Assembly (NCBI RefSeq): GCF_902652985.1
Contig: NC_047018.1
Location: 50,654,001 to 50,718,000 of the forward strand
From: Pecten maximus
Lineage: Eukaryota
DNA length: 64,000 nt
Direction: 5' to 3'
Shown here: piece after piece, positions 1 to 64,000 of the stretch
How positions within the stretch are numbered: the first letter of the stretch is position 1
How the letters are laid out: every line of letters starts with the position of its first letter
Translations under genes and position numbers: made by a program
Notes under the pieces: generated by a model
The model's input: the letters and a program-made list of their open reading frames with translations, nothing else
Told to the model about the DNA's origin: nothing
Databases searched by the model: none

Positions 1-29
1 AATTAAAAATATATCAAACAGTAACTCAC

Positions 30-125
30 CTTTACAAGATCCTGTGTCCCAATCACACATCATGTCCTTACAATTTCCTGAACAGTTCTGATCACAGTTA
101 GTACCGTGCTTTCCAGGTATACAGT
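30..125 (-). CDS. Gene A EGF-like exon
   Basis: [31 protein letters not shown]. 96 nt, AG/GT. Confidence 0.87.
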
Positions 126-1653
126 CTGTAAAATATCAGTGTCTATCCATAGTAAATGATACTTTAATACATATTATCGTTTTGTCGTCATATAAATGTC
201 AAAGTATTATCATCTTAATTACCGTTATTGGTTTAATACGACGACAAATAAGGTCCACAATGAGCTTTTAAAAATGAATTTCTGTGCTTTTGATAGTTTG
301 TATTGTTTTTGAAGGTATGCAAAAACTATCCAATATTTTACTTCGAGATGAGAAAAAAAATCTTCTGACAATCATATCGTAGCAATTTTCGGACAACAAA
401 CTAAACAAAACTCTCATTCAGATACAAAAACGAAATGTCTTATTATTTCTGCCTCAGAAACTAGATAATGAATTACTACGGCTACTAGATAACTATGTGA
501 TGTTCTCAACACGTTAACTGCGATAGTGATACAGGTAAACTTAAACGTCTAGTAGAGACCAAGGCGGAATCTTCATCTTACCCTTTAATAATAATTTTTA
601 AAATGTTAAAAATATACTATACACACTATATAGCTATGAATAATCCGTCACAACAGTTGAACTTTATCGGCGAAGACTGGGGGGAAATGAAAATAAATCG
701 AAAACACTGGTGTATTAGACAATATTTATGTTAAAATACTATTTACATTGATATTAATAACTTATCTCGATACATGTATATGATATTTTACTGACTTTCA
801 ATTTTGTTCAATGCATGAGGTTGACTTTGCAAGGTTAACGGTAATAATGGTGAATTCATTTGGTAATATTCTTTATTATATATTATGAATATGCTCGTAG
901 GCCTGAAGCTCACCATAACATTCCCCATTAAATGTCACAGTATTATTATCTTAATTTTGGTAATTGGTTTGAAACGATGACAAGTAGTCAGAACCCGTGC
1001 ATTCTCCGCTCTGCTGCTCACATTTAGCACAGTTGCTATGGCATGTCATCAAACAGTTTGTACCGTAAAATCATCCAGTATAGTCTAGAAAGTAAATGTG
1101 TGACTTCATAATGTGAGATAATGATAAAGATGTTCCACGATTAACAAGCATTTGTAATTTGTAAAAGTGATAAAAGGTTAAGAGCAGAATGTGTAATTCA
1201 TCAGCGTGTGCAAAGTAATCTTCAATGTAGCAAGACATTCATATTTCATTTATTGAAAGGGGAATATTACCTGCATTCAATAGTATATGCAAGGTTAACG
1301 GTAATAATGGTGAATTCATTTGGTAATATTCTATATCTGAATTTTACTTTATTATGTATTATGAATATGCTCGTAGGCCTGAAGCTCACCATAACATTCC
1401 CCATTAATTTTCTCACACTCTCTGTCCTTGCAATTTTTAGAACATCTATGTTCACATCGAATACCGTACCGCTGATGAGCACAATCTGGAAATACACAAA
1501 ATAATATTTATTTACCTCATGTGTGCTACCTTATTATCGATATCATCGTATATATAGCCATTACAATTGTAAGTACAACGCTATCAACTTTAATATTATT
1601 TTTTTGAATGCATGTCATTAATGGCTTTGACTTCTTTAATGACTCAAGTAAGG

Positions 1654-1689
<36 letters not shown>

Positions 1690-4600
1690 AATTAGAGAGA
1701 ATCACGAACCACTTGACCAAATCAATTACACAGTAGATAAAAATAAATCGCCTATACAGTTTCCCGTGGACTTTTCACACAACATATCCTTACAATTTCG
1801 AGGACAGTCCTGATCACATGTGTTTCCGTACTTTCCAGGGATACAATCTGAAATCATAAGAATCCTCCCAAAATAATGCTTATTTTAACGTATACTATTG
1901 TTTGGTTCGCTAACATGTAGTTTTCCCTACTTAACATTGAGTATTAATACTCCGAATCTGTCGCAATTGAAAATATTGAAAAATCCACGCCCACCAAAAA
2001 CGTATGTAGACCACTCTTCATATATATCTGACCCATACCAAAACAAATTCCTGTGTCTTTCGAACAAGCGTTGTCTTTACAATTTGTAGGACAATCCGAG
2101 GTACAGTGGTCGCCATACTTTCCTGTGAAGCAATATGGAAAAAAAGGAATATTCTGTTTAAATTCCCCTCTTTTCTGCAACATTGTCTGGGTTTAAGCAT
2201 GGTTGTGAGTCGATGTCAGTATATGAAATTTAAAAAAAAAACAGGGAAAATTGATTTAGTTTTTCTGCATGTAAAGTCGTATGATTATTGATCGTATTCT
2301 GACATGCATTACAATGGGATGCATATCTCGTATGTTAATTTTTGTGATAGTCACTTTCTGTCCTGTCAATATTCAGATATGAAAAAAACGTAAGAATTTT
2401 CTTGCAAGATACATTTCACTAGTTTATAAGTAAATCTTTCATTAAATGGCAACACTACAGTACTTCATTTATCAGATAATCACATTATAACTCCTTATGT
2501 GACACCAAGTGCAGATGTTCGAAGATCTCTGATACAACTGATGGTTCTTTAGTTAAAGTTTTCTGATTTGGCTTTAGGTATTAATAACCAGAAAACGCAG
2601 CTAGTCAGTAAACATCCGATAACTCTGACAGCGCGCCTGCTAGCGGGCTTGATTTGCCGGCTTCCTGCGCTGGATTAAATATGTATACTGTTCTTTATTA
2701 GATTCTGTTGGTAAAGGTCATTTCGTAATTGATCTTGAAACACACTTTTAAAAGCGATTACACTATCCTCTGTATCTTTAAATTTGTAGATGAAACAATG
2801 ACAAAATATCCAGAAGAAATACAAATCATATACTTATTTGATATCGGATACCACAAAGATCTATCCATGGAATTAGTCTCAATGTCAAGGGGGAAAAGAA
2901 AGACAGATTTTTTTTGTTTATTTCAACCATTTTTGAGAAAAAGAAACCCCATCTGGCTGTATCTAATTAAGTTCAAATACATTTACTTTTGATTAATTGA
3001 GCCATCCGATAATGGTTCAGGGTCGCGTAAACTTCGCGTGCATGGCATTGACAGCTATATTTTGAAATGCTTCACCATTATTTCAATGTGCTACCGACAT
3101 ATGCTTTTTTTGTTAATATTATATTTGTGTATAAATAACGATAACTTACAGAAACAGGCACCAGTTGTGGAGTTACAGTTACCGCCATAACACGATGCTG
3201 GGCAAGGATTGTTACAGTGTCCGTTACCGTATCTCCCTACTTGACATCCTGTTTTGGAAAAAAGATCAAGATGGTAAAACATATTACATTGTATAGTAAG
3301 CAAATATATTTCATTTTCCAGCCAGATCATTATTTGCCATGCCCCGACAAACTTTATTCTATCAGAAACATGATATTATGTTTAATGTTTGAGGTACAGA
3401 TTTTGTTTTTTTGTTTTTGATGATCTTAGTTAAGTTTGTAATTTTACAACATACTGGCAATGGATTGACAAGCGTAAAAGGTTGCCCCATACCATCATAC
3501 TGACCAGTAAGTTTTGTGAAAATCTAAGAATATCTCACAGAAATTAAATAAAATGTAAATGTATAATTACAGGTTTACCTACTGCTGTTTTACCAATTCT
3601 CTGTTTTAGGTATATTTAAAGCATTACTTTTCAGAATCATGCAAAATGACAATTTGGTATGTTTCAGTAACTGTAAACTCAGATTGACATTTTTTGAAAT
3701 TAGAATTGCTATTGCTAAACTTCATCAATTTCGTGCATTTGTTCTGAATATGTACGGCAGAATCGGGTAAGGAAAACCCTGTCTTGATATTAGAATATTT
3801 ACGTTTAAAATGAAGAAAGAATTGTTCTTACATAGAAACACTTCACCAAAATATTTATTCTAGCCCCAATATCAAACAGAATCATACTCACCAAACACCT
3901 GTACCTCACACAACTCCAGAATAGCGTCATCATCATACCAGTTGTATAGTGGAGGGGTGTTTCTATCGTTGTACACGGTCACATACCGACCTACATCCGG
4001 GCACTGATGAGTTATGTTTAACTGTACCGCATTTCTACTACTACTAGTGTCCTCAAAACAAAGGACGCCTTCTGTGGGCGAGGTGGTGGTATTGGATACA
4101 TAAAGCTTGTAGCCGGCCAATCTTTGCTGAAAATTATCTAAACAAAAGAAAACAAAAATCGTCAGGTAGATAATCAATCTATAAGAGAATAATGTGGACA
4201 AATGTCAATATAAATGTCGAACGTTATCAATCCCAAACTTACATGTTACACGAGATTATATTATTGGAAGATCTTAGCGTCATAAAAAATCGCCTTCTGT
4301 GTGAAAAGTGCCGAGCACAATCAGAGATCTTGCGTATGAGGAAATAAAATGGATTAATACAGAAGCAAGTATATCTATGAAGAATGGCAGAAAACACTTA
4401 AGTGCTTAGACTATTGCCGTGATGGCCGAAATGGTTGTTCTGTTAAAAAAGGTACCAAATCAAATTCAAATCAGACTCGTTCATTCAAGATAATTTTCTG
4501 TTTTACTTGTACATGTACATGTACATTTTCTAAATCATGGACCAGTCAGATTGTCTTCTGACAAAATCCTGCATTAAAGTCCTTCTCGATTCCTTAATGT

Positions 4601-7600
4601 CTTTTTGAATCTTTTTACCAAAATGTTTGTCGTAGGTTTCTCATTGTGTATGTCTTGTCAATGTTATGTCAATTTGTTAATTTTAACCTGCTGAGTATAC
4701 AGGTACATATAACGACACATATATCGTCATAACCTCCTTTATCACTTTCTCGCCCTGAGTTTTTAATACAATATAAAGTAGATTGACTTCCTGACAGTCC
4801 AAGAGCGAACAGTATTAAATGTGTTTATTTTTATCAATTCACATGCAGTCTAGTTAAGAGTTATGTTTCCAACGTCGCAACGAATACGTATATGGTATCG
4901 AGGACTTATCATTATGGTATGACACCACAAAACGACGGACAAAGGGAGAGAAATCTAGCATACAATACGGATATTTTGGAAGTATTACTGAATGTTCACC
5001 GACACATCACGACACGGTCTAGGACGTACAATGCATTAACTTATTTATCAAATAAAGTGGTTGATGGAGAATATCATTGATAAAGAATATTGCCAAACTG
5101 GTACCCATAATGGTCTATGATTATGTTCATATTCTGCATTTGATGTAAACGCAAGATAATATGATCAATATAAACCTGGAAGGAAATAAAGTCTTGCGTA
5201 AAATTGTATCAGAGCAAAGAGAAATGTGGGCAAAATGATCATTTTTATATGTTACCTATTTTGAAATATTCCCAACAAGTATGAACAAGTCAAAATAAAA
5301 CAGAATATCCTAAAACAGAAATTCCCTTAGCGAATCAAATTGTTAGATACATTCTTCTTTACATAAATACATTTTGATTCTCCAGGAACTCCACAGATAG
5401 TGACGATATGTTTTCTTTGAATAACACATAAGCCCTAATCAAGAACACCACATAATCTACAACATCAGTTGCTTACGAGATGTCGACTGTTAACGCACAA
5501 TTAAACAACGAATGTCTACCCGAGATGCATGTTGATCGTAACCATTGGAAAGTCTCAAAGTCGAAATTGAAGATATTTTCTTTCAGTGTGCCATATGAAT
5601 CCGGAGGTTATCATTTTTTTGCCTGATTCTCGCCTCCCAAGTTAGCATATACATAATATAATTTGACGTACCCTGTTTGGCCTAGATTTATAAAGTGTCG
5701 TCAACGCTTGCTGCCAGAACAACTGGTACTATCCTCATGGTAATTTTACAATGGTCACAAATATATAATGTTTCTTTATATGTTTGCTTTGTTTTATCGA
5801 TTTTGAGTTACAGTGACAGTTTTACTTGTTGTTTTTCGACTATTGTCTGGAGAGCGAAGAATAATATAATCTATCATGGGCCTGTTCTGTGGACAGGGAT
5901 ATCTCCAACCGAGTGTAAGAGTTTGGCCAGTCAGCACGAGGCTTGCCGAATGCTGGCCAGCCAAACTCTTACACGAGGGTTGAGATATCCTTGTTCGTGG
6001 AACAGATCCATGATTGATTAGTTTTCTCACATACTTCCAACCAAAGTTTTTATGAAAGTTTTTCATCTCGCCGTCTTCAATGCTCCTTGAAATGTGCGTC
6101 AAAATTGATGACGTCAGCATTTACGACTTGGTTACTCGACGTTAAATGATGACGTTACGTTATTGTGAGCAGCGTCATATAGCGCGTGCCGGCTTTCTTT
6201 ACCCACCCCGTGTAAGATCGATTTATCTTTTCCCTAGCAACCGCCGGATAACCCTGTGAAGTATGGGAGAATTCTCCGTTTTTTACCAACGGATAATTTA
6301 TAGGAATACCGCATTGTTCTGTTTTAAATAATGTCCAAATGTTATGTTAAGTCTTAATTATACATAAGCATTTTCTTTTTTTGTTGAGTTAGCATAATAG
6401 AATAATAATTGCTAAAATGAGTGTTGTAATAAGGCTTATCTACATCGAGGTAACTGAATTTTGGAATCAAAACATTTTTGGTATAGACCCTACACTCACC
6501 TCTGTAGTACATTGTGATCCTACTAATGGTCATCCACTCTCCAAGGTCAACACGCCACCAAACCGTTTTGAGACCCTCCTGTGTATGTGTACAACAGTTA
6601 CTGTATATGTTTGTCTTTGTACAGTTATCCACAACTTTACTTGATGTCCAATTTGCGTTCTCATAGTAACTACTTTGTACTGTTGTTTTATTCAAGGCGA
6701 CGTTAACTGCAATAGATGAAGCAGTACTTGATACTTGATCATGTTGTCTTTACAGTTAAATATAACAATGGTTTTCAGATATCTTGTTATCTTATTTATC
6801 CTTGCCATGGAGTTGTGATAAGTTATCTCAGCTTTCTTAAAGACTCTTGGAAGAAATTCTATCGCGCTCCGCCTTTTTCAACCTATCGTATCGATGTTTT
6901 ACTGAGACACAAGAAAGGCTTTTTCATTTGTGCATCAAACACATAATGTATATGGAGGAAAACGATTTTTAAAAAACCTATAAATACAAAAATGCACACT
7001 TTAATATAAAACAAAGCTCTTCGATATTCGAACTCGTTACACTTATTCTAGTGCTCACCGTTGTCACTGTTTAGCCCCCATTACTGATTCGTTAATGAAA
7101 ACAAAATTGGCAGATAATTATTTATAGATTATATTCTAGGGATTGAAAAATAATTCCAATACCTAAAATCAGTTGATGGTTGTAACAAAATGGGTAGATG
7201 ATTACTTAAATGAATGATGGTACATTTAATACCAATCATTAATTATCATGTCAGAGAGAGTGACTACTGAAGATAAAGATAGATTACCTTGAAATACCTA
7301 GGATGATTCGGAGATGGGAGTTGATAAATGCTACTGACAGTTACATATGTCATTTAACAATATAAACACACCTTCATACTAGTAGGCAAAATGGGTGTGA
7401 CCGAATGAGTACTTTTGAAATTTAAGTTTTGAAAAGGGGTTTGATCCACCATAATAAACACCTTTTGATGAGGCTTAAATCAAAACCATGATTATTCCAA
7501 AGACAATGACTGGTTGATTCCTTGGAACTTGTTTAATTATTTTCCTGTTAAAGATTATATTTCATTTGTATTACTAACTACCTAGTCAAATAACTATAAG

Positions 7601-8583
7601 TATAGACTTATGGCTATCATATGTTCATTAGGGATTGCATGTTTTATCCTATTAGTTATGTTTAAAACGCGAGTAATTTGCCCGGAGTTTGCTTTTGTCG
7701 AGAGATTATTGATGAGTGCCCGTTTATATAAGTATGACTCATTATAAAGTCTGTATATAACAAGCAAAACCTCAAAATCAATAATCATACATAAAAAACA
7801 ACCCATTATTTAGGCAATATTGTTCCATTCGAGTCAATCAATCCATTATTATTGAAATTTTATTAGCTAATGAGCGCATTGAATCTAATGGAAGCAGGAA
7901 AGGAAATCTTGCATGGAATGGGCAGCATAAAGAGCGTCCTGTATGCGGATATAGAGATTATGGGTGGAGAGAGGGAGGGTTAAGGAAATGGGGATAGCAG
8001 ATAATAATGTAACACAGCGCGAAATATAAATAAACTTACTAAATACTAGTCACGAGTATTGTTGTGTTATATGATAGGAGAATAAATCATTTACCAAAGA
8101 CGATCTATTAATAGGAATATCCTAATCTAAAAATAGAAAATCTTCCCTAATACATTGGAAATATGAACATTAGTGTTTAGATATGTTTTTTATATTTAGA
8201 GCTGTGTTTTTTGTTATTGTTTTTAAAATGTTATCAAAAATATTCATAAAAAGTAAACAAATGTAATACATTTGTATGTATTTAAATATATTATATGACA
8301 GATATACCTCAAAATATTGTGTTAATACTTATATGATAAATGCACCAGACAAAACATCAACATATTGAATCGCTCAATACTAACTTCTCTAATCAGGAAG
8401 TAATCTAATCTACTTCGCATTTTGTAGTATCAACTATCTACCTGTACGTCATTTTGTATTTACTACATTCAGTTCGTATTTTAAGTACTTACTTTCAGAT
8501 CTGACAGTATTTAATACCATGAGAATGATCAGGATCACATCTCCTCCTAACAAAATCTTTCTCGTCGTCATTCTGAGTTTCAT
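30..8583 (-). CDS. Gene A (5' part, continues beyond left edge): paralogous F-type lectin/EGF-repeat receptor, presumably an RPTP
   Basis: Exons 8493-8583, 6500-6706, 3892-4137, 3150-3248, (2039-2134), (1752-1847), 1390-1485 and 30-125 are collinear with gene B exons and introns. TM and PTP exons are not inside the window. Confidence 0.85.
995..1084 (-). pseudogene. Gene A EGF pseudo-exon (copy of the membrane-proximal exon type)
   Basis: YTG*FYGTNCLMTCHSNCAKCEQQSGECT. In-frame TGA, Cys>Tyr and a weak donor. Homologous to 28228-28317. Confidence 0.75.
1390..1485 (-). CDS. Gene A EGF-like exon
   Basis: CAHQRYGIRCEHRCSKNCKDRECEKINGECY. 96 nt, AG/GT. Confidence 0.85.
1656..1688 (+). repeat. 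Poly-G tract (33 nt)
   Basis: Read directly from the sequence. Confidence 0.95.
1752..1847 (-). CDS. Gene A EGF-like exon with non-canonical GC donor
   Basis: [31 protein letters not shown]. Donor AG|gcgatt. Confidence 0.6.
   Translation of the reverse strand: MVSLESTETHVIRTVLEIVRICCVKSPRETV
2039..2134 (-). other. Gene A EGF-like exon, intact frame but AG>AT acceptor
   Basis: CFTGKYGDHCTSDCPTNCKDNACSKDTGICF. Acceptor ttccAT versus tttcAG in the gene B counterpart at 38195-38290. Confidence 0.72.
3150..3248 (-). CDS. Gene A EGF-like exon
   Basis: [33 protein letters not shown]. 99 nt. Confidence 0.88.
3892..4137 (-). CDS. Gene A F-type lectin C-half exon
   Basis: [24 protein letters not shown]. 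246 nt. Confidence 0.9.
5869..6018. mobile_element. Long imperfect palindrome of a non-autonomous DNA element (possibly Crypton-like)
   Basis: Arms of ~65 bp around a CGAGGCTTGCCGA core. The same core occurs, reverse-complemented, in the palindrome at 25893-26048. Confidence 0.55.
6500..6706 (-). CDS. Gene A F-type lectin N-half exon
   Basis: NVALNKTTVQSS..VVDNC..CCTHT..WWRVDLG..MYYR. 207 nt. Confidence 0.9.
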
Positions 8584-8608
8584 GGCGACTCCTCATTAAC
8601 CAGGAAGT
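8394..8608. promoter_or_regulatory. Pair of ETS-type (A/C)AGGAAGT motifs flanking exon 1, conserved in all four copies
   Basis: Gene A 8394-8401 and 8601-8608; gene B 49084-49091 and 49289-49296; relic 50832-50839 and 51005-51012; gene C 61801-61808 and 61987-61994. Confidence 0.45.
8493..8583 (-). CDS. Gene A exon 1, signal peptide (M)KLRMTTRKILLGGDVILIILMVLNTVRSE
   Basis: In-frame ATGs at 8583 and 8571; the latter aligns with genes B and C. GTAAGT donor. Confidence 0.83.
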
Positions 8609-10159
8609 AAATTGAACATTGCTTAAGGTTCAATATTGCTATTTCAAATATATGTTTGACAATGTGTACCCTATAATAGCTACACGAACGGGTTCCGAAA
8701 CAATGGGTTCAATAGCTGTATAAACATTGTACTTCCTTGTAATGCAACCATACGGGTATATACACACTCAGGCAGAATTCTCTTTACATTAGGCGTGCAT
8801 AAAAAAACTACTGGTATTTAAATATCGGGACATTTATGTTTAGATTTCAATCTAGCCTGTCATTATCATGTCCTTCTTGATACTGACCTTGACAACTATT
8901 TAACATCTAACTGTATACGGTGATATTATATGCGGTCGGAATGTACAAACACAATATCTAACATTCAACTGAATACAGCAATGTTAATTTTATGAATTTA
9001 CTACCGGATGGTACTCAATGATGAACGTGTGAGAAATAAACACTATCGATGGTTATAATAACGTATAGTACAGGTTTATATTCTAAATGTATCAAATGAC
9101 AATTCTTATTTCAAATAAAGGGAGGCAACTCTTCATAATGTAGTCTTGTACTTTTAAAAGAGTGAAATAAAATTCGTTTTGATATTTACACTCTGTGTTG
9201 CGTTTTCCTATATGTCGTTAATTAAACAACTTAATGTAAATTTACCTTACAGAGTTATGTGATTACTGCCATCGTATTGGCGACAGTCTATCAATTCAGT
9301 ATTATCATACTGCTTTTGTTATCGTATGATACTAACCTTCCGATTTTCAATTTTCAAAATCACATTTCTCGCGTAATATTTATTTCAAAAAGAAATTGTA
9401 TACTTTTTTTTATCATTACTGTACATATTATATGGATGTATCAATTTAAACGGACGTGTAGAAGTATTATCAATGAGTTGAATGCCATTATTTGCACAGA
9501 AACGGTATAATATGATATACGGTTGTTTTACTTACAAGGATGTAAATCTTTGCAAGTATTTTATCACGTAACTATTTACATAAATGTTAACAAAAACAGT
9601 CCATACACATGTTTCTTAATGAATACAAGTACTATTTTCTGTCAAACGGCTCTTCAAATCTGTACTATGTGAACGAGATAAACGTAAACGAGATATCAGT
9701 AAAATACTAGAACGTTGAAGATGACTTCTTCAAACCCAGGAGCTGTTACCGTTAATCACTGCTAATTTCAAAGTATGATTGTTCTCTGGTGTTTTAAGAA
9801 TGCATCCAACAGGGGCTAGTCAGAGAAGTTCAGGAAGAAAATATGTATTATTCGAGTCGAATGTTTTCAGCGTGTGATACCTGATTAAGTGCATAGAAAC
9901 GAGGGAGTTTTTGTATTGAGAGTTATGAATTTTATTTGTTGATCCTGATTTTCACATACCTTTGCTTGTGAAGTAATTGTTTATCAACAATTTCTATTGT
10001 ATAACATACGAACTATACAATTCCTTATTTCCCATATGATAAAAATGTGTCAGTGTCAATAAATACACAGAGTTCAGAGTATATTTGCGCCTTTTCATCT
10101 GTTAACTAACATTGAATTTTGTTCTAAATGCATTTGAATAAAGATAATAATAATCATAA

Positions 10160-12272
10160 ACTAGATTTGATCAAGATCAAAACACGGGATTTCCAACTAG
10201 AAAATGATCGCAGACATGTTCTCATTCTGACGAACGCTTTTGTACGTTTTACCTACGAGTTCTCTTCGTTTTCTCTTCGCTTTCCTTCTTTAACCAATCT
10301 TTAAAATAACATTTTCTTTCACATACGAAGAAAATAAACCGTTTAAAATAATTTGAAATTTTCGATTTTGTATCATTTGACCTCCGTGAATCGTGTATCT
10401 CATACCTTGTATCGTGTTTACTGTACTGTGAATCGTGTATCCCGTACCTTGTATCGTGTTTACTGTACTGTGAATCGTGTATCTCGTACCGTGTTTCGTG
10501 TTTACTGTATTGTGAATCCCGTCCATGTATCATGTTTCCCGTATTGTATAATGTATCAAGTAACATGTATCGTGTATCACATACCGTGTATCCTGTAGTG
10601 TGTATACCGTACATTGTACCTTGTATCGTGTTTACTGAACCGTAAATCGTGTATCTCGTACCTTGTATCGTGATCATGTTTGTCATACCGTGTATCGTGT
10701 TTACTGAACCGTATATCGTGTATCCCTTACAACGTATCGTGTATCCCGTAACGTGTATTGTGTATACTGTACCGTGTATCTCGTACCAAGACCGTGTATC
10801 TCGTATCAAGTATCGTGTATACCGTACAGTGTATCGTGTATCTAGTACCATGTATCATGCATACCGTACCTTGTATCTCGTACCAAGTATTGTGTATACC
10901 GTTCCGTGTTTCGTGTGTACTGTACCGTATATAGTGTAGCTCACTCCGTGTATCGTGTTTACTGTATCGTATATCGAGTATCGAGCATTTTCTTCTATAG
11001 ATGATCAAAATAAACAGATTTTAAAAGAATTTAAAATTTTCGTTTTTTGGTCATTTGACCTCGGTGACCTTGAATGAAGGTCAAGGTCAGTGAAAAGCAA
11101 TCGACTTTGTAGCCCTTTATACAAGCTATCACTGTGCCAAATATCAAATCTGTATGTGTAAAGATAAAGGAGTAAACAGAAATTAAGTGCATTTTGGGAC
11201 AAATTTGAATTTTGGCGGGAAAACCAACATTTTTCAAAGTGCCATTTCTACGTCATTTTTCATCGCACGACCATAAAACTTGCACCGTTTGTCTTCATTA
11301 ATCATGCACTTCGTAATGCAATTAAAAAAATAACTCATTTTGAATTTTGAATTTTTGACCTTGACTTGACCTCGCGCTTAGACCTTGACCTTGACAAATT
11401 TTCTGATAACATATTTAAGAGAAAAGTGAGCCCCACCAATGTTCTACAAGAGGCATTGATTGTTCAAGGGAAAAAACGAACAGACAAAGAACCTGATTCA
11501 AAAGAAGTTTTGTTTTATTTTATTTTTTTGGCTTATTTGACCTTGAATGAAGTTCAAGGTCATTGAAAAATAACTTCTTTTGTAGCCACTCTTACGTTCT
11601 ATGGTTGTGCCAAATATCAAGTCTGTATGTGTTTAAATGAAGGAGCTGAAAAAAATTTAGGCATTTTTGCTAGATTTTTGAATTTTGGCGGGGAAAACTT
11701 TGAAATTTTCAAAGTGCCATATCTCCGTCATTTTTCATTCGATCACTAAATTTTTTTCACATTCCAACTCAGTGGTCCATGCTCTTTCATTTGTTATTGT
11801 ACAGTTAACTCGATTAGAGAATTTTATTTTTGACCTTACATTCAACCCATAGCGAGGTCATGACCTTGACACTTTTTCTGATAACATGGCTGAGAAAACG
11901 TTAGCCCCGACAACGATCTGCATGACACACCGAGCGAGAATGAAATAGAACGATCGTGTATGAAGTTATGGTCGTTCAAAGAAAAATCTGTGTTTTGACC
12001 TGTGACCTTGACCTTTGGACTAATGATCACCAAAATGGCAGACAAATCACCAGTTCGGTTGTTCGGTATCATGTACTGTAATACAAACGTTTTATCTGTG
12101 TGCGTTTTTGCTAGAAAGTGTTCACAGCAAGTGTTAAGAATAATAAGAATAATAAGAAAAAACATAACAATAACAATAGTGATTTCCATCCGAAATGGAA
12201 ATCCCTAATAATAATAAAAAGAAAAAACATAACAATAACAATAGGAATTTCCATCCGAAATGGAAATCCCTA
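10160..12272. mobile_element. Non-autonomous HINE/DINE-like (Helentron-type) element with internal satellite
   Basis: Subterminal IR GGGATTTCC (10186-10194) / GGAAATCCC (12197-12205). Terminal hairpin gatttccat-ccgaa-atggaaatc, AATAAG microsatellite, TGACCTTG-rich internal subrepeats and a duplicated terminus. Family assignment is by structure only. Confidence 0.6.
10385..10985. repeat. 7-bp (TATCGTG-like) satellite with a 42-bp higher-order period
   Basis: Repeated gtatcgt/gtatctc/gtaccgt heptamers. 42-bp units start at 10388, 10430 and 10472. Confidence 0.9.
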
Positions 12273-12403
12273 AAAAGAACAACAACAACAAGAACGAAAA
12301 CAAACAAAAGAACAAACAAACAAAAACAAAAAACAACGGAAAATGCAATAATTCAGAATTGTCAACTTTATTAAATTGTAATAAAAAAAACAGCATCATT
12401 TAT

Positions 12404-12830
12404 AACAAGAGGTTCATGGGCCTGAATGATCACCTGGGTTTTGATATATTTCAGTCTAGTTGATCCATTTTATCACTGACCATCAGGTCGTGGGGGTCGG
12501 TCGGGGTCAAAATGTAAATACCATAAAGGTGTCATCCCAAACTAGGTCGATTTATTTCCAATTACAAATCAACAAGTGATGCCGTTAAATGTGAGTTTCC
12601 TATATTAAATTACAGTAATTTATTGATAGTAACTATTTTACTCCCGTCCCAGGGGACACTATTTTTGACTCCGTAGGTCCTCGGGGGATCTGGACAACAA
12701 CAATTCAAAACTTGGATGGTCTCTAGTCACGCGAAGTTTATTCAGAATTTCATTTCATGTGTTTCAGAAAGAACGGAAGACGTACGACGTATGGCGATGG
12801 ACAAAAGGCGATAAGAATAGGTGAAAAATA
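12404..12830. mobile_element. Second degenerate HINE-like repeat; paralogous remnant at ~51800-52005
   Basis: Begins aacaagagg..ggcc and has gacg/gacgg microsatellite-like sequence near its end. Aligns with 51800-52005. Confidence 0.4.
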
Positions 12831-14256
12831 ACAACATTCCTCATGCTCCAGTAAGCTTCCAAATAGCGACTTATAGAGACCAACCAACCAATTGATTTCC
12901 CATAGACTTTAGTGTTAACATTTTCGAGTATTTCATTAAAATTCTTGAATTCAATATGACAATTATGGTTTATAACAAAAGTTTAGGGTCTGATATAACA
13001 CCTAATCAAAAAAAAGTTGGGTCCTTCAGCTCAAATTTTCTCCAGGGTAGCCATTTTGAAAATGGGTGAATTTCGCAGTAAAAATTCTCAAAAATCTTAA
13101 ATGTTTACCTATTAATTGTTATTACCTGAACTTTTGGGAAAAAAACCAATCGGACTTACGAAATTAATATCAACATTTCTAATTGATAGTTTCCTATCAG
13201 GCTACATATCTATTTTCTCGCTTCATAACATACAGGCCAATCAGTGGCTGCCAGACATTTTATCCTTGGCTCAACTTTCTATACACAGACGCTGTTTCAA
13301 AAATCTATTTTTTCAATTGGTTGGTTGTTCCCTATCAGTGCAATATCATGTTAGTCTTTTTGTAGAATATTAATATTGGATATTTTGATATTGTTGATAA
13401 GTACTCATTTTCATATTCTGCTTTATTAATAACAATAAACATGGGATGAAGCGATTGTCAGTCTCCGTATAAGTATCAATTCATTATTTTGAAAATTAAA
13501 TATACTATAGGTACGTCAAAACCATTTTTCATACTATAAACACAGCGATGTATATGCCATTGTCACAAGACAAGATTTTCGTTTGTCTTGATAATAAGGC
13601 AACATGTCACAGACTTTGTCCTTGGTGAAAACTTCATGTTAAATAGATTCATATAACAATATATGGCACCCAGCAATTTATAATCAGAAAAATAGGTTTA
13701 TGTAAGAAACAATCCATGAAATTCTTATTTCAGTGAGAGGGGGTATGAACAGCAAAATATTAGCACAAGAATACATAGAACATTCTTATTCAGAGCGATC
13801 CGCCGTATATATAGAGCTGGGTCGCTGCATATGGGGAAGAAAAGCAAAACAAAATAACAATAAAAATACACAAATTAACAATGTAACGCTGCAATAAACC
13901 TTCAATCTATTTAAAGCAAAATAAAGTATGTTTGCAATATACAAAAATATATATAACAATGTAAAATAATAAGAAAACGAATGAGATTCAATATCAGTCA
14001 AAAAATAACAAATAAAAACATCCCACAGAAAACAAAAAATTCCGTACACTGGTAAAAGTGATATGTAAAACATCAGTATGCATATATACAACATAATTAC
14101 TTTCTAACGAAATGAGTGAAATCCATGATAGAAGAAAAAAAACATTGCTATTTGTTTTGATTAATTGTCGTCGCGTCATTGAAAAAAAATGCTAGCATAT
14201 GGAAAGATTCAGGTATTCACAGGAAAATTGTCACGTTCTGCAAGCTATGGAAGCTA

Positions 14257-14453
14257 AAGTATATACACATCGGTAGTGGTATCCAGGTACTCATTAATCA
14301 GTTCATGTACACGTCGTTGGTATCCAGGTACCCATTAATTACTTCATGTGCATGTCGGCGTTATCCAGGTACTCATTAATTACTTCATGTTCACGTTGAT
14401 GGTTTCCAGGTACTCATTAATCAGTTCATGTACACGTCGGTGGTATCCAAGTA
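14257..14453 (-). repeat. Same 41-bp repeat (~5 units including the coding copy) at the 3' end of gene B
   Basis: Units at 14380-14420, 14339-14379, 14298-14338 and ~14257-14297 lie downstream of the stop. Confidence 0.92.
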
Positions 14454-14489
14454 GTCTTTGATCATGTTGTAGCAGGATTGGTACTGGTC
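14421..14489 (-). CDS. Gene B last coding exon
   Basis: [22 protein letters not shown]. 69 nt. Confidence 0.9.
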   Translation of the reverse strand, partial: DQYQSCYNMIKDYLDTTDVYMN

Positions 14490-17400
14490 CTGAAAGTTTA
14501 AATTTAATTTCATTTGATCGAAAATAAACAGTGAGTCATTCCGATGATGATGATAATAACACGCCAAAATGTTGGGATAGGTAAATACATTTTCCAGACC
14601 GACATAGCAACAAGGTTGGCAACAACAAAAAAGAAGAAAAAAATGGTTTGTCTTCATCCGATGCAAACGACTGAAATACCTTTTCTATAGTATAATATTT
14701 ATCGCTGAACCTAATTACATCTTATGCTGATCAATGGAAATGGATACATGACATAACATTAACCATGATTTGACTAATATCCGAATTTAAGATTAACATA
14801 ATATTTTTGAGGTAAATAGATTATAACTGTAGATACAGGTTGATAAATTATTTATTAATAGTAGTGAATTGTGCTAAATAAAATGTTCACAAAAAAACAA
14901 CAAACAAAACAAGCAAAAAACAAACAGACGAACAACCAAAACAAAAACAATAATTATAAATTAAAAAAAGCCATACTAAAATTTGGATTATACCTTAATC
15001 AAGAAAACCGCCAGGAAAGCATAAGAACAATAGATGGAAATGTAATGGAAATAACGGAGTCTCTGCTCTGATGATTCTAGATCAGTTACTATGGGATGTA
15101 ATATTCTCCAAGTTAGAATCTTGGTAGTAGAACAATTGCAGCATTTATTATTAGGTTTAAAAAAGGTTGACGTTCGTATTGAACAAGAAACAAATTCCTA
15201 ACGTAATCATGATGGCGACGAACATATTATTGCTATCATCGACTAAAGCTCGTCTTTAAGCAGTGAACATGTCAATATACGTACAAAATTGGTCACAAAT
15301 GCTGGACGTCGCACAAGCAGCTGACGTGAAATCTGAAAGATATCTACTTCTTCGTCGCTCTTCATTTGGTCTCGGGCATTACTGATACAACAGAACAGCC
15401 CACTCTGGGAATAGCCATCACTGAAACATCAAAGCAGCATGATTATATGACGTAGAAAACAAAATAAATGTCTCTCACATCCTTAACAGTCGTTGATAAT
15501 GTTTGCTGACGTCTCACAAAGTATATAATACTAGGTATATTCACTGACGTATAAAGTATAGCATAGATAAGTATGAAGGTAAAACTACATACCGACACAT
15601 GACTATTGTTGTCTTGGTATCGTCCGATTTGCGTCTGCTGTCAACAAGTTCCAGTAGGTGAAGCAACATGGACGAATCCTTGGGGGCTGATGATTCTCTA
15701 CCCCATCCAGTCACGTGGAACACTCGAACAGTGGAATTAAAGCTGTTCACCTGTGAGGAATACATTCCAAATACCTATATTTACATGCAAAATATAATAA
15801 AACTGAAATGTGACACTACCAGGACTTAGAAATAGCACTGCTGACATAGAATATAACAAAACAACGTCTATTAAGATATTTCCAGGAAGTCATTTATATG
15901 AATGTAGGATAGAGATGACCTGGGCACCGAATGTTGTTAAAGACTGAGACTCACCCTTACGAAATATTTAAAGGAACATTTATTTATTTATTTTGTATCA
16001 TATTATAATATTATAATATTTATACATTACCGCGTTTTCGATTGCAATTTCAAGCAAATCAACATTTGCTATCGTTGAAGATTTCCCCCTGTGTTCCAAC
16101 GTAAAATCTCCGATAGATTTATCTTCGTCTTCACTTGGAAGCCAATTCTAGGATAGGTTAAACGTATGATGTTAAAATGTAATGTGATTATATCTTGATA
16201 TATGGATTGTACAGTCCAACGAGTGCTCAACTATTTTATAGTTTATTCGCTTAAACACTAATTTACTGGACAACATGCCTCAATTTTATCGTAAAGAAAA
16301 TTCTTTGAGTGTTACAAGACCATGGCACATGTCGTGTGTTGGACCTCTGTGATGTCACACATAAATGACATCACAGGTCACTGATGCAATACTACCACCG
16401 ACTGAACAGTTTGGAATATAAAAGTTATACCAATATGAACATTCTCAGAGATAGACTTTTTAAAAATCCGTTTTCAGTTTAAAATTTAATGATAAGTTTT
16501 CTTTGATTTTGTGAATCAAACCGGCCACAGACTGGGGCCCATCAGAATATATGGCTTTACGGTAAATTATTGTGTTTGTTAAATCTCAATATCCTGATTT
16601 TGATAGATGAAATTAAAGATGAGAGTATCTACTTTGGGTAATATTTGTGTGGAAATACACGTACAATCTCTTCCGGCTGGATGATGACTATTGTCTGACA
16701 GCTGTGGTCCATTATCATCGTCAACAGATCCACCACGGTGTCCTCCAGAGGAGTCTGTGTGACGATGTACCCAGATTTGGATGTATAGGACTATGTGAAA
16801 TGATAAACACATATCTTTGACATTATACATCAGAATGGCAATTTTGACAAATTTCTTGTAGGCAGAAAAAATGTGAATGAAAGGTTCACCCAATATAGAC
16901 AGAAAGAAATTATAGAAAAAGCCCCAATAAACAGGTGTAATTTCAGCAACGAGATTCAATGGAAGAAAAGAAACCTTATATTGTTTGATATCATAGAACT
17001 TCAGTACGTTTAAATTAGCTGTAATACCATTCATATTAATCGCAATGTTTCCCCTATTGACAAGGAAAAGTAAGCATAATCCACCAAAAATTACGAATGC
17101 ATGTCCTCATCTATATTATTGAATAATATTACAAAAGGTTACAATGACCTACATGCAATTATCAATATAGATTTTATTCAACGATGCTTTGTTATCAATT
17201 CAAATATTCACCTATCAATCATATATAGACATAAATTTAATTTTGCATCATTCTTATTAATTAACTATTAGTTAATCAATTAACACACATATGCTAATCA
17301 ATCGATTAAAACCAGATGACAGATACTTACAGGCACTGACACTGCATTGATATAATCCGGTCTACCAGTAGCCTGTGATCGAAGGTACGCCCTGAACTTG

Positions 17401-20400
17401 TCAACTGAACAGAAGCATCATTTCATTGTCATTAACACAATTTTATACTACATATTAAGTACTCTCGTCGATTTTTCATTATACATGGTAGTCTATGACC
17501 GGTTGTGTAATGTGGAGAAAGGAATGTCACTTATCGCTTCAATTTTCGATAGAATTATATACAAACATGCCATAGTTCATTAAAAGTAAAATCATGAATA
17601 CATGTAAAGTTCGTGTCACAAAACACGTTTGAGATTTGCTTCAGACTACAGGTAAAACACAAAAATATGAACTATCGTCAAATACAATGCTTACAGTGAT
17701 TACATTGATAACTATCCGAAGATTCCGTCGTATGAGGGGATAACTTGATGAATTAGAGATTATCAGAGCTACATCAGTTATATACCTATATTGCGTCATG
17801 TTTGATGGATTTTTACCTGCTAGGACAGATAAGGTCCTGTTCTTCATCTTGTTGGATGGTAGTAAGGCGGCTTGGTAATCTGTCTCAGTGTAAGCTGGTT
17901 TCATAGACTGTGTCAGCTAAACACAATGTTTGTTGTAAGATTTATATAGTGGTAAATATATGTAATGACGCGAAGTAACACTCAATGTACGCGTTGGAAA
18001 AAGATGAACTAAAGAAAGAATTGCTTAAATGAACTGTTGGTTTAAAATCGTCAAGTTACTCAGGAGACGGAGATATATATAAACCTGTATTATGCATGGT
18101 GTAGGTACACCACACAAAACAACCTCTTTTTCAATGAGGTATTGTGTGTTGTAGAAAATTCTACGTTAAATCTCCTCAAAGTGGGTACATACATAATTTT
18201 CTTTCATATGAATAACATTCTTGTAAGACGTATCTATCAGTGAACATGTAGACTGAGACATGAGGTTAACCTTTCAAAAACGAATATCAAAAGACAGATC
18301 TCGGCAATGTTTTAAATAAAGTTTCTTTCTCAATTCAAAAACTCTCCCTCATACGATTCCTCTATATATAAGTTTATAAGCTCAGATATCAATAGTAATA
18401 ATAACAAATTTCCGTTGTATTCAGTGTACTCCTTTAACAATAATGTACTCTTTTCAAATATTGCTATTTTGCAGTTCCCTTGGCTTTTTTAATGATATCG
18501 AATGGAAATCAAAATTATACATTAGTGGAAAATGTGATATTACCTGGAATTCCTTTCTTAGCTTTGTTTGGTTCGTTGGGCCGTCATTGGAGAGAGCAGT
18601 AAGTGTCGTGTGGTACTTCATTCTTGGAATCAGGGTGTCTGGCATATCGAAGGCTTCGATAAGGAGCTGGTGTACAGCTATGTATTGTTCCTGGATAAAA
18701 ATATGTGTAGGCATTAAGGATATTTAATATCATCTCATAATTGCTAATAAGTGCTGTACATTACAAATGGGGTGTATTTCGCTAAACCTACGACACGCAT
18801 GAAATGCGCCTCGGATGTAATCGCGAAATGATGAAGGATTTAATCGTGGGAATGATAAGATTTCTGTTTGTCAACATCGTTGTTTAGTTTGATAATATGA
18901 CACTCTTGGAGACACTTGGATAATTTTTCTGTACAAGGCTGATTTTATGTAAGAACGTACCAGAAAAGGCACTAAAAACCTTGCGAAATGTTTAAATTTT
19001 ACCTACAGATATGTTAAAGATGTCATATCTTTAAATAGACGAAAAAAATGTGTATGGCAGTTGTCGATGGTGAATTACAAGACACGCACTCTTTTAGGGC
19101 CCCTGGTCTTATTGTGTTTTTCAGGTGCATCAACGCAAATTTATATTTTGTTAATATTCCCCAATGTGGATTTGATGACAGATGCTCGTACGTTCTTTTG
19201 GGGCATTTTTGAGAGAGAGAAAATATTACCCCCCGCCTTTCTGAGTAATTACAACCTAACTTCGTGCTCCGGCCAGTACTGAACATATATATTAACATTA
19301 CATAGAAATATGAATGGCTAGGAATATATAAGTATTGTTAAATAAGACATTGGCATATAATCTGAAAAGTATTAAAGCTATTTCATAAAAAAATAACAAT
19401 GTGTTACTTACTGCAGTTTGAACCATATTGATCCTATCCTTCCGCATGGTTTTTATGTATTGCATGACGTCAATGTGTCCGAATTCCTTTCCGTATTCAA
19501 GGAGAGCATCCAGGGCAATGAATGTTCCAGTTCTACCGATACCAGCACTGTTAGATAATCATTTAATTTATTTATTAGCGTCGGTGCACATCAGATTTAA
19601 AACATGTGATACAATAAAAATAACAGTGAAATAATTTCCTCCTGACAACAACCTGGATAACTTGATAAACCCATTTTAAACAAGACATGATTCGCGACAT
19701 ATACTGGAAACCAATTTAGAGACCACAGAACCAAATCAAAAATAGATTGTGGGTTTTCCCTGTTTTGGCAGATGATTTGATAGGAAGTTGAAAGCATCGG
19801 GGCCTGCTGATTGCATATTTTCATGTGTGGGCTGGGCAATACATTAATTTTTTTCTTATTTTTAATTTTTTTTTTTTGTCAGTGGAGTTAATCAAGTGTG
19901 TATTTTTTTGCAAATTTAGGTGATTTTTTGGTGCTGCAATTCAATACAATATGTTGCCCCACATATAAAAAAAGTTCAAATTGGAAGAACTTTTAAATAT
20001 TCTACTTTCAGGTTTGCGATATGACATTCTTCAAAAGTGGAGCTAGTGGACCAGTGCTGAAACTCCTTTTAAGCAGAACAGTGGTAAACGTTAACCTTAT
20101 CGTCCATGAGAAAGCATTTGGTTCCGTGGTTCATTAAGAACGAACGGTTGATAAAGGTCTCTTCTTCTTACCTGCAGTGAACAACCATTTTCCCTGTCAA
20201 GACCGTCTGGTAGTTCATCACGCGGCGGTGGAAGACAACGAGTTCATTTGGGTCTGGAGTCCCGTGGTCGGGCCACGTGGTATAGTGGAACTGATGTATC
20301 TGACGTACTGACTTCGTCTGAATGAATAGTTAAGAACATTTAGAATAATAGTGATCAATGTGCATACATACATAAAAATGAAGTTTGACTTTTCTAACTG

Positions 20401-23400
20401 TTGGTATTTCAGCATTATCTATACCTTCTTTTCTGATACTGTAAGATCGCGGATGACGTAGAAGGCATACGATCTTTCTCTGTCCATAGTGATGCTGAAA
20501 GTTGCCGTGGTCAAAGGTTCTCCCTCATCTGGCCAATACTTGTCGCACTTCGGCTAAAATTTGGAGAGAGAAAATAAGATTGGCATTGATGATCAAATCG
20601 TTCAACTTAGGATTAATCTAGAATTTTTTATATCATATCTATCGACATTTCATCTTATTTGTGTTCTCTGCCCATTTTAAACAGAGCAGACCTAACGGTC
20701 TCCACTCCACGGTTGAAATATTCCTCTAGTCCCTCTATACTAGACAGTTATCATACCTGTCTCGTCAAAAATATAACACAACTATGATGTTTAATATGTA
20801 TAGTTGCCAACAATATATTGTCTCAACAACTATCTGACTGCGCAAATGCTAACAATCAATTTGTTTTCACGTTCAGGGTTAGAAACGAAAGATAAAAATG
20901 ATAAGGCATTGATTATATGAAACCTCTTAACAATGATCTACTGTGAAGTATAAATTATAAGGAAATATACAACAGTGGTTCGCTTCTCTCGATAAAGAAT
21001 TTTAAAAAAGACCTCTAAAAATGTTTAATACTTGCGTCTTCTTAAAAAACATGACATTCAAAATATTGAAATAAACGTGTATGCTGTGAGCTCCGGGACT
21101 AGAATGAATACCTTACACATCCCCTTATCACTGACTCGAATATCTCGTGCATAAGACAAACATCTTATGCATATCCAAGAATATATGTAAATGCGACTGG
21201 TCGTATTTGGTCAACGCCAGCGCAGGAAATGATATTATGTTACCATCTCTGTTCCGAGATCGCATTTTTTAGTTCCTTTGGGTAGTTGATGTATCACTAT
21301 TTTTAAAATAGCATTTTCATTCAATAATTCAATTTCAAAGATTGATTAAAGATTGGTCCCCACATTTGTTTGCTCATTACTTGTTCCCCGAGAAATTATT
21401 TAGTAAGTTTTAGTTTTCCTTGATTGTCTAAGATATAACCTTACCTTGATACCTTATTTGTAAGCTAATTAATTTTTTTATTTTTAAATATTAAAGCCTA
21501 CCAACAAAAATCACCTCTAATTTTTTCGAATAAAATCATAACTTGGCAATCCGTTACGTATACTAGTAGAGTGAGCATGACAATACCCGAAATGACATTA
21601 TCCGAAATAGGGTAATACAATCATTAATAGTGTACTGTCGTTGTAGAAAAACAATGTAGATATGACGGAAACTTTCTTTAAATGCAATCATTGTATATCA
21701 TAAATACAATTAAAAGTGTTACAAAATGTCCATACCCTTCCTCCTTCTATGATATTTGTCAACATGACAATTTTACCGGTCTGCAGCTGCCATATCATCC
21801 GCCAGAAATCATTTACAGTACCGGGCCTTGGTCCTAAAAATTAAATATAAATATACAGATGTTTCTACAAGGACATACAGCGTGTCTTTATTGTTATTCC
21901 AGCTAGTTACATTAGATTTTTTGTATTTCTTAACGTAGATGGCTGTATGAGAGAAAACCATCTGCGATCGTGTGAACCTATTTTATGAAGAAATAAGAAA
22001 ACAAGGTACATGATATTTTTTTGAATGGAATATTTTATTATAAACGACTTAATTTCAAAGGTTACTAAGCATTAACCGGTGTTACAACTATGTGTAATTA
22101 AGTATTCTCTGGTTCACACATGCTTACCTTGTGTTGCTACGTATTCCGCAGTTTTTCTAACACTCTGTAAGATATGAAAAAAAACCATTGTAATATCTAA
22201 TAGTAGCCTTATCATAATATATAATTAAAACATATTATATTTCATCATTTGATACCTCCATAATAAGTTTCTGACGTTTTGACGTTTGACAAATCGTTAA
22301 GATAAGGAAAGTGGTGTCAATGATCTTAAAAAAACCGGGCGAATGATGTTTTATATAAACTTGTTCAGTGTATAAGATTTATTGCATAAGGAATTTACAA
22401 TTATATATATGGGGCAGCCACATTTAGTTACAGGTTGGAAGGGAAGTTTTTCCTTCATTTGTGGTATTTAGTACAACCTATACGCTTAAGTATGAGCGAT
22501 TTTACTATTTTCGTCACGACTAGATAGAAACAGACTCATATAATTGACAATCAATGTTTAGTAAGTATTAGTTTCCGAGTTGTGATTCTGTTATCTCTCA
22601 TTAACTATACTAACATCGATGTAATTGGCGTTGATGTAATTGGAGTGTGGATCTTTGTCAACTGTATCAAGTATCACACGGGAATGATCATCTGTAAAAG
22701 ATAGCATGGCGATCCTGTATGGCAGATTTACAATATACTTTAACATTGTATAGAAAAAAGGATCGTCTTTTTCAAGTCATGAGTGAGCGATTTGTATAAT
22801 AAAAGTGTACAACGACCTAAGACGGTTCGTCTATTGATAGAGCGCGTGTATACACGCTTCATATGTAAGCTACAGGTTCAACTTAGTCATAGCTTGACAA
22901 AGGGCTAAATCGATCTTGTGACGTTGCGACACCTTGAACACGTTCATTGTCTTTTGTACAAAGTAACATTTTGATATAGGAAAAAACAGATCGATAATTT
23001 AAATACATTTTAGTTCCTAAACGGACAAAGTTTATAAAAGATACATTATTATCATTTAATAATTGCAATATTATTTTATTTTCATTTTCTCGTGGATAAT
23101 AATTGAACAAAGATATACTTACAGGGAAATGTGGTTTTAAATCTGTTCTTTGCTTTGTTTTGTTGTAACATTCCAATGGTATGTGCATGTAAAGCTCCAG
23201 ACGGTATAGACTATTAACAGGAAAGGAATGTACAAGTGGAATCTTGTTTTTGTTTTTGTTTTTAGAAACGCAACAAAATTCATAATATAAAAAGGATTGT
23301 CCTTTGGTTTTTATTCGTTGATATTGACTTTCTTTTTAAATTACATATATGTTACTTTTAAAAGATGTTTCAGGAAACATGTTATTTTAAAACGATTGCT

Positions 23401-26400
23401 TATTAACCCTACTTATGAAGGAGACAAAAATTGAGATGATGTCAAACCTTGAATACCAAAGTCTACAGTCTGTTTTCAATATAATTTGTTTGTTATCTGT
23501 TTGTAATGTATCTTTCCTTACACGCATACATGTCATACAGTATGCAATATACTATTAATAAAGTCAATCATTTTCATAACATAAGTATAGTTATCTATTT
23601 CTTTTTCTGACTTCATTGTCTCGTTTGAATACAGCGTACATTACCGTATATCCTGTAAACTGTTTACACTTTGTTTTTGTTTTTTTAGATTACTGTACCT
23701 TGTATTCGTTCTCGAAAGCCTTGGCCTTGTTTTTCAGTTTTGTTTGGACAAGAGATTTGAGGCTGGAGACAGGAAATCCAACAGGACCGGTATTATAGTA
23801 GACGCTACCACTAGATCCGGGCTCTCTTCCTACCTCCTCAGTGTTAACATAAACATTGACTGTGTCCTCGTGTGGCTCGTCTGGATCTGTTATGTACATC
23901 ACACATATACATTAGTTTCTGTACCGTGCTATGCACTACCAAAAGTTGTATATACTTTCCGCAATTAAAAAGCCCAACAAGGTAAGCTTCTCTTTCTCCG
24001 TTAAGGTTTAAAGTGAATGAATAGGTTATAGCATCCAGAAGAAATTGAACCTCTATATTTTGTACGTAGATTTAGGTTTTATGTTTAGGACTCTGTCATT
24101 AGTTGATTATTTGATTGTGTTAGTAACAAAATGCTTGTAAAATCTTGGTGTAATTTTTATACATATTTTGGAAAAAAATAGAACATACAGTGACGGCGAT
24201 GAAGCATCTATAACATTATTCATCATATCTATTCAGATATTCAGGTTTGCAAGAATATATAAGGTTTGTTTCTTTCACAGAACATTTAATCTTAATTACC
24301 CCTGAACTGTATTACATTTTTACCATTGAAATGTTCATTCTAAAAATAATATATTTTCACTAGTGAAAAATATCACTTTGATTTGACTGATCAATGGTAT
24401 TACTTTAAAACTACCCGGTATATTTTGCTATATATGTAATCAACAGAATATCTAATATTCTCTCATATCTCGCCATGTTGGATAGAGTTTGCCCATGTAA
24501 GATAGCTATGTAAGATAAATCTATCTTACATAGCATTTCACGCGCGCGGATTAATCTGCGTTCAAGGGGGACAACTCTCACAACGTCGTCTGCTTGTGTT
24601 CACATCCGACAGTCCTTAACCTCGGTGTCGGTTTTGAAACGTTGGACTTAACTATGAAAATACATACATTCTTAGATAAATATATATCATATCAGCAGTA
24701 AATCAATAGGGCTACACGGTTAAACGATTAGACGTTTCATCTGAGCGAACATATAACTCTGTTACTGTAGACTAGGCTTACAGGCCTGTTGTAACAGTTA
24801 ACAGTATTACAGACTGGCCTACCCGACAGATTTGTCATTTGTCATTAAAAACATGTAAACACACACAATCACCTGGCAATGACAGGAAGTAAAATAAAAG
24901 CCATACATAAAAAAAAAGAAAAAAGAAAATGTCAAACGTCACAACCTATGAAACGGTTCTGTTTGCGTCAGCCGCTGAGGGGGCCCTGGAATTTGTTTAC
25001 TCTACTGTACTGTCAGCAACTGTTAGGCCTACTCAGTAACCTGTGTATTTGGAAGTTGGGAATTGGCTCTTAAATGAACGAACATTCGGTAAAAATGACA
25101 CCCCTCGATGTTCATATAAAAATATTTATTTTAATTGTAACTCAGAGTCTATATTTGTGTAGAGTAACCATGAAAACTAACTGCCATCCTAGCCTTTCAA
25201 TATGATCATCGTTAGCCTATCGACTGACCTACCTTCGTCATTCCATCAAGACAACCGGTTAAACACATATAATCCTATGTCACAGAAAAGATCGAATACT
25301 CGTATAGAGTCACTGTTCGCTGGTTCACACACGAAGTTGCCAAAATCACAGTGAATTTAAAATTACCAGCCACGAAACATCGCCGCGTCATGGCGATCGA
25401 GATCGACATCACTCTCAATATCCTTGAACTATGAATGGAATTCCAATGACAGTCGTGACGTCATGCAGTGACGTAGTATTTTATAAAAAAAAAAATGACT
25501 TGACATTTTAAAGTACAGTGTGTCCTGTGAAATGATTAAATATGTCGAGGTGCAAATCAAATTAAATGTGAAGTTGGAAAACTCATTTCAGCGTTGGCTT
25601 TCAGTATTGTTGATAGAACTTCTTTTTCTCGGATGTTGACAATTTGATCACGGCCACGTAAAAGTCGGTCAAGTTACGGTAATTTTTATCGGCGAATTGT
25701 TCATTCGTTCATCACTTAACCACAAAATGAATGAAATTTGTGTGCAAACATAGTTTGTCAAAATAGGGTATGATCTTTCAGAATATCACAAGTATATTTA
25801 GTAAAAAGTCAAATAAAGAAATTAAAAAATGGAAGAAAATGGATGGCTGAGGGACACTTTCGCCAGAAATTCGGTAATGATATGAGAGAAAAAGACTCTT
25901 TCATTATGTGTGTATGAAGGATAGGGATATTCCACCCTCGGGATCACAAAATGTGGTAAAACCCTCGGCAAGCCTCGGGTTTCACCACATTTTGTGACCC
26001 CTCGGGTGGAATATCCCTATCCTACATATACACATATGAAAGAGTCTTATAGTATATTTTGAAAAATCAAAATATTAGCCTAACTCGTGAAATATATTTG
26101 CTATTACTGAAGACACTGTTAGATATTCTCTATGTCTATCATAGCAATATCGAAACATGTTTTTATGATGTCGATCGTGAGCATTGGTATTTGCTGCGCA
26201 TATTTTTTGCAGGTGGGTATGTGAGACGAAGGGATTTGAGGCCAGGATAATAGTCTCCCTTTATTATTTTTTCTATGTTTTGTTTCTCAAGATGAAACCT
26301 GGATCACCTAATGGATTACTGTAGTCGTTTCTCTCTGCAACTCCAGATTTGCCAGATGGGTCTAGCGGTTCGTTGTAAATGGTCTTCTTGTGTACATTGG

Positions 26401-29400
26401 AACGGCCGATATCAGTAAAGGATTCCTGTTTACCATCACTCTGGCGACGTCTGTGGAAATATGGCACGAATACATCGAATATCACAAATGTATAAGTATG
26501 AGGCTCCTCGTGCAAGATGAACTTGTTGAATAGTGTGTTTTAACAATGCACTTTCATCAATGAAATATTTTCAATAAAACTGTGACTCTCGAAATCGATT
26601 AAAAGGGGAGAGGGTCAACACATTGATGGGTGGAATGAAACACAGGAGGGTGAGTCTTTTTCGCTTCTTGGAAGTGTCACGTCATCAAAAGAGGAATCGA
26701 TGTATAGGTTATGTGTATTGTATATAAATATATTCTGCTATGCAACCATATTTGTAGAACAATTTAAAAACTCTCATATAAATTATTAATTATGTGTAAA
26801 TTGTACATCTTAGCTACATGTTTTCTACATCTCTATAAACATTGATATATATTACCTTCTGACGATGATGACAATAACAATAGCGATGACAGCTACAGCA
26901 ATCACCCCTGCTATAGCTCCTACTATTGGCCCAACGTCTACTGGAGGTTGACTTTCGGATTGTTGGGCTTGTTCTGTTACAGAGAAAAATAGCATTAAAG
27001 AATTTTGAACGATTTCAAACACCTAACAAAAATGGAAATACAGTACAAAACTTCATTGTCGAACTATTTATATATTAAAACAGCCGTTTGCAAGCTGGAA
27101 TATATATCATTCTACAAACATTTGTATTCGACCTAGCACTGATTTTGCCTATTCAGCGTACAAGAAGTCAATTGCATTTGTGATAAATAAAATTTTACAT
27201 TGGTCTTCTCCGTATTCAGCGATATTACAACCCCGAGTGTAAAAGTTTTGCTGGTCAATAGGAATCTTTCCGAGTGTTGCCGAGCCGTACTCTTCTACGA
27301 GAGTTGTAATATCCTTCGGACAGAGCGATGTTTTATTAGTCTAGCGTTCTTTAAGATATGTTGATGTGAAACCTATTCACCGCATAATTGTCAGTGTCCT
27401 ATGAAATCAGTCGGGACATTGTTACAATACATACAATGACGACGCTATCCCACTGTAAATAGCGGCATACCGTGTACTCGATGTTTCCCCCTATGCCGTC
27501 TGGGATAGAGTTTTCGTATCCTTAAGAACCACAGAATCGCCCTAAGGAAATTAATTTGTTTGCTGCATAAAATTGTCTTCTTCCTGTGTGGTTTGGTTTT
27601 GTTTGGCTTATTTTGTTTAACGTCCTATTGGCAGCTAAGGTCATTTAAGGACGGCCTCCCGTGCTTGCGACATGCATGCGTGTGTCGAGTGCGTATGTGT
27701 GTTGTGGAAGGCTGCGGTATTTTCGTGTTAAAGTCTCCTTGTGATAGGCCGGAACTTTTGCCGATTTAAGTTCCTGTGTGGAGCTGTGCTATTATTTAAC
27801 TATACATTTTGTACTAATGATGCATTTTTGCTGTCGTTCAGGAGTTGCACGTGTTTATCTTTACTTAACTGAGAAGAAACGCATAGGTAGAAATAAAAAT
27901 ACCAGTACTTGTATTGCAGAATTGCCCTTTGTAGCCAGGCTCACATTCGGTCGCGCAAGCACCAGTGTCCTGCATACAACTACTACAATGGCCGCAGGTC
28001 ATGTTGCATTTCACTCCGTATAAACCCGCCTTACATTCTGTAGAAAGTCAAAGAAAACATGATTAAAGCTTTGCGACCTTTAAGTAGCATGCAGTCATAA
28101 TGTTTTTTCATTATAAGATATGTGTAACGTAACAACAGCACTATCATAACTATGGTTTAAATGATTTGCTCATCATTTGTTCATTTCAATATATATTTTT
28201 CTACCAACACTGCTATAATACACTTACCCGTGCATTCCCCGCTCAGCTGATCACACTCAACACAACTGCTATTGCATTTCATCGAACAGTTTGTACCGTG
28301 AAATCCTCCAGAACAACCTGGCAATTAAATAACGTAATATAGTGACGAAGATGACAATAATTTTTTTGTAGTTGTATGTATTAGTTTCTTAAGACGTTCA
28401 ATTGCCTCTCATTCCCTTCACGCCATAAAATGAAAGCTCTCCAATGATCTCGAGTACATAATGTAACAACATTAAACACCCAGCAGTGTTGTAATCAATC
28501 GTTATAACGTAAATTAGGATATTTGGATTGTGGTTTTCGAGTTAGGGGAAAGCCGGAGTATCGGATGAAAAACCATCGACATACGGTCAGTACCAAACAA
28601 CGCCCCACGTAGATTTCAAACCAACAACCCAGAGGTGGAGTGCTAGTGGTAAAGCGTTGGGATACCTTAATTCGGCCATCGCATCCCGTCTGACATGAAA
28701 GCGTCAAAATTTAACAAACCATGTAAAAACGTCGTCGGTTTTGAAATAATAAATGTTCCGGGCGCACCGTTTTTCGGCTTGGTCCGTCTGATATGAAAGC
28801 GTCAAAATTTAAATCACCAAATTATAACGTCGTCGGCTTTAACATACCGAATATTCCGGATGCACCGTTTTTGACTTTGTAATTGGGTAATTATATATAA
28901 TTTGACTTTACTTCCGTGAACACAGCAGAGGATATCTATCGTCCTTTTGCATAAAGTGTGCCGTTTTATCATTCTTCAGTAAGGTATGGTTCGTAAAATT
29001 CGTATTTGTAAAGTTTCTACTAGTGACATTTCATTTGCTGCTTGTATAAACACGAAGATACCTTTTCATACAGCTTCGTAACTTAAAAATTTTCGTAGCA
29101 TTTGTCTTAGTCAGATTTAAGATTAGCATTTCACAAAAACTCCGTTTCTTACGAATGTTCGTAAGTTTGACAAAAACCTTGCGCAACTTTACGCCATACC
29201 TTTCTGTAGGAAAACAATTCGAAATCGCACGCAAGCATGGCCATTTTAACAGAAAATTACGCATATTCGTAGACTGGATCAACAGTAAGTTTGTTTTAAG
29301 ACAATCTAATTAAAATCTAGATGGTCATTCTCACTACGTTATTTGAACATCTAACAACATCCCAGAAGGGGTCACGTTCTTATGACCTTGCACGGTCTTT

Positions 29401-32400
29401 GTTAATGGATATATATATATATGAATATATATTGAAATCATTTCAATGTTTGTTTTTAAACGAAATTCTACAGTAGACGTCGTGGTTTGTGAATAACCAT
29501 GACTTCAAAAGCAATCACCTAGTAACGATAATACAAAATATTGTTTAACGGCGTTCCGAGGAAAGGATTCCATTTTACCTACGGCTCAGATACCAGAGGT
29601 CGGATAGTTACATGGACGTCAGAATAAGCCAAAATTTGACACAGAAAGTACACACACCAAAATAAAAACACAATATTTTGACAAAAAAAAAACAAAAAAA
29701 AACGGTAAAATTTTCCGACACTAAAATATCCCAATTTACGGTATGTATATTGCAGCCAGCAAAATCATAGACAGCACATGTAGATGTACATCAGTACATA
29801 AATTAATTAATGTATTTGAAAGCTACATGTAAGTAATTGGACAGCTAAAGGTGCGATATTGAATGAGCACATACTTCAGCAAAGCAATATCATGAGTATT
29901 TATCAAATGTGACACAGACTTTTTTTGTCATCACTCTCCAAGTATATCTGGCGTGTACATGTGTATACCCAGTGTCAGATTTCCCCTAAACTATAATTGT
30001 TCCTTTAAGGTTAGAATCACAATTTTTACATCAAACATACATATATATGTATACATATTCGAACACTTTATTGAGAGCGCATAACCTGCATTAATTCTTA
30101 TTTCGATTTTTATCATTATCACAATGACACCAAAATCTAATCGAGCTTATTCCTCAAACCTGTAATGCATCAATTTGTTTAATGTAGCATACATTACCTG
30201 CTTTTAAACAAATTGATGTAAAGTTATAGGTACTCCTTGTTGCAAAACTTGTTACTTTTTTAATCGAATGTCTAATGATTTCATATTGAAAAAAAAATTC
30301 TTCATTAATAATCATTCGCTCAAACCGTATAAAATGGTCAAAAAGCCCAATATTGATTTCATCGACTAGAATATATTTTTCGGTTTAGATAACGAGTACG
30401 TTTCATTTATTGATTAAAGGGAGTATTACTGAATTGGTCTGCGTATTTCACATTATATGATATAGTAAACTGTTATTTACCTATACAGTCTCCTGAGTCC
30501 CTTCTACACAACGTCTCATTACAATTTCTAGGACAGTCCTGATCACATTCATTACCGTACTTTCCAGTAACGCATTCTGAAAACATAAAAAAATCATGAT
30601 TGATAATTATTTGTTTGCCTGATATTGCCATTTATCAGTTTCAATTGCACGAGTTATAACACGTTATCGTTATTAGTAAAGACGAACTAATTGATTCAAT
30701 GAAAAATGCCATGTTCTCAAACTATTGAAACGCCTGCTCATGTTACCAGAATATTGAAATTTGTGCTAATGACACATATATATTTTCGATCATCATAAAC
30801 ATGAATCACTCATACGTAATATAGCTATCAAAAAAGAACGATATCGTATAAATCAATAACAGCCTTGAACATACATTTTCTCTTTTAAAGTCAGTTTTAG
30901 TTCAGATCTTAACCGATCTCATGATATATTTGCAATATCATTCAGACATGGTCGTTATTGATTAAACAGTAACTCACCTGTACAGGACCCTGTGTCCCGT
31001 TCACATGTGTCCTTACAATTTCCTGAACAGTTCTGAACACAGTTAGCACCGTACTTTCCATGAGAACAGTCTATAAAATATTATATTTCTCAACAGCAAA
31101 TGGTACTTAAACACATATCATCGTTGTGTCGTCATTTGAATGTCACAGAGTTATCAACTTAATTACCATAATTAGTTAAACTAGTGTATTTTTTTTAATA
31201 ACTCTCATGTATTCTATTAATAACTCTCATGTGTTATATTAATAAATTTCTCAACAGATAATGAACTCTCCAATATCAAGACAAAGAGGCTGTACGTTCA
31301 AGTAAGATATAAGCTCATTATTGTACACGATAAACAAGTTTGGCTTATACTCATTACGTTGATGACTGTAAGGCCTGCATTGGTATCACTGTGTTTAAAT
31401 ATGCAATACTATTATCTAATTTATAAAGTTGTTGCTTACCATGACAGTTCCCGTTATCTTTCTCGCATAGACTATTCAGGCAATTTCTAGAACAATTCAG
31501 TTCACATTTGTCCCCGTGCTTCTGGGGAACACAATCTATAAAAAATGGAAATAAAAGGAAAATCATAATTATTAATGCATCATATCTGAAGATGGACTTT
31601 CATATGATAGGTTATCCTCGTTGTATCTAACTTATTCGTTTTAGTCAAATGTTTATTGAATATTGTGGAAAGGTCCTCATACTTGTGTATATGAGAATAT
31701 GTGTAGTCAATCCTGTATAGTGATTACACTGATTTTCACAGGTAAGTTAGGACTATGTTACTTGTGATTCTAATCTCAAACCCAACGTAAGGTCACTGAA
31801 GTGTAAATGCATTGTCTCAAGTAAGTTCATCTGTTTGTGCGGCCATTGCAACCGGAGAAAGGGACCGATCAAGAGGCATTATGTCCATAAAATGCGGGGA
31901 GCTGGGTGCTCCAATAGTTTATTAGGATTGAGTGTCCTCAGGAAGCCTACAATGAAGGCAAGTCTACAGTATCGTACAAGTGGAAGGTAGTATATGGAAA
32001 CTGCATAAATGCAGAATAGACAATTGGTGTGTGCCTTGGTCCAGGAGGTGCAGTGTTGTACATACATTTAAATAATTCGAAGCAGACTGGAGATAACATA
32101 GAAACGTTGTGCTCGCAACTTGAGGAAGGGACTGTCATAGCACGGTTACGTGGGTAAGTTATATAAGGACAACTATATATAATTATTTAGTTATGTAGGT
32201 GATATAAATGCATAGGTGTACTGTGTTATATAGTCGCGTTAGTGGTTATGTTAGCATTGTATATGTTGTACATGTAGGTAGCTTATTTCTTAAAATTTTG
32301 TTTATAATAAATATTTGTTTGCATATATTTCTGTGTTGTGAAGTCTATCAGCTGATAAGTGAGCCGGCCTTTTTTTTCTCTATCAATAAGCATTTGTCAC

Positions 32401-35400
32401 GGAGTGCAATGTATTCTTCAATGTAACAAACGTTGATAATGCATTTATTAACGAAAATAATATCAATGGATTAGTAGAGGCAGTCAATAGTATATACTAT
32501 AGTAGACTGTTATTTACCTATACAGTCTCCTGATCCCTTTCTACACAACGTATCATTACAATGTTTAGGACAGTCCTGATCACATGCATTACTGTACTTT
32601 CCAGCAACGCATTATGAAAATATAATGCATAATAGATCATTACTAATTTTTTCCAGCTATTGCTTTTGATAATTTCTATTTTCATCAGTTATAACATGTA
32701 ATAGTTACCATATCAAAGACAAATGTATTGATACAATGAACAAATACCGTGTTCTCGGAATATTGAAGCGTGACAGACAGGCACGTAATCGATCATCGTA
32801 TTCCTCAATCAATCATTCGAAACATAGCTATAAGACAACGATGCCTGCCATACACTGTACCAATAATCGCCATGGACTTTGATCTTATTATTTTTATGAA
32901 ATATCAGAAATATTATTCAGTCATAGCCGTAAGATTATTTTGGTACATAATATCTTAATTAAACAGTAACTTACCTGTACAGGATCCTGTGTCCCGTTTA
33001 CATGTGTCCTTACAATTTCTTGAACAGTTCTGTTCACAGTTAGTACCGTACTTTCCAGAAACACAGTCTGTAAAATATAATGTCGCAATAGAAAATGATA
33101 CTTCAACTCATATCAACGTTTTATCGTTATTTGAATATCTTAGTATTATCATCTTAATTTCTCTAACTTGTTTAATACAACGATGAATAAGGTTTACAAC
33201 CACACAATTATTAATTTTTTTGTATGATTTTGAATTATAAGTATAATGATAATCATTACCGAAGATGTGTCACTGTCATGGACGGTGCAAAGCAAAAATC
33301 CATTATTTAACTCCTAGATGAATTATAACCTTCTCATACTAAATTTATATAAAGAGAAATATCGTTCGGATACAGATAAATGTAGTGTTTTATTTATCAT
33401 TGATTCAGATACTTGATAATAAATAGAGGATATCTAACAGTGTCTTCAGTAATACCAAATATAATTCGCGAGTGGGGCTAATATTAAATAATATCAAAAT
33501 ATAAGCCACACGAGTGAAATATATTTGGTATTACTGAAGACACTGTTAGATATTCTGTTAATCACATTTTTTATCAACGAAAAACCTACCCCGTATGCTA
33601 ACTAGGCCTACAGCGATAGTTTGTAAACAAAAAAAAGTAGTACCCCCTGTCCAGGTGCTGACATATATGTCGGGCTTTCTGATTGGTCAATTATTTTGGT
33701 ATTTTCTAATCATTAATTTGATTGGTCAAATCAGCAAAAGTGATATTTTTCACTAGTGAAAAATATCACTTTTATAGAATGAATAATTCTTGATATTTCA
33801 CTGGTAAAAATGTAATAAATTGTTATAGTCTCTACATGATAATGTTCAATGAATACATAAAGCAAATAAATGAAATAGGTCATTCAATGAAATATTTTCA
33901 ACACGTAACCTGTGGCAGCGTAAAAGACAAAATTTCGACTGAGCTTGTAACGGGACAAATACATACGACAGAGACCATCGTGCAATCTTCATCAAAACAT
34001 GTATTTAGTATTTGTTATATGTGAAAACAATACACATTATATAACTATAATCTGTCACAGCAGTTGAACTGTATTGGCGAACACACACAAACAAACATTT
34101 AAAATTTATCTCGATTTATGATATTTTACAGATAACAAATCTTTTAATGCATGCTTTTCTGACTTTTCAAAATTAACGGTCTTAATCGTTATATTTCATA
34201 TTCCAAAATTAATAATTATAAAATCACGAATATGTTCGTAAGTTAGAAAGCCGTAACTCACCATAACATTCCCCGTTGTCTTTCTCACACAGTCGGTCCT
34301 GACAATTGGTAGAGCAGTCCTGTTCACATCTAATGCCGTACTGCCGCGGAACACAATCTTAAAGCATGTAAAATAACGATAACTTCCTTCGTCAAATATG
34401 TGTTCTTTTATTATCAATATTTCCTTATGTATCTTTGCCATTAATGTAAACACTGCCTTATTTTGTTGGATGCATTAACCATGGAGTAAGTAGTGAGAAT
34501 CATATCGCCACTTGACCACCACATTATAACACATTTCCCCGTGACATTTTCACGCAGCATTTCCTAACAATTTGTAAGGCAGCCATAATCGCATGTTTTC
34601 ATATTTTTCAGGAATGCATTCTGAAATCATAAGAACCTTCCCAAAAATGACTATATTAACGGATCGGACTGATCGCTTCCTTATTTCATTCCCTCAATAT
34701 CACCATTTTGATTATTATCTTCATTTAATAATAAGCATAGTAGTTGGATTGTTTCCGTGTATAATGATTACACCGACTATAAACTGTAACTCACCGACAC
34801 AGTTTCCAGTGTCCTTTACACACAATGATTGATTGCAAGTTTTGGGACAGTCCTGTTCACACGTACTATTGAACTTCCCGGGAATACACTCTGAAAATAT
34901 AAGAGTCCTCTTTAACTTTTTCTTATAACAGACATTACGGCTCCTATCATTTATACAATAGCAAATACATAGTGTATACATTGTACAGTTAAAGGAATCG
35001 TTAATCCTTAATAAACACATTGCGATAAAACAAAAATTACGGAATAAACAGCCTTTTGATCGCAGAGATATTGGTATTATAATTATCACCTAGATTTCGC
35101 ATTCTCATCATTTTGCTCGCACACGCTTTCAAAGTAATTTGTAGACCAATCCTGGCCACAAATAATGCCGTAATCGTCAGCAACGCAGTCCGATAAAATC
35201 AAACTAAATATAATTGTTAGCTTCTTAAAATATGTGTTTATTGGTACTTGATATGCGATCATTATGCATAAAGTTATCACTTTGAATATACTGTACATGT
35301 ACTTTGATTCACTTACATAAGAATATCTTATAAACTACGTTTTCTTGCTGACTCGAAAATTCCCTGTCTAAATTTTATATACAATCCTGTTCCTTCCATT

Positions 35401-38400
35401 CTTAATGTTATTGTGTCAGGGTTGAATTTTAAACTTATTTGATTCCAAAACGACGTGATAATAAATGGAAACTACATTGTGTTGCTACCTTGAGAAATTT
35501 CTCGATTAAGTCTTTATACAATCTTCTTACTTCCATTCTTAGTGCTATAAATGGTTGCAGTCGTATTGAGATAACGGTTAATAAAGAGGAAAATTAATGG
35601 AAAGCGTGTTTGTTTCGAAGAATTTGGTTTGGTTTGGTTTCGTTTATTTTGTTTAACGTCCTATTAACAGCTAAGGTCATTTAAGGACGGCCTCTTGTGC
35701 GTGCGACATGCATGTGTGTGGTGAGTGCGTTTGTTTGTTTTTGGAGGCTGCGGTATGTTCGTGTTAAGTCTCCTTTTGACAGGCCGGAACTTTTTTCATC
35801 AATCTTGAATATCCACGTCTTAAAAAAAACGTCTCTTCTTTCAAAACTTTCTATTTTGCACTTTTTACACTAGCATTATCCGTTTCAAATAGAAGATCTG
35901 CCTTCCTTTGTATGTTATGAAAAGAACATAATTTTGAAATATCCCAGAGGTTATTTTGCTAAAACGACAACTAGATTCTAAGAGGAAATACGGAATTGCT
36001 CGGATAATGAAATCAGAAGAATTAATTTCTGGTCGACAATATCTGTGTTGAGTTTGTGGGCAATACCTTACGGCAGACTATTAGCATGAGCATTGGAACA
36101 AATTGTAACCCTCTCTGGGCCGACTTGTGTTCTGTTTTCAATCGAGGTTGACTATATTTGAGACCTTATCAGAACAGGTAGCAGATAACTTGTCAAGTTC
36201 TTCCATTTTACCTTTACATATACTGACGATAGGAAACAGATGTACCATGCATAACTTTTAATCAAGGAAACTACAGACAATTTGCCACATAAATAATGTA
36301 CCTCGATCTCTACATGGAACGTAACCGAAAGGGACAGATTACTAATAAGCTTTACCTGCCATACAAATTAAGTTCATATCCTTGTTAAGTCTCATTCTCA
36401 AAATGAGAATTAGGGTGGTGACAACGGAACAATCAGGCATGTAGAGAAGCATTATATAGTTATAAATGATCATGTAATAATCTTTGATTCACCTGTACTG
36501 TGTCATGTGTCCTTTCCACAATTGGTCTGACAATTCCCAGGACAGTTCCATTCACATTAAAAGATTTTGTCATTTCCTCAATGGTATCATTTTAACACAT
36601 AACGATTGTCATCCTAATAGTATTCTTCGAGTCTGAGTCTTTGAATGTACTTTCGTTTGTATGTGTTAGCTGGTTTTAATTTTTTAAAGTGTTATTTCTA
36701 TTTAAAGTAATCAATGGAAATACTTCTTGAAGAAATTATTAACCTCCTCCTTAATATAATCTTAATTCCTTACAGAAATATTGTCTTCCAAAAATGAAAA
36801 AGTTAGAAACTGTTTCTCACCCTCACAGTTCCCACTGTCTTTCTCACATAGACTCCCCAGGCAATTTGTAGAACAATTCTGTTCACATCTGATGCCGTAC
36901 TTCTGAGGAACACAATCTGACAGCAAATATTGATATGATAATCATCTGTTCATGATATAGGTTATGATATCAAAATTAAGAATTAGTTATATTGACCATA
37001 TAAAACAAAGACCATTTCGATTGAAAAGTCTTATTTAACCTTTCAAAATAAACAAAAAAAAATGCAACTAACTGTACTTTCACTCAACAAGATCAATGTT
37101 ACAGTATAAAGGTAACATGATTGCAGATACAAATTCATATTTGTTTTGTTTACATGAATTGTACAATTTCTAATGGTTAATCTATTAGTTTTAAGCGTTA
37201 AATTAAGATTATACAAAATGTTACATCGGAACTATATATGAATACGTTCACTGAAACCCCCTTTAACATTCAATCTCTAATTTTGACACTGGTTCAAAGT
37301 TCTGAACTTTTGTAAATGTTATTTGTCATATATATGACTTTGTTTAATGAATAATTTTATTATCATAAACAATTAACCTAGTATAAAAATAGTAGCAACG
37401 AAATATCATCGATGAAGCATATTGCTATGAAATGTCGAATCCTGTGTTTACTATCAATATAGACTTGAACCGTTCTTGAAGTATTTGTTCGTTTTAATTA
37501 TAAGTCATCTTTTAGAAGAAGTTGTGAAGCTGTTATATAGGCAAACATATACTGTAACATTCTCTACTTCTATGAAAGTGCACTTTCTATACGAATAATG
37601 AGTATAAATCTAGGCCTAAATTCACAGTACATTTATAACTACTACAACAGAAGTTAGCTTGGCCGTATTTAGCGTAATGGGAAGAAAAGAACTAATTCAG
37701 GCGCGTTATCCTATTCGTGTATTAAACAAATACCGAAATAAGAAATTTATTTTTATATAAGGTCTTTGATAAATGACAGCCCATTGTATATTGTTCACAA
37801 ATTAGAGATTAAAGGAAAGCATGCATATAGATATGGGGTAAAGAAGTAATTATAACAGCATGGAAATAAAAATTTCAAATTGTCGAAGCAATCCGCCCCT
37901 TTGCCAAGACACAAAGAATACAAATAAAATAAACCAATATATAAACAGTACTAGAAAATACAGTAAGACTAGTATTTTTGGTAATAGTTGAAATAACAAC
38001 CATGAATCCTTCCGCTGGCGTTGGCTAACGTAACATGTTCAAAGCCAATTTCTATGATGGAATGCTATGTTACCAACGGCCAAGACATTTGAAAATATCT
38101 CGCGCGTGCAAAATAGATGTATATACATACAGTGTGTTTTACGTTTACCGTTGATTTGTAACATAATGAATAACAGAATAAAACGAGAAAATACCAAAAC
38201 AAATGCCAGTGTTCTTCGAACAAACATTGTCTTTACAATTCTTAGGACAATTCGAGGTACAGTTGTCGTCATATTTTCCTGTGAAGCAATCTGAAAAGAA
38301 AGACAGTTTCATTCGATGTATAGTTCACTACTATGGTCACCTTATATGGATTGAATAGATTTTTTAAATTTTCATTGCGGCTATGAATACCAGTAGCTAG

Positions 38401-41400
38401 CTACATATCCCGTGGCGCGCGGTTCATATATTTACATAACCTTGATTTAAAAAAATTTTATCGAGAAAACGAGAAATTTTATTAAAAAGAAAAATTTTGG
38501 TCATGTATACGACGAAACGCCAAATTATTAGAACAGCCGGGAGATCCCGCCTATGCACCACGCCATTGTTTTAATGTCGTTCCGCATTTTCCGGTCTTTT
38601 GTGTTTAATTTTGTATAAAACAAAAAGAAAGAAGTATTAAAGTAAAAATAATATTAAATACAATCATTCAATTCAAATCATATTTATTTTATGTGAACAA
38701 ATTGCAACAAAAACACAATATTTTCATAATTGAAAGGCTGACTATTTTTTTGATGGCGTATTAATATGACCCGATTAATCAGGTGATTTGCACGAGAGAC
38801 AATGTTTTCATACGGTTTTCATAGTGTATTCATGGTCAAAAGTTTGTTGTTTTCACTTGGTATGTTCATATCAGCAAACCACATTAGGAATGGAAATATA
38901 TATTCTTGTGAAGCAATCTTTAAAGAAGGAATCCATTCGAAATATGTTTCACCATCGTGCACTATGACACGATTGTAATTCACATTAATAATATAACTGT
39001 TTTTCAAAACTTGGATAATTGTTTTTTGCTTTACTGCATTTATAACTGCATGATGGTTGTCATATTCAGACATGCATTAGAACGGAAATGTATTTTCATA
39101 TGTTTCGCCTTCTAATTACTGTGAGATTGTCACTTTCAGTTCTGCAAAAAATCAGATATCAACATAATCATATATTGCACGAGATAATACTTAAACTATC
39201 CTTTAAATGACAATGCTGTTATACCATATATAATCACAGTTCCTGATAATGCATAGCGTGAGGTGAGTTTGAAAATCGTTGATATGCCCTATTGCACTGA
39301 ACGTCAATTCATCTAAGTTTGCCAAAGACATTTATAGCCACATTGATAAAATACCTCTAGGCAGAAAACACATTGGCTTTACCTGGTTAAGTTAAATTGC
39401 CTGATTTTGATTGCTCAATCAAAACTACCGTATAATTGGTTTTTGATTCGCCGGCTTCCTGTGATGGATTGTCTATCTAATTACTACTTAATTAGACTTT
39501 GTTTGGAAGGGAACAGAAGTTATTAATCTAGTTTCTCCCGGCATTACTAGTACTATATATATGTGTAAAATTTAAGATGAATGAATGACAAAAATCTATA
39601 TCAAGGAACCAATAGTATAAAGTAATTAGATACCGGGTACCATAATGATCTACCCGTGAAACATTCTTAATTTCAGAGGAAACTAAATTTTCGAGAAAAA
39701 AGATTGATCTGATTGTACATGTATCTACATATTCTAAATGCCTTTGATAAATCAAGTCATCAATTAATCGTTCTTGTTGCAAGTTCATAGCATAAGTAGC
39801 GCATTATGAATATTTCTGTAGTGTGTAATGGACATATTTGTATTTTCTTTTTTTGGTATTGCATATGTAGATAAATAATGGTAGCTTACAGAAACAGGCA
39901 CCTGTTTGCGAGTTACAGTTACCACCATAACACGCCCCTGGACACTGATTGTTACAGTGTCCGTCACCGTATCTCCCTTCTTGACATCCTGTTGGAAAAA
40001 GAAATAGAGATCGTTAGTACTCACAAGTGAATTCATTTCCTTTTTTAACCAGATAGTTTTTGAACTGATCATCATCCATAATACCCTGATAAACTGTATT
40101 ATATAAGAAACATAGCATAATACTACCCCATCACAATATTTAAAATCTTTAATTGGGTACAACGTAGGAACACTTATATTGTCAAACCAATTATCCCATT
40201 GTTTTTTATCAATTTGGAAGTAAACAACAACACAGATGACCGGATAGCTGTATTTAAATTTTAAGGTCCTTCTTGAAATTGCAAGAGGAAAATTACGGCA
40301 ATTTTACTTCACGTTTTAGTTACGGTTGGAAATATACAGCCTGGCTTGGCAAACATAAAAAAAGACTTATAACCATTCTGATCAATATTAAACTAAGTGA
40401 AAATCCAACATATTTTCACACCTATCCAATAAACCCCAAATGTATTCTTTCAGGTATACCTACTGCTGTTTTACCCTATTTAAGTGATATTTATAATTAC
40501 ATCACTGAATCATTAAATATTATATTTTGGTATGTTTAAGTATTAGAGCTATCAAAAATAAGCTGCTTACATAATATGTACGTATACGTTTACGTATATC
40601 TGGACGTTTATGTTACGGAACATTCATTAATGTATGAATCTGAGACATGTTTCATTATTTTTTTTCATAGTCATGCAAATCAACATTAATGATTTTAAAC
40701 TAGGCAGGCATTTACAGGTAACAACCACGTTTGCATATGTGTTTTCGGCTAGGCTCAATATTTCATGGTGGTGGGACAAACAAGTTTTAACCTATCCAGT
40801 TCTTTATTTGTACATAAGTTATACAGTTCAATATTCGTTACAGTACATATTTACTTCCGTTTTTCGATACAACCTCGGTGTCGATCGGTAAAAAGCGTGA
40901 AGCATGGCGTGATTAGCGCGCATGCTATTCAAACATAATATAGACAAAGACGGTATTCCGGCGGGAACACAGACGGCGCTTCCTTCGGCTCTCAGAGGGT
41001 ATATACATCATCTGCTAGCTTGTTAGTTAGACCAGTTTAGTTTTGACTCCTGAACAAGCAACAAAGACCAGTAGGTACGGGTTACGACGATTTGAAGTGA
41101 GGTAGCAGACTGTATACGTAGCTGAGCTTGGTCTGAGTGCGACAGTGAAAAGTGAGGTGTTCCAGCTGGTGTGTGTGTGTGTGCTGGTCAGTGTTGTATG
41201 TGTTATGTTCCATTGAGCGTGCAGACGTAGTCCTAAGACAGAGAACTGGGTTTTAAGAAAACTGTAAATTGTATATCAACGGTCCTCCTCACATAGACGA
41301 TACTTTGCTATAAGAAAGGAAATATTTAGTGTTGTTTAGATTATAGGTAGTGAGTAGCTATAGGTAGAGACATTTCTCCCTCGCTCTACATCTATTTGAT

Positions 41401-44400
41401 ATAAGTTACCTTTCCTAGTTAGTTCTGCAGAAAAGGGTGCATATGTTCATATTATTAAGACCATTTTTTTTAGCAAGGCATGCTCAGAACATATTTTTGT
41501 ATGTATCGGCAGTTGTGAGCACCCACTTAGAATACAAATTGGGGATCCCAAAAAGTAACATGAGTACGAATCCCCTGCACGTCATTAGTTATTATTGTAC
41601 TATAGACTCCAGCGTATATGTCAGTCATCATAACGAGAGGGGCGGAGCATTGGGTCCATGTGCCATTTTATTTATATTTTCTTTATATGTATGCGTATAC
41701 CTTATATAATACCGGTCTATATATGGAGTTGCTACAGGCGATACGAAGGTAGTACGTTTTTACCAGACTAGTCCAAGAAATGAATTTATTTTTGCATTAG
41801 AGGTTGGAAATTTTTTTTAACAAAGGTTTCTTAACTGAAATAGATTAAGTAATGGTCCACTAGAACAAATAAAGCCTAAGTCATTCATTGCCTGGACTAG
41901 ACAGGCTGTAACAAAGTCTAGAAACACCTGTAAGCTAAGCTAGTTTATACACAACACAACAAGCAGTATGAAAGGTCAAAAATTTATTGAATGGAACCAA
42001 AACTTGTTCAGGCTCATATTGATGATCTAAAATGTTTGACTTTCTCAGGAGCTGCTCATTCTTACAACTAAATTATACAATTAAATTTGACTCACTACTA
42101 AGCCATTCAAGAGAGGAAGTACTCTTAAGCGATTAAAGAGCAGGTTGCAGAGAGATCTGGACTCCTGAGCGATTCAAGAGAGGAAGTACTCTTAAGCGAC
42201 TTAAGAGCAGGTTGCAGAGAGATCTGGGCTCCTGATCGATTCAAGAGAGGAAAGTACTATTAAGTGATTTAAGAGCAGGCTACATAGAGATTCTCGACTC
42301 TTGTGCATTTCAAGATAACTCTAGCGATAAAAGTGTAGGCGAAAAACTATTGAGTGATTCAAGCAACACTAATAAATGATCAAGACACCCAAACTCTAGA
42401 GGGAATCAAGATGGAATGATACAAATTATTACAATTAAAACAAACTACATTCTAAACTTAGTGATTAACTATAAGGTATAAGTTGTAGAATTCCTCTAGG
42501 AATAAGCCTAAAATTGAACTTAAAGTGACAATAATTTCGGAGTGACATACATTTATTACTGTGAGTGATCATGAGAGCCTCCATAACTAATCTGTACTAA
42601 GAAGAGCAGCCCAAAAACAGTGTGACGACAAATGTAAAAGAATAAATTTTAAAAGACACCGGATGTACAATGAGGTGCTGCGAGCCGGCTGCCCCAACCT
42701 GAATCAGGGAGGTAGGTTTATCCAATGCTCAGACCAGCTGGCCAGGTGTTGTCCTACCATGAGGCCTAATTACCCCTAAAAGAGCCCGAAACAAGTTTAA
42801 AAAAAGAAATATATATATAATAAACATATTAAAAGTAAACACATATTATGAAAACAACATATATACAAGAAAAGTACATGCATGTATAATAAAAACAAAC
42901 AACAGTATATGAATATTAAAAAGGTATTTTGTACATTTATATACAAACATCAGTAAAGAAACTGCAAATTCTTAAAGGTGGAGGTGGGGCGGATGGCGGA
43001 AGATGAAATAAAACACTGCTGCTACGAATAACCACACTGCCCAAGACTGAATGCAGGGGGCGCTACCCATATAATGTAATTTCATTGGTCAACCAGGTCA
43101 CGTGATCGATAAGCGCGAGATTAGAAATAGGTCCTTATTTGCATAAAGACTGCGACAAGGTTTTTCAATGTTGTGTATAAACAAATATTTAGTAAACCAA
43201 ATCTACATGTTGATACCTGGATCAGCCTTCCAAAGCAACGTTCCATCAGTGTTTGCTTTTGAACATTTGAAACCCGTCAAGCGGTGAACATATTCAAACT
43301 TATGAATGTTCCCTTAAATAAACGTCCTGATTTACGCATGCGTATACGTTAGCGACTTATTTTTGATAGCTCTAATTATACACTCGGATGTATACGTAAC
43401 AACACTATGTGAAAACGGAACTAGAATAGAGATCTTCTCTGTAGTTCGATCGGTTGAGCAGAAGATTAGTAAGCTAGCTGTCCTGGGTTCTATTCCTGGC
43501 AGAGGGGATGATTTAGATTCAATTGATAATGAACTCTGTTACGTTGGTATGTACAGCAGATTCAGGCTAGAAAAAAACATATAATATACCTTTTAAATAA
43601 AGAAAGGATTGTGGTTATACACCAGCTCACCTGATCATTGATTTAAGACAATGTTAAACAGAATCATACTCACCAAACACCTGTACCTCACATAACTCCA
43701 GAAGAGAGTCATTACTATACCAGCTGTATCGTTTTGGGTTGTTTCTATAGTTGTACACAGTCACATACCGACCTATTTGCAGGCACTGGTGTGTTACCAC
43801 CAACTGTACAGCATCTCTAGTACTACTAGTGTCCTCGTAACAGAGAACACCGTTTGGTGGTGTGCTAGTTGTATTGGATGCGTAAAGCTGGTATCCTGCC
43901 AATCTTTGCTGAAAATCATCTTGAAAGAAAACAAAAATCCACAGGTAGATAACCATTTTAAAAGGCATGTATGAGGATAACTGTGAATGTAAAAGTCGAA
44001 TGTTACCAATCCAATCTTACATCATAATTGGATTGTTATTTTTGAAGTCATCTAGGGTTAAAAAAAAACAACAATTTTCTTCGCATCACAAAGATAACTT
44101 TCTATAGGGTGGTAGGTCATATTTGATACATCACGTTCCCGCCATGCCATTCTCTAAAGGTTATCGGTTACTGGTTCTCGTACAATTAATCACTGGCAGT
44201 GAAAGGGTTATGTTGGATACTTCCAAACGTCACAATGAATACGTATATAATACCCAGGACATATTGCAACTTTGATAAACCAGAGAGTGGTCAGGTGTGA
44301 ACCCACTTAACGACGGACGAGGAGGGAGAAATCGAGCAGACAAAACTGACGTCTTGGAAATACATGTTTACATTCTGACTATATCACTTTACATTTTATT

Positions 44401-47400
44401 ATCCAGTGCCCATCGCTTTTAACATGTAACACCTTTAGATACACTTTTAGGGTTTTGAAGTATCAGATTATGTTAAATTGGGTCGTCTGCCAGACTAAAG
44501 ACATTGTCAATTCATACTCAATTTCAAACAATACTCATCAGACGTATGTATATATTCCACATTGGATGAAATCACTAGATATAAGATAAGTATATAATCT
44601 TGACAACAGTAAGGAACTTGTCTATTTGTCAGTCTGTCTGTCTTTTTGTCTGTTGTTTGTCCGTCTGTCTAGTGAGTCGTCCTTTTGCAGAAGGAAATAG
44701 TGTGTTGTATTGTTTAAAGAAAATGTATCGGTCGCTTTAACCGCTCTAAACAGTGAATCATTAATATAAATGTATTTCAAGAAATACATATTGTACACTT
44801 AATGCTTTGAATTTCAAATTATGTTCCGTATAGATAGAATGTAATGATATACTGACAGAATTCACATAAAAATGTATCACAGTAAAGGGAAATATGGGCA
44901 CAATGGTCAACTCCACATTTTACATGCTTTCAAGTATTCTCAACAAGTATGCAAAAGTCAACATCAAACGAAAAATCAGAAAACGGCAAGTACATTGGCG
45001 CAATACATTTTTAGATACATTTTACTACACTATATAAAACACTGTTGGATACATTCTAGTTACAATACAAAACTCTGTTAAATACACATTTTTTCACAAT
45101 AAATAAGCTTTAATTATCTGGAAAATATTAAGGAGCTTATCAAAACAGGTAACATATACCTTGCAAACATTTTCATTTAAGTCTATAGATAGTGTCGATG
45201 AGTTTTTTTTTAAATGACACATATACTCTATGTAAACCCGAAATCAAGAACACCAAGACTCTATGACATCAGCCGCTTACCCAGGCTCTGCTAATTACGT
45301 AACCAGCAAAAACAACTCAAAATTATTTGTATGACAATTTGAATTTCTCAATTTGTAACGTCCGCTCTCCATAAACACGGGACGTGAAAGTTCTTTTGGG
45401 ATGGTTGTGTTGCGATAAACATAATTCAACACAGGATATAAAGTTAACTTATATTTATTAATCCACATGAAAATCCCAAAGGTATAATCTAATCCTATGA
45501 AGTTTAATCCATCTTCCACACTATCGCCGGCGCGTTCACACTTAACAGTTCACACACATTCAAACAAGTCAAAAGCTACATACTCACATTCGAACGGCAC
45601 TCAGGTCCGTTTAGTCTGAAAACTATTGGAGAACTCCCTATGCAAAACGCCGAAGTCTTTTTATATCCCCCAAGAGTTAAATAATATGTATAAATTGAAG
45701 ATGTGGTCAATTGACCAATCCTGACCTTTAACCTGAAATACAGGCGTCTCTAAACCCCTATAACGTCATTTCTAATTATAGCTCTAGGCACTGACCACTG
45801 GTCCAACGGACCGTGCACGTGTGCTGCATAATAACGACTGACTTCCAGATGCTACCGTTTGGTTATTTGACAGACAACGAATGAAGAGTGTAAACCTAAA
45901 ACGGGTTAATTAACTACTTTTCTAAGGGAAGCAACTCGAATAGATTTGGCTGACTATGGCGTTTACATGGGCTTTCTATACTAGGTAACGTTGAACATAT
46001 AACATGTAATACTTGTCTTTAAATAAAACGTACCTACTTAACTCTTAAATATCCCTAATGACATATGATACAACCTATCTATTTCCTAGTTCACTACAAA
46101 TTGTTGATTATTCTTTTCTACATGTATAATGTGACATCCCAGGTTCCAATACCTACAATTCTAATATATCCAATGTTTAAGGACTTGTTTTCATGATACC
46201 CGTGACGGTTGTCGAATGCTAACGAACAAATACATAACGCTAGACTTCTCGAGATGTAGGTTGACGGTGACAATGGCAAAGTTGAAAAGTCGTAATAATC
46301 ATCTCATTTGGAATTATATTGCGTTGTGCCGTATGAAACCAGCCATGTGAACTGTTTCCCTTTTGGTTCAGTGTTCATATCGAGAGTTTCACACAATTAA
46401 ATCGGGCCTAGATTTATATGGTGTTGTCGACGAGACCGAAGACGCTTAATGGCCTGGAACTCGTACTATCATTCTCTTGTAATTTTTAAGGGTCTCAAAA
46501 CAGAATTTGTTGATATTTCCTCCTCATTTTTCGACTTTGAGTTACCATGGCGGTTCCGCTATAACATTGAAACCCTCTGCGACTGTTGTTAGCAGACCGA
46601 AGATGTCTTGATATTTTTGCTTAAGAATAATTTATAAGCATAAATCACTATTCTATTTTTACTGTTCAAATATTGTTTGTGTCCTAGGGATATTAGCTAA
46701 GTATATCGTACCATTACCAAGTGACCATTATAATAGAATGTGTTGTTTAGATGGGTTTTATTATGAGTGTGATCTTATCATATTAATTAAATATGAAATT
46801 ATATCATTTGTGGTAATGACACTAAACTCACTTCTGTAATATATTTTGATCCTAGTTATGGTCATCAACTCTCCCAGATCAACACGCCACCAGGCCGTCT
46901 TGAGACCTTGCCTCGTATGTGTACAACAACCAGCATCGAAGTCTGTACAGTTGTCCACAACTTTACTTGCTACATATTTAGGATTCCCCTGGTCACTACT
47001 TTGAACTGTTGCTTTACTTAGGGCGACGTTACCTGCAATAAATGAAGTATTAGTTCATACCTTATGAATTGAAATTAACGATGTTCTGACATATCTAATC
47101 ATATAATCTTCCCTTGCCTTGAAGATGTGATAAATTATAAATATTCCAATATGATAATTTCCATCCTTCTATATGTGTTACAATAATAACCCTCCTTATT
47201 GCATTGGCAAAACCGACTATTTTGGTAGATACATGCACATTAATGGTATATGGATATTACCTCCCATATCAATTCACGTAACATTTTGAATGTATACAAC
47301 AAAGCATTCTAAAATCATTTATTAACCATTCATTTAGATGGTTTTTAGTACCAATTTATATTGTTGACATATTCAGGTGAGGAGAGAAATGTTATGTGCC

Positions 47401-49259
47401 CCCGTTCATGTTCAAATTCTCAGCGAGTTCATTCTGTTATCTTCTATTGATAGCGCTAATGAATTATTCCAGGATAATATTCATTCAAGGTTTATTTTCC
47501 TTCTGAAATAGCTCCAATATAGAAATGTTACAAGACAAAAAATAGATAACACCTATAAAAGACATATGTGATGCATGTTGTGTGATAGGTGGTGAATAGT
47601 CTGTAAGCGCTGTAAAATCTAGCACATACGTACTCGCCACACGCATGCATTTCGCACGCATGGCAGGCCGTCCTTAAAAGACCTAAGCTGTTGATAGGAC
47701 GTTAAACAAATGAAACCAAACCAAACCAAACCAAACATCTTAAACCGAAATTCCAATATGATATATTTTCTTCCGCATTTTTCATGAAGTTCTCTCCATA
47801 CTACATTGGGGATATCCAACTGTTTTTGTTATCTGAATTAACACGGTTGGTGTATAACATCACCTGTCACATTCATTCACGACACGATTAAAATGCATAG
47901 ACAATATTACGCAACGTGTAAGTCTCTAATAATCCATTTACTAGTGTCTATTTCAGTACCATTTCCTATTTCAGCATATCTCCCTGTTCAGGTTCAAAAT
48001 TTCAGCGTGCTGAAACTTGATAGAGATTTTAATATCTAAGAAAGGACAAAAGGTCAGTTAATGTGTGTAACGAAATGAGTTGATATAGTTAAAGAAATTA
48101 AAATAAATTCAATACGTGTAAATAAAACCGTAAGTATCAGAGGAAGCCTTCAACATTCAACTCGTTCCCTCATGAAGGTGAAGGGAGAACGTCATTGGAA
48201 AAGGAGTATAAATATTTCATTTGTATTTGGGAAAAGGAGATGACTGGTGGAGGGACGGAGAGTTAAGGGAGTTGGGAAAGCAGATATCACAATAGTGAAG
48301 GACTGATAAACTGCCGACCAATGTCACACAACCTGAGGTATGAATAATCTTTACAAACAACATACAATAGTATTGTGTTACATGGTCGAAGAAACTAATA
48401 TTTTATACTAAACCCGGGATTTGCGTGTTAACATACAATAACGTTGATTCTAAAAATAAATCTAAAACAAATAAACTGGAGAGATAAACATTAATGCTAA
48501 GATGTATGTGTATATAAATTGTCTGTATTTATATAACTGACCATTAAGATTCATACCAGGAGCGCTAAAAGTGCCAATAAAACATTTTTGAAAAGTAAAA
48601 GTTTCTCATAGTGTTATGTGCACCGGGGGTACAACGGAGCGGTCATCCAAACAAAAGCTCGACGTTGCTATATGTTCTTCATATCAATGTTTTAATTTCT
48701 ACAAGTTTTTATATACTTTCCGTCGATATATGAAATCATATATACTTTTTTGTTACTGTTGGGCCGATGACAATGATTAATGCTATACCGATAAACATGT
48801 ATCCATGGTGATATATATCATTGTCATTACACATTATCGTTTGTTGTATCTTGAAAGGGACTTGTGAATAGGTCCAAGATGTAATTCATGTAAAGTAAAC
48901 AAATGTAGTATATTTGTATTTAAAACATTTCGAAAATTTACTACAAAACAATAACACTTTAATATTGAAACAGTCGTTAGTGTATAAATAGTTACATGGT
49001 GAATGACATGGCGATCCTGGAAGTGATTAATGTCAGCTATTACGGAATAACATACTGAAACACTAATTACCGACCTGTCCAATCAGGAAGTGAAATTACC
49101 TACCTCAAATTAAGTATTATTAACTATAAACATGTACGTTGTTTAGTTTTACTATTTTCAGTTTGTATATAAGTACTTACTTTCAGATCTTACAGTATAA
49201 AATATGACGAACAGGACCAGGATCACACCCCTTCTCAACAATATCTTTTCCGTCGTCAT
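14421..49259 (-). CDS. Gene B (complete, 31 exons, ~1187 aa): receptor-type protein tyrosine phosphatase with N-terminal F-type lectin domain, ~10 EGF-like repeats, TM, PTP D1 + D2
   Basis: Hand-spliced GT-AG exons with compatible phases sum to 3564 nt in one open frame. PTP motifs: [67 protein letters not shown]: [26 protein letters not shown]. Confidence 0.93.
15285..15420 (-). CDS. Gene B PTP D2 exon
   Basis: [36 protein letters not shown]. 136 nt. Confidence 0.9.
15593..15750 (-). CDS. Gene B PTP D2 exon
   Basis: [22 protein letters not shown]. 158 nt. Confidence 0.9.
16031..16147 (-). CDS. Gene B PTP D2 exon
   Basis: [29 protein letters not shown]. 117 nt. Confidence 0.88.
16665..16790 (-). 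CDS. Gene B PTP D2 exon
   Basis: [37 protein letters not shown]. 126 nt. Confidence 0.9.
17331..17404 (-). CDS. Gene B PTP D2 exon
   Basis: [25 protein letters not shown]. 74 nt. Confidence 0.9.
17817..17916 (-). CDS. Gene B PTP D2 exon
   Basis: [26 protein letters not shown]. 100 nt. Confidence 0.9.
18544..18690 (-). CDS. Gene B D1-D2 linker exon
   Basis: [21 protein letters not shown]. 147 nt. Confidence 0.92.
19412..19547 (-). CDS. Gene B PTP D1 exon (P-loop, Q-loop)
   Basis: [28 protein letters not shown]. 136 nt. Confidence 0.93.
20172..20317 (-). CDS. Gene B PTP D1 exon (WPD loop, catalytic Cys)
   Basis: [20 protein letters not shown]. 146 nt. Confidence 0.93.
20425..20553 (-). CDS. 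Gene B PTP D1 exon
   Basis: [31 protein letters not shown]. 129 nt. Confidence 0.92.
21736..21833 (-). CDS. Gene B PTP D1 exon
   Basis: [33 protein letters not shown]. 98 nt. Confidence 0.92.
22128..22164 (-). CDS. Gene B PTP D1 micro-exon
   Basis: [13 protein letters not shown]. 37 nt, AG/GT. Confidence 0.9.
22615..22691 (-). CDS. Gene B PTP D1 exon
   Basis: [26 protein letters not shown]. 77 nt. Confidence 0.92.
23123..23210 (-). CDS. Gene B PTP D1 exon
   Basis: [29 protein letters not shown]. 88 nt. Confidence 0.9.
23699..23886 (-). CDS. Gene B juxtamembrane exon 2 / PTP wedge
   Basis: [32 protein letters not shown]. 188 nt, phase 1-0. Confidence 0.88.
24458..26050. mobile_element. 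~1.6-kb element with 12-bp IR and ~155-bp terminal palindrome, nested in another palindromic element
   Basis: TTCTCTCATATC (24458) / GATATGAGAGAA (~25879-25890), and palindrome 25893-26048. The flanks 24310-24457 and 26050-26130 match the element at 33425-33818 in reverse. Confidence 0.6.
26308..26450 (-). CDS. Gene B juxtamembrane exon 1 (an alternative in-frame donor would extend it to 26299)
   Basis: [47 protein letters not shown]. Phase 2-1. Confidence 0.8.
26856..26973 (-). CDS. Gene B transmembrane exon
   Basis: [40 protein letters not shown]. 118 nt, phase 1-2. Confidence 0.9.
27590..27768 (-). mobile_element. SINE-like 3' fragment with (AAACC)n tail
   Basis: Near-identical copies at 35622-35795 (same orientation) and 47620-47737 (opposite). 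Confidence 0.7.
28228..28317 (-). CDS. Gene B membrane-proximal EGF-like exon
   Basis: [29 protein letters not shown]. 90 nt, AG/GT. Confidence 0.88.
28540..28686 (-). mobile_element. tRNA-derived SINE 5' part (V-domain-like core)
   Basis: The minus strand has an A/B-box-like head followed by GGTTTTTCATCCGATACTCCGGCTTTCCCC. A deleted remnant sits at the gene C breakpoint, ~60178-60235. Confidence 0.5.
30481..30576 (-). CDS. Gene B EGF-like exon
   Basis: [31 protein letters not shown]. 96 nt, AG/GT. Confidence 0.88.
   Translation of the reverse strand, partial: NALLESTVMNVIRTVLEIVMRRCVEGTQETV
30978..31070 (-). CDS. Gene B EGF-like exon
   Basis: [30 protein letters not shown]. 93 nt, AG/GT. 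Confidence 0.88.
31440..31535 (-). CDS. Gene B EGF-like exon
   Basis: [31 protein letters not shown]. 96 nt, AG/GT. Confidence 0.88.
31730..32160. mobile_element. Unclassified interspersed repeat; diverged second copy at ~49880-50715
   Basis: Shared collinear blocks: gtgcggccatt, ggtcaagaggcat, ataaatgcag.atagaca, acttgaggaa..gtcata.cacggttacg. Confidence 0.55.
32518..32613 (-). other. Gene B EGF-like exon with intact frame but AG>AT acceptor (probably skipped)
   Basis: [31 protein letters not shown]. Acceptor reads ttttcAT versus ttttcAG in its duplicate at 30481-30576. Confidence 0.75.
32975..33067 (-). CDS. Gene B EGF-like exon
   Basis: [30 protein letters not shown]. 93 nt, AG/GT. Confidence 0.88.
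33425..33818. mobile_element. ~390-bp non-autonomous element with a ~130-bp palindrome and a perfect 38-bp palindrome
   Basis: Palindrome at 33428-33556. AAAAGTGATATTTTTCACTAGTGAAAAATATCACTTTT at 33736-33773. A second copy is split at 24310-26130. Confidence 0.65.
34262..34357 (-). CDS. Gene B EGF-like exon
   Basis: [31 protein letters not shown]. 96 nt, AG/GT. Confidence 0.87.
34525..34620 (-). pseudogene. Frameshifted EGF pseudo-exon in gene B (counterpart of gene A exon 1752-1847)
   Basis: CIPEKYEN, then a 2-nt deletion, a TAG in the ancestral frame and no donor. The flanking intron matches 1848-1890. Confidence 0.75.
34795..34890 (-). CDS. Gene B EGF-like exon
   Basis: [31 protein letters not shown]. 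96 nt, AG/GT. Confidence 0.88.
35090..35189 (-). pseudogene. Degenerate EGF pseudo-exon in gene B
   Basis: [27 protein letters not shown]. Acceptor is CGG instead of CAG, and several Cys are lost. Confidence 0.75.
35622..35795 (-). mobile_element. SINE-like 3' fragment with (AAACC)n tail
   Basis: Copy of 27590-27768. Confidence 0.7.
36493..36557 (-). pseudogene. Truncated EGF pseudo-exon in gene B
   Basis: [20 protein letters not shown] followed by a GT donor. The 5' part and acceptor are missing, and there is an in-frame TGA. Confidence 0.75.
36821..36916 (-). CDS. Gene B EGF-like exon
   Basis: [31 protein letters not shown]. 96 nt, AG/GT. Confidence 0.88.
38195..38290 (-). CDS. Gene B EGF-like exon
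   Basis: [31 protein letters not shown]. 96 nt, AG/GT. Confidence 0.88.
39890..39988 (-). CDS. Gene B EGF-like exon
   Basis: [33 protein letters not shown]. 99 nt, AG/GT. Confidence 0.9.
42100..42320. repeat. 67-bp minisatellite, ~3 units
   Basis: attcaagagagga starts at 42105, 42172 and 42239. Confidence 0.85.
43432..43508 (+). mobile_element. Degenerate tRNA-like sequence (SINE head or tRNA pseudogene)
   Basis: TGTAGTTCGATCGGTTGAGC A-box-like and GGTTCTATTCC B-box-like motifs, but poor stem pairing. Confidence 0.45.
43674..43919 (-). CDS. Gene B exon 3, F-type lectin C-half
   Basis: [29 protein letters not shown]. 246 nt, phase 1-1. Confidence 0.9.
46832..47032 (-). CDS. Gene B exon 2, F-type lectin N-half
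   Basis: [39 protein letters not shown]. 201 nt, AG/GT, phase 1-1. Confidence 0.9.
47620..47737 (+). mobile_element. SINE-like 3' fragment with (AAACC)n tail
   Basis: Reverse-complement copy of 27590-27705. Confidence 0.7.
49181..49259 (-). CDS. Gene B exon 1, signal peptide [26 protein letters not shown]
   Basis: ATG at 49259, hydrophobic core, GTAAGT donor, phase 1. Homologous exons at 8493-8583 and 61879-61957. Confidence 0.85.
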
Positions 49260-50264
49260 TCTGATTTTAATGGCGACTCCACACCAACAAGGAAGTTAAA
49301 TGTACAGTGTTTAAGGTTCCTGTTTCAAATATCAAATGACTGTTTTGGACGAGGTGTATTTTATAATGACAACACCAACTTGTTCCAAAAAATGAGTCAA
49401 TAGCTATTTAAATGGTGTACTTTATTGCAATACAGCCATACAATATGCACACACTTTCAGATTTCTGCTAACACAAGGCGTAAAAAAACTGCCGGTATTT
49501 AAACCACGAGGTTCAAATGATTGCAATCTAGCTGGTAATAATTCCTTTTTGTAGGCTGTCGATTTGACAATGATTTGTTTTATTTCTGCTTTGATTTTAA
49601 AAATCAAGTGTTCTTGCCATGATAATAAACGATTCTAGAATAAACAACAATATTATATCTTTAATTATGAAGTTGCCCTAATTGTTCAGGCCTGTCTATC
49701 TATGACATTCTGTTATCTGATCTGTGTTTAGATATGTTTGATGTGCATGTGGATTGTTTCAGTATCTTATATAATATCTAACTGTATACGGTGATTGTCA
49801 TACAGTCCTCATACCTTTATATATCATGATATGTTAAGTCAATCGAATACAATGATTAAATTGTATCAAAGGGTTTGATTTCGACAGGTAAGTTTACACT
49901 TTATTAACGCAAACCCAAAGTAATGTCACTGTAGCTTAAAGCATGTTTCTCATGTACGTTCATATGTATGTGCGGCCATTTCAACATGAGACAACCACCA
50001 GACTTGTCACTCTACGGTCAAGAGGCATAACTCCTCTAAAATGCAGAGAGAAGTGGGTGCTTTAATAGCTTAGCAGGGCTGTATACCCTAAAATAGCCAC
50101 CATTGAAGGACAGTCAAGTGTACAATGCACGTAGGAAGCCGAATACAAATAAATGCAGTATAGACATAATCTGTGTGCTGTGGTCTAGGAGGTTGTTTTC
50201 AGAAGTTGTGTGACTGGAAGTTGTGTTTAAGGACCATATTCCTGGAAGCGTTGTGTTCAAGAGC

Positions 50265-50392
50265 TGTGTGGTGAGAAGTTGTGTACTTGGAGAGATGTGC
50301 TCAGAAAACATGTTAAGTGCTTGGAGAGCTGTGTGCTCAGAAAACATATAAAGTGCTTGGAGAGCCTTGGGCTCAGAAACATGTAAAGTGCT
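50265..50392. repeat. ~36-bp tandem repeat, ~3 units
   Basis: gtgcttggagagctgtgtgctcagaaaacatgttaa and variants. Confidence 0.75.
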
Positions 50393-50819
50393 AATGATAT
50401 ATGTCATTGTGTATTTTATCAGAATGTTAAATCGTTAGAGATATCTTCAAAACTTACGTTTATGGAGTTTTAGGTATGCTAAATATATAGTCATATCCAG
50501 TCAACTCCGTCACCTGAACCTTGTAGATTACCATAATGAGTCTGGAAGTCTTTTGCCCTATGTAACAGTGATGGGACATTAGGTGGCAAGATATCCAAAA
50601 CAATATACTACCGGTACAGTGCTTTACATAAACCATTGAAACGGGTTGGAACCGACAACAAAAGCGTCGTGCGACTTGAGGAAAAGACTATGTCATAACA
50701 CGGTTACGCGGGATAAATAAACTTTGAGTTAAAGAGAAAAACAATAATTCATTAATTAAATAGGATATATGAATTCATTTGTGTAATATTTAATTAATGA
50801 ATATTTGTTTATATTTTCT

Positions 50820-51720
50820 TCTTTCTCTAGTCAGGAAGTTCATAAATGTTTACATGTTCATAATGAGGGCAGCCTTTTCCTGTTTTCAGTTTATATCTTA
50901 CTTGTAAGCACTTGCTTCCAGATGAAGCTGTATTAAATATGAAGCACTCCTTTTCTTAACAATATATGCGCCATTTCTGAACTTAATGACGTCTCCACAC
51001 TAACAAGGAAGTAACATTTAAATTGTTAAAGGATTAAGATCAAATAGAGGTTTGGACAAGTTGTATTTTGATATGACTATACAAACACGTCTGAAACAGC
51101 GGTTTAACCCACCTACATGTTTGTGAACCTGATACTACCCTGTAATACAAGCTTACAGGGAGTACACGTCTGTTTCCAGTAGGCGTGCATAAACAAATGT
51201 TAAGTTTGCACTCTAGATATTCAATATCATTACTAGGTTTTTACCTTGCTATTTAAGTCTGGCGATTTGACAATGATTAATATCCGTGCTTTGAAATTAA
51301 AACACTACTGTTATTATGAAACGTACTAAATTTCAAAACGCATATTTTTGTAACATTATAATATATAATAGCTAACTATATACGCTGATATTAATGTGCG
51401 TTCGGATTGTAACATACTATCTAACAGCTAACTTTATAAAGTGGTATTAATTAGCGTTTAAATTGTACCATTATAATAGCTAACATATCACTGTCGGAGA
51501 AAATATTTGAGATAGGGCATGTTTGGTACCGTACTTTAATTTTTTCCCCACATGCATATTTCTTATAATAAAGGGAGGCAGCTCCTTATATAGTAGTCTC
51601 TGTATGTCTAAAAGAGAAATATGTTTTGATATCAACATTATGTGTAATATTTGTCTATATGTCGTTAGTTAACCAAATTCAGGTAATATACCTTTAACTG
51701 TTTTATTTTTATTGTCATTA
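50820..51720 (-). pseudogene. Orphan relic of exon 1 plus promoter region (fourth copy)
   Basis: 50916-50974 resembles the signal exon (20-nt deletion, in-frame TAA, GC donor). 50975-51720 aligns with gene A upstream sequence ~8575-9300. Confidence 0.7.
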
Positions 51721-53771
51721 CCGTTATGATAACTGTCTGTCATTTGTGATGCGCGGTAAACTACAGTATATATTAAGTCTAGTTGAAAACGTCACTTTTG
51801 TCCACGTAGGACCCTAAGGGGTGGGGACTTTACATTTCCAATAAAAATGGCTGGTCTCTAGTCATGAAAAGTTACTCAAAATTTCAGTGGGAAATCGTTT
51901 CATTGTTTCTTAGAGAAGTTGAAGAGGTAACCTGTTTACGAACTGACGATGCACGACACATGACGACGGACAAAATGCTATTAGAATTAGTCACTTGAGA
52001 CTTCTTTAATGAAAAATTACAATATTCTTATAACCCAGTTAGCTGTTTAAGGCGAATATTCAGTGCAATTTCCTGTTAGCCTTTATGTAGAATATTAATT
52101 GATCATACGCTTGTCAGTTATCGTGTAAGCATCAGTTCAATTTCAACAATCTTGTATTGCTTTTCAATAAATCAAATGGTTGACTACAGACAAAGCCTAT
52201 GTAAATCCTTCCAAATTATTACAACAAAATTAGCATTGACATGTATGCAGTGGTATCCAGTATTACAAGTAAGAGGGGATACTCCAATTTATTAAAAAAT
52301 GTAAAAGAAATTTATTACATCATTGATGTTCATACCATTGATGCAGATTTTCTGGTGAGTTGCTACGCAAATTCCGAGGGCTACAGTTCTTGTTTGTAAA
52401 CATGTCGACCATTTATCCAATGGAAAGTCAAGACAATTCGTCTTAAAATCTGCAAATCATGTATAAATTGGAAGATACCCCGGACAGAACCTTGTTGGTC
52501 TACTGCGTTTACTTCCGATGAAAAAAAAAGTCAGTTGATACTCGTTATTTTTATTCACAAAGATAATCTTTCAATCTTTGTAAATCTTTCCCTTTATTCC
52601 CTAGCATCGAGTTATAACCTAACTTTGAAAAATAAACATGATAATAGAAAATGGAAAAAAAATATTTGAATGTTGAACACACCGTTATAACAATTATAAG
52701 TAATTGATGTTTTTTTTTTTTTAATATGACAACATGTAATCACGGATTTTTTTCCTTGGTCTAACATTGATGTGAATTAACAAATACATTCCTATAACAC
52801 TGTTTTGACGTATACGAATAGTTGGAAATAAAAGGTAAAGAAAATTTAAAAATCAAATATGACATTCAGCAATTTACAATAAGTAAAATTGATGTATATA
52901 CATTGTAAATCAATGTAACAAGTATAAGCAGGGTTATCAACATGGAAATATAACAGTATCGGAAAAACGTAGTTCTTACTCCAGTGAGAGTAGTGATATA
53001 AAAGTATATTTAGCGCAAGTAGAACATGATTATTGGTAGTGATTTACCTTATAAAGACGGTCATCGTTTATATTTGTATAATAAGATATGAGGCAATGTT
53101 ACTTGGCTTAAAACCTGTAATGCAGCATCGCTCAGGATAAACTTGATGAAAAGCCGGTCAGCACATTTCGTTTAATTCTGATAAAAAATTACAAGTTAAA
53201 TAAAATGAATGTGAATAAGATTAAATATCTATTAAGATATATTGATAGAAACGTTCATCTGAGAGCAACAAATTACAAACACTGACAAAAAGTGATAGGT
53301 CAAACATCAGTTGTGTTAATAATTCTATAAAAATGTAATTGGCTTATGGTTTTATGAGCAACATTTTGTCATCTGATTGAATACATGACTTAGTTAAATG
53401 TTCCTCTGTATAACTAACAACACAATTACTTCCTAACGATAGGAGCGAGATGCATGATAATTAATGGATAAAACAATCAGGTTATGTATATGTGAACAGA
53501 TTGGTTGTCGTCGCGTCCTTGACAAAACAAATGTTAACCTATAGGATTCAGATATTTACAAGATAAAATGTTACAATCACCACAGCAAGCTAAAGTATAT
53601 AAATAGTTTCCTTGGATGATTCAGCATTTTCACTTCATTGTTAAAACTTAATACAGCTGTAACATATCGCTGTTTACTACGGAAACAATTCTAGAGTATG
53701 ATTCTTCGGTAAACTATTAAAGCGAAAGCAGTACATTTAAAAACTTTCCTTATAGTCTGTTTAAAATACAT

Positions 53772-55076
53772 GTTTTCAAGTACACGGCGATGGTATCCAG
53801 GTACTCGTTGAGCAGTTGATGTACACGTCAGTGGTATCCAGGTAATGCTTAATCAGTTCATGCACACGCTAATGGTTTCCAGGTACTCATTAATCTGTAC
53901 AACTACATGTCAATGGTATCCAGGTACTCATTAATCAGTTAATGTACACGTCGGCGGTATTCAGGTACTCATTAATCAGTTCATGTACACGTCGGTGGTA
54001 TCCATGTACTCATTAATCAGTTCATGTTCACGTCGGTGGTATCCAGGTGTTCATTAATCAGTTCATGTACACGTCGGTGGTATCCATGTACGCATTAATC
54101 AGTTCATGTACACGTCGGTGGTATCCATGTACTCATTAATCAGTTCATGTACACGTCGGTGGTATCCAGGTACTCATTAATCAGTTCATGTACACGTCGG
54201 TGGTATCCAGGTACTCATTAATCAGTTCATGTACACGTCGGTGGTATCCAGGTACTTATAAATCAGTTCATGTACACGTCATTGGTATCCAGGTACTCGT
54301 TAATCAGTTGATGTACACGTCGGTGGTATCCAGGTACTCATAAATCAGTTCATGTACACGTCATTGGTATCCAGGTACTCGTTAATCAGTTCATGTATAC
54401 GTCGGCGATATCTAGGTACTCATTGATCAGTTCACGTACACGTTAGTGGTATACAGGTACTCATTAATCAGTTCATGTATACGTCGGTTGTATCAGGGTA
54501 CTCAATGATTAGTTCATCTACATGTCAGTGGTATCCAGGTATTCATTAATCAGTTCATGTATACGTCGGCGGTATTCATGTACTCATTAATCAGTTCATG
54601 TACACGTCGGTGGTATCCAGGTACTCATTAATCAGTTCATGTACACGTCGGTGGTATCCAGGTACTCATTAATCAGTTCATGTACACGTCGGTGGTATCC
54701 AGGTACTCATAAATCAATTCATGTACACGTCATTGGTATCCAGGTACTCGTTAATCAGTTCATGTATACGTCGGCGATATCTAGGTACTCATTGATCAGT
54801 TCACGTACACGTTAGTGGTATCCAGGTACTCATTGATCAGTTCATGTACACGTTAGCGGTATCCAGGTACTCATAAATCAGTTCATGTACACGTCAGTGG
54901 TATCCAGGTACTCATGAATCAGTTCATGTACACGTCAGTGGTATCCATGTTTTTATTAATCAGTTCATTTACATGTCGATGGTATCCAGGTACTCATTAA
55001 ACAGTTCATGTACACGTCGACGGTATCCAGGTACTCATTAATCAGTTCATGTACACGTCGGTGGTATCCAGGTAGT
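53772..55076 (-). repeat. 41-bp minisatellite (~31-32 units) derived from the terminal codons and stop of gene C
   Basis: Unit (minus strand) TTAATGAGTACCTGGATACCACCGACGTGTACATGAACTGA. Period 41, e.g. 54011 to 54052. Confidence 0.95.
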
Positions 55077-58000
55077 CTATGATGACGTTGTAGCAGTATT
55101 GGTACTGGTCCTGCATTTGAAATAATTTCATACTTATCGAAAATGCATAAGATACACACATTATGATCATTATAATTGCATAACAAATTAATGGGAAAGG
55201 GAAATTACTCTTCCATACCAGCTAAGCTAAGACTGGAAATTACAAAATAAGAAAAGATTCCGCGTCATCCAGTCAAGAACAAACGCGGATAATATGCCTC
55301 AATTGAGTAAACCACAAAGAAAGCAGAGGGCAAATGCAATAGAAACATTGATAAATGGAGAATGGAGTATCCCGGTAAGATAAGACTTTTATAATCAGTT
55401 TGATAGAAATATTAAACAGTAAGTCAATTCCCAATGCAATCAGGACCGCCATGAAAGTATCGATATTATCAACTGAAGTCAAAACAGTGTTCTTGGAGTA
55501 GTTGAAATGTCAATATACGTACAAAATTTATCACAAATGCTGGACGTCGCACAAGCAGCTGACGTGAAATCTGAAAGATATCTACTTCTTCGTCACTCTT
55601 CATTTGGTCTCGGGCATTACTGATACAACAGAACAGCCCGCTCTGGGAATAGCCATCACTGAAACATCAAAAGAGCATGAATGATATTATCATAATAAGC
55701 ACAGACTCAAAAGCTTAATGTCTTTCCTCCATATCCTCAACAACCGTCAATATCAAGAAGAATTTGATAACGTCTAACAAAAGTATATTATAGATAAATA
55801 TGAAGGTAAACTACATACCGACACATGACTATTGTTGTCTTGGTATCGTCCGATTTGCGTCTGCTGTCAATAAGTTCCAGTAGGTAAAGCAACATGGACG
55901 AATCCTTGGGGACTGATGATTCTCTACCCCATCCAGTCATATGGAACACTTTAATAGTGGTATTGAAGCTATTTTCCTGAAAGGAATCAATTCCATTTAG
56001 GAAAGACATATTATTTGCATGCAATGGGTAATGGCCATAACCAAAGATTGCAGACTGCGATTATAAGTATGATGGATAGGGATTTTCCACTTAAGGGGGG
56101 TGGGGGGCACAAAATGTTGTTAAAAAACGAAACTGTCTTTTCTGCAGGCTATGCCTTTTCAGACTCCTTCATATCAGAGAAATAAACATGTTCATTTATC
56201 AGTATTCAAGATAGCATATATTTAGCCAGAATTTTTGAAATCAGGATTCAACAAGACACATCAAAACTTAAGACACTACAAAACATCCATCTTACCGTGT
56301 TTTCTATTGCGATTTCTAGCAAAGCGACATTTGCTATTGTTGAAGACTTTCCTTTGTGTTCCAACGTAAAATTCCCGATGGATTTATCTTCACCTTCCCC
56401 TGGAAGCCAGTCCTACGATAGGTAGAATGCAATATCTTCTGATATGGTCATATACCAATATGTGTCAGGCAATACTAGACTTCTTGATAACTATTTTACA
56501 GAGTTCATTTCCTTAAACAGATGCCAGACAATATTTGCTTTTGTTTCATCACAACGAAAATGTTTTGGAGTATGACAGGCCCATCTCAAAAAACCATGTG
56601 TTGCTCCACTGTGACGTCACGAACAAATAATGTCACAGACTGTAACGTCAATGTAATCAAGAAAAGTCTTTCAAAAATAACATGTCGTAATGAAAGCTAA
56701 TTTTGATGGTATTCAATAATTTGTTATGTCTATGCATTCATGTGACAAGTTTACGTCAGTATAATGAATTAACCCCATATTAATTTGATGTTACATAGGT
56801 ACTTTGTAAGATTTTATACCTTTCCGGTTGTAATTTTGTAACGTTTTAAATGAAATGGTTGTTAAGTCAATTACGTAATGTTAATGAAAACCACTGTCAC
56901 CAACCTGCAGTTTGAAATGATTCTATGATACCAATATGAACAGATGAAATTACAGTTTTTTAAATAAAGTGCACCTCGAGCTTCTTCGTTGCGTTACAAT
57001 TGTATGGAAATACACTTACAATGTCGTCCGGATCGATGATGACAATTGTTTGACAGTTGTGCTCCATTATCATCGTCAAAAAATCCACCACGGTGTCCTC
57101 CAGAGGAGTCTGTGTGACGATGTACCCAGTTTTGGATGTATAGGACTAGGTCAAAGGAAAACGGAATAATTGCTTGCATGTGAATGAAAGGTTGATTACA
57201 TGTGGGAAGCAATGTAAGAGTGATCACTAGGTATGTGTACTGGTTTCATGTGGTAATACTGTCACAGACATTTAGTGAAGTAATCATAGAGGTAGACCCA
57301 ACATAAAATCCTTCAGGACTTCAGTATGAAAAATGTTAACGTTAAGATTGACTCTTTCACAACATCTCTAAATAATCTCATAGCACACTTTTTTTTATTC
57401 GTATCAGCATGGAGATATACCACTAGTTCCCTTATCGTTGCGTAATGCATATCCTCCGTTATATCATTGAATGGTGGGGAAAGGTGACCAAGTACAAGAT
57501 TTGATCTAAAATATCACCCGTAATCACTTTTTAACGAGCAAGTTCTTTGATTCTGATTAACTTACAGACATACATAACACACACATACTAATTAATCCAT
57601 TTCAACAAGGTGAAACAAATGCCACATAATACGCATATTACTTACTGGCACTGACACGGCATTTATGTAGTCCGTTCTACAGTCAGTATATGATCGAAGG
57701 TACGCCCTGAACTTGTCAACTGAACAGAACCAGAGGAAAACATCAATCACAATATTTCCTTTCCTTTAACAATTTCTGATAATTCATATGAAGTTAAGAA
57801 GTCGAATTTTAATCATACATGGTAGTCTATGACTGGTTGTGTAATGTAGAGGTTTTATGTTTTAAAAACATGCAATTCATCACTACAATTGTTTAATTAT
57901 TGTACATTTCCATTGCAATTATACTCTGTTTCACAAAACTCGTTTTAAATTTGCTTCAGATTTAGGGTAAAACACGAAAAAATTTAACTACCGTAAAATA

Positions 58001-58227
58001 CTTTAATTTCAATGGTGATTGTTCAAGGAAGACGTCATTTGACGAGAGAATTTTGTGAGTTTGAATACGTTTGCCAAACATTGCTTCATGTTAATAGAGT
58101 TTTGATTGGAAAGAGGTTATTTTTTACCTGCAACGACAGATAAGGTTCTGTTCTTCAACTTGTTTGATGGCAGTAAGGCGGCTCTGTAGTTTGTCTCATT
58201 GTAAGCTGGTTTCATAGTTTGTGTCAG
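55042..58227 (-). CDS. Gene C intact PTP D2 exons (58128-58227, 57646-57719, 57020-57145, 56296-56412, 55819-55976, 55523-55658, 55042-55110)
   Basis: All seven exons match gene B in length, have canonical splice sites and contain no stops. An ATG at 58215 would give 255 aa. Expression is unknown. Confidence 0.55.
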
Positions 58228-61160
58228 CTAAATGAAACGTTTGTTGCAAAATCATTGAGTGATATCTTTGTAGATATCTTTTTATGTAAACTGCAAGTAA
58301 AATACACGTATTGATATAGAGACCCTTTTCTTATGATGTAGAAAAATAACATAATTTTACGTTCTAGAAGTCTATATTTCAGCAACAGGTTTATTATCAG
58401 AATTCTATTACAGAAAATGCCAATTGTATTAATAGTAAATTTTCTCTTGCAATTGTATTGATATCAAACGGGAATACTCTATATAGAATTAGAGAGTACC
58501 TGGTATTCCTTTCTTAGCTTTGTTTGGTTCGTGGGGCCGCCATTTCAGAGAGCAGTAAGTGTCGCGTGGTACTTCATTCTTGGAATCAGGGTGTCTGGCA
58601 TATCGAAGGCTTCTATAAGGAGCTAGTGTACAGCTATGTATTGTTCCTATATAAATGAATGAATCAGTATTACTGGCATTTAAAGTTTCATAATTTCTAC
58701 ACGAACTTCAATGTTATAGGTTTCATCAAAAGATAATCATAGGGCCAGGTGTATCGTGTGTGTTGAAATTGCACAACATATTTCTTTATTATGTTATTTT
58801 TTATGATTCTATCTTTGTCACATGTACATGCAATGACAAATGTTTAAATAACTTATTTTCTTGCAATTTTTCGTAAGTATGCATTAGGTGTTCATCAGAA
58901 TCTATTATAAAATCTGCATGAATACTGGAGTGCATTTTCTACACCTGGGATGTAAAGATGAGAATAATAATTTCGTTTAGTAACATCGTTGTTTTTTTTT
59001 ATTATACGACATTTCAACAGATGTAAGATCTTACCAGAAAAGGCATCAAAGACATTATTTATATATATGTTGACGATCTTTTAATCGAAAAACAGGTGGG
59101 TTGATCATGTCGATTCATATGTTACCAAAATACACGAGTTTAAAGTTTTTCAACTCTTCAAAAACAACCAATTACCTCGATCTTTAATTAAAGCAATGCC
59201 AACCGGGACTATTGAAAAAATAAGCTATATGAATTTTTAATATCTAGCAAGTAACATTCTTGCACTCGTTCTGGTGTAGCTATTTGTTATCAATGGTCTA
59301 GTTGTCATTATCACGATTTTCGTGAACAATGTCGAGTACTGACGGAACAAAATACACAAGGTTCGAGAGACATAATCTCATGATATACAAATGTAGTCAA
59401 CATACTTATTTCTATTGAAGATTATTTTATATCCAGTTGATACCTCCTGAGCAAATAGATGAACTCTACATAGATATACGAATGGCTAGAAATATAAAAG
59501 AAAATATTTTGAAATGAGACATTTGCTTAAAGTATTCAAAATATTATCAAATTTTATTTAAACAATATAGAGTTCATCACTGTGAAACTTACAACAGTTT
59601 GAACCATATTGATCCTATCCTTTCGCATGGTTTTTATGTACTGCATTACGTCAATGTGTCCGGACTCCTTCCCATATTCCAGGAGAGCGTCTAGGGCAAT
59701 ACATGTTCCTGTTATCGCATGCCAGCACTGCCAAAGGGTTCAGGCATTAATTAATGAATTGAACAACGTCAGAACTAACATAAAACAGATGATGCGATAT
59801 CGTCAAAACTCAATAACATAATAACAATACAATAGCAAAGCGAATGAATAAATAAAAAAAAATAGGAAAACGTCGCAAGCCCCTTTAAAACGACGAGCAT
59901 GAAGATATACTGAATCCTGGAAGAGTTCATTTGGGTCTGGAGTCCCGTGGTCGGGCCATGTGGTATAGTGGAACTGATGTATCTGACGTACTGACTTCGT
60001 CTGAATGAGTAAATTTGATATTCAGAATTATTGATATCATTTATAGTCATACATATATGAACACATTTAGTTTGGCTTTTCTAACTATTGCTATTCCTGT
60101 TTTATTTATACCTTCTTTTCTGTAACTGTAAGGTCCCGGATGATGTAGAAGGCATACGACCTTTCCCTGTCCATACCTGTGGTCAGTACCGGGATAAAGA
60201 GTTTGGACACCTTAACTACACGGCCACCGCGGCCGGTCTGACATGGAAGGGCCAAAATTTTAAAACACACCAAATCATAACGTCGTCGGTTTTAAAAATA
60301 CCTAATATTCCGGTCGCTTCATTTTTTGGCTTGGTAATTGGGCAATTATATGTAAATTGGATTTATTTCCGTGACCACAACAGATAATGTTTATCGTCCT
60401 GTTTGCATAAAATGTGTCGTTTTATCACTCTTCAGTAAAGGTATGGTTCCTAAAATTCGTGTTGGTAAAGTTCGTACAAGTAAAATTTCGTTTGAAATGT
60501 AACCTCTATACATTAATAAGATAGTAATCCATTTCGAGTCAAAATGGCAGTGTATTGTTTAGGTATTTTCAATGATATCAGACGGTTTTCCTCCCCCCCC
60601 CCCTCTCAAATGTCAATTGTGAAAATATAATTTTTCCTAGTGATAACAATTATTTATATTTCCTTATTCAGTTACCTTTATAGAATAAAGTATTGTTTAA
60701 AATAATTAGCTCCTTAACTTCAATAATGCCGCTGTTCTAATCGAGATAACTTAATTCCATGATCGAAATATGTCTGATTGAGACATTTCACTCACTTCTG
60801 TAGTATATTTTGATCTCACTAATGGCCATCAGCTCTCCCAGATCAACACGCCACCAGACCGTTGTTTTACCAGGCGCCGTATGTGTACAACAACCTCTAT
60901 TCAAGATTGTATCTATCAGTTATCCACAACTTTTCTTGCTACATAATTATCTCCCCCAAACTCACTACTTTGTTCTGTTTGTTTATTCACGGCGACGTTA
61001 CCTGCAATAAATGAAGAATAAGTTGATACCTGATAAATTAACGATGGTTCTGACATAACTGGTCACATTATCTTTCCTTACATTAAGATATGATAAATAA
61101 TTTTACCTTAACCGCTATTGCAATATTATATTTTTTTATTACGCCAATCTATATGCCACA

Positions 61161-61182
61161 CCCCCCCCCCCCCCCCCCCCCC
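61161..61182 (+). repeat. Poly-C tract (22 nt)
   Basis: Read directly from the sequence. Confidence 0.95.
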
Positions 61183-62874
61183 GCCGACTGTATTTGTAAC
61201 TCAGTGCACATATGATTGAACTTTGCTCATCAGCGAGTTCAATTTGTCATATTCTATGCATAGACAGAGCGTTTAACTATTTATAACAACATAAATATAA
61301 TCTAATAGATAAAAAAAACTAATATCATGAAATAAATTGATACCAACATGTATGTATAACCATGTAACTTCTTACTTAGATCCAAAGTACAAGGACAAAA
61401 ATGCAATCAATATCAACAATTGGTTAAAGATATCTTTGTTTTTGTACGTTTCTAATTGGAATGTAATTAATGATCATTTCATAGATGGCAATAAACTTTT
61501 TTCTTCAAATAAGTATTATATACATTTATAGAAGTATATGCCTGCGGTATTTCACAACAATATTAGTGGTTGTATGACTGAGATTTAATATTATAATGAA
61601 CCTGAAAATAGTCCCAAGAAATTATTCATGCAATGTTAATCTCCCTTCTGTAGGAGCTCAAAAGTAGTAGCAAAAAAGATATTGTTAGTTTTTGAAATAA
61701 TTACACGATGAAAGAGCCGACTATCCTGAAAGTGATTACTGTTGGCTATTACGAAACAAAACATCAACGTATTGAAACACTCATTACTGACCTCTCCAAT
61801 CAGGAAGTAATATAACCTACCACGTATTTAGTAGTATTATCTACATACATGTACATCATTGTGTATGTACTAGTTTCATTTCAGATATGACAGTATTAAA
61901 TATGTAGAAAAAGATCAGGATCAAACATCTTTCTACAATACTCTTTCTCGTCGCCATTCTCAGTTTAATGACGACTCCACATCAACAAGGAAGTTAAATG
62001 TATGTTATTTAATGATCCTGTGTTCGATTTTCAATAGAAGTTGGCACAAGGTGTATTTTTCCAAACAAAATTACATACTGGTTCCGGGACACTGCCTTCA
62101 ACTCAACAGCTATGTTAACCTTATACTACGCTGTTTTGTGTGCACCTTTCTGTTAAATATCCAATGCGTATGTACTAGGTTTAAATGCCTTCAATACGTC
62201 GATCCACAGGTACACATATGTAATTAGTATTCTAACGAAGTGCTGGCAGTATTAGGAGTGCATAAATTTAACGCTATTCAACATTTACAGTATCATATCA
62301 AGTTTTACTGAAAAGCAATGTCACGAACAGTCAGGGTCAATTTGAGTAGAGGTCTCTTTGTGCTAACTGGTGACTTCCTGACAGAACAACATCCGGGAGG
62401 CCCGTCGCGTGCCATCAAGAGCAATTAGGGTAATGTGTCTTGCCAAAGGCGATTGGACTCACATATGCATACTTGTTGTCATTTTAGCGACTGGCTCGGT
62501 TATGTTTTTTTCTTCATGTCCTGCATTCAGTATGTGACACAGGCACCCACCGTTCGCTATTTACCTTCTGAATAGCTTGTACAATACATTGCAGCCAGTT
62601 ATTCGACACACTGCAACATTATACCTACACACAAGGTGATGGAGTTCTTTCCGTATAGAGTTTACCTCTGAACGCAAACATTTTCAATTTCTCTGCAGGC
62701 AAGATGGGTAAATTAACACATTAAAGATATTGTATTTCTATCTTTGAACATACAAAAAACCTGAGCACAAGTTATCCAACATATGATAAGATAATTCCAT
62801 AGAAAATAACATAACAACATACATTTTGCAAGATGGCATATTTACATAATTTTAGAGAGAAAGAGAGACAATGA

Positions 62875-63300
62875 TTTTGTGTCTTCTATTAATGACCATG
62901 TCTTTATGACGTCTTTGTCTTCCTGTCTATGATCATGTCTTTGTGTCGACCATGTCGTTATGTCGTCTATTCATGACCATGTCTTTGTGTCGTCTATTTA
63001 AGACCATGTCATTGTGACGTCTTTTTATGGCCATGTCTTTATGTCTTCTATTTATATTAATGTCGTCATATCGTCTATTTATGACCATGTCTTTGTGTGG
63101 TATGTTTATGACAATGTCTTTGTGTCGTCTTTTAATTAACATGTCATCGTGACGTCTATTTATGACCATGTCTTCATGACATATATGTATGACCATGTCT
63201 GTTTGTGTCTTTATTGATGAACATGTATGTGGCGTCTATATATGATCATGTCGTTCATTTCTGATACTATATGTCGTCTATTGATGACCATGTCCCTATG
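62875..63300. repeat. 27-bp minisatellite
   Basis: Units like atgaccatgtctttgtgtcgtctattt. Produces a 9-aa periodic ORF on the minus strand. Confidence 0.85.
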
Positions 63301-64000
63301 TCACCTTGACGCATACTTTATAAAAAAAGTCGAATTTGAGGAAATTAAGTCAATGAAGAGATGGGTGAAAATACAAATTTAAGAGACTTTAAATTTTTGT
63401 CAATTTTAGAATTCGAATTAAGATTTTAGTCAATTTTAGAATCCGAATTTCAACTAATAACGACTTTTTATTTTGCTTTATTAGTTAAAAACTAAAAATG
63501 TTTGGCAAAGTGGCACGATAGCAACACACACGGGTGGTCGGCTGGTACACTGATAACGTACAAGTACTTGGGTGGTCAGGTTACACACTCGCACTTCCAC
63601 CCGGGCTAACAAGATAGATTAATATTAATTATTGTTTTGCATTTTTGGTATGATAACCAGGGTATATATTTCATCTATTAGTTTTATGAATACAACATGT
63701 TTATTTGATCCTGATGACATGGAAAGCGAGGACACGTTAGAAATATCATTACGTTTACTTCCGGCGCTAACATTGCGTATGATATAGAGCTGTATTTGTG
63801 TGCTAAGCTACACGAATACTGGTAGGCAATCCACATTATACGTTCAAAATGAAAAACATGGTTCACATTACAATTAAAAAGTGTTAACAGAGAAACATTA
63901 ATAATAATAAAGATAAGTATGGCGACATTCCAGTGTTTGTTGAAATACCTGCTATGTTAATGTTTTCATAGAGGATAAACACTATGAAAATTCACATTCA

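What the first reader, a model, noticed from the sequence alone, without database searches (positions are those of the whole stretch)
30..61957. Tandem cluster of F-type-lectin / EGF-stalk / dual-domain tyrosine phosphatase receptors: a candidate diversified glycan-sensing inhibitory receptor system
Seen: three head-to-tail paralogs plus an orphan promoter, with the full architecture reconstructable for gene B. Established: F-type lectins bind fucosylated glycans and act in invertebrate immunity and gamete recognition, while classical RPTP ectodomains use Ig/FN3/MAM/CA domains rather than F-type lectin plus MEGF-type EGF repeats. Inference: a glycan sensor wired directly to an active phosphatase and undergoing birth-and-death duplication could be a self/non-self 'off' receptor. 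It would be functionally analogous to Siglec+SHP or CD45, but in one polypeptide. Automated pipelines would probably label such genes 'PTPRK/PTPRA-like' or 'MEGF10-like', hiding the lectin. I cannot tell from the sequence whether this architecture has already been described.
Basis: partly seen in the sequence, partly recalled or inferred. Interest (0 to 1): 0.85.

Follow-up and report, generated by a model that had tools for sequence, protein, structure and literature searches.

The report
Lectin-headed tyrosine phosphatase receptor cluster
This stretch of the scallop Pecten maximus genome holds tandem copies of a cell-surface receptor that joins a fucose-lectin-type sugar-binding head to a tyrosine phosphatase. 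The genes are real and already auto-annotated under generic names, but I found no paper describing them, and they sit among sister genes that carry an activating-type (ITAM-like) tail instead.

Summary
All genes lie on the minus strand.

- **Gene B (14421-49259)** is intact. It reads signal peptide, F-type lectin domain on two exons, a stalk of phase-1 EGF-like exons, a transmembrane segment, an active phosphatase domain D1 and an inactive D2. It is RefSeq XP_033739270.1 ("RPTP alpha-like", 943 aa). That model already fuses lectin to phosphatase but skips nine spliceable stalk exons; including them all gives at most 1230 aa.
- **Gene A** starts in the window and is completed 18.6 kb to its left.
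- **Gene C and the "orphan promoter"** are one internally deleted pseudogene.

The lectin call holds. The best matches among solved structures, by sequence and by fold, are all F-type lectins, and the His/Arg/Arg triad is kept.

The family is large.

New here: at least 21 terminal exons encode a YTSI-x10-YEMV (ITAM-like) tail on the same lectin/EGF ectodomain. They lie in the same supercluster, two of them within 55 kb of the window.

This scan noted the same idea earlier on other DNA of this genome (s1-793007, s1-793518).

The parts
14421..49259 (-). Gene B, the intact lectin-EGF receptor tyrosine phosphatase (RefSeq XP_033739270.1, P0322). It has 23 annotated coding exons plus up to 9 optional stalk exons.
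   Evidence: Exact residue-to-genome mapping; Pfam domains
49181..49259 (-). Gene B exon 1: start codon and signal peptide. It ends in phase 1 at a GTAAGT donor.
46832..47032 (-). Gene B F-type lectin exon 1. It carries the CCTHT histidine, the WWRVDL motif and the first arginine (YYR).
   Evidence: Pfam PF22633, 31.3 bits. Sequence matches to solved F-type lectins: 3CQO 5.4e-13, 2J1R, 4GWI, 1K12
43672..43919 (-). Gene B F-type lectin exon 2 (second arginine in QQRLAGY; C-terminal half of the jelly roll).
   Evidence: Alone it has no match to a solved structure by sequence. The whole domain folds as an F-type lectin in a paralogue
30481..39988 (-). Stalk region holding nine spliceable 93-99 nt phase 1-1 EGF-like exons: 39988-39890, 38290-38195, 36916-36821, 34890-34795, 34357-34262, 33067-32975, 31535-31440, 31070-30978, 30576-30481. 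It also holds one dead exon (32611-32519, acceptor AG changed to AT) and a degenerate copy near 35200. The RefSeq model skips all of them.
27909..28317 (-). Two membrane-proximal EGF-like exons (28317-28228, 28037-27909) that the RefSeq model uses.
26855..26973 (-). Gene B transmembrane exon.
   Evidence: weak TM_ErbB1 match
23699..26449 (-). Juxtamembrane exons (26449-26309, 23887-23699) carrying the YxN motifs DYSNP, VYVNT and VYYNTGP, and a degenerate FTDI-x10-Y segment.
18544..23210 (-). D1 phosphatase domain exons, with [18 protein letters not shown] and the Q-loop all intact.
   Evidence: Pfam; alignment to LAR/PTPRF D1, 259.6 bits
14421..17916 (-). D1-D2 linker and D2 pseudophosphatase exons. 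The active-site loop reads VMCRDGYSQSG (Arg replaced by Gln) and WPD reads WGR. The C-terminus is DVYMN followed by the stop.
1..8571 (-). Gene A, 5' part: signal-peptide exon from 8571, lectin exons about 6704-6495 and 4174-3890, EGF exons. The gene continues left of the window to coordinate -18607 with intact D1 and D2.
55042..61957 (-). Lesions:
- the exon-1 donor is lost;
- a 5-bp insertion puts TGA/TAG into lectin exon 1;
- everything from lectin exon 2 to the N-terminal half of D1 is deleted;
- the 3' half of the WPD exon is replaced;
- the P-loop exon has a 1-bp deletion;
- the exon at 58646-58497 (end of D1 and the start of the linker to D2) has two stops.
The D2 exons 57723-55042 remain open.
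53775..55074 (.). 41-bp tandem array (31.7 copies) derived from the 3' end of the last coding exon of pseudogene C. A 4.6-copy version lies at 14276-14464 at the end of gene B.

Best explanation
The window holds part of a large, bivalve-wide, tandemly expanding family of type I transmembrane receptor tyrosine phosphatases. In each, the ectodomain is one N-terminal F-type lectin domain carried on a variable stalk of MEGF/laminin-type EGF-like repeats.

Shown here:
- the gene structure;
- the F-type sequence and fold class of the lectin;
- retention of the His/Arg/Arg sugar-binding triad;
- a catalytically complete D1 and a degenerate D2;
- conserved YxN tyrosine motifs in the juxtamembrane region and at the C-terminus;
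- birth-and-death turnover;
- interspersion with sister genes that carry the same kind of ectodomain but end in a YTSI-x10-YEMV (ITAM-like) tail.

Inferred: the lectin binds a fucosylated or related glycan on another cell, a microbe or the matrix. Ligand-driven clustering or relocation then changes which phosphotyrosine substrates D1 reaches. The phosphatase-tailed and ITAM-like-tailed members act as opposing arms of one recognition system.
For: - **Gene model.** XP_033739270.1 maps exactly to the window. There is one signal peptide and one transmembrane segment, and all stalk exons are phase 1-1 with AG/GT sites.
- **Lectin.** Pfam scores are above cut-off. The best sequence matches among solved structures are all F-type lectins. 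An AlphaFold model of a close paralogue (P0074; 69% identical to gene B over lectin exon 1) has pLDDT above 90 in this domain, and its top 11 Foldseek hits are F-type lectins, led by 1K12 at E 4.9e-13. The triad is kept: His in 37 of 46, Arg in 44 of 46 and Arg in 42 of 46 aligned family members, including genes A and B.
- **Phosphatase.** D1 motifs are intact and the best tandem-domain matches are LAR, PTPsigma, PTPalpha, PTPepsilon and CD45. D2 lacks the catalytic Arg and the general-acid Asp.
- **Selection.** dN/dS between genes A and B is 0.33 for the lectin domain, 0.45 for EGF, 0.12 for D1 and 0.26 for D2. All parts are constrained, the ectodomain least.
- **Same architecture elsewhere.** Scallops, oysters, mussels, Solemya and Tegillarca. 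Three ESM Atlas clusters of 123, 58 and 59 mollusc proteins have Y_phosphatase in 100% and F5_F8_type_C_2 in 52-63% of members. A 909-aa open frame running lectin to EGF to TM to D1 sits on a 3,844-bp Logan contig, too short to be an intron-containing gene, so probably a transcript.
- **ITAM-like sisters.** Gene models in three scallop genera. The P. maximus genome has 21 tail exons, all in the C4 47.96-50.95 Mb supercluster or on scaffolds C394, C392 and C142. Two such genes lie beside the window: a complete one 34-54 kb past its right end, and one whose last EGF, TM and tail exons were mapped 10-13 kb past it. Lectin domains of the two tail types interleave on a tree, with 5 changes for 6 ITAM-like rows.
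Against: - Which stalk exons are used, and whether the gene is expressed at all, is unknown.
- **Split models.** RefSeq splits several neighbouring genes into ectodomain-only and phosphatase-only models.
- **Lectin departures.** The spacing between the two arginines is one residue shorter than in the eel lectin and the vicinal Cys-Cys is absent, so fucose binding is not assured. Lectin exon 2 alone matches no solved lectin by sequence. The fold test used a paralogue, not gene B itself.
- **Weak EGF call.** Pfam barely recognises the EGF-like repeats: 13.8-15.2 bits, below cut-off, on the one gene B exon that matched at all (two other stalk exons matched nothing), and 22.8 bits in a homologue.
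- **Motif-level ITAM call.** 'ITAM-like' rests only on a motif, and its second tyrosine is YEMV/YEMM rather than YxxL/I.
- **No sign of positive selection.** Domain-level dN/dS stays below 1.
- **Direction of signalling unknown.**
Confidence: 0.6

Rival explanations
1. The receptors work in cell adhesion, gamete or larval-settlement recognition or neural development, as many receptor phosphatases and the oyster sperm F-lectin bindin do. On this reading the expansion reflects reproductive or developmental diversification, not immune or self/non-self sensing.
For: - F-type lectins include oyster bindin (review PMC12221842).
- The closest phosphatase matches are the LAR/PTPsigma adhesion-type receptors.
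- There are no expression data either way.
Against: - Dozens of clustered copies with pseudogenes.
- Interspersed ITAM-like-tailed sisters, which resembles immune-type receptor clusters more than developmental receptor phosphatases.
- Domain-level dN/dS shows no bindin-like positive selection.
Confidence: 0.2
2. The F-type domain has lost sugar binding and serves as a protein-binding or purely structural head, so the receptors are not glycan sensors.
For: - Arg-to-Arg spacing is RxDx3R instead of RxDx4R, and the Cys-Cys that stacks on fucose in the eel lectin is missing.
- Some oyster relatives replace the histidine with Ile.
- Drosophila furrowed is a precedent for a degenerate lectin domain (PMC5712786).
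Against: His/Arg/Arg are kept in genes A and B and in most scallop members. The domain is under purifying selection, dN/dS 0.33.
Confidence: 0.15
3. The fused gene is an annotation construct: a lectin/EGF gene and a phosphatase gene are transcribed separately.
For: RefSeq has ectodomain-only (574-596 aa) and phosphatase-only (761-857 aa) models in the same cluster. No read evidence was obtainable.
Against: - There is only one signal peptide and one transmembrane exon per unit.
- Exon phases are compatible throughout.
- Ectodomain-only models P0203 and P0206 lack any transmembrane segment and end in non-homologous read-through, so they look like truncated predictions.
- Full-length fused models exist in more than 10 bivalve species.
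- A contiguous fused open frame sits on a 3.8-kb contig.
Confidence: 0.05

Closest known systems
Vertebrate tandem-domain receptor tyrosine phosphatases (LAR/PTPRF, PTPRS, PTPRA, PTPRE, CD45)
   Same: Type I membrane topology, an active D1 plus a degenerate D2, and all D1 catalytic motifs. Best tandem-domain matches score 327-421 bits. The C-terminal tyrosine sits in a YxN context, as in the Grb2-binding tail of PTPalpha (from my own knowledge). PTPsigma and CD45 are also regulated through glycans.
   Different: Their ectodomains use Ig, FN3, MAM or carbonic-anhydrase-like domains, or are short and glycosylated. None carries its own lectin domain or a MEGF-type EGF stalk. They are single-copy conserved genes, not tandem arrays of dozens.
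F-type lectins (eel agglutinin AAA 1K12, striped bass FBP32 3CQO, S. pneumoniae SpX, lectinolysin; Drosophila furrowed as a membrane-bound example)
   Same: Sequence and predicted fold of the N-terminal domain, and the His/Arg/Arg triad.
   Different: Known members are secreted lectins, toxin or enzyme modules, or mosaics with CTLD, CCP or pentraxin domains. Neither review lists a phosphatase partner. Arg-Arg spacing is one residue shorter and there is no vicinal disulfide.
Draper / CED-1 / MEGF10 / SCARF1 engulfment receptors
   Same: A stalk of CxxGxxGxxC-type EGF repeats. RefSeq names several family members after these receptors. Draper signals through an ITAM (from my own knowledge), like the ITAM-like-tailed sisters found here.
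   Different: There is no EMI/Nimrod N-terminus; an F-type lectin takes its place. The window's genes carry phosphatase domains rather than NPxY/ITAM tails.
Paired activating/inhibitory immune receptor clusters (KIR, LILR, Ly49, Siglec, SIRP)
   Same: Tandem clusters in which closely related ectodomains are joined to opposite signalling tails, with pseudogenes and copy turnover. Lectin ectodomains occur in Ly49 and Siglec.
   Different: The presumed inhibitory arm is a covalently attached phosphatase instead of an ITIM that recruits SHP-1/2. The ectodomain families are unrelated. Opposition of the two arms is not shown here.
Discoidin domain receptors DDR1/2
   Same: A jelly-roll domain of the galactose-binding-like superfamily (F5/8 type C) heads a single-pass receptor that acts directly on phosphotyrosine.
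   Different: DDRs carry a kinase, bind collagen, and are not expanded.

Membership tests
Classical receptor-type protein tyrosine phosphatase (tandem D1-D2) | PTP domain with the catalytic HC(X5)R loop, WPD loop, KNRY-type pTyr loop and Q-loop in D1 | tested here: met
   [22 protein letters not shown] and MVQTAEQY are present in P0322. Pfam Y_phosphatase 397.6 bits; LAR D1 alignment 259.6 bits
Classical receptor-type protein tyrosine phosphatase (tandem D1-D2) | Signal peptide, single transmembrane segment, second membrane-distal PTP domain | tested here: met
   An N-terminal hydrophobic leader, one hydrophobic segment followed by RRRR, and a second Y_phosphatase stretch that lacks the catalytic Arg and the WPD Asp. 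No dedicated signal-peptide predictor was run.
Classical receptor-type protein tyrosine phosphatase (tandem D1-D2) | Phosphotyrosine phosphatase activity | not testable with these tools
   Needs an enzyme assay
F-type lectin domain (FTLD) | F-type jelly-roll fold | tested here: met
   Model of paralogue P0074 (69% identical to gene B over lectin exon 1): pLDDT above 90 in the domain, Foldseek ranks 1-11 all F-type lectins, TM-score to target 0.77-0.84. Gene B's own domain was tested by sequence only.
F-type lectin domain (FTLD) | Sugar-binding motif: His, then Arg-x-Asp-x4-Arg/Lys | tested here: inconclusive
   His, Arg and Arg are present in genes A and B, but the spacing is RNDFQQR (x3, not x4) and the Cys-Cys pair is absent
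F-type lectin domain (FTLD) | Calcium site and fucose binding | not tested
   Calcium ligands were not examined. Binding needs a glycan array.
MEGF/laminin-type EGF repeats | Six-cysteine EGF unit recognised by a curated profile | tested here: inconclusive
   The cysteine pattern is regular in 11 exons. Pfam scores on gene B exons are below cut-off where there is any match (EGF_laminin 13.8, EGF_STAB1-2 15.2 bits). Homologue P0213 reaches EGF_laminin 22.8 bits against a cut-off of 21.
Paired activating/inhibitory receptor cluster | Related ectodomains joined to different signalling tails within one gene cluster | tested here: met
   The plus-strand neighbour at window coordinates 98.2-117.9 kb has a lectin domain 62-66% identical to gene B's, EGF exons, a TM exon and a YTSI-x10-YEMV tail exon followed by a stop. 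A second such gene ends at 74.5 kb. The supercluster holds 21 tail exons. Tail types interleave on the lectin tree.
Paired activating/inhibitory receptor cluster | Opposite signalling outputs (ITAM recruits a Syk-type kinase; the partner inhibits) | not testable with these tools
   Motif-level inference only

The most novel reading that the evidence does not exclude
Bivalves run an invertebrate paired-receptor system. One rapidly duplicating F-type-lectin/EGF ectodomain is coupled either to an ITAM-like tail (activating arm) or directly to a tyrosine phosphatase (inhibitory arm, with no ITIM or SHP intermediary). The two kinds are interspersed in a roughly 3-Mb supercluster on P. maximus chromosome contig C4. 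They would act as a glycan-based self/non-self or microbe discrimination system that arose by convergence with KIR, Ly49 and Siglec clusters.
Probability: 0.3. Interest if true: 0.85.

Novelty: new variant of a known kind. Interest (0 to 1): 0.65.

Why it matters
Receptor tyrosine phosphatases mostly lack known ligands, and none of the classical ones carries its own lectin. A family in which a recognisable sugar-binding head is wired directly to an active phosphatase offers a tractable model for ligand control of these enzymes.

The expansion into dozens of clustered copies, with pseudogenes and with sister genes bearing an ITAM-like tail, suggests a lineage-specific recognition system in animals that lack adaptive immunity and are farmed at scale.

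The proteins are already in public databases. Their names (RPTP alpha-like, MEGF10, draper-like and so on) hide the architecture, and the F-type lectin literature I could search does not mention it.

Tried and rejected
- **Joined spliced model.** Exons were searched one at a time by reference, and the database protein P0322 stood in for the spliced product. Joining was done only inside local scripts, to check frame and length.
- **Simple motif scan for HCxxxxxR.** It missed the active site, because the motif is split by an intron.
- **Lectin exon 2 alone against solved structures.** It gave only chance-level hits.
- **The single 1.84-billion-protein search.** Ranking by total score was dominated by multi-lectin proteins. 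The useful hits were the single-stretch, high-identity ones.
- **First brute-force exon threading.** It failed because a 39-nt exon (22164-22126) was missing from my list. k-mer mapping solved it.
- **Word-indexed search restricted to the lectin region.** It returned only 19 hits, so it says little about taxonomic range.
- **P0329 as a P. maximus lectin-plus-ITAM-like protein.** Rejected: it is a chimeric model that reads past the tail exon's stop into a multi-copy element and the next gene.
- **'Orphan promoter' as a separate entity.** Rejected: it is the 5' remnant of pseudogene C.

Full report
**Where and what.** The window is contig C4:50654001-50718000 of a 918-Mb, 3983-contig genome. Source names on the matching proteins identify it as the scallop Pecten maximus. 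GC content is 31-39% and the window has no N. All relevant genes are on the minus strand.

**Gene B.**
- RefSeq protein XP_033739270.1 (P0322, 943 aa, "receptor-type tyrosine-protein phosphatase alpha-like") was reached through the 90% cluster of a close paralogue.
- It maps residue for residue onto 23 coding exons from the ATG at 49259 to the last codon at 14424, with the stop at 14423-14421.
- Pfam on it gives F5_F8_type_C_2 at 41.0 bits (cut-off 27.8), F5_F8_type_C at 33.9 bits, and two Y_phosphatase stretches totalling 397.6 bits.
- So a public model already joins the lectin to the phosphatase in this very gene.
- That model jumps from lectin exon 2 (ends 43672) straight to the EGF exon at 28317.
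- Between them lie nine more 93-99-nt EGF-like exons. All have AG/GT sites, all are phase 1-1, and together they keep the frame open, giving at most 1230 aa.
- A tenth copy (32611-32519) has its acceptor AG changed to AT. A copy near 35200 is degenerate.
Which exons are used cannot be settled without reads.

**Lectin domain.**
- *Sequence:* exon 1 alone scores above the Pfam cut-off. Its only significant matches among solved structures are F-type lectins: FBP32 3CQO at 5.4e-13, S. pneumoniae fucolectin-related protein 2J1R, lectinolysin 4GWI/3LE0 and eel agglutinin 1K12.
- Exon 2 alone matches nothing by sequence.
- *Fold:* because a joined model could not be submitted, I folded the 291-aa paralogue P0074 (69% identical to gene B over lectin exon 1) with a 46-row alignment.
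- The lectin domain has pLDDT above 90, and Foldseek ranks 1-11 are all F-type lectins, led by 1K12 at E 4.9e-13 with a TM-score to target of 0.77.
- *Binding residues:* the His/Arg/Arg triad is present in genes A and B and in most family members.
- The Arg-to-Arg spacing is one residue shorter than in the eel lectin and the Cys-Cys pair is missing. Sugar specificity is therefore open.

**Cytoplasmic part.**
- D1 has [18 protein letters not shown] and the Q-loop. The best tandem-domain matches are LAR, PTPsigma, PTPalpha, PTPepsilon and CD45.
- D2 reads VMCRDGYSQSG and WGR, so it is a pseudophosphatase.
- YxN tyrosine motifs in the juxtamembrane region (VYVNT, VYYNTGP) recur from scallops to oysters and mussels.
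- In the scallop proteins whose ends I read (gene A, gene B, pseudogene C) the protein ends in DVYMN.

**The other copies.**
- *Gene A:* it begins at 8571 and runs off the left edge. Flanking DNA shows all D1 and D2 exons intact down to window coordinate -18607.
It has lost the exon-1 donor and has a 5-bp insertion creating TGA/TAG in lectin exon 1.
- Everything from lectin exon 2 to the first half of D1 is deleted.
- The 3' half of the WPD exon is replaced, the P-loop exon has a 1-bp deletion, and the exon at 58646-58497 (end of D1 and the start of the linker to D2) has two stops. The D2 exons remain open.
- *Selection:* rough Nei-Gojobori dN/dS between A and B is 0.33 (lectin), 0.45 (EGF), 0.12 (D1) and 0.26 (D2). 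All parts are constrained, the ectodomain least.
- The lectin remnant of C against B gives 1.0, as expected for a dead exon.

**Size of the family.**
- The lectin exon has at least 67 matches in the genome. Nearly all lie on C4 (47.99-50.92, 23.1-23.9, 34.8 and 41.1-41.2 Mb) or on scaffold C394.
- Phosphatase exon hits pair with them at 15-35 kb on the same strand.
- The array changes orientation between 50.72 and 50.75 Mb.
- Fused lectin-phosphatase models occur in Pecten, Argopecten, Mizuhopecten, Ylistrum, Crassostrea/Magallana, Ostrea, Saccostrea, Mytilus, Solemya and Tegillarca.
- Three ESM Atlas clusters of 58-123 mollusc proteins have the same domain pair.
- A 909-aa open frame running lectin, EGF, TM and D1 sits on a 3,844-bp Logan contig. 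That is too short for an intron-containing gene, so I take it to be a transcript. This is an inference; the contig could not be fetched.

**ITAM-like sisters.**
- An earlier first-stage note on other DNA of this genome (s1-793007) suggested lectin-EGF ectodomains with an ITAM-like tail. I tested the idea around my window.
- Short-tailed scallop homologues (P0080, P0253, P0331, P0333, P0330, P0332, P0047, P0025) have lectin, EGF and TM, and a tail of the form YxxL/I-x10-YExx.
- In P. maximus the terminal exon at C4:49104384-49104467 encodes EQSVPDTGYTSITHRQEETPHVYEMVFT followed by a stop.
- The RefSeq model P0329 reads past that stop into a multi-copy element, so it is chimeric.
- This exon has 21 matches, all in the C4 47.96-50.95 Mb supercluster or on scaffolds C394, C392 and C142.
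- Two are next to the window. One is a minus-strand gene whose last EGF, TM and tail exons lie at window coordinates 76.7-74.5 kb.
- The other is a complete plus-strand gene at 98.2-117.9 kb, whose lectin domain is 62-66% identical to gene B's. That is as close as gene A's is.
- On a lectin-domain tree the two tail types interleave (5 changes for 6 ITAM-like rows; quick search, SH-aLRT support only).
- The tail labels rest on automated gene models and a motif.

**Literature.**
- Seven full-text searches found no paper that links an F-type lectin domain to a receptor phosphatase.
- The 2017 and 2025 F-type lectin reviews contain the word "phosphatase" zero times and list CTLD, pentraxin, CCP, transmembrane and FA58C partners only.
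- Bishnoi et al. 2015, the domain census those reviews cite, was not readable here and may list the combination.

**Limits.**
- The joined spliced model was not sent to any search tool.
- Glycan binding, phosphatase activity, the signalling direction and any immune role are inferences.

**Verdict.** The architecture is public but hidden under automatic names and, as far as I could search, undescribed. The functional reading is plausible but untested. The interspersed ITAM-like sisters are the most interesting new point.

Noticed in passing
L007:548-634 (-) and L011:3795-3881 (+), i.e. window coordinates about 74.5 kb and 117.8 kb, outside the window: Terminal exons encode EQSVPDTGYTSI-x10-VYEMVVT followed by a stop. 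They belong to lectin/EGF/TM genes that neighbour the window. The genome holds 21 such exons, all in the same supercluster or on scaffolds C394, C392 and C142.
   Followed up: yes
window 53775-55074 and 14276-14464: A 41-bp tandem array (31.7 copies) derived from the end of the last coding exon of pseudogene C. A 4.6-copy version lies at the end of gene B.
   Followed up: partly
window 32519-32613: An otherwise intact EGF-like stalk exon whose acceptor AG is changed to AT (tttcat|aatgcg), so it is probably skipped. A further degenerate copy lies near 35200.
   Followed up: yes
window 26309-26449: Gene B's juxtamembrane exon reads [18 protein letters not shown]. It has the same [Y/F]TxI-x10-Y spacing as the ITAM-like tails of the sister genes, which hints that the two tail types share an ancestor.
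   Followed up: partly
G000:C394 (586.9-kb unplaced scaffold): It carries about 11 lectin exons, many phosphatase exons and 7 ITAM-like tail exons. Several have bit scores identical or nearly identical to copies on C4 (for example C394:581054 against C4:50785242). It is likely an uncollapsed haplotype or a recent duplicate of this cluster.
   Followed up: no
G000:C4:49099300-49104470 (L005): RefSeq model P0329 (LOC117326606, 1346 aa) is chimeric. It reads past the stop of an ITAM-like tail exon into a multi-copy, transposon-like ORF with more than 30 genomic copies, and then into the next gene's lectin exons.
   Followed up: partly
window 10250-11000: A 42-bp minisatellite between genes A and B creates a spurious 200-aa ORF rich in HDTRY-like repeats.
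   Followed up: no
window 62876-63252: A 27/54-bp tandem repeat upstream of pseudogene C.
   Followed up: no
P0074 (291 aa, database protein): This gene model joins a lectin domain and two EGF repeats directly to a fragment of D2. It is an internally deleted copy much like pseudogene C, which suggests such deletions recur in the family.
   Followed up: no

What the first reader, a model, noticed from the sequence alone, without database searches (positions are those of the whole stretch)
46832..47032. Hypervariability concentrated in predicted lectin binding loops across paralogs
Seen: the framework is nearly constant in A/B/C (NVA.K.T.QSS, KVVDNC, CCTHT, WWRVDLG, YYR), but the intervening loops differ. 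Loop 1: YYENANWT / DQGNPKYV / EFGGDNYV. Loop 2: TKTNIYSN / TDFDAG (2-aa shorter) / IDTILNRG. Loop 3: QEGLK / RQGLK / APGKT. In the C-half: DRNTPPLYNWYDDDA versus [15 protein letters not shown]. Established: in eel fucolectin the loops around the sugar pocket (CDR1-5) tune specificity. Inference: these segments correspond to those loops and are under diversifying selection while the PTP domains stay conserved.
Basis: partly seen in the sequence, partly recalled or inferred. Interest (0 to 1): 0.7.

Follow-up and report, generated by a model that had tools for sequence, protein, structure and literature searches.

The report
Fast-changing sugar-sensor loops in scallop receptors
This exon encodes the sugar-binding head of one gene in a large tandem family of scallop cell-surface receptors, and the three loops predicted to rim the sugar pocket change several times faster than the rest of the head, likely under selection for new ligands, in a receptor design already described in snails.

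Summary
The exon (46832-47032, minus strand) is the N-half of an F-type lectin domain in a complete lectin-EGF-TM-PTP-PTP receptor gene (B), one of dozens of scallop paralogs (87 exon matches). Loops 1-3 align with eel agglutinin CDR1-3 and are hypervariable in 29 intact paralogs, while the His/Arg/Arg triad is kept in 26 of 29. Corrections: copy C is a pseudogene whose quoted loop 2 crosses a frameshift; the C-half segment is not hypervariable family-wide; the variable CDR4 at the exon junction was missed. dN/dS: loops 1-3 about 1.2-1.7, framework 0.3, PTP 0.11-0.25. Positive selection is significant in standard, loop-only and close-pair tests, but marginal or absent once multi-base changes, synonymous-rate variation and recombination are allowed; I put it at about 70%. 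Recombination is clear: near-identical PTP halves carry heads 12-14% apart, and related heads sit on PTP or ITAM-like tails. The design is known from Biomphalaria, pocket selection from oyster bindin, and this scan noted the same pattern in other mollusc genomes. New member of a known kind.

The parts
46832..47032 (-). Gene B, lectin exon 1 (N-half of F-type lectin domain, 66 full codons, phase 1/1)
   Evidence: splice ends; Pfam F5_F8_type_C_2; PDB fucolectins
46974..46994 (-). Loop 1 of B, CDR1 equivalent
   Evidence: alignment to 1K12; entropy 2.13
46929..46946 (-). Loop 2 of B, CDR2 equivalent, between two cysteines invariant in 29 of 29 paralogs; length 6-8
46917..46919 (-). His equivalent to AAA His52 (29 of 29 paralogs)
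46899..46913 (-). Loop 3 of B, CDR3 equivalent; its first two codons have the highest posterior of omega>1
46833..46835 (-). Arg equivalent to AAA Arg79 (28 of 29)
43674..43919 (-). Gene B, lectin exon 2 (C-half): CDR4 equivalent 43906-43919, Arg86 equivalent 43903-43905, CDR5 equivalent 43705-43749
   Evidence: one contig of run X2 joins it to exon 1 (24 letters on the short side)
49181..49259 (-). Gene B, predicted signal-peptide exon (coding part)
27890..39989 (-). Gene B, 12 EGF-like exons, phase 1 (the one at 32614 has AT in place of the acceptor AG and is likely skipped); ends approximate
   Evidence: one contig of run X11 joins 33067-34262
26855..27022 (-). Gene B, frame holding the predicted transmembrane helix
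   Evidence: homologous to TM of P0016 (sequence)
18538..23215 (-). Gene B, PTP domain D1 with WPD loop and [10 protein letters not shown] across a splice junction; ends approximate
14424..17916 (-). Gene B, PTP domain D2 (no WPD; predicted inactive); ends approximate
6500..6706 (-). Gene A, lectin exon 1 (signal exon 8493-8571; PTP part lies left of the window at G000:C4:50636000-50642000)
3892..4137 (-). Gene A, lectin exon 2
60796..61001 (-). Pseudogene C, lectin exon 1 with a one-base deletion at about 60917
55045..60204 (-). Pseudogene C, PTP remnants: cut WPD exon, altered P-loop, stop codons; no exon 2, EGF or TM between these and exon 1

Best explanation
The exon is the N-half of the F-type lectin head of a lectin-EGF-transmembrane-phosphatase receptor in a large tandem gene family, and its three hypervariable loops, predicted to rim the sugar pocket, are likely being diversified by selection, helped by recombination between paralogs. 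Shown: gene anatomy, family size, loop-focused amino-acid change, a conserved His/Arg/Arg core, conserved PTP domains, and chimeric genes. Inferred: the basic triad keeps binding a fucose-like terminal sugar while loops 1-3 (and the junction loop 4) change which neighbouring sugars fit, so each paralog reads a different glycan; ligand binding then tunes D1 phosphatase output. Inferred from analogy with snails: the ligands are parasite or microbe glycans, or self glycans that they mimic. Unequal crossing-over and conversion move exon 1 between genes, including between PTP-tailed and ITAM-like-tailed genes.
For: Loop position: alignment to 1K12; model of paralog P0001 pLDDT 91, best matches 3CQO and 1K12 (Foldseek 1e-12 and 3e-12; Z 21.1 and 20.2). 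Rates in 13 genes with PTP: dS 0.34-0.43 in all parts, dN loops 0.38, framework 0.13, D2 0.07, D1 0.05. Exon 1, 29 paralogs: M2a vs M1a LRT 34.5, omega2 2.6; 17.9 with multi-base changes; a-priori loops with synonymous-rate variation omega 1.66, p=6e-4, and 1.36, p=0.047 with multi-base changes; mixture on loop codons alone omega about 2.1, p=8e-5 and 0.004. Ten close pairs without indels: loop pN 0.115 vs exon pS about 0.04 and flanking intron 0.045; ratio 2.9-3.7, bootstrap P(<=1) 0.002-0.006. Separate young cluster of six at C4:41 Mb: loop omega 4.0, p=0.02. B vs its syntenic copy on C394: 27% mismatch over the loop region against 2-3% mid-intron and 0.7% over exon 1 of pseudogene C.
Against: Whole-loop omega with dS taken from the loops alone is 1.0-1.2 and not different from 1; within clades 1.3, interval 1-2. 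M2a with synonymous-rate variation p=0.04, with multi-base changes too p=0.20; with segment-specific trees p=0.05. Neutral-loop simulations with recombination reached the observed 1.22 in 5 of 34 runs (0 of 34 without). Close-pair ratio falls to 1.4-1.7 for the core cluster alone (bootstrap P 0.03-0.15) and 1.6-2.0 with three more pairs. The 41 Mb and 34.8 Mb clusters pooled give omega 1. In the per-site test 1 of 5 exon-1 sites with LRT>2.71 is a loop site. Loop 1 has one M2a site above 0.5, at 0.73. No binding, ligand or tissue data.
Confidence: 0.66

Rival explanations
1. Relaxed constraint plus gene conversion: surface loops tolerate almost any residue and in-frame indel, evolve at the neutral rate, and conversion tracts and multi-base mutations inflate omega above 1.
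For: Loop-average omega about 1 in several tests; multi-base rate 0.13-0.3; exon 1 and exon 2 trees reject each other (AU p<0.003); PHI-like test p=0.01-0.03 in exon 2; one close pair differs at 7 of 8 loop-2 codons, like a cassette replacement; many pseudogenes in the cluster.
Against: Loops hold conserved positions, so an average of 1.2-1.7 needs others above 1; loop-only mixture stays significant with multi-base changes; 38 non-synonymous to 1 purely synonymous loop codon in ten close pairs against 21 to 11 in the framework; PHI-like test is not significant in exon 1 (p=0.3-0.5).
Confidence: 0.27
2. The loops diversify for a non-immune recognition role (gamete or self/non-self recognition between individuals, as proposed for oyster bindin), or bind proteins and not sugars.
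For: Positive selection at the F-type pocket is reported for oyster sperm bindin (review PMC5712786, passages); the triad spacing differs from AAA and the vicinal CDR4 cysteines are absent.
Against: These are membrane receptors with phosphatase or ITAM-like tails in a multigene cluster, like the snail resistance-associated genes, not secreted tandem-lectin bindins; the sugar-binding triad is kept in 26 of 29. This rival concerns the ligand and is compatible with selection.
Confidence: 0.12
3. Artefact of alignment or assembly (misaligned short loops, haplotype duplicates, sequencing indels).
For: Loops vary in length; C394 repeats part of the region; the one-base deletion in C could be a read error.
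Against: Loops of odd length were masked and the close pairs have no indels; one identical duplicate was dropped; C is broken in several ways in both copies.
Confidence: 0.03

Closest known systems
Biomphalaria MEGF/galactose-binding-domain receptor-like PTPs: B. sudanica SudRes1 (PMC12297450) and B. glabrata LG5R 'scavenger class F-like' subgroups 1B and 1C (PMC13712769); passages seen
   Same: Signal peptide, galactose-binding/fucolectin head, EGF repeats, one TM, two PTP domains; tandem paralogs with and without PTP; extracellular diversity; structural variation between haplotypes.
   Different: Scallop, not snail; orthology not tested; no link to a parasite known here. The passages seen give no codon-level test on the lectin loops and do not describe ITAM-like tails.
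Oyster sperm bindin F-lectin repeats (Moy et al. 2008, known to me only through the review PMC5712786; the paper itself was not held)
   Same: Positive selection around the F-type pocket and recombination at an intron in the middle of the domain.
   Different: Bindin is a secreted gamete protein of 1-5 tandem domains from few genes, and many variants lose the triad; here one domain per membrane receptor, dozens of genes, triad kept.
Eel fucolectins AAA (PDB 1K12) and eFL-1 to 7; striped bass FBP32 (3CQO)
   Same: Fold, His/Arg/Arg triad, variability in CDR1 and CDR2 between isoforms (review passages).
   Different: Soluble serum lectins with constant CDR4; here CDR3 is the most variable loop, CDR4 varies and lacks the vicinal cysteines, and two invariant cysteines replace AAA Asn40 and Ser49 on either side of loop 2.
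Vertebrate paired receptors (KIR, Ly49, Siglecs; recalled, no call)
   Same: Related ligand-binding heads on tails of predicted opposite sign, exchanged by recombination.
   Different: No homology; here the inhibitory-type member carries its own phosphatase, and no signalling has been tested.

Membership tests
F-type lectin domain | F-type jelly-roll fold | tested here: met
   Model of paralog P0001 (76% identical to B in exon 1): 3CQO Z 21.1 rmsd 1.8 over 142; 1K12 Z 20.2 rmsd 2.6 over 146. B's own spliced domain was not folded.
F-type lectin domain | His52/Arg79/Arg86 fucose-binding triad | tested here: met
   All three in B and A and in 26 of 29 paralogs; spacing H-x27-R-x5-R against x26 and x6 in AAA.
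F-type lectin domain | Cation-site residues (AAA Asp38, Asn40, Ser49, Cys146, Glu147) | tested here: inconclusive
   Asp38, Cys146, Glu147 equivalents 29 of 29; Asn40 and Ser49 equivalents are Cys in 29 of 29. Backbone oxygens could still serve; the Ser49 side-chain oxygen is lost.
F-type lectin domain | Binds fucose or fucosylated glycans | not testable with these tools
F-type lectin domain | Variable segments are the pocket loops CDR1-3 | tested here: met
   By sequence alignment to 1K12 with residue roles from PMC5712786. The passages seen give ligand contacts for CDR1, 2 and 4, none for CDR3.
Molluscan MEGF/GBD receptor PTP (Biomphalaria subgroup 1C / SudRes1 type) | Signal peptide + lectin head + EGF repeats + single TM + two PTP domains | tested here: met
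   All exons found in order in gene B; full-length named relatives in Argopecten, Pecten, Mizuhopecten, Ostrea, Crassostrea.
Molluscan MEGF/GBD receptor PTP (Biomphalaria subgroup 1C / SudRes1 type) | Tandem cluster with PTP-bearing and PTP-less paralogs | tested here: met
Molluscan MEGF/GBD receptor PTP (Biomphalaria subgroup 1C / SudRes1 type) | Common descent with the snail genes; adjacent antistasin gene | not tested
   No snail sequence was compared and no antistasin search was made.
Molluscan MEGF/GBD receptor PTP (Biomphalaria subgroup 1C / SudRes1 type) | Association with pathogen resistance | not testable with these tools
   Needs genotype-phenotype data.
Classical receptor PTP, active D1 | WPD loop and HCSAGxGRTG P-loop (motifs recalled) | tested here: met
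   Present in B (Pfam Y_phosphatase); altered in pseudogene C.
ITAM-bearing receptor (PTP-less paralogs outside the window) | YxxL/I-x6-12-YxxL/I (motif recalled) | tested here: inconclusive
   YxxI-x10-YxxV in 5 tail exons, one with a stop before the motif; the second motif ends in Val, and kinase binding is untested.

The most novel reading that the evidence does not exclude
Scallops carry a paired-receptor system like vertebrate KIR/Ly49: glycan-reading heads diversified by positive selection at three pocket loops, with the loop-bearing exon shuffled between phosphatase (off) and ITAM-like (on) receptors, so that haplotypes differ in which ligand switches cells on or off. Here B and its syntenic copy share near-identical upstream and mid-intron DNA but carry different loops and different tails.
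Probability: 0.3. Interest if true: 0.68.

Novelty: new member of a known kind. Interest (0 to 1): 0.43.

Why it matters
The snail version of this receptor type lies in regions tied to schistosome resistance, where the causal genes and ligands are unknown (PMC12297450, PMC13712769). A bivalve cluster of about 30 close paralogs with a constant pocket core and variable rim gives named residues to test on glycan arrays and points to candidate disease-resistance loci for shellfish breeding. It is not a new principle: the architecture, pocket-loop variation and pocket selection have each been reported.

Tried and rejected
Run search: no RNA holder listed; not used as evidence. Laid contigs gave two short joints that fit predicted introns of B; joints over C may come from intact paralogs, and the lack of cover over C exon 1 says nothing. 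Hypervariability or selection in the C-half loop: rejected. Copy C as a third functional paralog: rejected. A recent donor for B's exon 1 and flanks: none above 89% among the 29 other exon-1 loci held. Per-site alpha/beta test: too weak with 29 sequences. Pooling the 41 Mb and 34.8 Mb clusters removed the 41 Mb signal. Monophyly of ITAM-type heads: rejected by exon 1 (AU p=1e-5), not rejected by exon 2 (p=0.20). M7/M8 and Bayes empirical Bayes were not run; posteriors are naive empirical Bayes. Look-up by place in the scan's notes gave nothing. Literature searches listed no paper on this scallop cluster; most hits were seen as listings only, subscription journals are largely missing, and no supplements were read, so snail supplements may hold selection tests that I did not see.

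Full report
Observation. The quoted peptides lie on the minus strand in three copies: A (exon 6500-6706), B (46832-47032) and C (60796-61001). The finding's coordinates are exactly exon 1 of B. A and B differ at 25 of 40 loop positions and 24 of 110 framework positions (p=8e-6). Copy C does not read as quoted: a base is missing in loop 2 and the rest of the exon is in another frame. C also lacks the signal-exon donor at the homologous place, has no second lectin exon, EGF or TM exon, and has a cut WPD exon, an altered P-loop and stops. Its syntenic copy on contig C394 is broken too, by a different frameshift. C is a pseudogene.

Gene and family. B is complete: signal exon, two lectin exons, 12 EGF-like exons, TM, PTP D1 with WPD and [10 protein letters not shown], and D2. 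One contig of run X2 joins the two lectin exons at the predicted intron, with only 24 letters on the short side, and one contig of X11 joins two EGF exons; the runs are only guessed to be RNA, so this is weak. The closest named proteins are from scallops, and named full-length relatives occur in scallops and oysters. The own genome holds 87 matches to exon 1 and 86 to exon 2, both lower bounds. I paired both exons for 41 genes: 32 in the core group (C4:48-51 Mb, C394, C392, C435, C7), six at C4:41 Mb and three at 34.8 Mb. For the main tests I used 29 of the 32, dropping one identical duplicate, one copy without the His and one without an acceptor AG. Copies with a broken or missing exon were not paired, and the more distant matches (23 Mb, C8 and others) were not fetched.

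Where the loops lie. Alignment of paralog P0001 to eel agglutinin 1K12 puts loop 1 on residues 22-32, loop 2 on 41-48, loop 3 just after His52, and the junction loop between Arg79 and Arg86. The review PMC5712786 (passages) places Leu23, Glu26, His27 in CDR1, Phe45 and Tyr46 in CDR2 and Arg79 to Arg86 in CDR4, all at the pocket; the passages that I saw give no contact for CDR3. The model of P0001 is confident (pLDDT 91) and matches 3CQO and 1K12 best. I had no coordinates, so the mapping rests on sequence alignment and fold, not on measured distances. The triad is complete in 26 of 29 paralogs, and mean entropy is 2.13, 2.05, 2.40, 1.43 and 0.79 bits for the five loops against 0.63 for the framework; 18 of the 25 most variable positions are in loops.

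Selection, results for. All codon tests use my own MG94-type code on IQ-TREE trees, with loops of odd length masked. In 13 genes with both head and PTP, mean dS is alike in loops, framework, D1 and D2 (0.40, 0.43, 0.39, 0.34) while dN is 0.38, 0.13, 0.05, 0.07; PTP shows no positive class. For exon 1, M2a beats M1a (LRT 34.5, omega2 2.6), also with multi-base changes (17.9, p=1e-4); the best sites are the first two codons of loop 3, the end of loop 2 and the residue after loop 1. An a-priori loop test with synonymous-rate variation gives omega 1.66 (p=6e-4), or 1.36 (p=0.047) with multi-base changes. A mixture fitted to the 40 loop codons alone finds a class near 2.1 (p=8e-5; 0.004 with multi-base changes). 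In ten non-overlapping close pairs without indels, loop pN is 0.115 against 0.048 loop pS, 0.036 framework pS and 0.045 flanking intron (one pair includes a gene with a broken exon 2, and three pairs are from the 41 Mb cluster). The six young genes at 41 Mb give loop omega 4.0 (p=0.02).

Selection, results against. With dS taken from the loops alone, whole-loop omega is 1.0-1.2 and does not differ from 1, and is 1.3 (1-2) within clades. M2a drops to p=0.04 with synonymous-rate variation and p=0.20 with multi-base changes added, and to p=0.05 with segment-specific trees. Simulated neutral loops reached the observed 1.22 in 0 of 34 runs without and 5 of 34 with recombination; that null is generous because it makes every loop codon neutral. 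The close-pair ratio ranges from 1.4 to 3.7 by pair set and counting rule, with bootstrap P(<=1) from 0.002 to 0.15. Pooling the 41 and 34.8 Mb clusters gives omega 1. Exon 2 loops give omega about 1 in the partition and pair tests, and the exon-2 site test is lost with multi-base changes. Nearly every exon-1 estimate is above 1, but the margin is modest; I put positive selection on part of loops 1-3 at about 70%.

Recombination. Exon 1 and exon 2 trees reject each other (AU p<0.003, 5000 replicates, flagged as few). B and the paralog at C4:50590839 have D1 dS 0.022 and D2 0.009 but framework dS 0.34; the mismatch rises from about 1% over the PTP half to 11-14% over the lectin exons. B and its syntenic copy on C394 differ by 2-3% in the middle of the lectin intron and 0.7% over exon 1 of pseudogene C, but by 15-27% around B's exon 1; whether that copy is an allele or a recent duplicate is open. 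Constant PTP domains therefore reflect purifying selection and, in some pairs, recent shared ancestry.

Tails. Earlier notes of this scan on other mollusc genomes (unchecked AI notes) described PTP versus ITAM pairs, which led me to look. Of 9 PTP-less heads whose downstream DNA I fetched, some only in part, 5 run into a TM exon and a tail with YxxI-x10-YxxV, one with a stop before it; B's syntenic copy is one of them. Exon 1 rejects a single clade of these heads (AU p=1e-5), exon 2 does not (p=0.20). The heads are linked to tails by gene order, not by transcripts. The ITAM motif and the KIR/Ly49 comparison are recalled.

Mechanism. Most likely a glycan-sensing receptor phosphatase: a fixed basic triad anchors a fucose-like sugar, the variable rim sets which glycan fits, the EGF stalk holds the head out, and D1 passes the signal. 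Anatomy and rates are shown; ligand, tissue, signalling and immune role are inferred.

Known relatives and novelty. The same architecture, in clusters with and without PTP, is described in Biomphalaria regions associated with schistosome resistance (PMC12297450 and PMC13712769, passages). CDR1/CDR2 variation among eel isoforms and positive selection at the pocket of oyster bindin are in PMC5712786 (passages; the bindin paper itself was not held); PMC12221842 (passages) added nothing on phosphatases or scallops. Eight searches listed no paper on this scallop cluster, within the limits of the library. Verdict: real, moderately supported, a new member of a known kind; interest 0.43.

Noticed in passing
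G000:C394:218124, C4:50771798, C4:49185163, C4:50945591, C394:344943: Five PTP-less paralogs end in a TM exon and a tail exon with YxxI-x10-YxxV (one has a stop before it); downstream DNA of 9 heads was examined, in part for some.
   Followed up: partly
window 14000-29000 vs G000:C4:50551000-50565000: The TM-PTP half of B differs by 0.3-5% per kb, introns included, from a paralog 110 kb away whose lectin part differs by 11-14% and whose EGF part differs by about 22%.
   Followed up: yes
window 43500-63800 vs G000:C394:251000-271400: Syntenic copy at 0.3-8% mismatch from 50300 on, with islands of 12-27% at B's signal, lectin-1 and lectin-2 exons; similarity ends below exon 2 and the copy runs into an ITAM-like tail.
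   Followed up: yes
window 60917 and G000:C394:268690: The two copies of pseudogene C carry different frameshifts a few bases apart in loop 2.
   Followed up: partly
window 46949 and 46928 (exon 1): Cysteines on both sides of loop 2 replace AAA Asn40 and Ser49 in 29 of 29 paralogs; a disulfide that clamps the variable loop is likely but unchecked.
   Followed up: no
window 32519-32614: EGF-like exon of B with AT in place of the acceptor AG; skipping would keep the frame.
   Followed up: no
window 53775-55083 and 14261-14464: Tandem repeat of about 41 bp that includes part of the last PTP exon, about 30 copies beyond C and about 5 in B.
   Followed up: no
window 33400-33820, 35625-35794, 27585-27759, 47623-47737: Short repeated elements; the first two are covered by contigs of very high depth in laid runs, likely interspersed repeats.
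   Followed up: no
window 10249-11020: Degenerate short-period repeat array between genes A and B.
   Followed up: no
G000:C4:41110000-41225000: Six young paralogs with a longer CDR4-equivalent loop and the cleanest loop signal (26 amino-acid changes to 1 silent state); tail type not found in the DNA fetched.
   Followed up: partly

What the first reader, a model, noticed from the sequence alone, without database searches (positions are those of the whole stretch)
53772..55110. The receptor's own C-terminal phosphotyrosine motif plus stop codon is amplified into a 41-bp tandem array (~31-32 copies)
Seen: the repeat unit is the final codons and stop of the gene ([43 protein letters not shown]) plus an 8-nt spacer, and the real coding end is the first unit. 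Downstream units encode variant tails ([50 protein letters not shown]). Established: pY-x-N is the Grb2 SH2 motif, and PTPalpha uses a C-terminal pYxN tail to bind Grb2. Inference: slippage or unequal crossover between the coding unit and any downstream unit would swap in a variant signalling tail with a stop already in place. The array could therefore act as a cassette library for the effector motif, and it also makes 3'UTR length a VNTR.
Basis: partly seen in the sequence, partly recalled or inferred. Interest (0 to 1): 0.85.

Follow-up and report, generated by a model that had tools for sequence, protein, structure and literature searches.

The report
Stop-codon-spanning minisatellite behind scallop phosphatase genes
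The 41-base repeat is real, but it is an ordinary, neutrally decaying minisatellite that grew out of the last 41 coding bases of a scallop receptor phosphatase gene (here a dead copy), not a library of swap-in signalling tails.

Summary
Observation confirmed. Window 53763-55074 (minus strand) holds 32 head-to-tail 41-bp units. Unit 1 is the end of the last exon (tail [10 protein letters not shown], stop, 8 nt).

Interpretation not supported.
- The genome is Pecten maximus. The same array follows the last exon of about 20 paralogous lectin/EGF/tandem-phosphatase receptor genes, with 2 to 36 units each.
- The tail in the coding position is almost invariant across 19 paralogs and in four scallop genera. 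Y, N and the stop are always kept, and pN/pS is 0.07.
- The 277 downstream units drift almost neutrally (pN/pS 0.45-0.77). Their Y, N and stop codons are no better kept than other codons.
- Closest copies differ in unit number (36/34, 13/10, 32/19/31), but their first 4-5 units stay collinear and the coding unit is untouched.
- The gene in front of this array is a pseudogene, with about 620 codons deleted and two premature stops.

New points.
- The "stop + spacer" 11 nt matches the 11 coding bases just upstream, so the unit is wholly derived from coding sequence. The duplication junction re-creates the stop.
- An unrelated 69-bp stop-spanning array sits behind a distant paralog.
- One locus shows flank discordance across its array.

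No RNA data and no DNA from other species could be obtained. Best reading: a 3'-end VNTR, of low to moderate interest.

The parts
55045..55110 (-). Last coding exon of 'gene C' (22 sense codons, end of the inactive D2 phosphatase domain plus the C-terminal tail ...[11 protein letters not shown]). It is preceded by a CAG acceptor.
   Evidence: tblastn with P0019 residues 1120-1141, 95% identity
55042..55044 (-). Stop codon TGA. It lies at the junction between the first and second repeat periods.
55075..55085 (-). 11 coding bases (codons V-I-I-D here, M/V-I-K-D in the paralogs) homologous to the 'stop + 8-nt spacer' of every unit. The repeat register starts here.
   Evidence: 8-9 of 11 identical in most paralogs, 6 of 11 in this decayed copy; null P(>=9) = 0.0003
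55034..55074 (-). Unit 1: last 30 coding nt, stop and 8 nt. It is identical to the family consensus.
53763..55033 (-). Units 2-32, non-coding copies with 0-11 mismatches each. Units 29-32 at the distal end are the most decayed. Units 7-12 and 16-23 form a higher-order duplication of about 11 units.
54952..54957 (-). AATAAA hexamer created at the unit 3/4 junction, 84 nt after the stop. It is shared with the two closest paralogous arrays and is a candidate early poly(A) signal (untested).
55523..58227 (-). Remaining D2 (pseudophosphatase) exons of gene C, with open frames. The penultimate exon 55523-55657 ends ...PAFVINF followed by a GT donor.
   Evidence: Pfam PF00102 on single exons
58497..58646 (-). 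D1-D2 linker exon carrying two in-frame stops (TAG 58625-58623, TGA 58547-58545). These mark gene C as a pseudogene.
59557..61957 (-). Rest of gene C: signal-peptide exon, first lectin exon, then directly a mid-D1 fragment. Homologues of P0019 residues 97-718 (rest of lectin, EGF stalk, TM, first half of D1) are missing.
   Evidence: the same deletion is present in the C394 copy
14276..14489 (-). Neighbouring intact gene ('gene B'): last exon 14489-14421 including the stop (...[11 protein letters not shown]), followed by a short, old version of the same 41-bp array (4 to 4.6 units).

Best explanation
This is a minisatellite (VNTR) at the 3' end of a scallop (Pecten maximus) receptor tyrosine phosphatase gene family.

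Origin (inferred). In the single ancestor of a Pecten-specific clade of about 20 genes, a 41-nt piece of the last exon was duplicated in tandem. The piece covers the codons for (M/V)[13 protein letters not shown]. It begins with TGAT (inside the Met/Val-Ile codons), and the sequence after it begins with the TGA stop. This microhomology is typical of slippage-type duplication. It also means the junction re-creates a stop exactly after the final Asn, so the protein was unchanged and the duplication was tolerated.

Later history. The array was inherited by every gene duplicate (shown). It has grown and shrunk locally by slippage or unequal exchange, to 2-36 units (the mechanism is inferred). The coding-position unit is held by purifying selection on a PTPalpha-like C-terminal Y-x-N tail (shown). 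All downstream units decay at roughly the neutral rate, with CpG transitions prominent (shown).

This copy. The 32-unit copy in the window sits behind a truncated pseudogene, so here it has no bearing on a signalling tail at all. Its likely consequences are by-products: variable length of the 3' flank or 3'UTR, and homology that allows occasional ectopic exchange between neighbouring paralogs.
For: Array and register.

Family-wide presence: about 20 arrays, 11 on C4, 8 on C394 and 1 on C7. 19 of the 20 start with a paralog's last exon; the remaining one abuts an assembly gap.

Single origin: the array-bearing genes form one clade (SH-aLRT 96), sister to an Argopecten expansion, and the array-less L053 gene lies outside it. 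The distal boundary unit (YLDTIAVY[L/W]KT) is shared by 8 arrays, with a near-variant (YLDTIGVYWKT) in a ninth, and complex variant units are shared between clades.

The stop predates the array: array-less paralogs L050-L054 end ...DVY[MI]N TGA followed by unrelated sequence.

Selection contrast: coding units have 19 synonymous and 5 non-synonymous differences, pN/pS 0.07. The 277 downstream units have pN/pS 0.45, or 0.77 without the CpG codons. Fisher p = 3.6e-5.

No special retention of Y, N or stop in the downstream units.

VNTR behaviour: unit counts of 36 vs 34, 13 vs 10 and 32 vs 19 vs 31 in the closest copies, with collinear proximal units. Higher-order internal duplication is seen.

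Tail conservation and homology.

Pseudogene status of the host gene.

No Rfam family matches.

Three of the five non-synonymous coding-unit variants are shared with downstream units of the same array (M>V in L039, M>I in L040 and L046). Some exchange or duplication involving unit 1 has therefore happened, in an unknown direction.

All family members kept at least 2 units. A second, independently bounded 69-bp array spans the stop of a distant paralog. This could hint at a mutational predisposition or a function rather than pure chance.

Three units fold somewhat better than shuffles as RNA (z = -2.8).

The allelic status of the C394 copies is inferred from 0.6-4% divergence. It is not proven.
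Confidence: 0.8

Rival explanations
1. Cassette library. Downstream units would be a reservoir of alternative C-terminal tails, each with its own stop, swapped into the coding position by slippage or unequal crossover to diversify effector binding.
For: A crossover between unit 1 and unit k would mechanically give a chimeric coding tail with a stop in place. The M>V (L039) and M>I (L040/L046) coding variants are also present in downstream units of the same arrays. Copy number does change between close copies.
Against: The coding tail is nearly invariant in 19 paralogs and across four scallop genera, with Y, N and stop always kept. pN/pS of the coding unit is 0.07. Downstream units include many tails that would destroy the motif, with Y>H/C/N/stop, N>D/K and lost stops. 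Only 194 of 277 keep Y..N*, and 68 of 277 keep the exact tail. There is no extra conservation of Y, N or stop. Units 2-4 are collinear in winC, L036 and L045, so unit 1 has not been exchanged since they split. Private synonymous variants of unit 1 are mostly absent downstream. The host gene here is a pseudogene. M/I/V at +1 is ordinary family variation.
Confidence: 0.04
2. Selected 3'UTR element array. The repeated units would be multivalent binding sites for an RNA-binding protein or small RNA, or a structured element, that tune stability, localisation or translation of the receptor mRNAs. Copy number would be a regulatory dial.
For: The array has been retained (at least 2 units) behind all of the roughly 20 clade members. 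Most arrays lack a poly(A) hexamer, and a positionally recurring ATTAAA/AATAAA lies about 580-680 nt beyond the array end in many paralogs, so the array probably sits in the 3'UTR (inference). Three units fold with z = -2.8. Precedent: the 40-bp VNTR in the 3'UTR of SLC6A3/DAT1 is reported to affect expression (PMC8502797, PMC4472402).
Against: Units diverge from their consensus by 8.7% per site. That is the same order as synonymous sites of the coding units, with pS 0.154 against 0.167. No sub-motif of the unit is conspicuously conserved. Copy number ranges from 2 to 36 among paralogs, and the short arrays are old and decayed. The array is equally long behind a pseudogene. There is no Rfam match. 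There are no expression data.
Confidence: 0.1
3. Recombination substrate. The arrays would matter mainly at the DNA level, as blocks of homology shared by neighbouring paralogs. These blocks would promote non-allelic exchange and so help the birth-and-death turnover of the receptor cluster. This is compatible with a neutral origin.
For: At L037/L041 the two flanks of the array have different histories. The upstream flank groups with clade II (with L033/L034, and next to clade III; support 99-100). The downstream flank nests inside clade I next to L043. The tree keeping clade I intact is rejected for the downstream flank (AU p = 0.008). Arrays lie at the 3' boundary of every gene in a cluster with a repeated (II, III, I) gene order.
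Against: There is only one discordant case. The tested group was chosen after seeing a tree, so the p-value is optimistic. The breakpoint is not mapped inside the array. Replacement of the L033/L034 flank by an insertion would also give discordance.
Confidence: 0.2
4. Assembly artefact: a collapsed or expanded repeat produced by the assembler.
For: Long-read assemblies can mis-size arrays. One related small contig (C2028) is clearly error-ridden.
Against: About 20 separate arrays have distinct, internally consistent unit maps, and the proximal and distal units are shared between related loci. The window contains no N.
Confidence: 0.02

Closest known systems
3'UTR minisatellites / VNTRs, e.g. 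the 40-bp VNTR of human SLC6A3 (DAT1), 3-11 repeats (PMC4472402, PMC8502797)
   Same: Unit length is about 40 bp and the array lies directly downstream of a coding region. Copy number varies between close copies. Variant units are interspersed, and interior units turn over while the array ends are more stable and more decayed.
   Different: Here the unit is demonstrably derived from the gene's own last 41 coding bases, and the stop codon lies at a repeat junction. The array is shared by about 20 paralogs, with up to 36 units. Transcription and any effect on expression are untested.
C-terminal Tyr789 (Y-A-N-F-K) tail of vertebrate RPTPalpha/epsilon, a Grb2/Src/BCAR3 SH2 docking site (PMC7959691, citing den Hertog 1994)
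   Same: The scallop tail ...[ST]-[DN]-V-Y-[MVI]-N aligns residue for residue with ...F-S-D-Y-A-N at the end of PTPalpha D2. Mussel relatives end ...S-[LM]-Y-A-N-[TI]. The top PDB match of the family is PTPalpha.
   Different: The scallop proteins stop right after the Asn, and D2 has lost the catalytic Arg (VMC-x5-Q). The ectodomain is an F5/8-type-C lectin plus an EGF stalk. Phosphorylation and SH2 binding are untested. This concerns the coding unit only, not the array.
Silent-cassette diversification systems (e.g. pilE/pilS, vlsE, VSG; named from general knowledge)
   Same: Tandem, non-expressed variant copies lie next to an expressed copy.
   Different: There is no diversity at the expressed site, no conservation of functional residues in the silent copies, and no sign of directed conversion. 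The expressed tail is under purifying rather than diversifying selection.

Membership tests
Minisatellite / VNTR | Head-to-tail units of roughly 10-100 bp in an array | tested here: met
   32 units of 41 bp with 0% indels
Minisatellite / VNTR | Copy number differs between alleles or very close copies | tested here: met
   L037/L041 36 vs 34 units (flanks 96.5-99.4% identical). L040/L046 13 vs 10. winC/L045/L036 32/19/31. Allelic status is inferred; no population reads were available.
Minisatellite / VNTR | Interspersed variant units, with internal block duplications | tested here: met
   Unit maps. Units 7-12 and 16-23 form a duplicated block.
Minisatellite / VNTR | Units evolve without coding constraint | tested here: met
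   Downstream pN/pS is 0.45-0.77 against 0.07 for coding units. Codon positions 1 and 3 are hit equally.
Silent-cassette library for an expressed tail | Different cassette variants occupy the expressed position in different alleles or paralogs | tested here: not met
   14 of 19 coding tails are identical. The rest differ by one conservative residue. Y, N and stop are kept in 19 of 19.
Silent-cassette library for an expressed tail | Silent copies keep the residues needed for function (Y, N, stop) better than neutral positions | tested here: not met
   Retention is 86.6%, 85.9% and 88.4%, against 86-95% for other codons.
Silent-cassette library for an expressed tail | Evidence of recent exchange between the expressed unit and the silent units | tested here: inconclusive
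   Units 1-4 are collinear in winC, L036 and L045, and units 1-5 in L040/L046. However, the M>V and M>I coding variants are shared with downstream units in L039 and L040/L046.
RPTP alpha/epsilon-like C-terminal pY-x-N docking tail (coding unit only) | Y-x-N at the extreme C-terminus of D2, alignable to PTPalpha Y789 | tested here: met
   HMMER alignment to 6uzt_A. Conserved in 4 scallop genera, mussels and ants.
RPTP alpha/epsilon-like C-terminal pY-x-N docking tail (coding unit only) | The Tyr is phosphorylated and binds the Grb2-type SH2 domain | not testable with these tools
   Needs biochemistry. The literature covers only the vertebrate protein.
3'UTR regulatory repeat | The array lies inside the mature transcript | not tested
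There is only hexamer positions as a hint.

The most novel reading that the evidence does not exclude
Stop-spanning amplification of the terminal coding segment may be a recurrent, possibly favoured event in this receptor family. There are two independently bounded arrays (41 bp and 69 bp) in different clades. The retained arrays may act as 3'UTR dosage or localisation elements, and/or as recombination hotspots that drive birth-and-death turnover of the lectin-phosphatase receptor cluster.
Probability: 0.12. Interest if true: 0.55.

Novelty: new member of a known kind. Interest (0 to 1): 0.27.

Why it matters
As it stands, this is a clean worked example of how a minisatellite is born from coding sequence without harming the protein. 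A microhomology that includes the stop codon lets the duplication junction re-create the stop. The example also shows how such an array is carried through a gene-family expansion while selection protects only the unit in the coding position.

It removes a tempting but wrong reading (a programmable signalling-tail library) from the annotation of an interesting scallop receptor cluster.

If the minority readings were true, the arrays would be handles for studying 3'UTR-length regulation or ectopic recombination in a fast-evolving candidate immune-receptor cluster of bivalves.

Tried and rejected

(3) Degenerate tail-plus-stop patterns searched in the genome. They suggested further arrays with periods of 69, 37 and 32 bp on C2, C8, C10 and C5. 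Inspection showed these are unrelated satellites or chance hits with no phosphatase exon.

(4) Contig C2028 looked like a second 69-bp array. It is an error-ridden duplicate of the L049 locus.

(5) The idea that the array consensus is 'pinned' by selection or by re-seeding from the coding unit. All arrays share one consensus, but fully consensus-identical units are few and lineage-specific. L038 and L031 have coding-unit synonymous changes that their arrays lack. A majority-rule consensus of old, independently decaying units explains the shared consensus.

(6) The idea that the stop codon was created by the duplication. This is rejected because array-less paralogs already stop right after Asn.

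(7) Downstream units as alternative terminal exons. Each is preceded by AG but lacks a pyrimidine tract, and using one would delete part of the D2 helix. In the 69-bp array the pseudo-exon is out of frame. I did not pursue this further.

(8) A protein search with the plus-strand ORF through the array returned nothing.

(9) Literature searches found no description of this scallop receptor family or of stop-spanning minisatellites.

(10) Joining the exons of gene C into a spliced protein was deliberately left out. Exons were searched one by one by reference, and database proteins such as P0019 were used as guides.
Full report
**1. The observation**

The window is AT-rich animal DNA (GC about 34%). 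Tandem Repeats Finder reports an array at 53775-55074 with period 41, 31.7 copies, 86% matches and no indels.

Read on the minus strand in strict 41-bp steps from 55074, there are 32 units down to 53763, and similarity ends abruptly after that. A 30-nt core pattern matches 26 times in the window with up to 3 mismatches, against 0 in 100 shuffles.

The last exon of a minus-strand gene starts at 55110 after a CAG acceptor and reads [22 protein letters not shown], with the stop at 55044-55042. Unit 1 (55074-55034) is the last ten sense codons, the stop and 8 nt.

**2. The gene and the organism**

The assembly has 918,306,378 bases in 3,983 contigs, and the window is C4:50654001-50718000. Proteins found with one D2 exon and their relatives are NCBI models from Pecten maximus. 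They lie on contigs of exactly the lengths of C4, C394 and C7 (52,693,527; 586,900; 46,316,487). Relatives come from Argopecten irradians, Mizuhopecten yessoensis and Ylistrum balloti.

The family consists of:
- a signal peptide,
- an F5/8-type-C lectin domain,
- a stalk of EGF-like repeats,
- a transmembrane segment,
- an active phosphatase domain D1,
- an inactive D2, in which VMC-x5-Q replaces C-x5-R.

Exons were searched singly by reference, and the database protein P0019 served as a guide for tblastn.

That comparison shows three genes in the window.
- One gene has only its 5' part in the window (6704-28).
- One is a complete gene (47090-14421, 'gene B').
- The third is the gene in front of our array ('gene C', 61957-55042).

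Gene C is a pseudogene:
- Homologues of P0019 residues 97-718 are missing. That covers the rest of the lectin, all EGF repeats, the TM segment and the first half of D1.
- The D1-D2 linker exon carries two in-frame stops, TAG at 58625-58623 and TGA at 58547-58545.
- Its D2 exons are still open.

**3. The array is a family trait**

A search of the whole genome with four units finds the same repeat at about 20 places. Eleven are on C4 (49.30-50.90 Mb), eight on the 587-kb contig C394 and one on C7.

In 19 of the 20, the array begins with the last exon of a paralog. The exception abuts an assembly gap, which I left alone. Unit numbers are 2, 4, 4, 4, 7, 8, 9, 9, 10, 10, 12, 13, 15, 18, 19, 19, 31, 32, 34 and 36.

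On a tree of D2 sequences, the array-bearing P. maximus genes form one species-specific clade (SH-aLRT 96). That clade is sister to an Argopecten-specific expansion. The nearest P. maximus gene outside it (L053) has no array.

Within the clade the most distal, decayed unit (YLDTIAVY[L/W]KT) is shared by eight arrays, with a near-variant (YLDTIGVYWKT) in a ninth. Multi-substitution variant units are shared between sub-clades. The array therefore existed, with several units, in the single ancestor gene and was copied along with each gene duplication.

**4. How it arose**

The 11 coding bases just upstream of unit 1 read TGATTAAAGAC or TGATCAAAGAC in most paralogs. That is 8-9 of 11 identical to the 'stop + spacer' TGATTAATGAG of the units. 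Among 46,151 11-mers from the flanks, only 0.03% reach 9 matches.

So the unit is entirely derived from coding sequence, namely the last 41 nt of the open reading frame. The stop codon of the present gene corresponds to the TGA inside the (A/G)TG-AT codons of the next period.

Array-less paralogs (L050-L054) already end ...DVY[MI]N TGA followed by unrelated sequence. The stop therefore predates the array.

The duplicated segment starts with TGAT and is followed by TGA. This is the signature of a microhomology or slippage duplication (inference). It also explains why this register was tolerated: the junction re-creates a stop directly after the last Asn, leaving the protein unchanged.

**5. Test of the cassette idea**

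*(a) The coding position.* Across 19 paralogs the coding unit has 19 synonymous but only 5 non-synonymous differences from the consensus.

| Set | n | pS | pN | pN/pS |
|---|---|---|---|---|
| Coding units | 19 | 0.167 | 0.011 | 0.07 |
| Downstream units | 277 | 0.154 | 0.069 | 0.45 |
| Downstream units, without the three CpG-bearing codons | 277 | 0.081 | 0.062 | 0.77 |

- Fourteen coding tails are exactly [10 protein letters not shown]. The others are VYIN (two), VYVN, YLYTT... and FLD....
- Tyr, Asn and the stop are kept in all 19.
- In 40-odd family proteins from four scallop genera the tail is [DE]-x-[TS]-[DNE]-[VIL]-Y-[MVI]-N-COOH. Mussel relatives end ...S[LM]YAN[TI].
- HMMER aligns the tail end to end with ...FSDYAN of PTPalpha (6uzt_A), whose Y789 binds Grb2, Src and BCAR3 (PMC7959691).

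The coding tail is thus an old, constrained docking motif.

*(b) The downstream units.*
- The contrast in synonymous versus non-synonymous counts with the coding units gives Fisher p = 3.6e-5.
- One CpG site alone accounts for 135 changes.
- Counted once per array, events per non-CpG site are 14.6, 9.6 and 13.9 for codon positions 1, 2 and 3. Positions 1 and 3 are equal, which is not a coding pattern.
- Amino-acid retention is Tyr 86.6%, Asn 85.9% and stop 88.4%, against 86-95% for the other non-CpG codons.
- Many units have Y>H/C/N/stop, N>D/K, or no stop.

*(c) Exchange with unit 1.* In the three closest copies (winC, L036, L045) units 1-4 and the distal units are collinear, while the interior differs (32, 31 and 19 units). 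L037 and L041 differ by two single-unit indels (36 vs 34), and L040 and L046 by three units (13 vs 10). In every case the coding unit is untouched. Private synonymous changes of the coding unit (for example in L031 and L038) are absent from most of their downstream units. The only hint of exchange is that the conservative M>V (L039) and M>I (L040/L046) coding variants also occur in downstream units of the same arrays, and the direction is unknown.

*(d) This locus.* The host gene is dead.

The one criterion I could not test is transcription.

**6. Is there any sign of function?**

Every array gives the same majority consensus (0-1 difference). This looked like constraint at first. However, units fully identical to the consensus are few and lineage-specific: 6 in winC from one amplified run, and 0 in its sister L036. 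Mean divergence from the consensus (8.7% per site) also matches synonymous divergence of the coding units. A majority consensus of old, independently decaying units simply recovers the ancestral unit.

Other checks:
- Rfam finds nothing.
- Three units fold as RNA with z = -2.8, through a quasi-palindrome around GTGTACAT. This is weak.
- Canonical poly(A) hexamers are absent from most arrays. An ATTAAA/AATAAA recurs about 580-680 nt beyond the array end in many paralogs, which suggests (inference only) that the arrays lie in 3'UTRs.
- In winC, L036 and L045 a mutation pair created AATAAA at the unit 3/4 junction (54957-54952), which might truncate the transcript early.

**7. Two side results**

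*A second stop-spanning array.* A distant paralog (the P0028-type gene, C4:34.897 Mb, locus L049) has nine copies of a 69-bp unit. That unit also spans its stop codon but has different boundaries: tail, stop, about 13 nt, then 20 nt of the exon. On the protein tree it belongs to another, older clade, with array-less genes in between. It is therefore most simply an independent event.

*Flank discordance.* At L037/L041 the upstream flank groups with clade II, while the downstream flank nests inside clade I. The tree that keeps clade I intact is rejected for the downstream data (AU p = 0.008). The group was named after seeing a tree, so this p-value is optimistic. The result fits an ectopic exchange at or near the array.

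**8. Comparison with known systems, and verdict**

By every feature I could test, the thing is a minisatellite/VNTR. The closest textbook analogue is the 40-bp 3'UTR VNTR of SLC6A3 (PMC4472402, PMC8502797).

It does not meet the defining features of a silent-cassette diversification system. The coding tail, not the array, is a member of the PTPalpha-type C-terminal Y-x-N tails by alignment. Its biochemistry is untested.

Novelty is modest: a new member of a known kind, with a neat origin story and a family-wide distribution.

**Limits of this work**
- The allelic status of the C394 copies is inferred only from 0.6-4% divergence.

Noticed in passing
L049:3204-3858 (G000:C4:34896703-34897357): A distant paralog (ends ...DYLDTTEVYIN*) is followed by 9 copies of a 69-bp unit that also spans its stop codon but has different boundaries. 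On the D2 tree it sits in another clade, so it is probably an independent stop-spanning amplification.
   Followed up: partly
L037 / L041 (G000:C4:50631000-50638500; C394:58500-66000): The two flanks of this 36/34-unit array have different phylogenetic affinities: upstream with clade II, downstream nested in clade I (AU p = 0.008). This suggests an ectopic exchange between paralogs at or near the array.
   Followed up: partly
window 55042-61957 (-) and L056 (G000:C394:262800-272799): Gene C and the C394 copy share the same internal deletion: signal peptide and first lectin exon joined almost directly to mid-D1. Only the window copy has the two premature stops (58625-58623, 58547-58545). The D2 exons remain open in both.
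   Followed up: yes
G000:C4 50.526-50.708 Mb (L034, L035, L036, L037, window genes): The cluster shows a repeated gene order of sub-clades (II, III, I) twice in a row, i.e. a three-gene segmental duplication. Contig C394 carries a structurally different version with extra genes, either a haplotype or a paralogous segment.
   Followed up: partly
L057 (G000:C2028:1-5000): This small contig is an error-ridden, homopolymer-rich copy of the L049 locus. It is probably an unpolished haplotig left in the assembly.
   Followed up: partly
L058:3451-5088 (G000:C2:4829950-4831587) and L060 (G000:C8:13502500-13507000): These are unrelated minisatellites (69 bp x 23.7 copies, and a 32-bp array) that matched the degenerate tail pattern by chance. 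They illustrate how rich this genome is in minisatellites.
   Followed up: yes
window 10384-10982 and 62876-63252: Other tandem arrays in the window (7/21/42-bp units, and 27/54-bp units with an 87-aa repetitive minus-strand ORF) were not examined.
   Followed up: no
P0026 (Mizuhopecten yessoensis model, 922 aa): This gene model reads ...LDTTDM and then continues into 25 unrelated residues instead of ending ...DVYxN. It may be a mis-spliced model or an altered terminal exon in that species.
   Followed up: no
window 54952-54957 (-): An AATAAA hexamer is created by two substitutions at the unit 3/4 junction. It is conserved in the three closest arrays (winC, L036, L045) and could end transcripts 84 nt after the stop.
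   Followed up: partly
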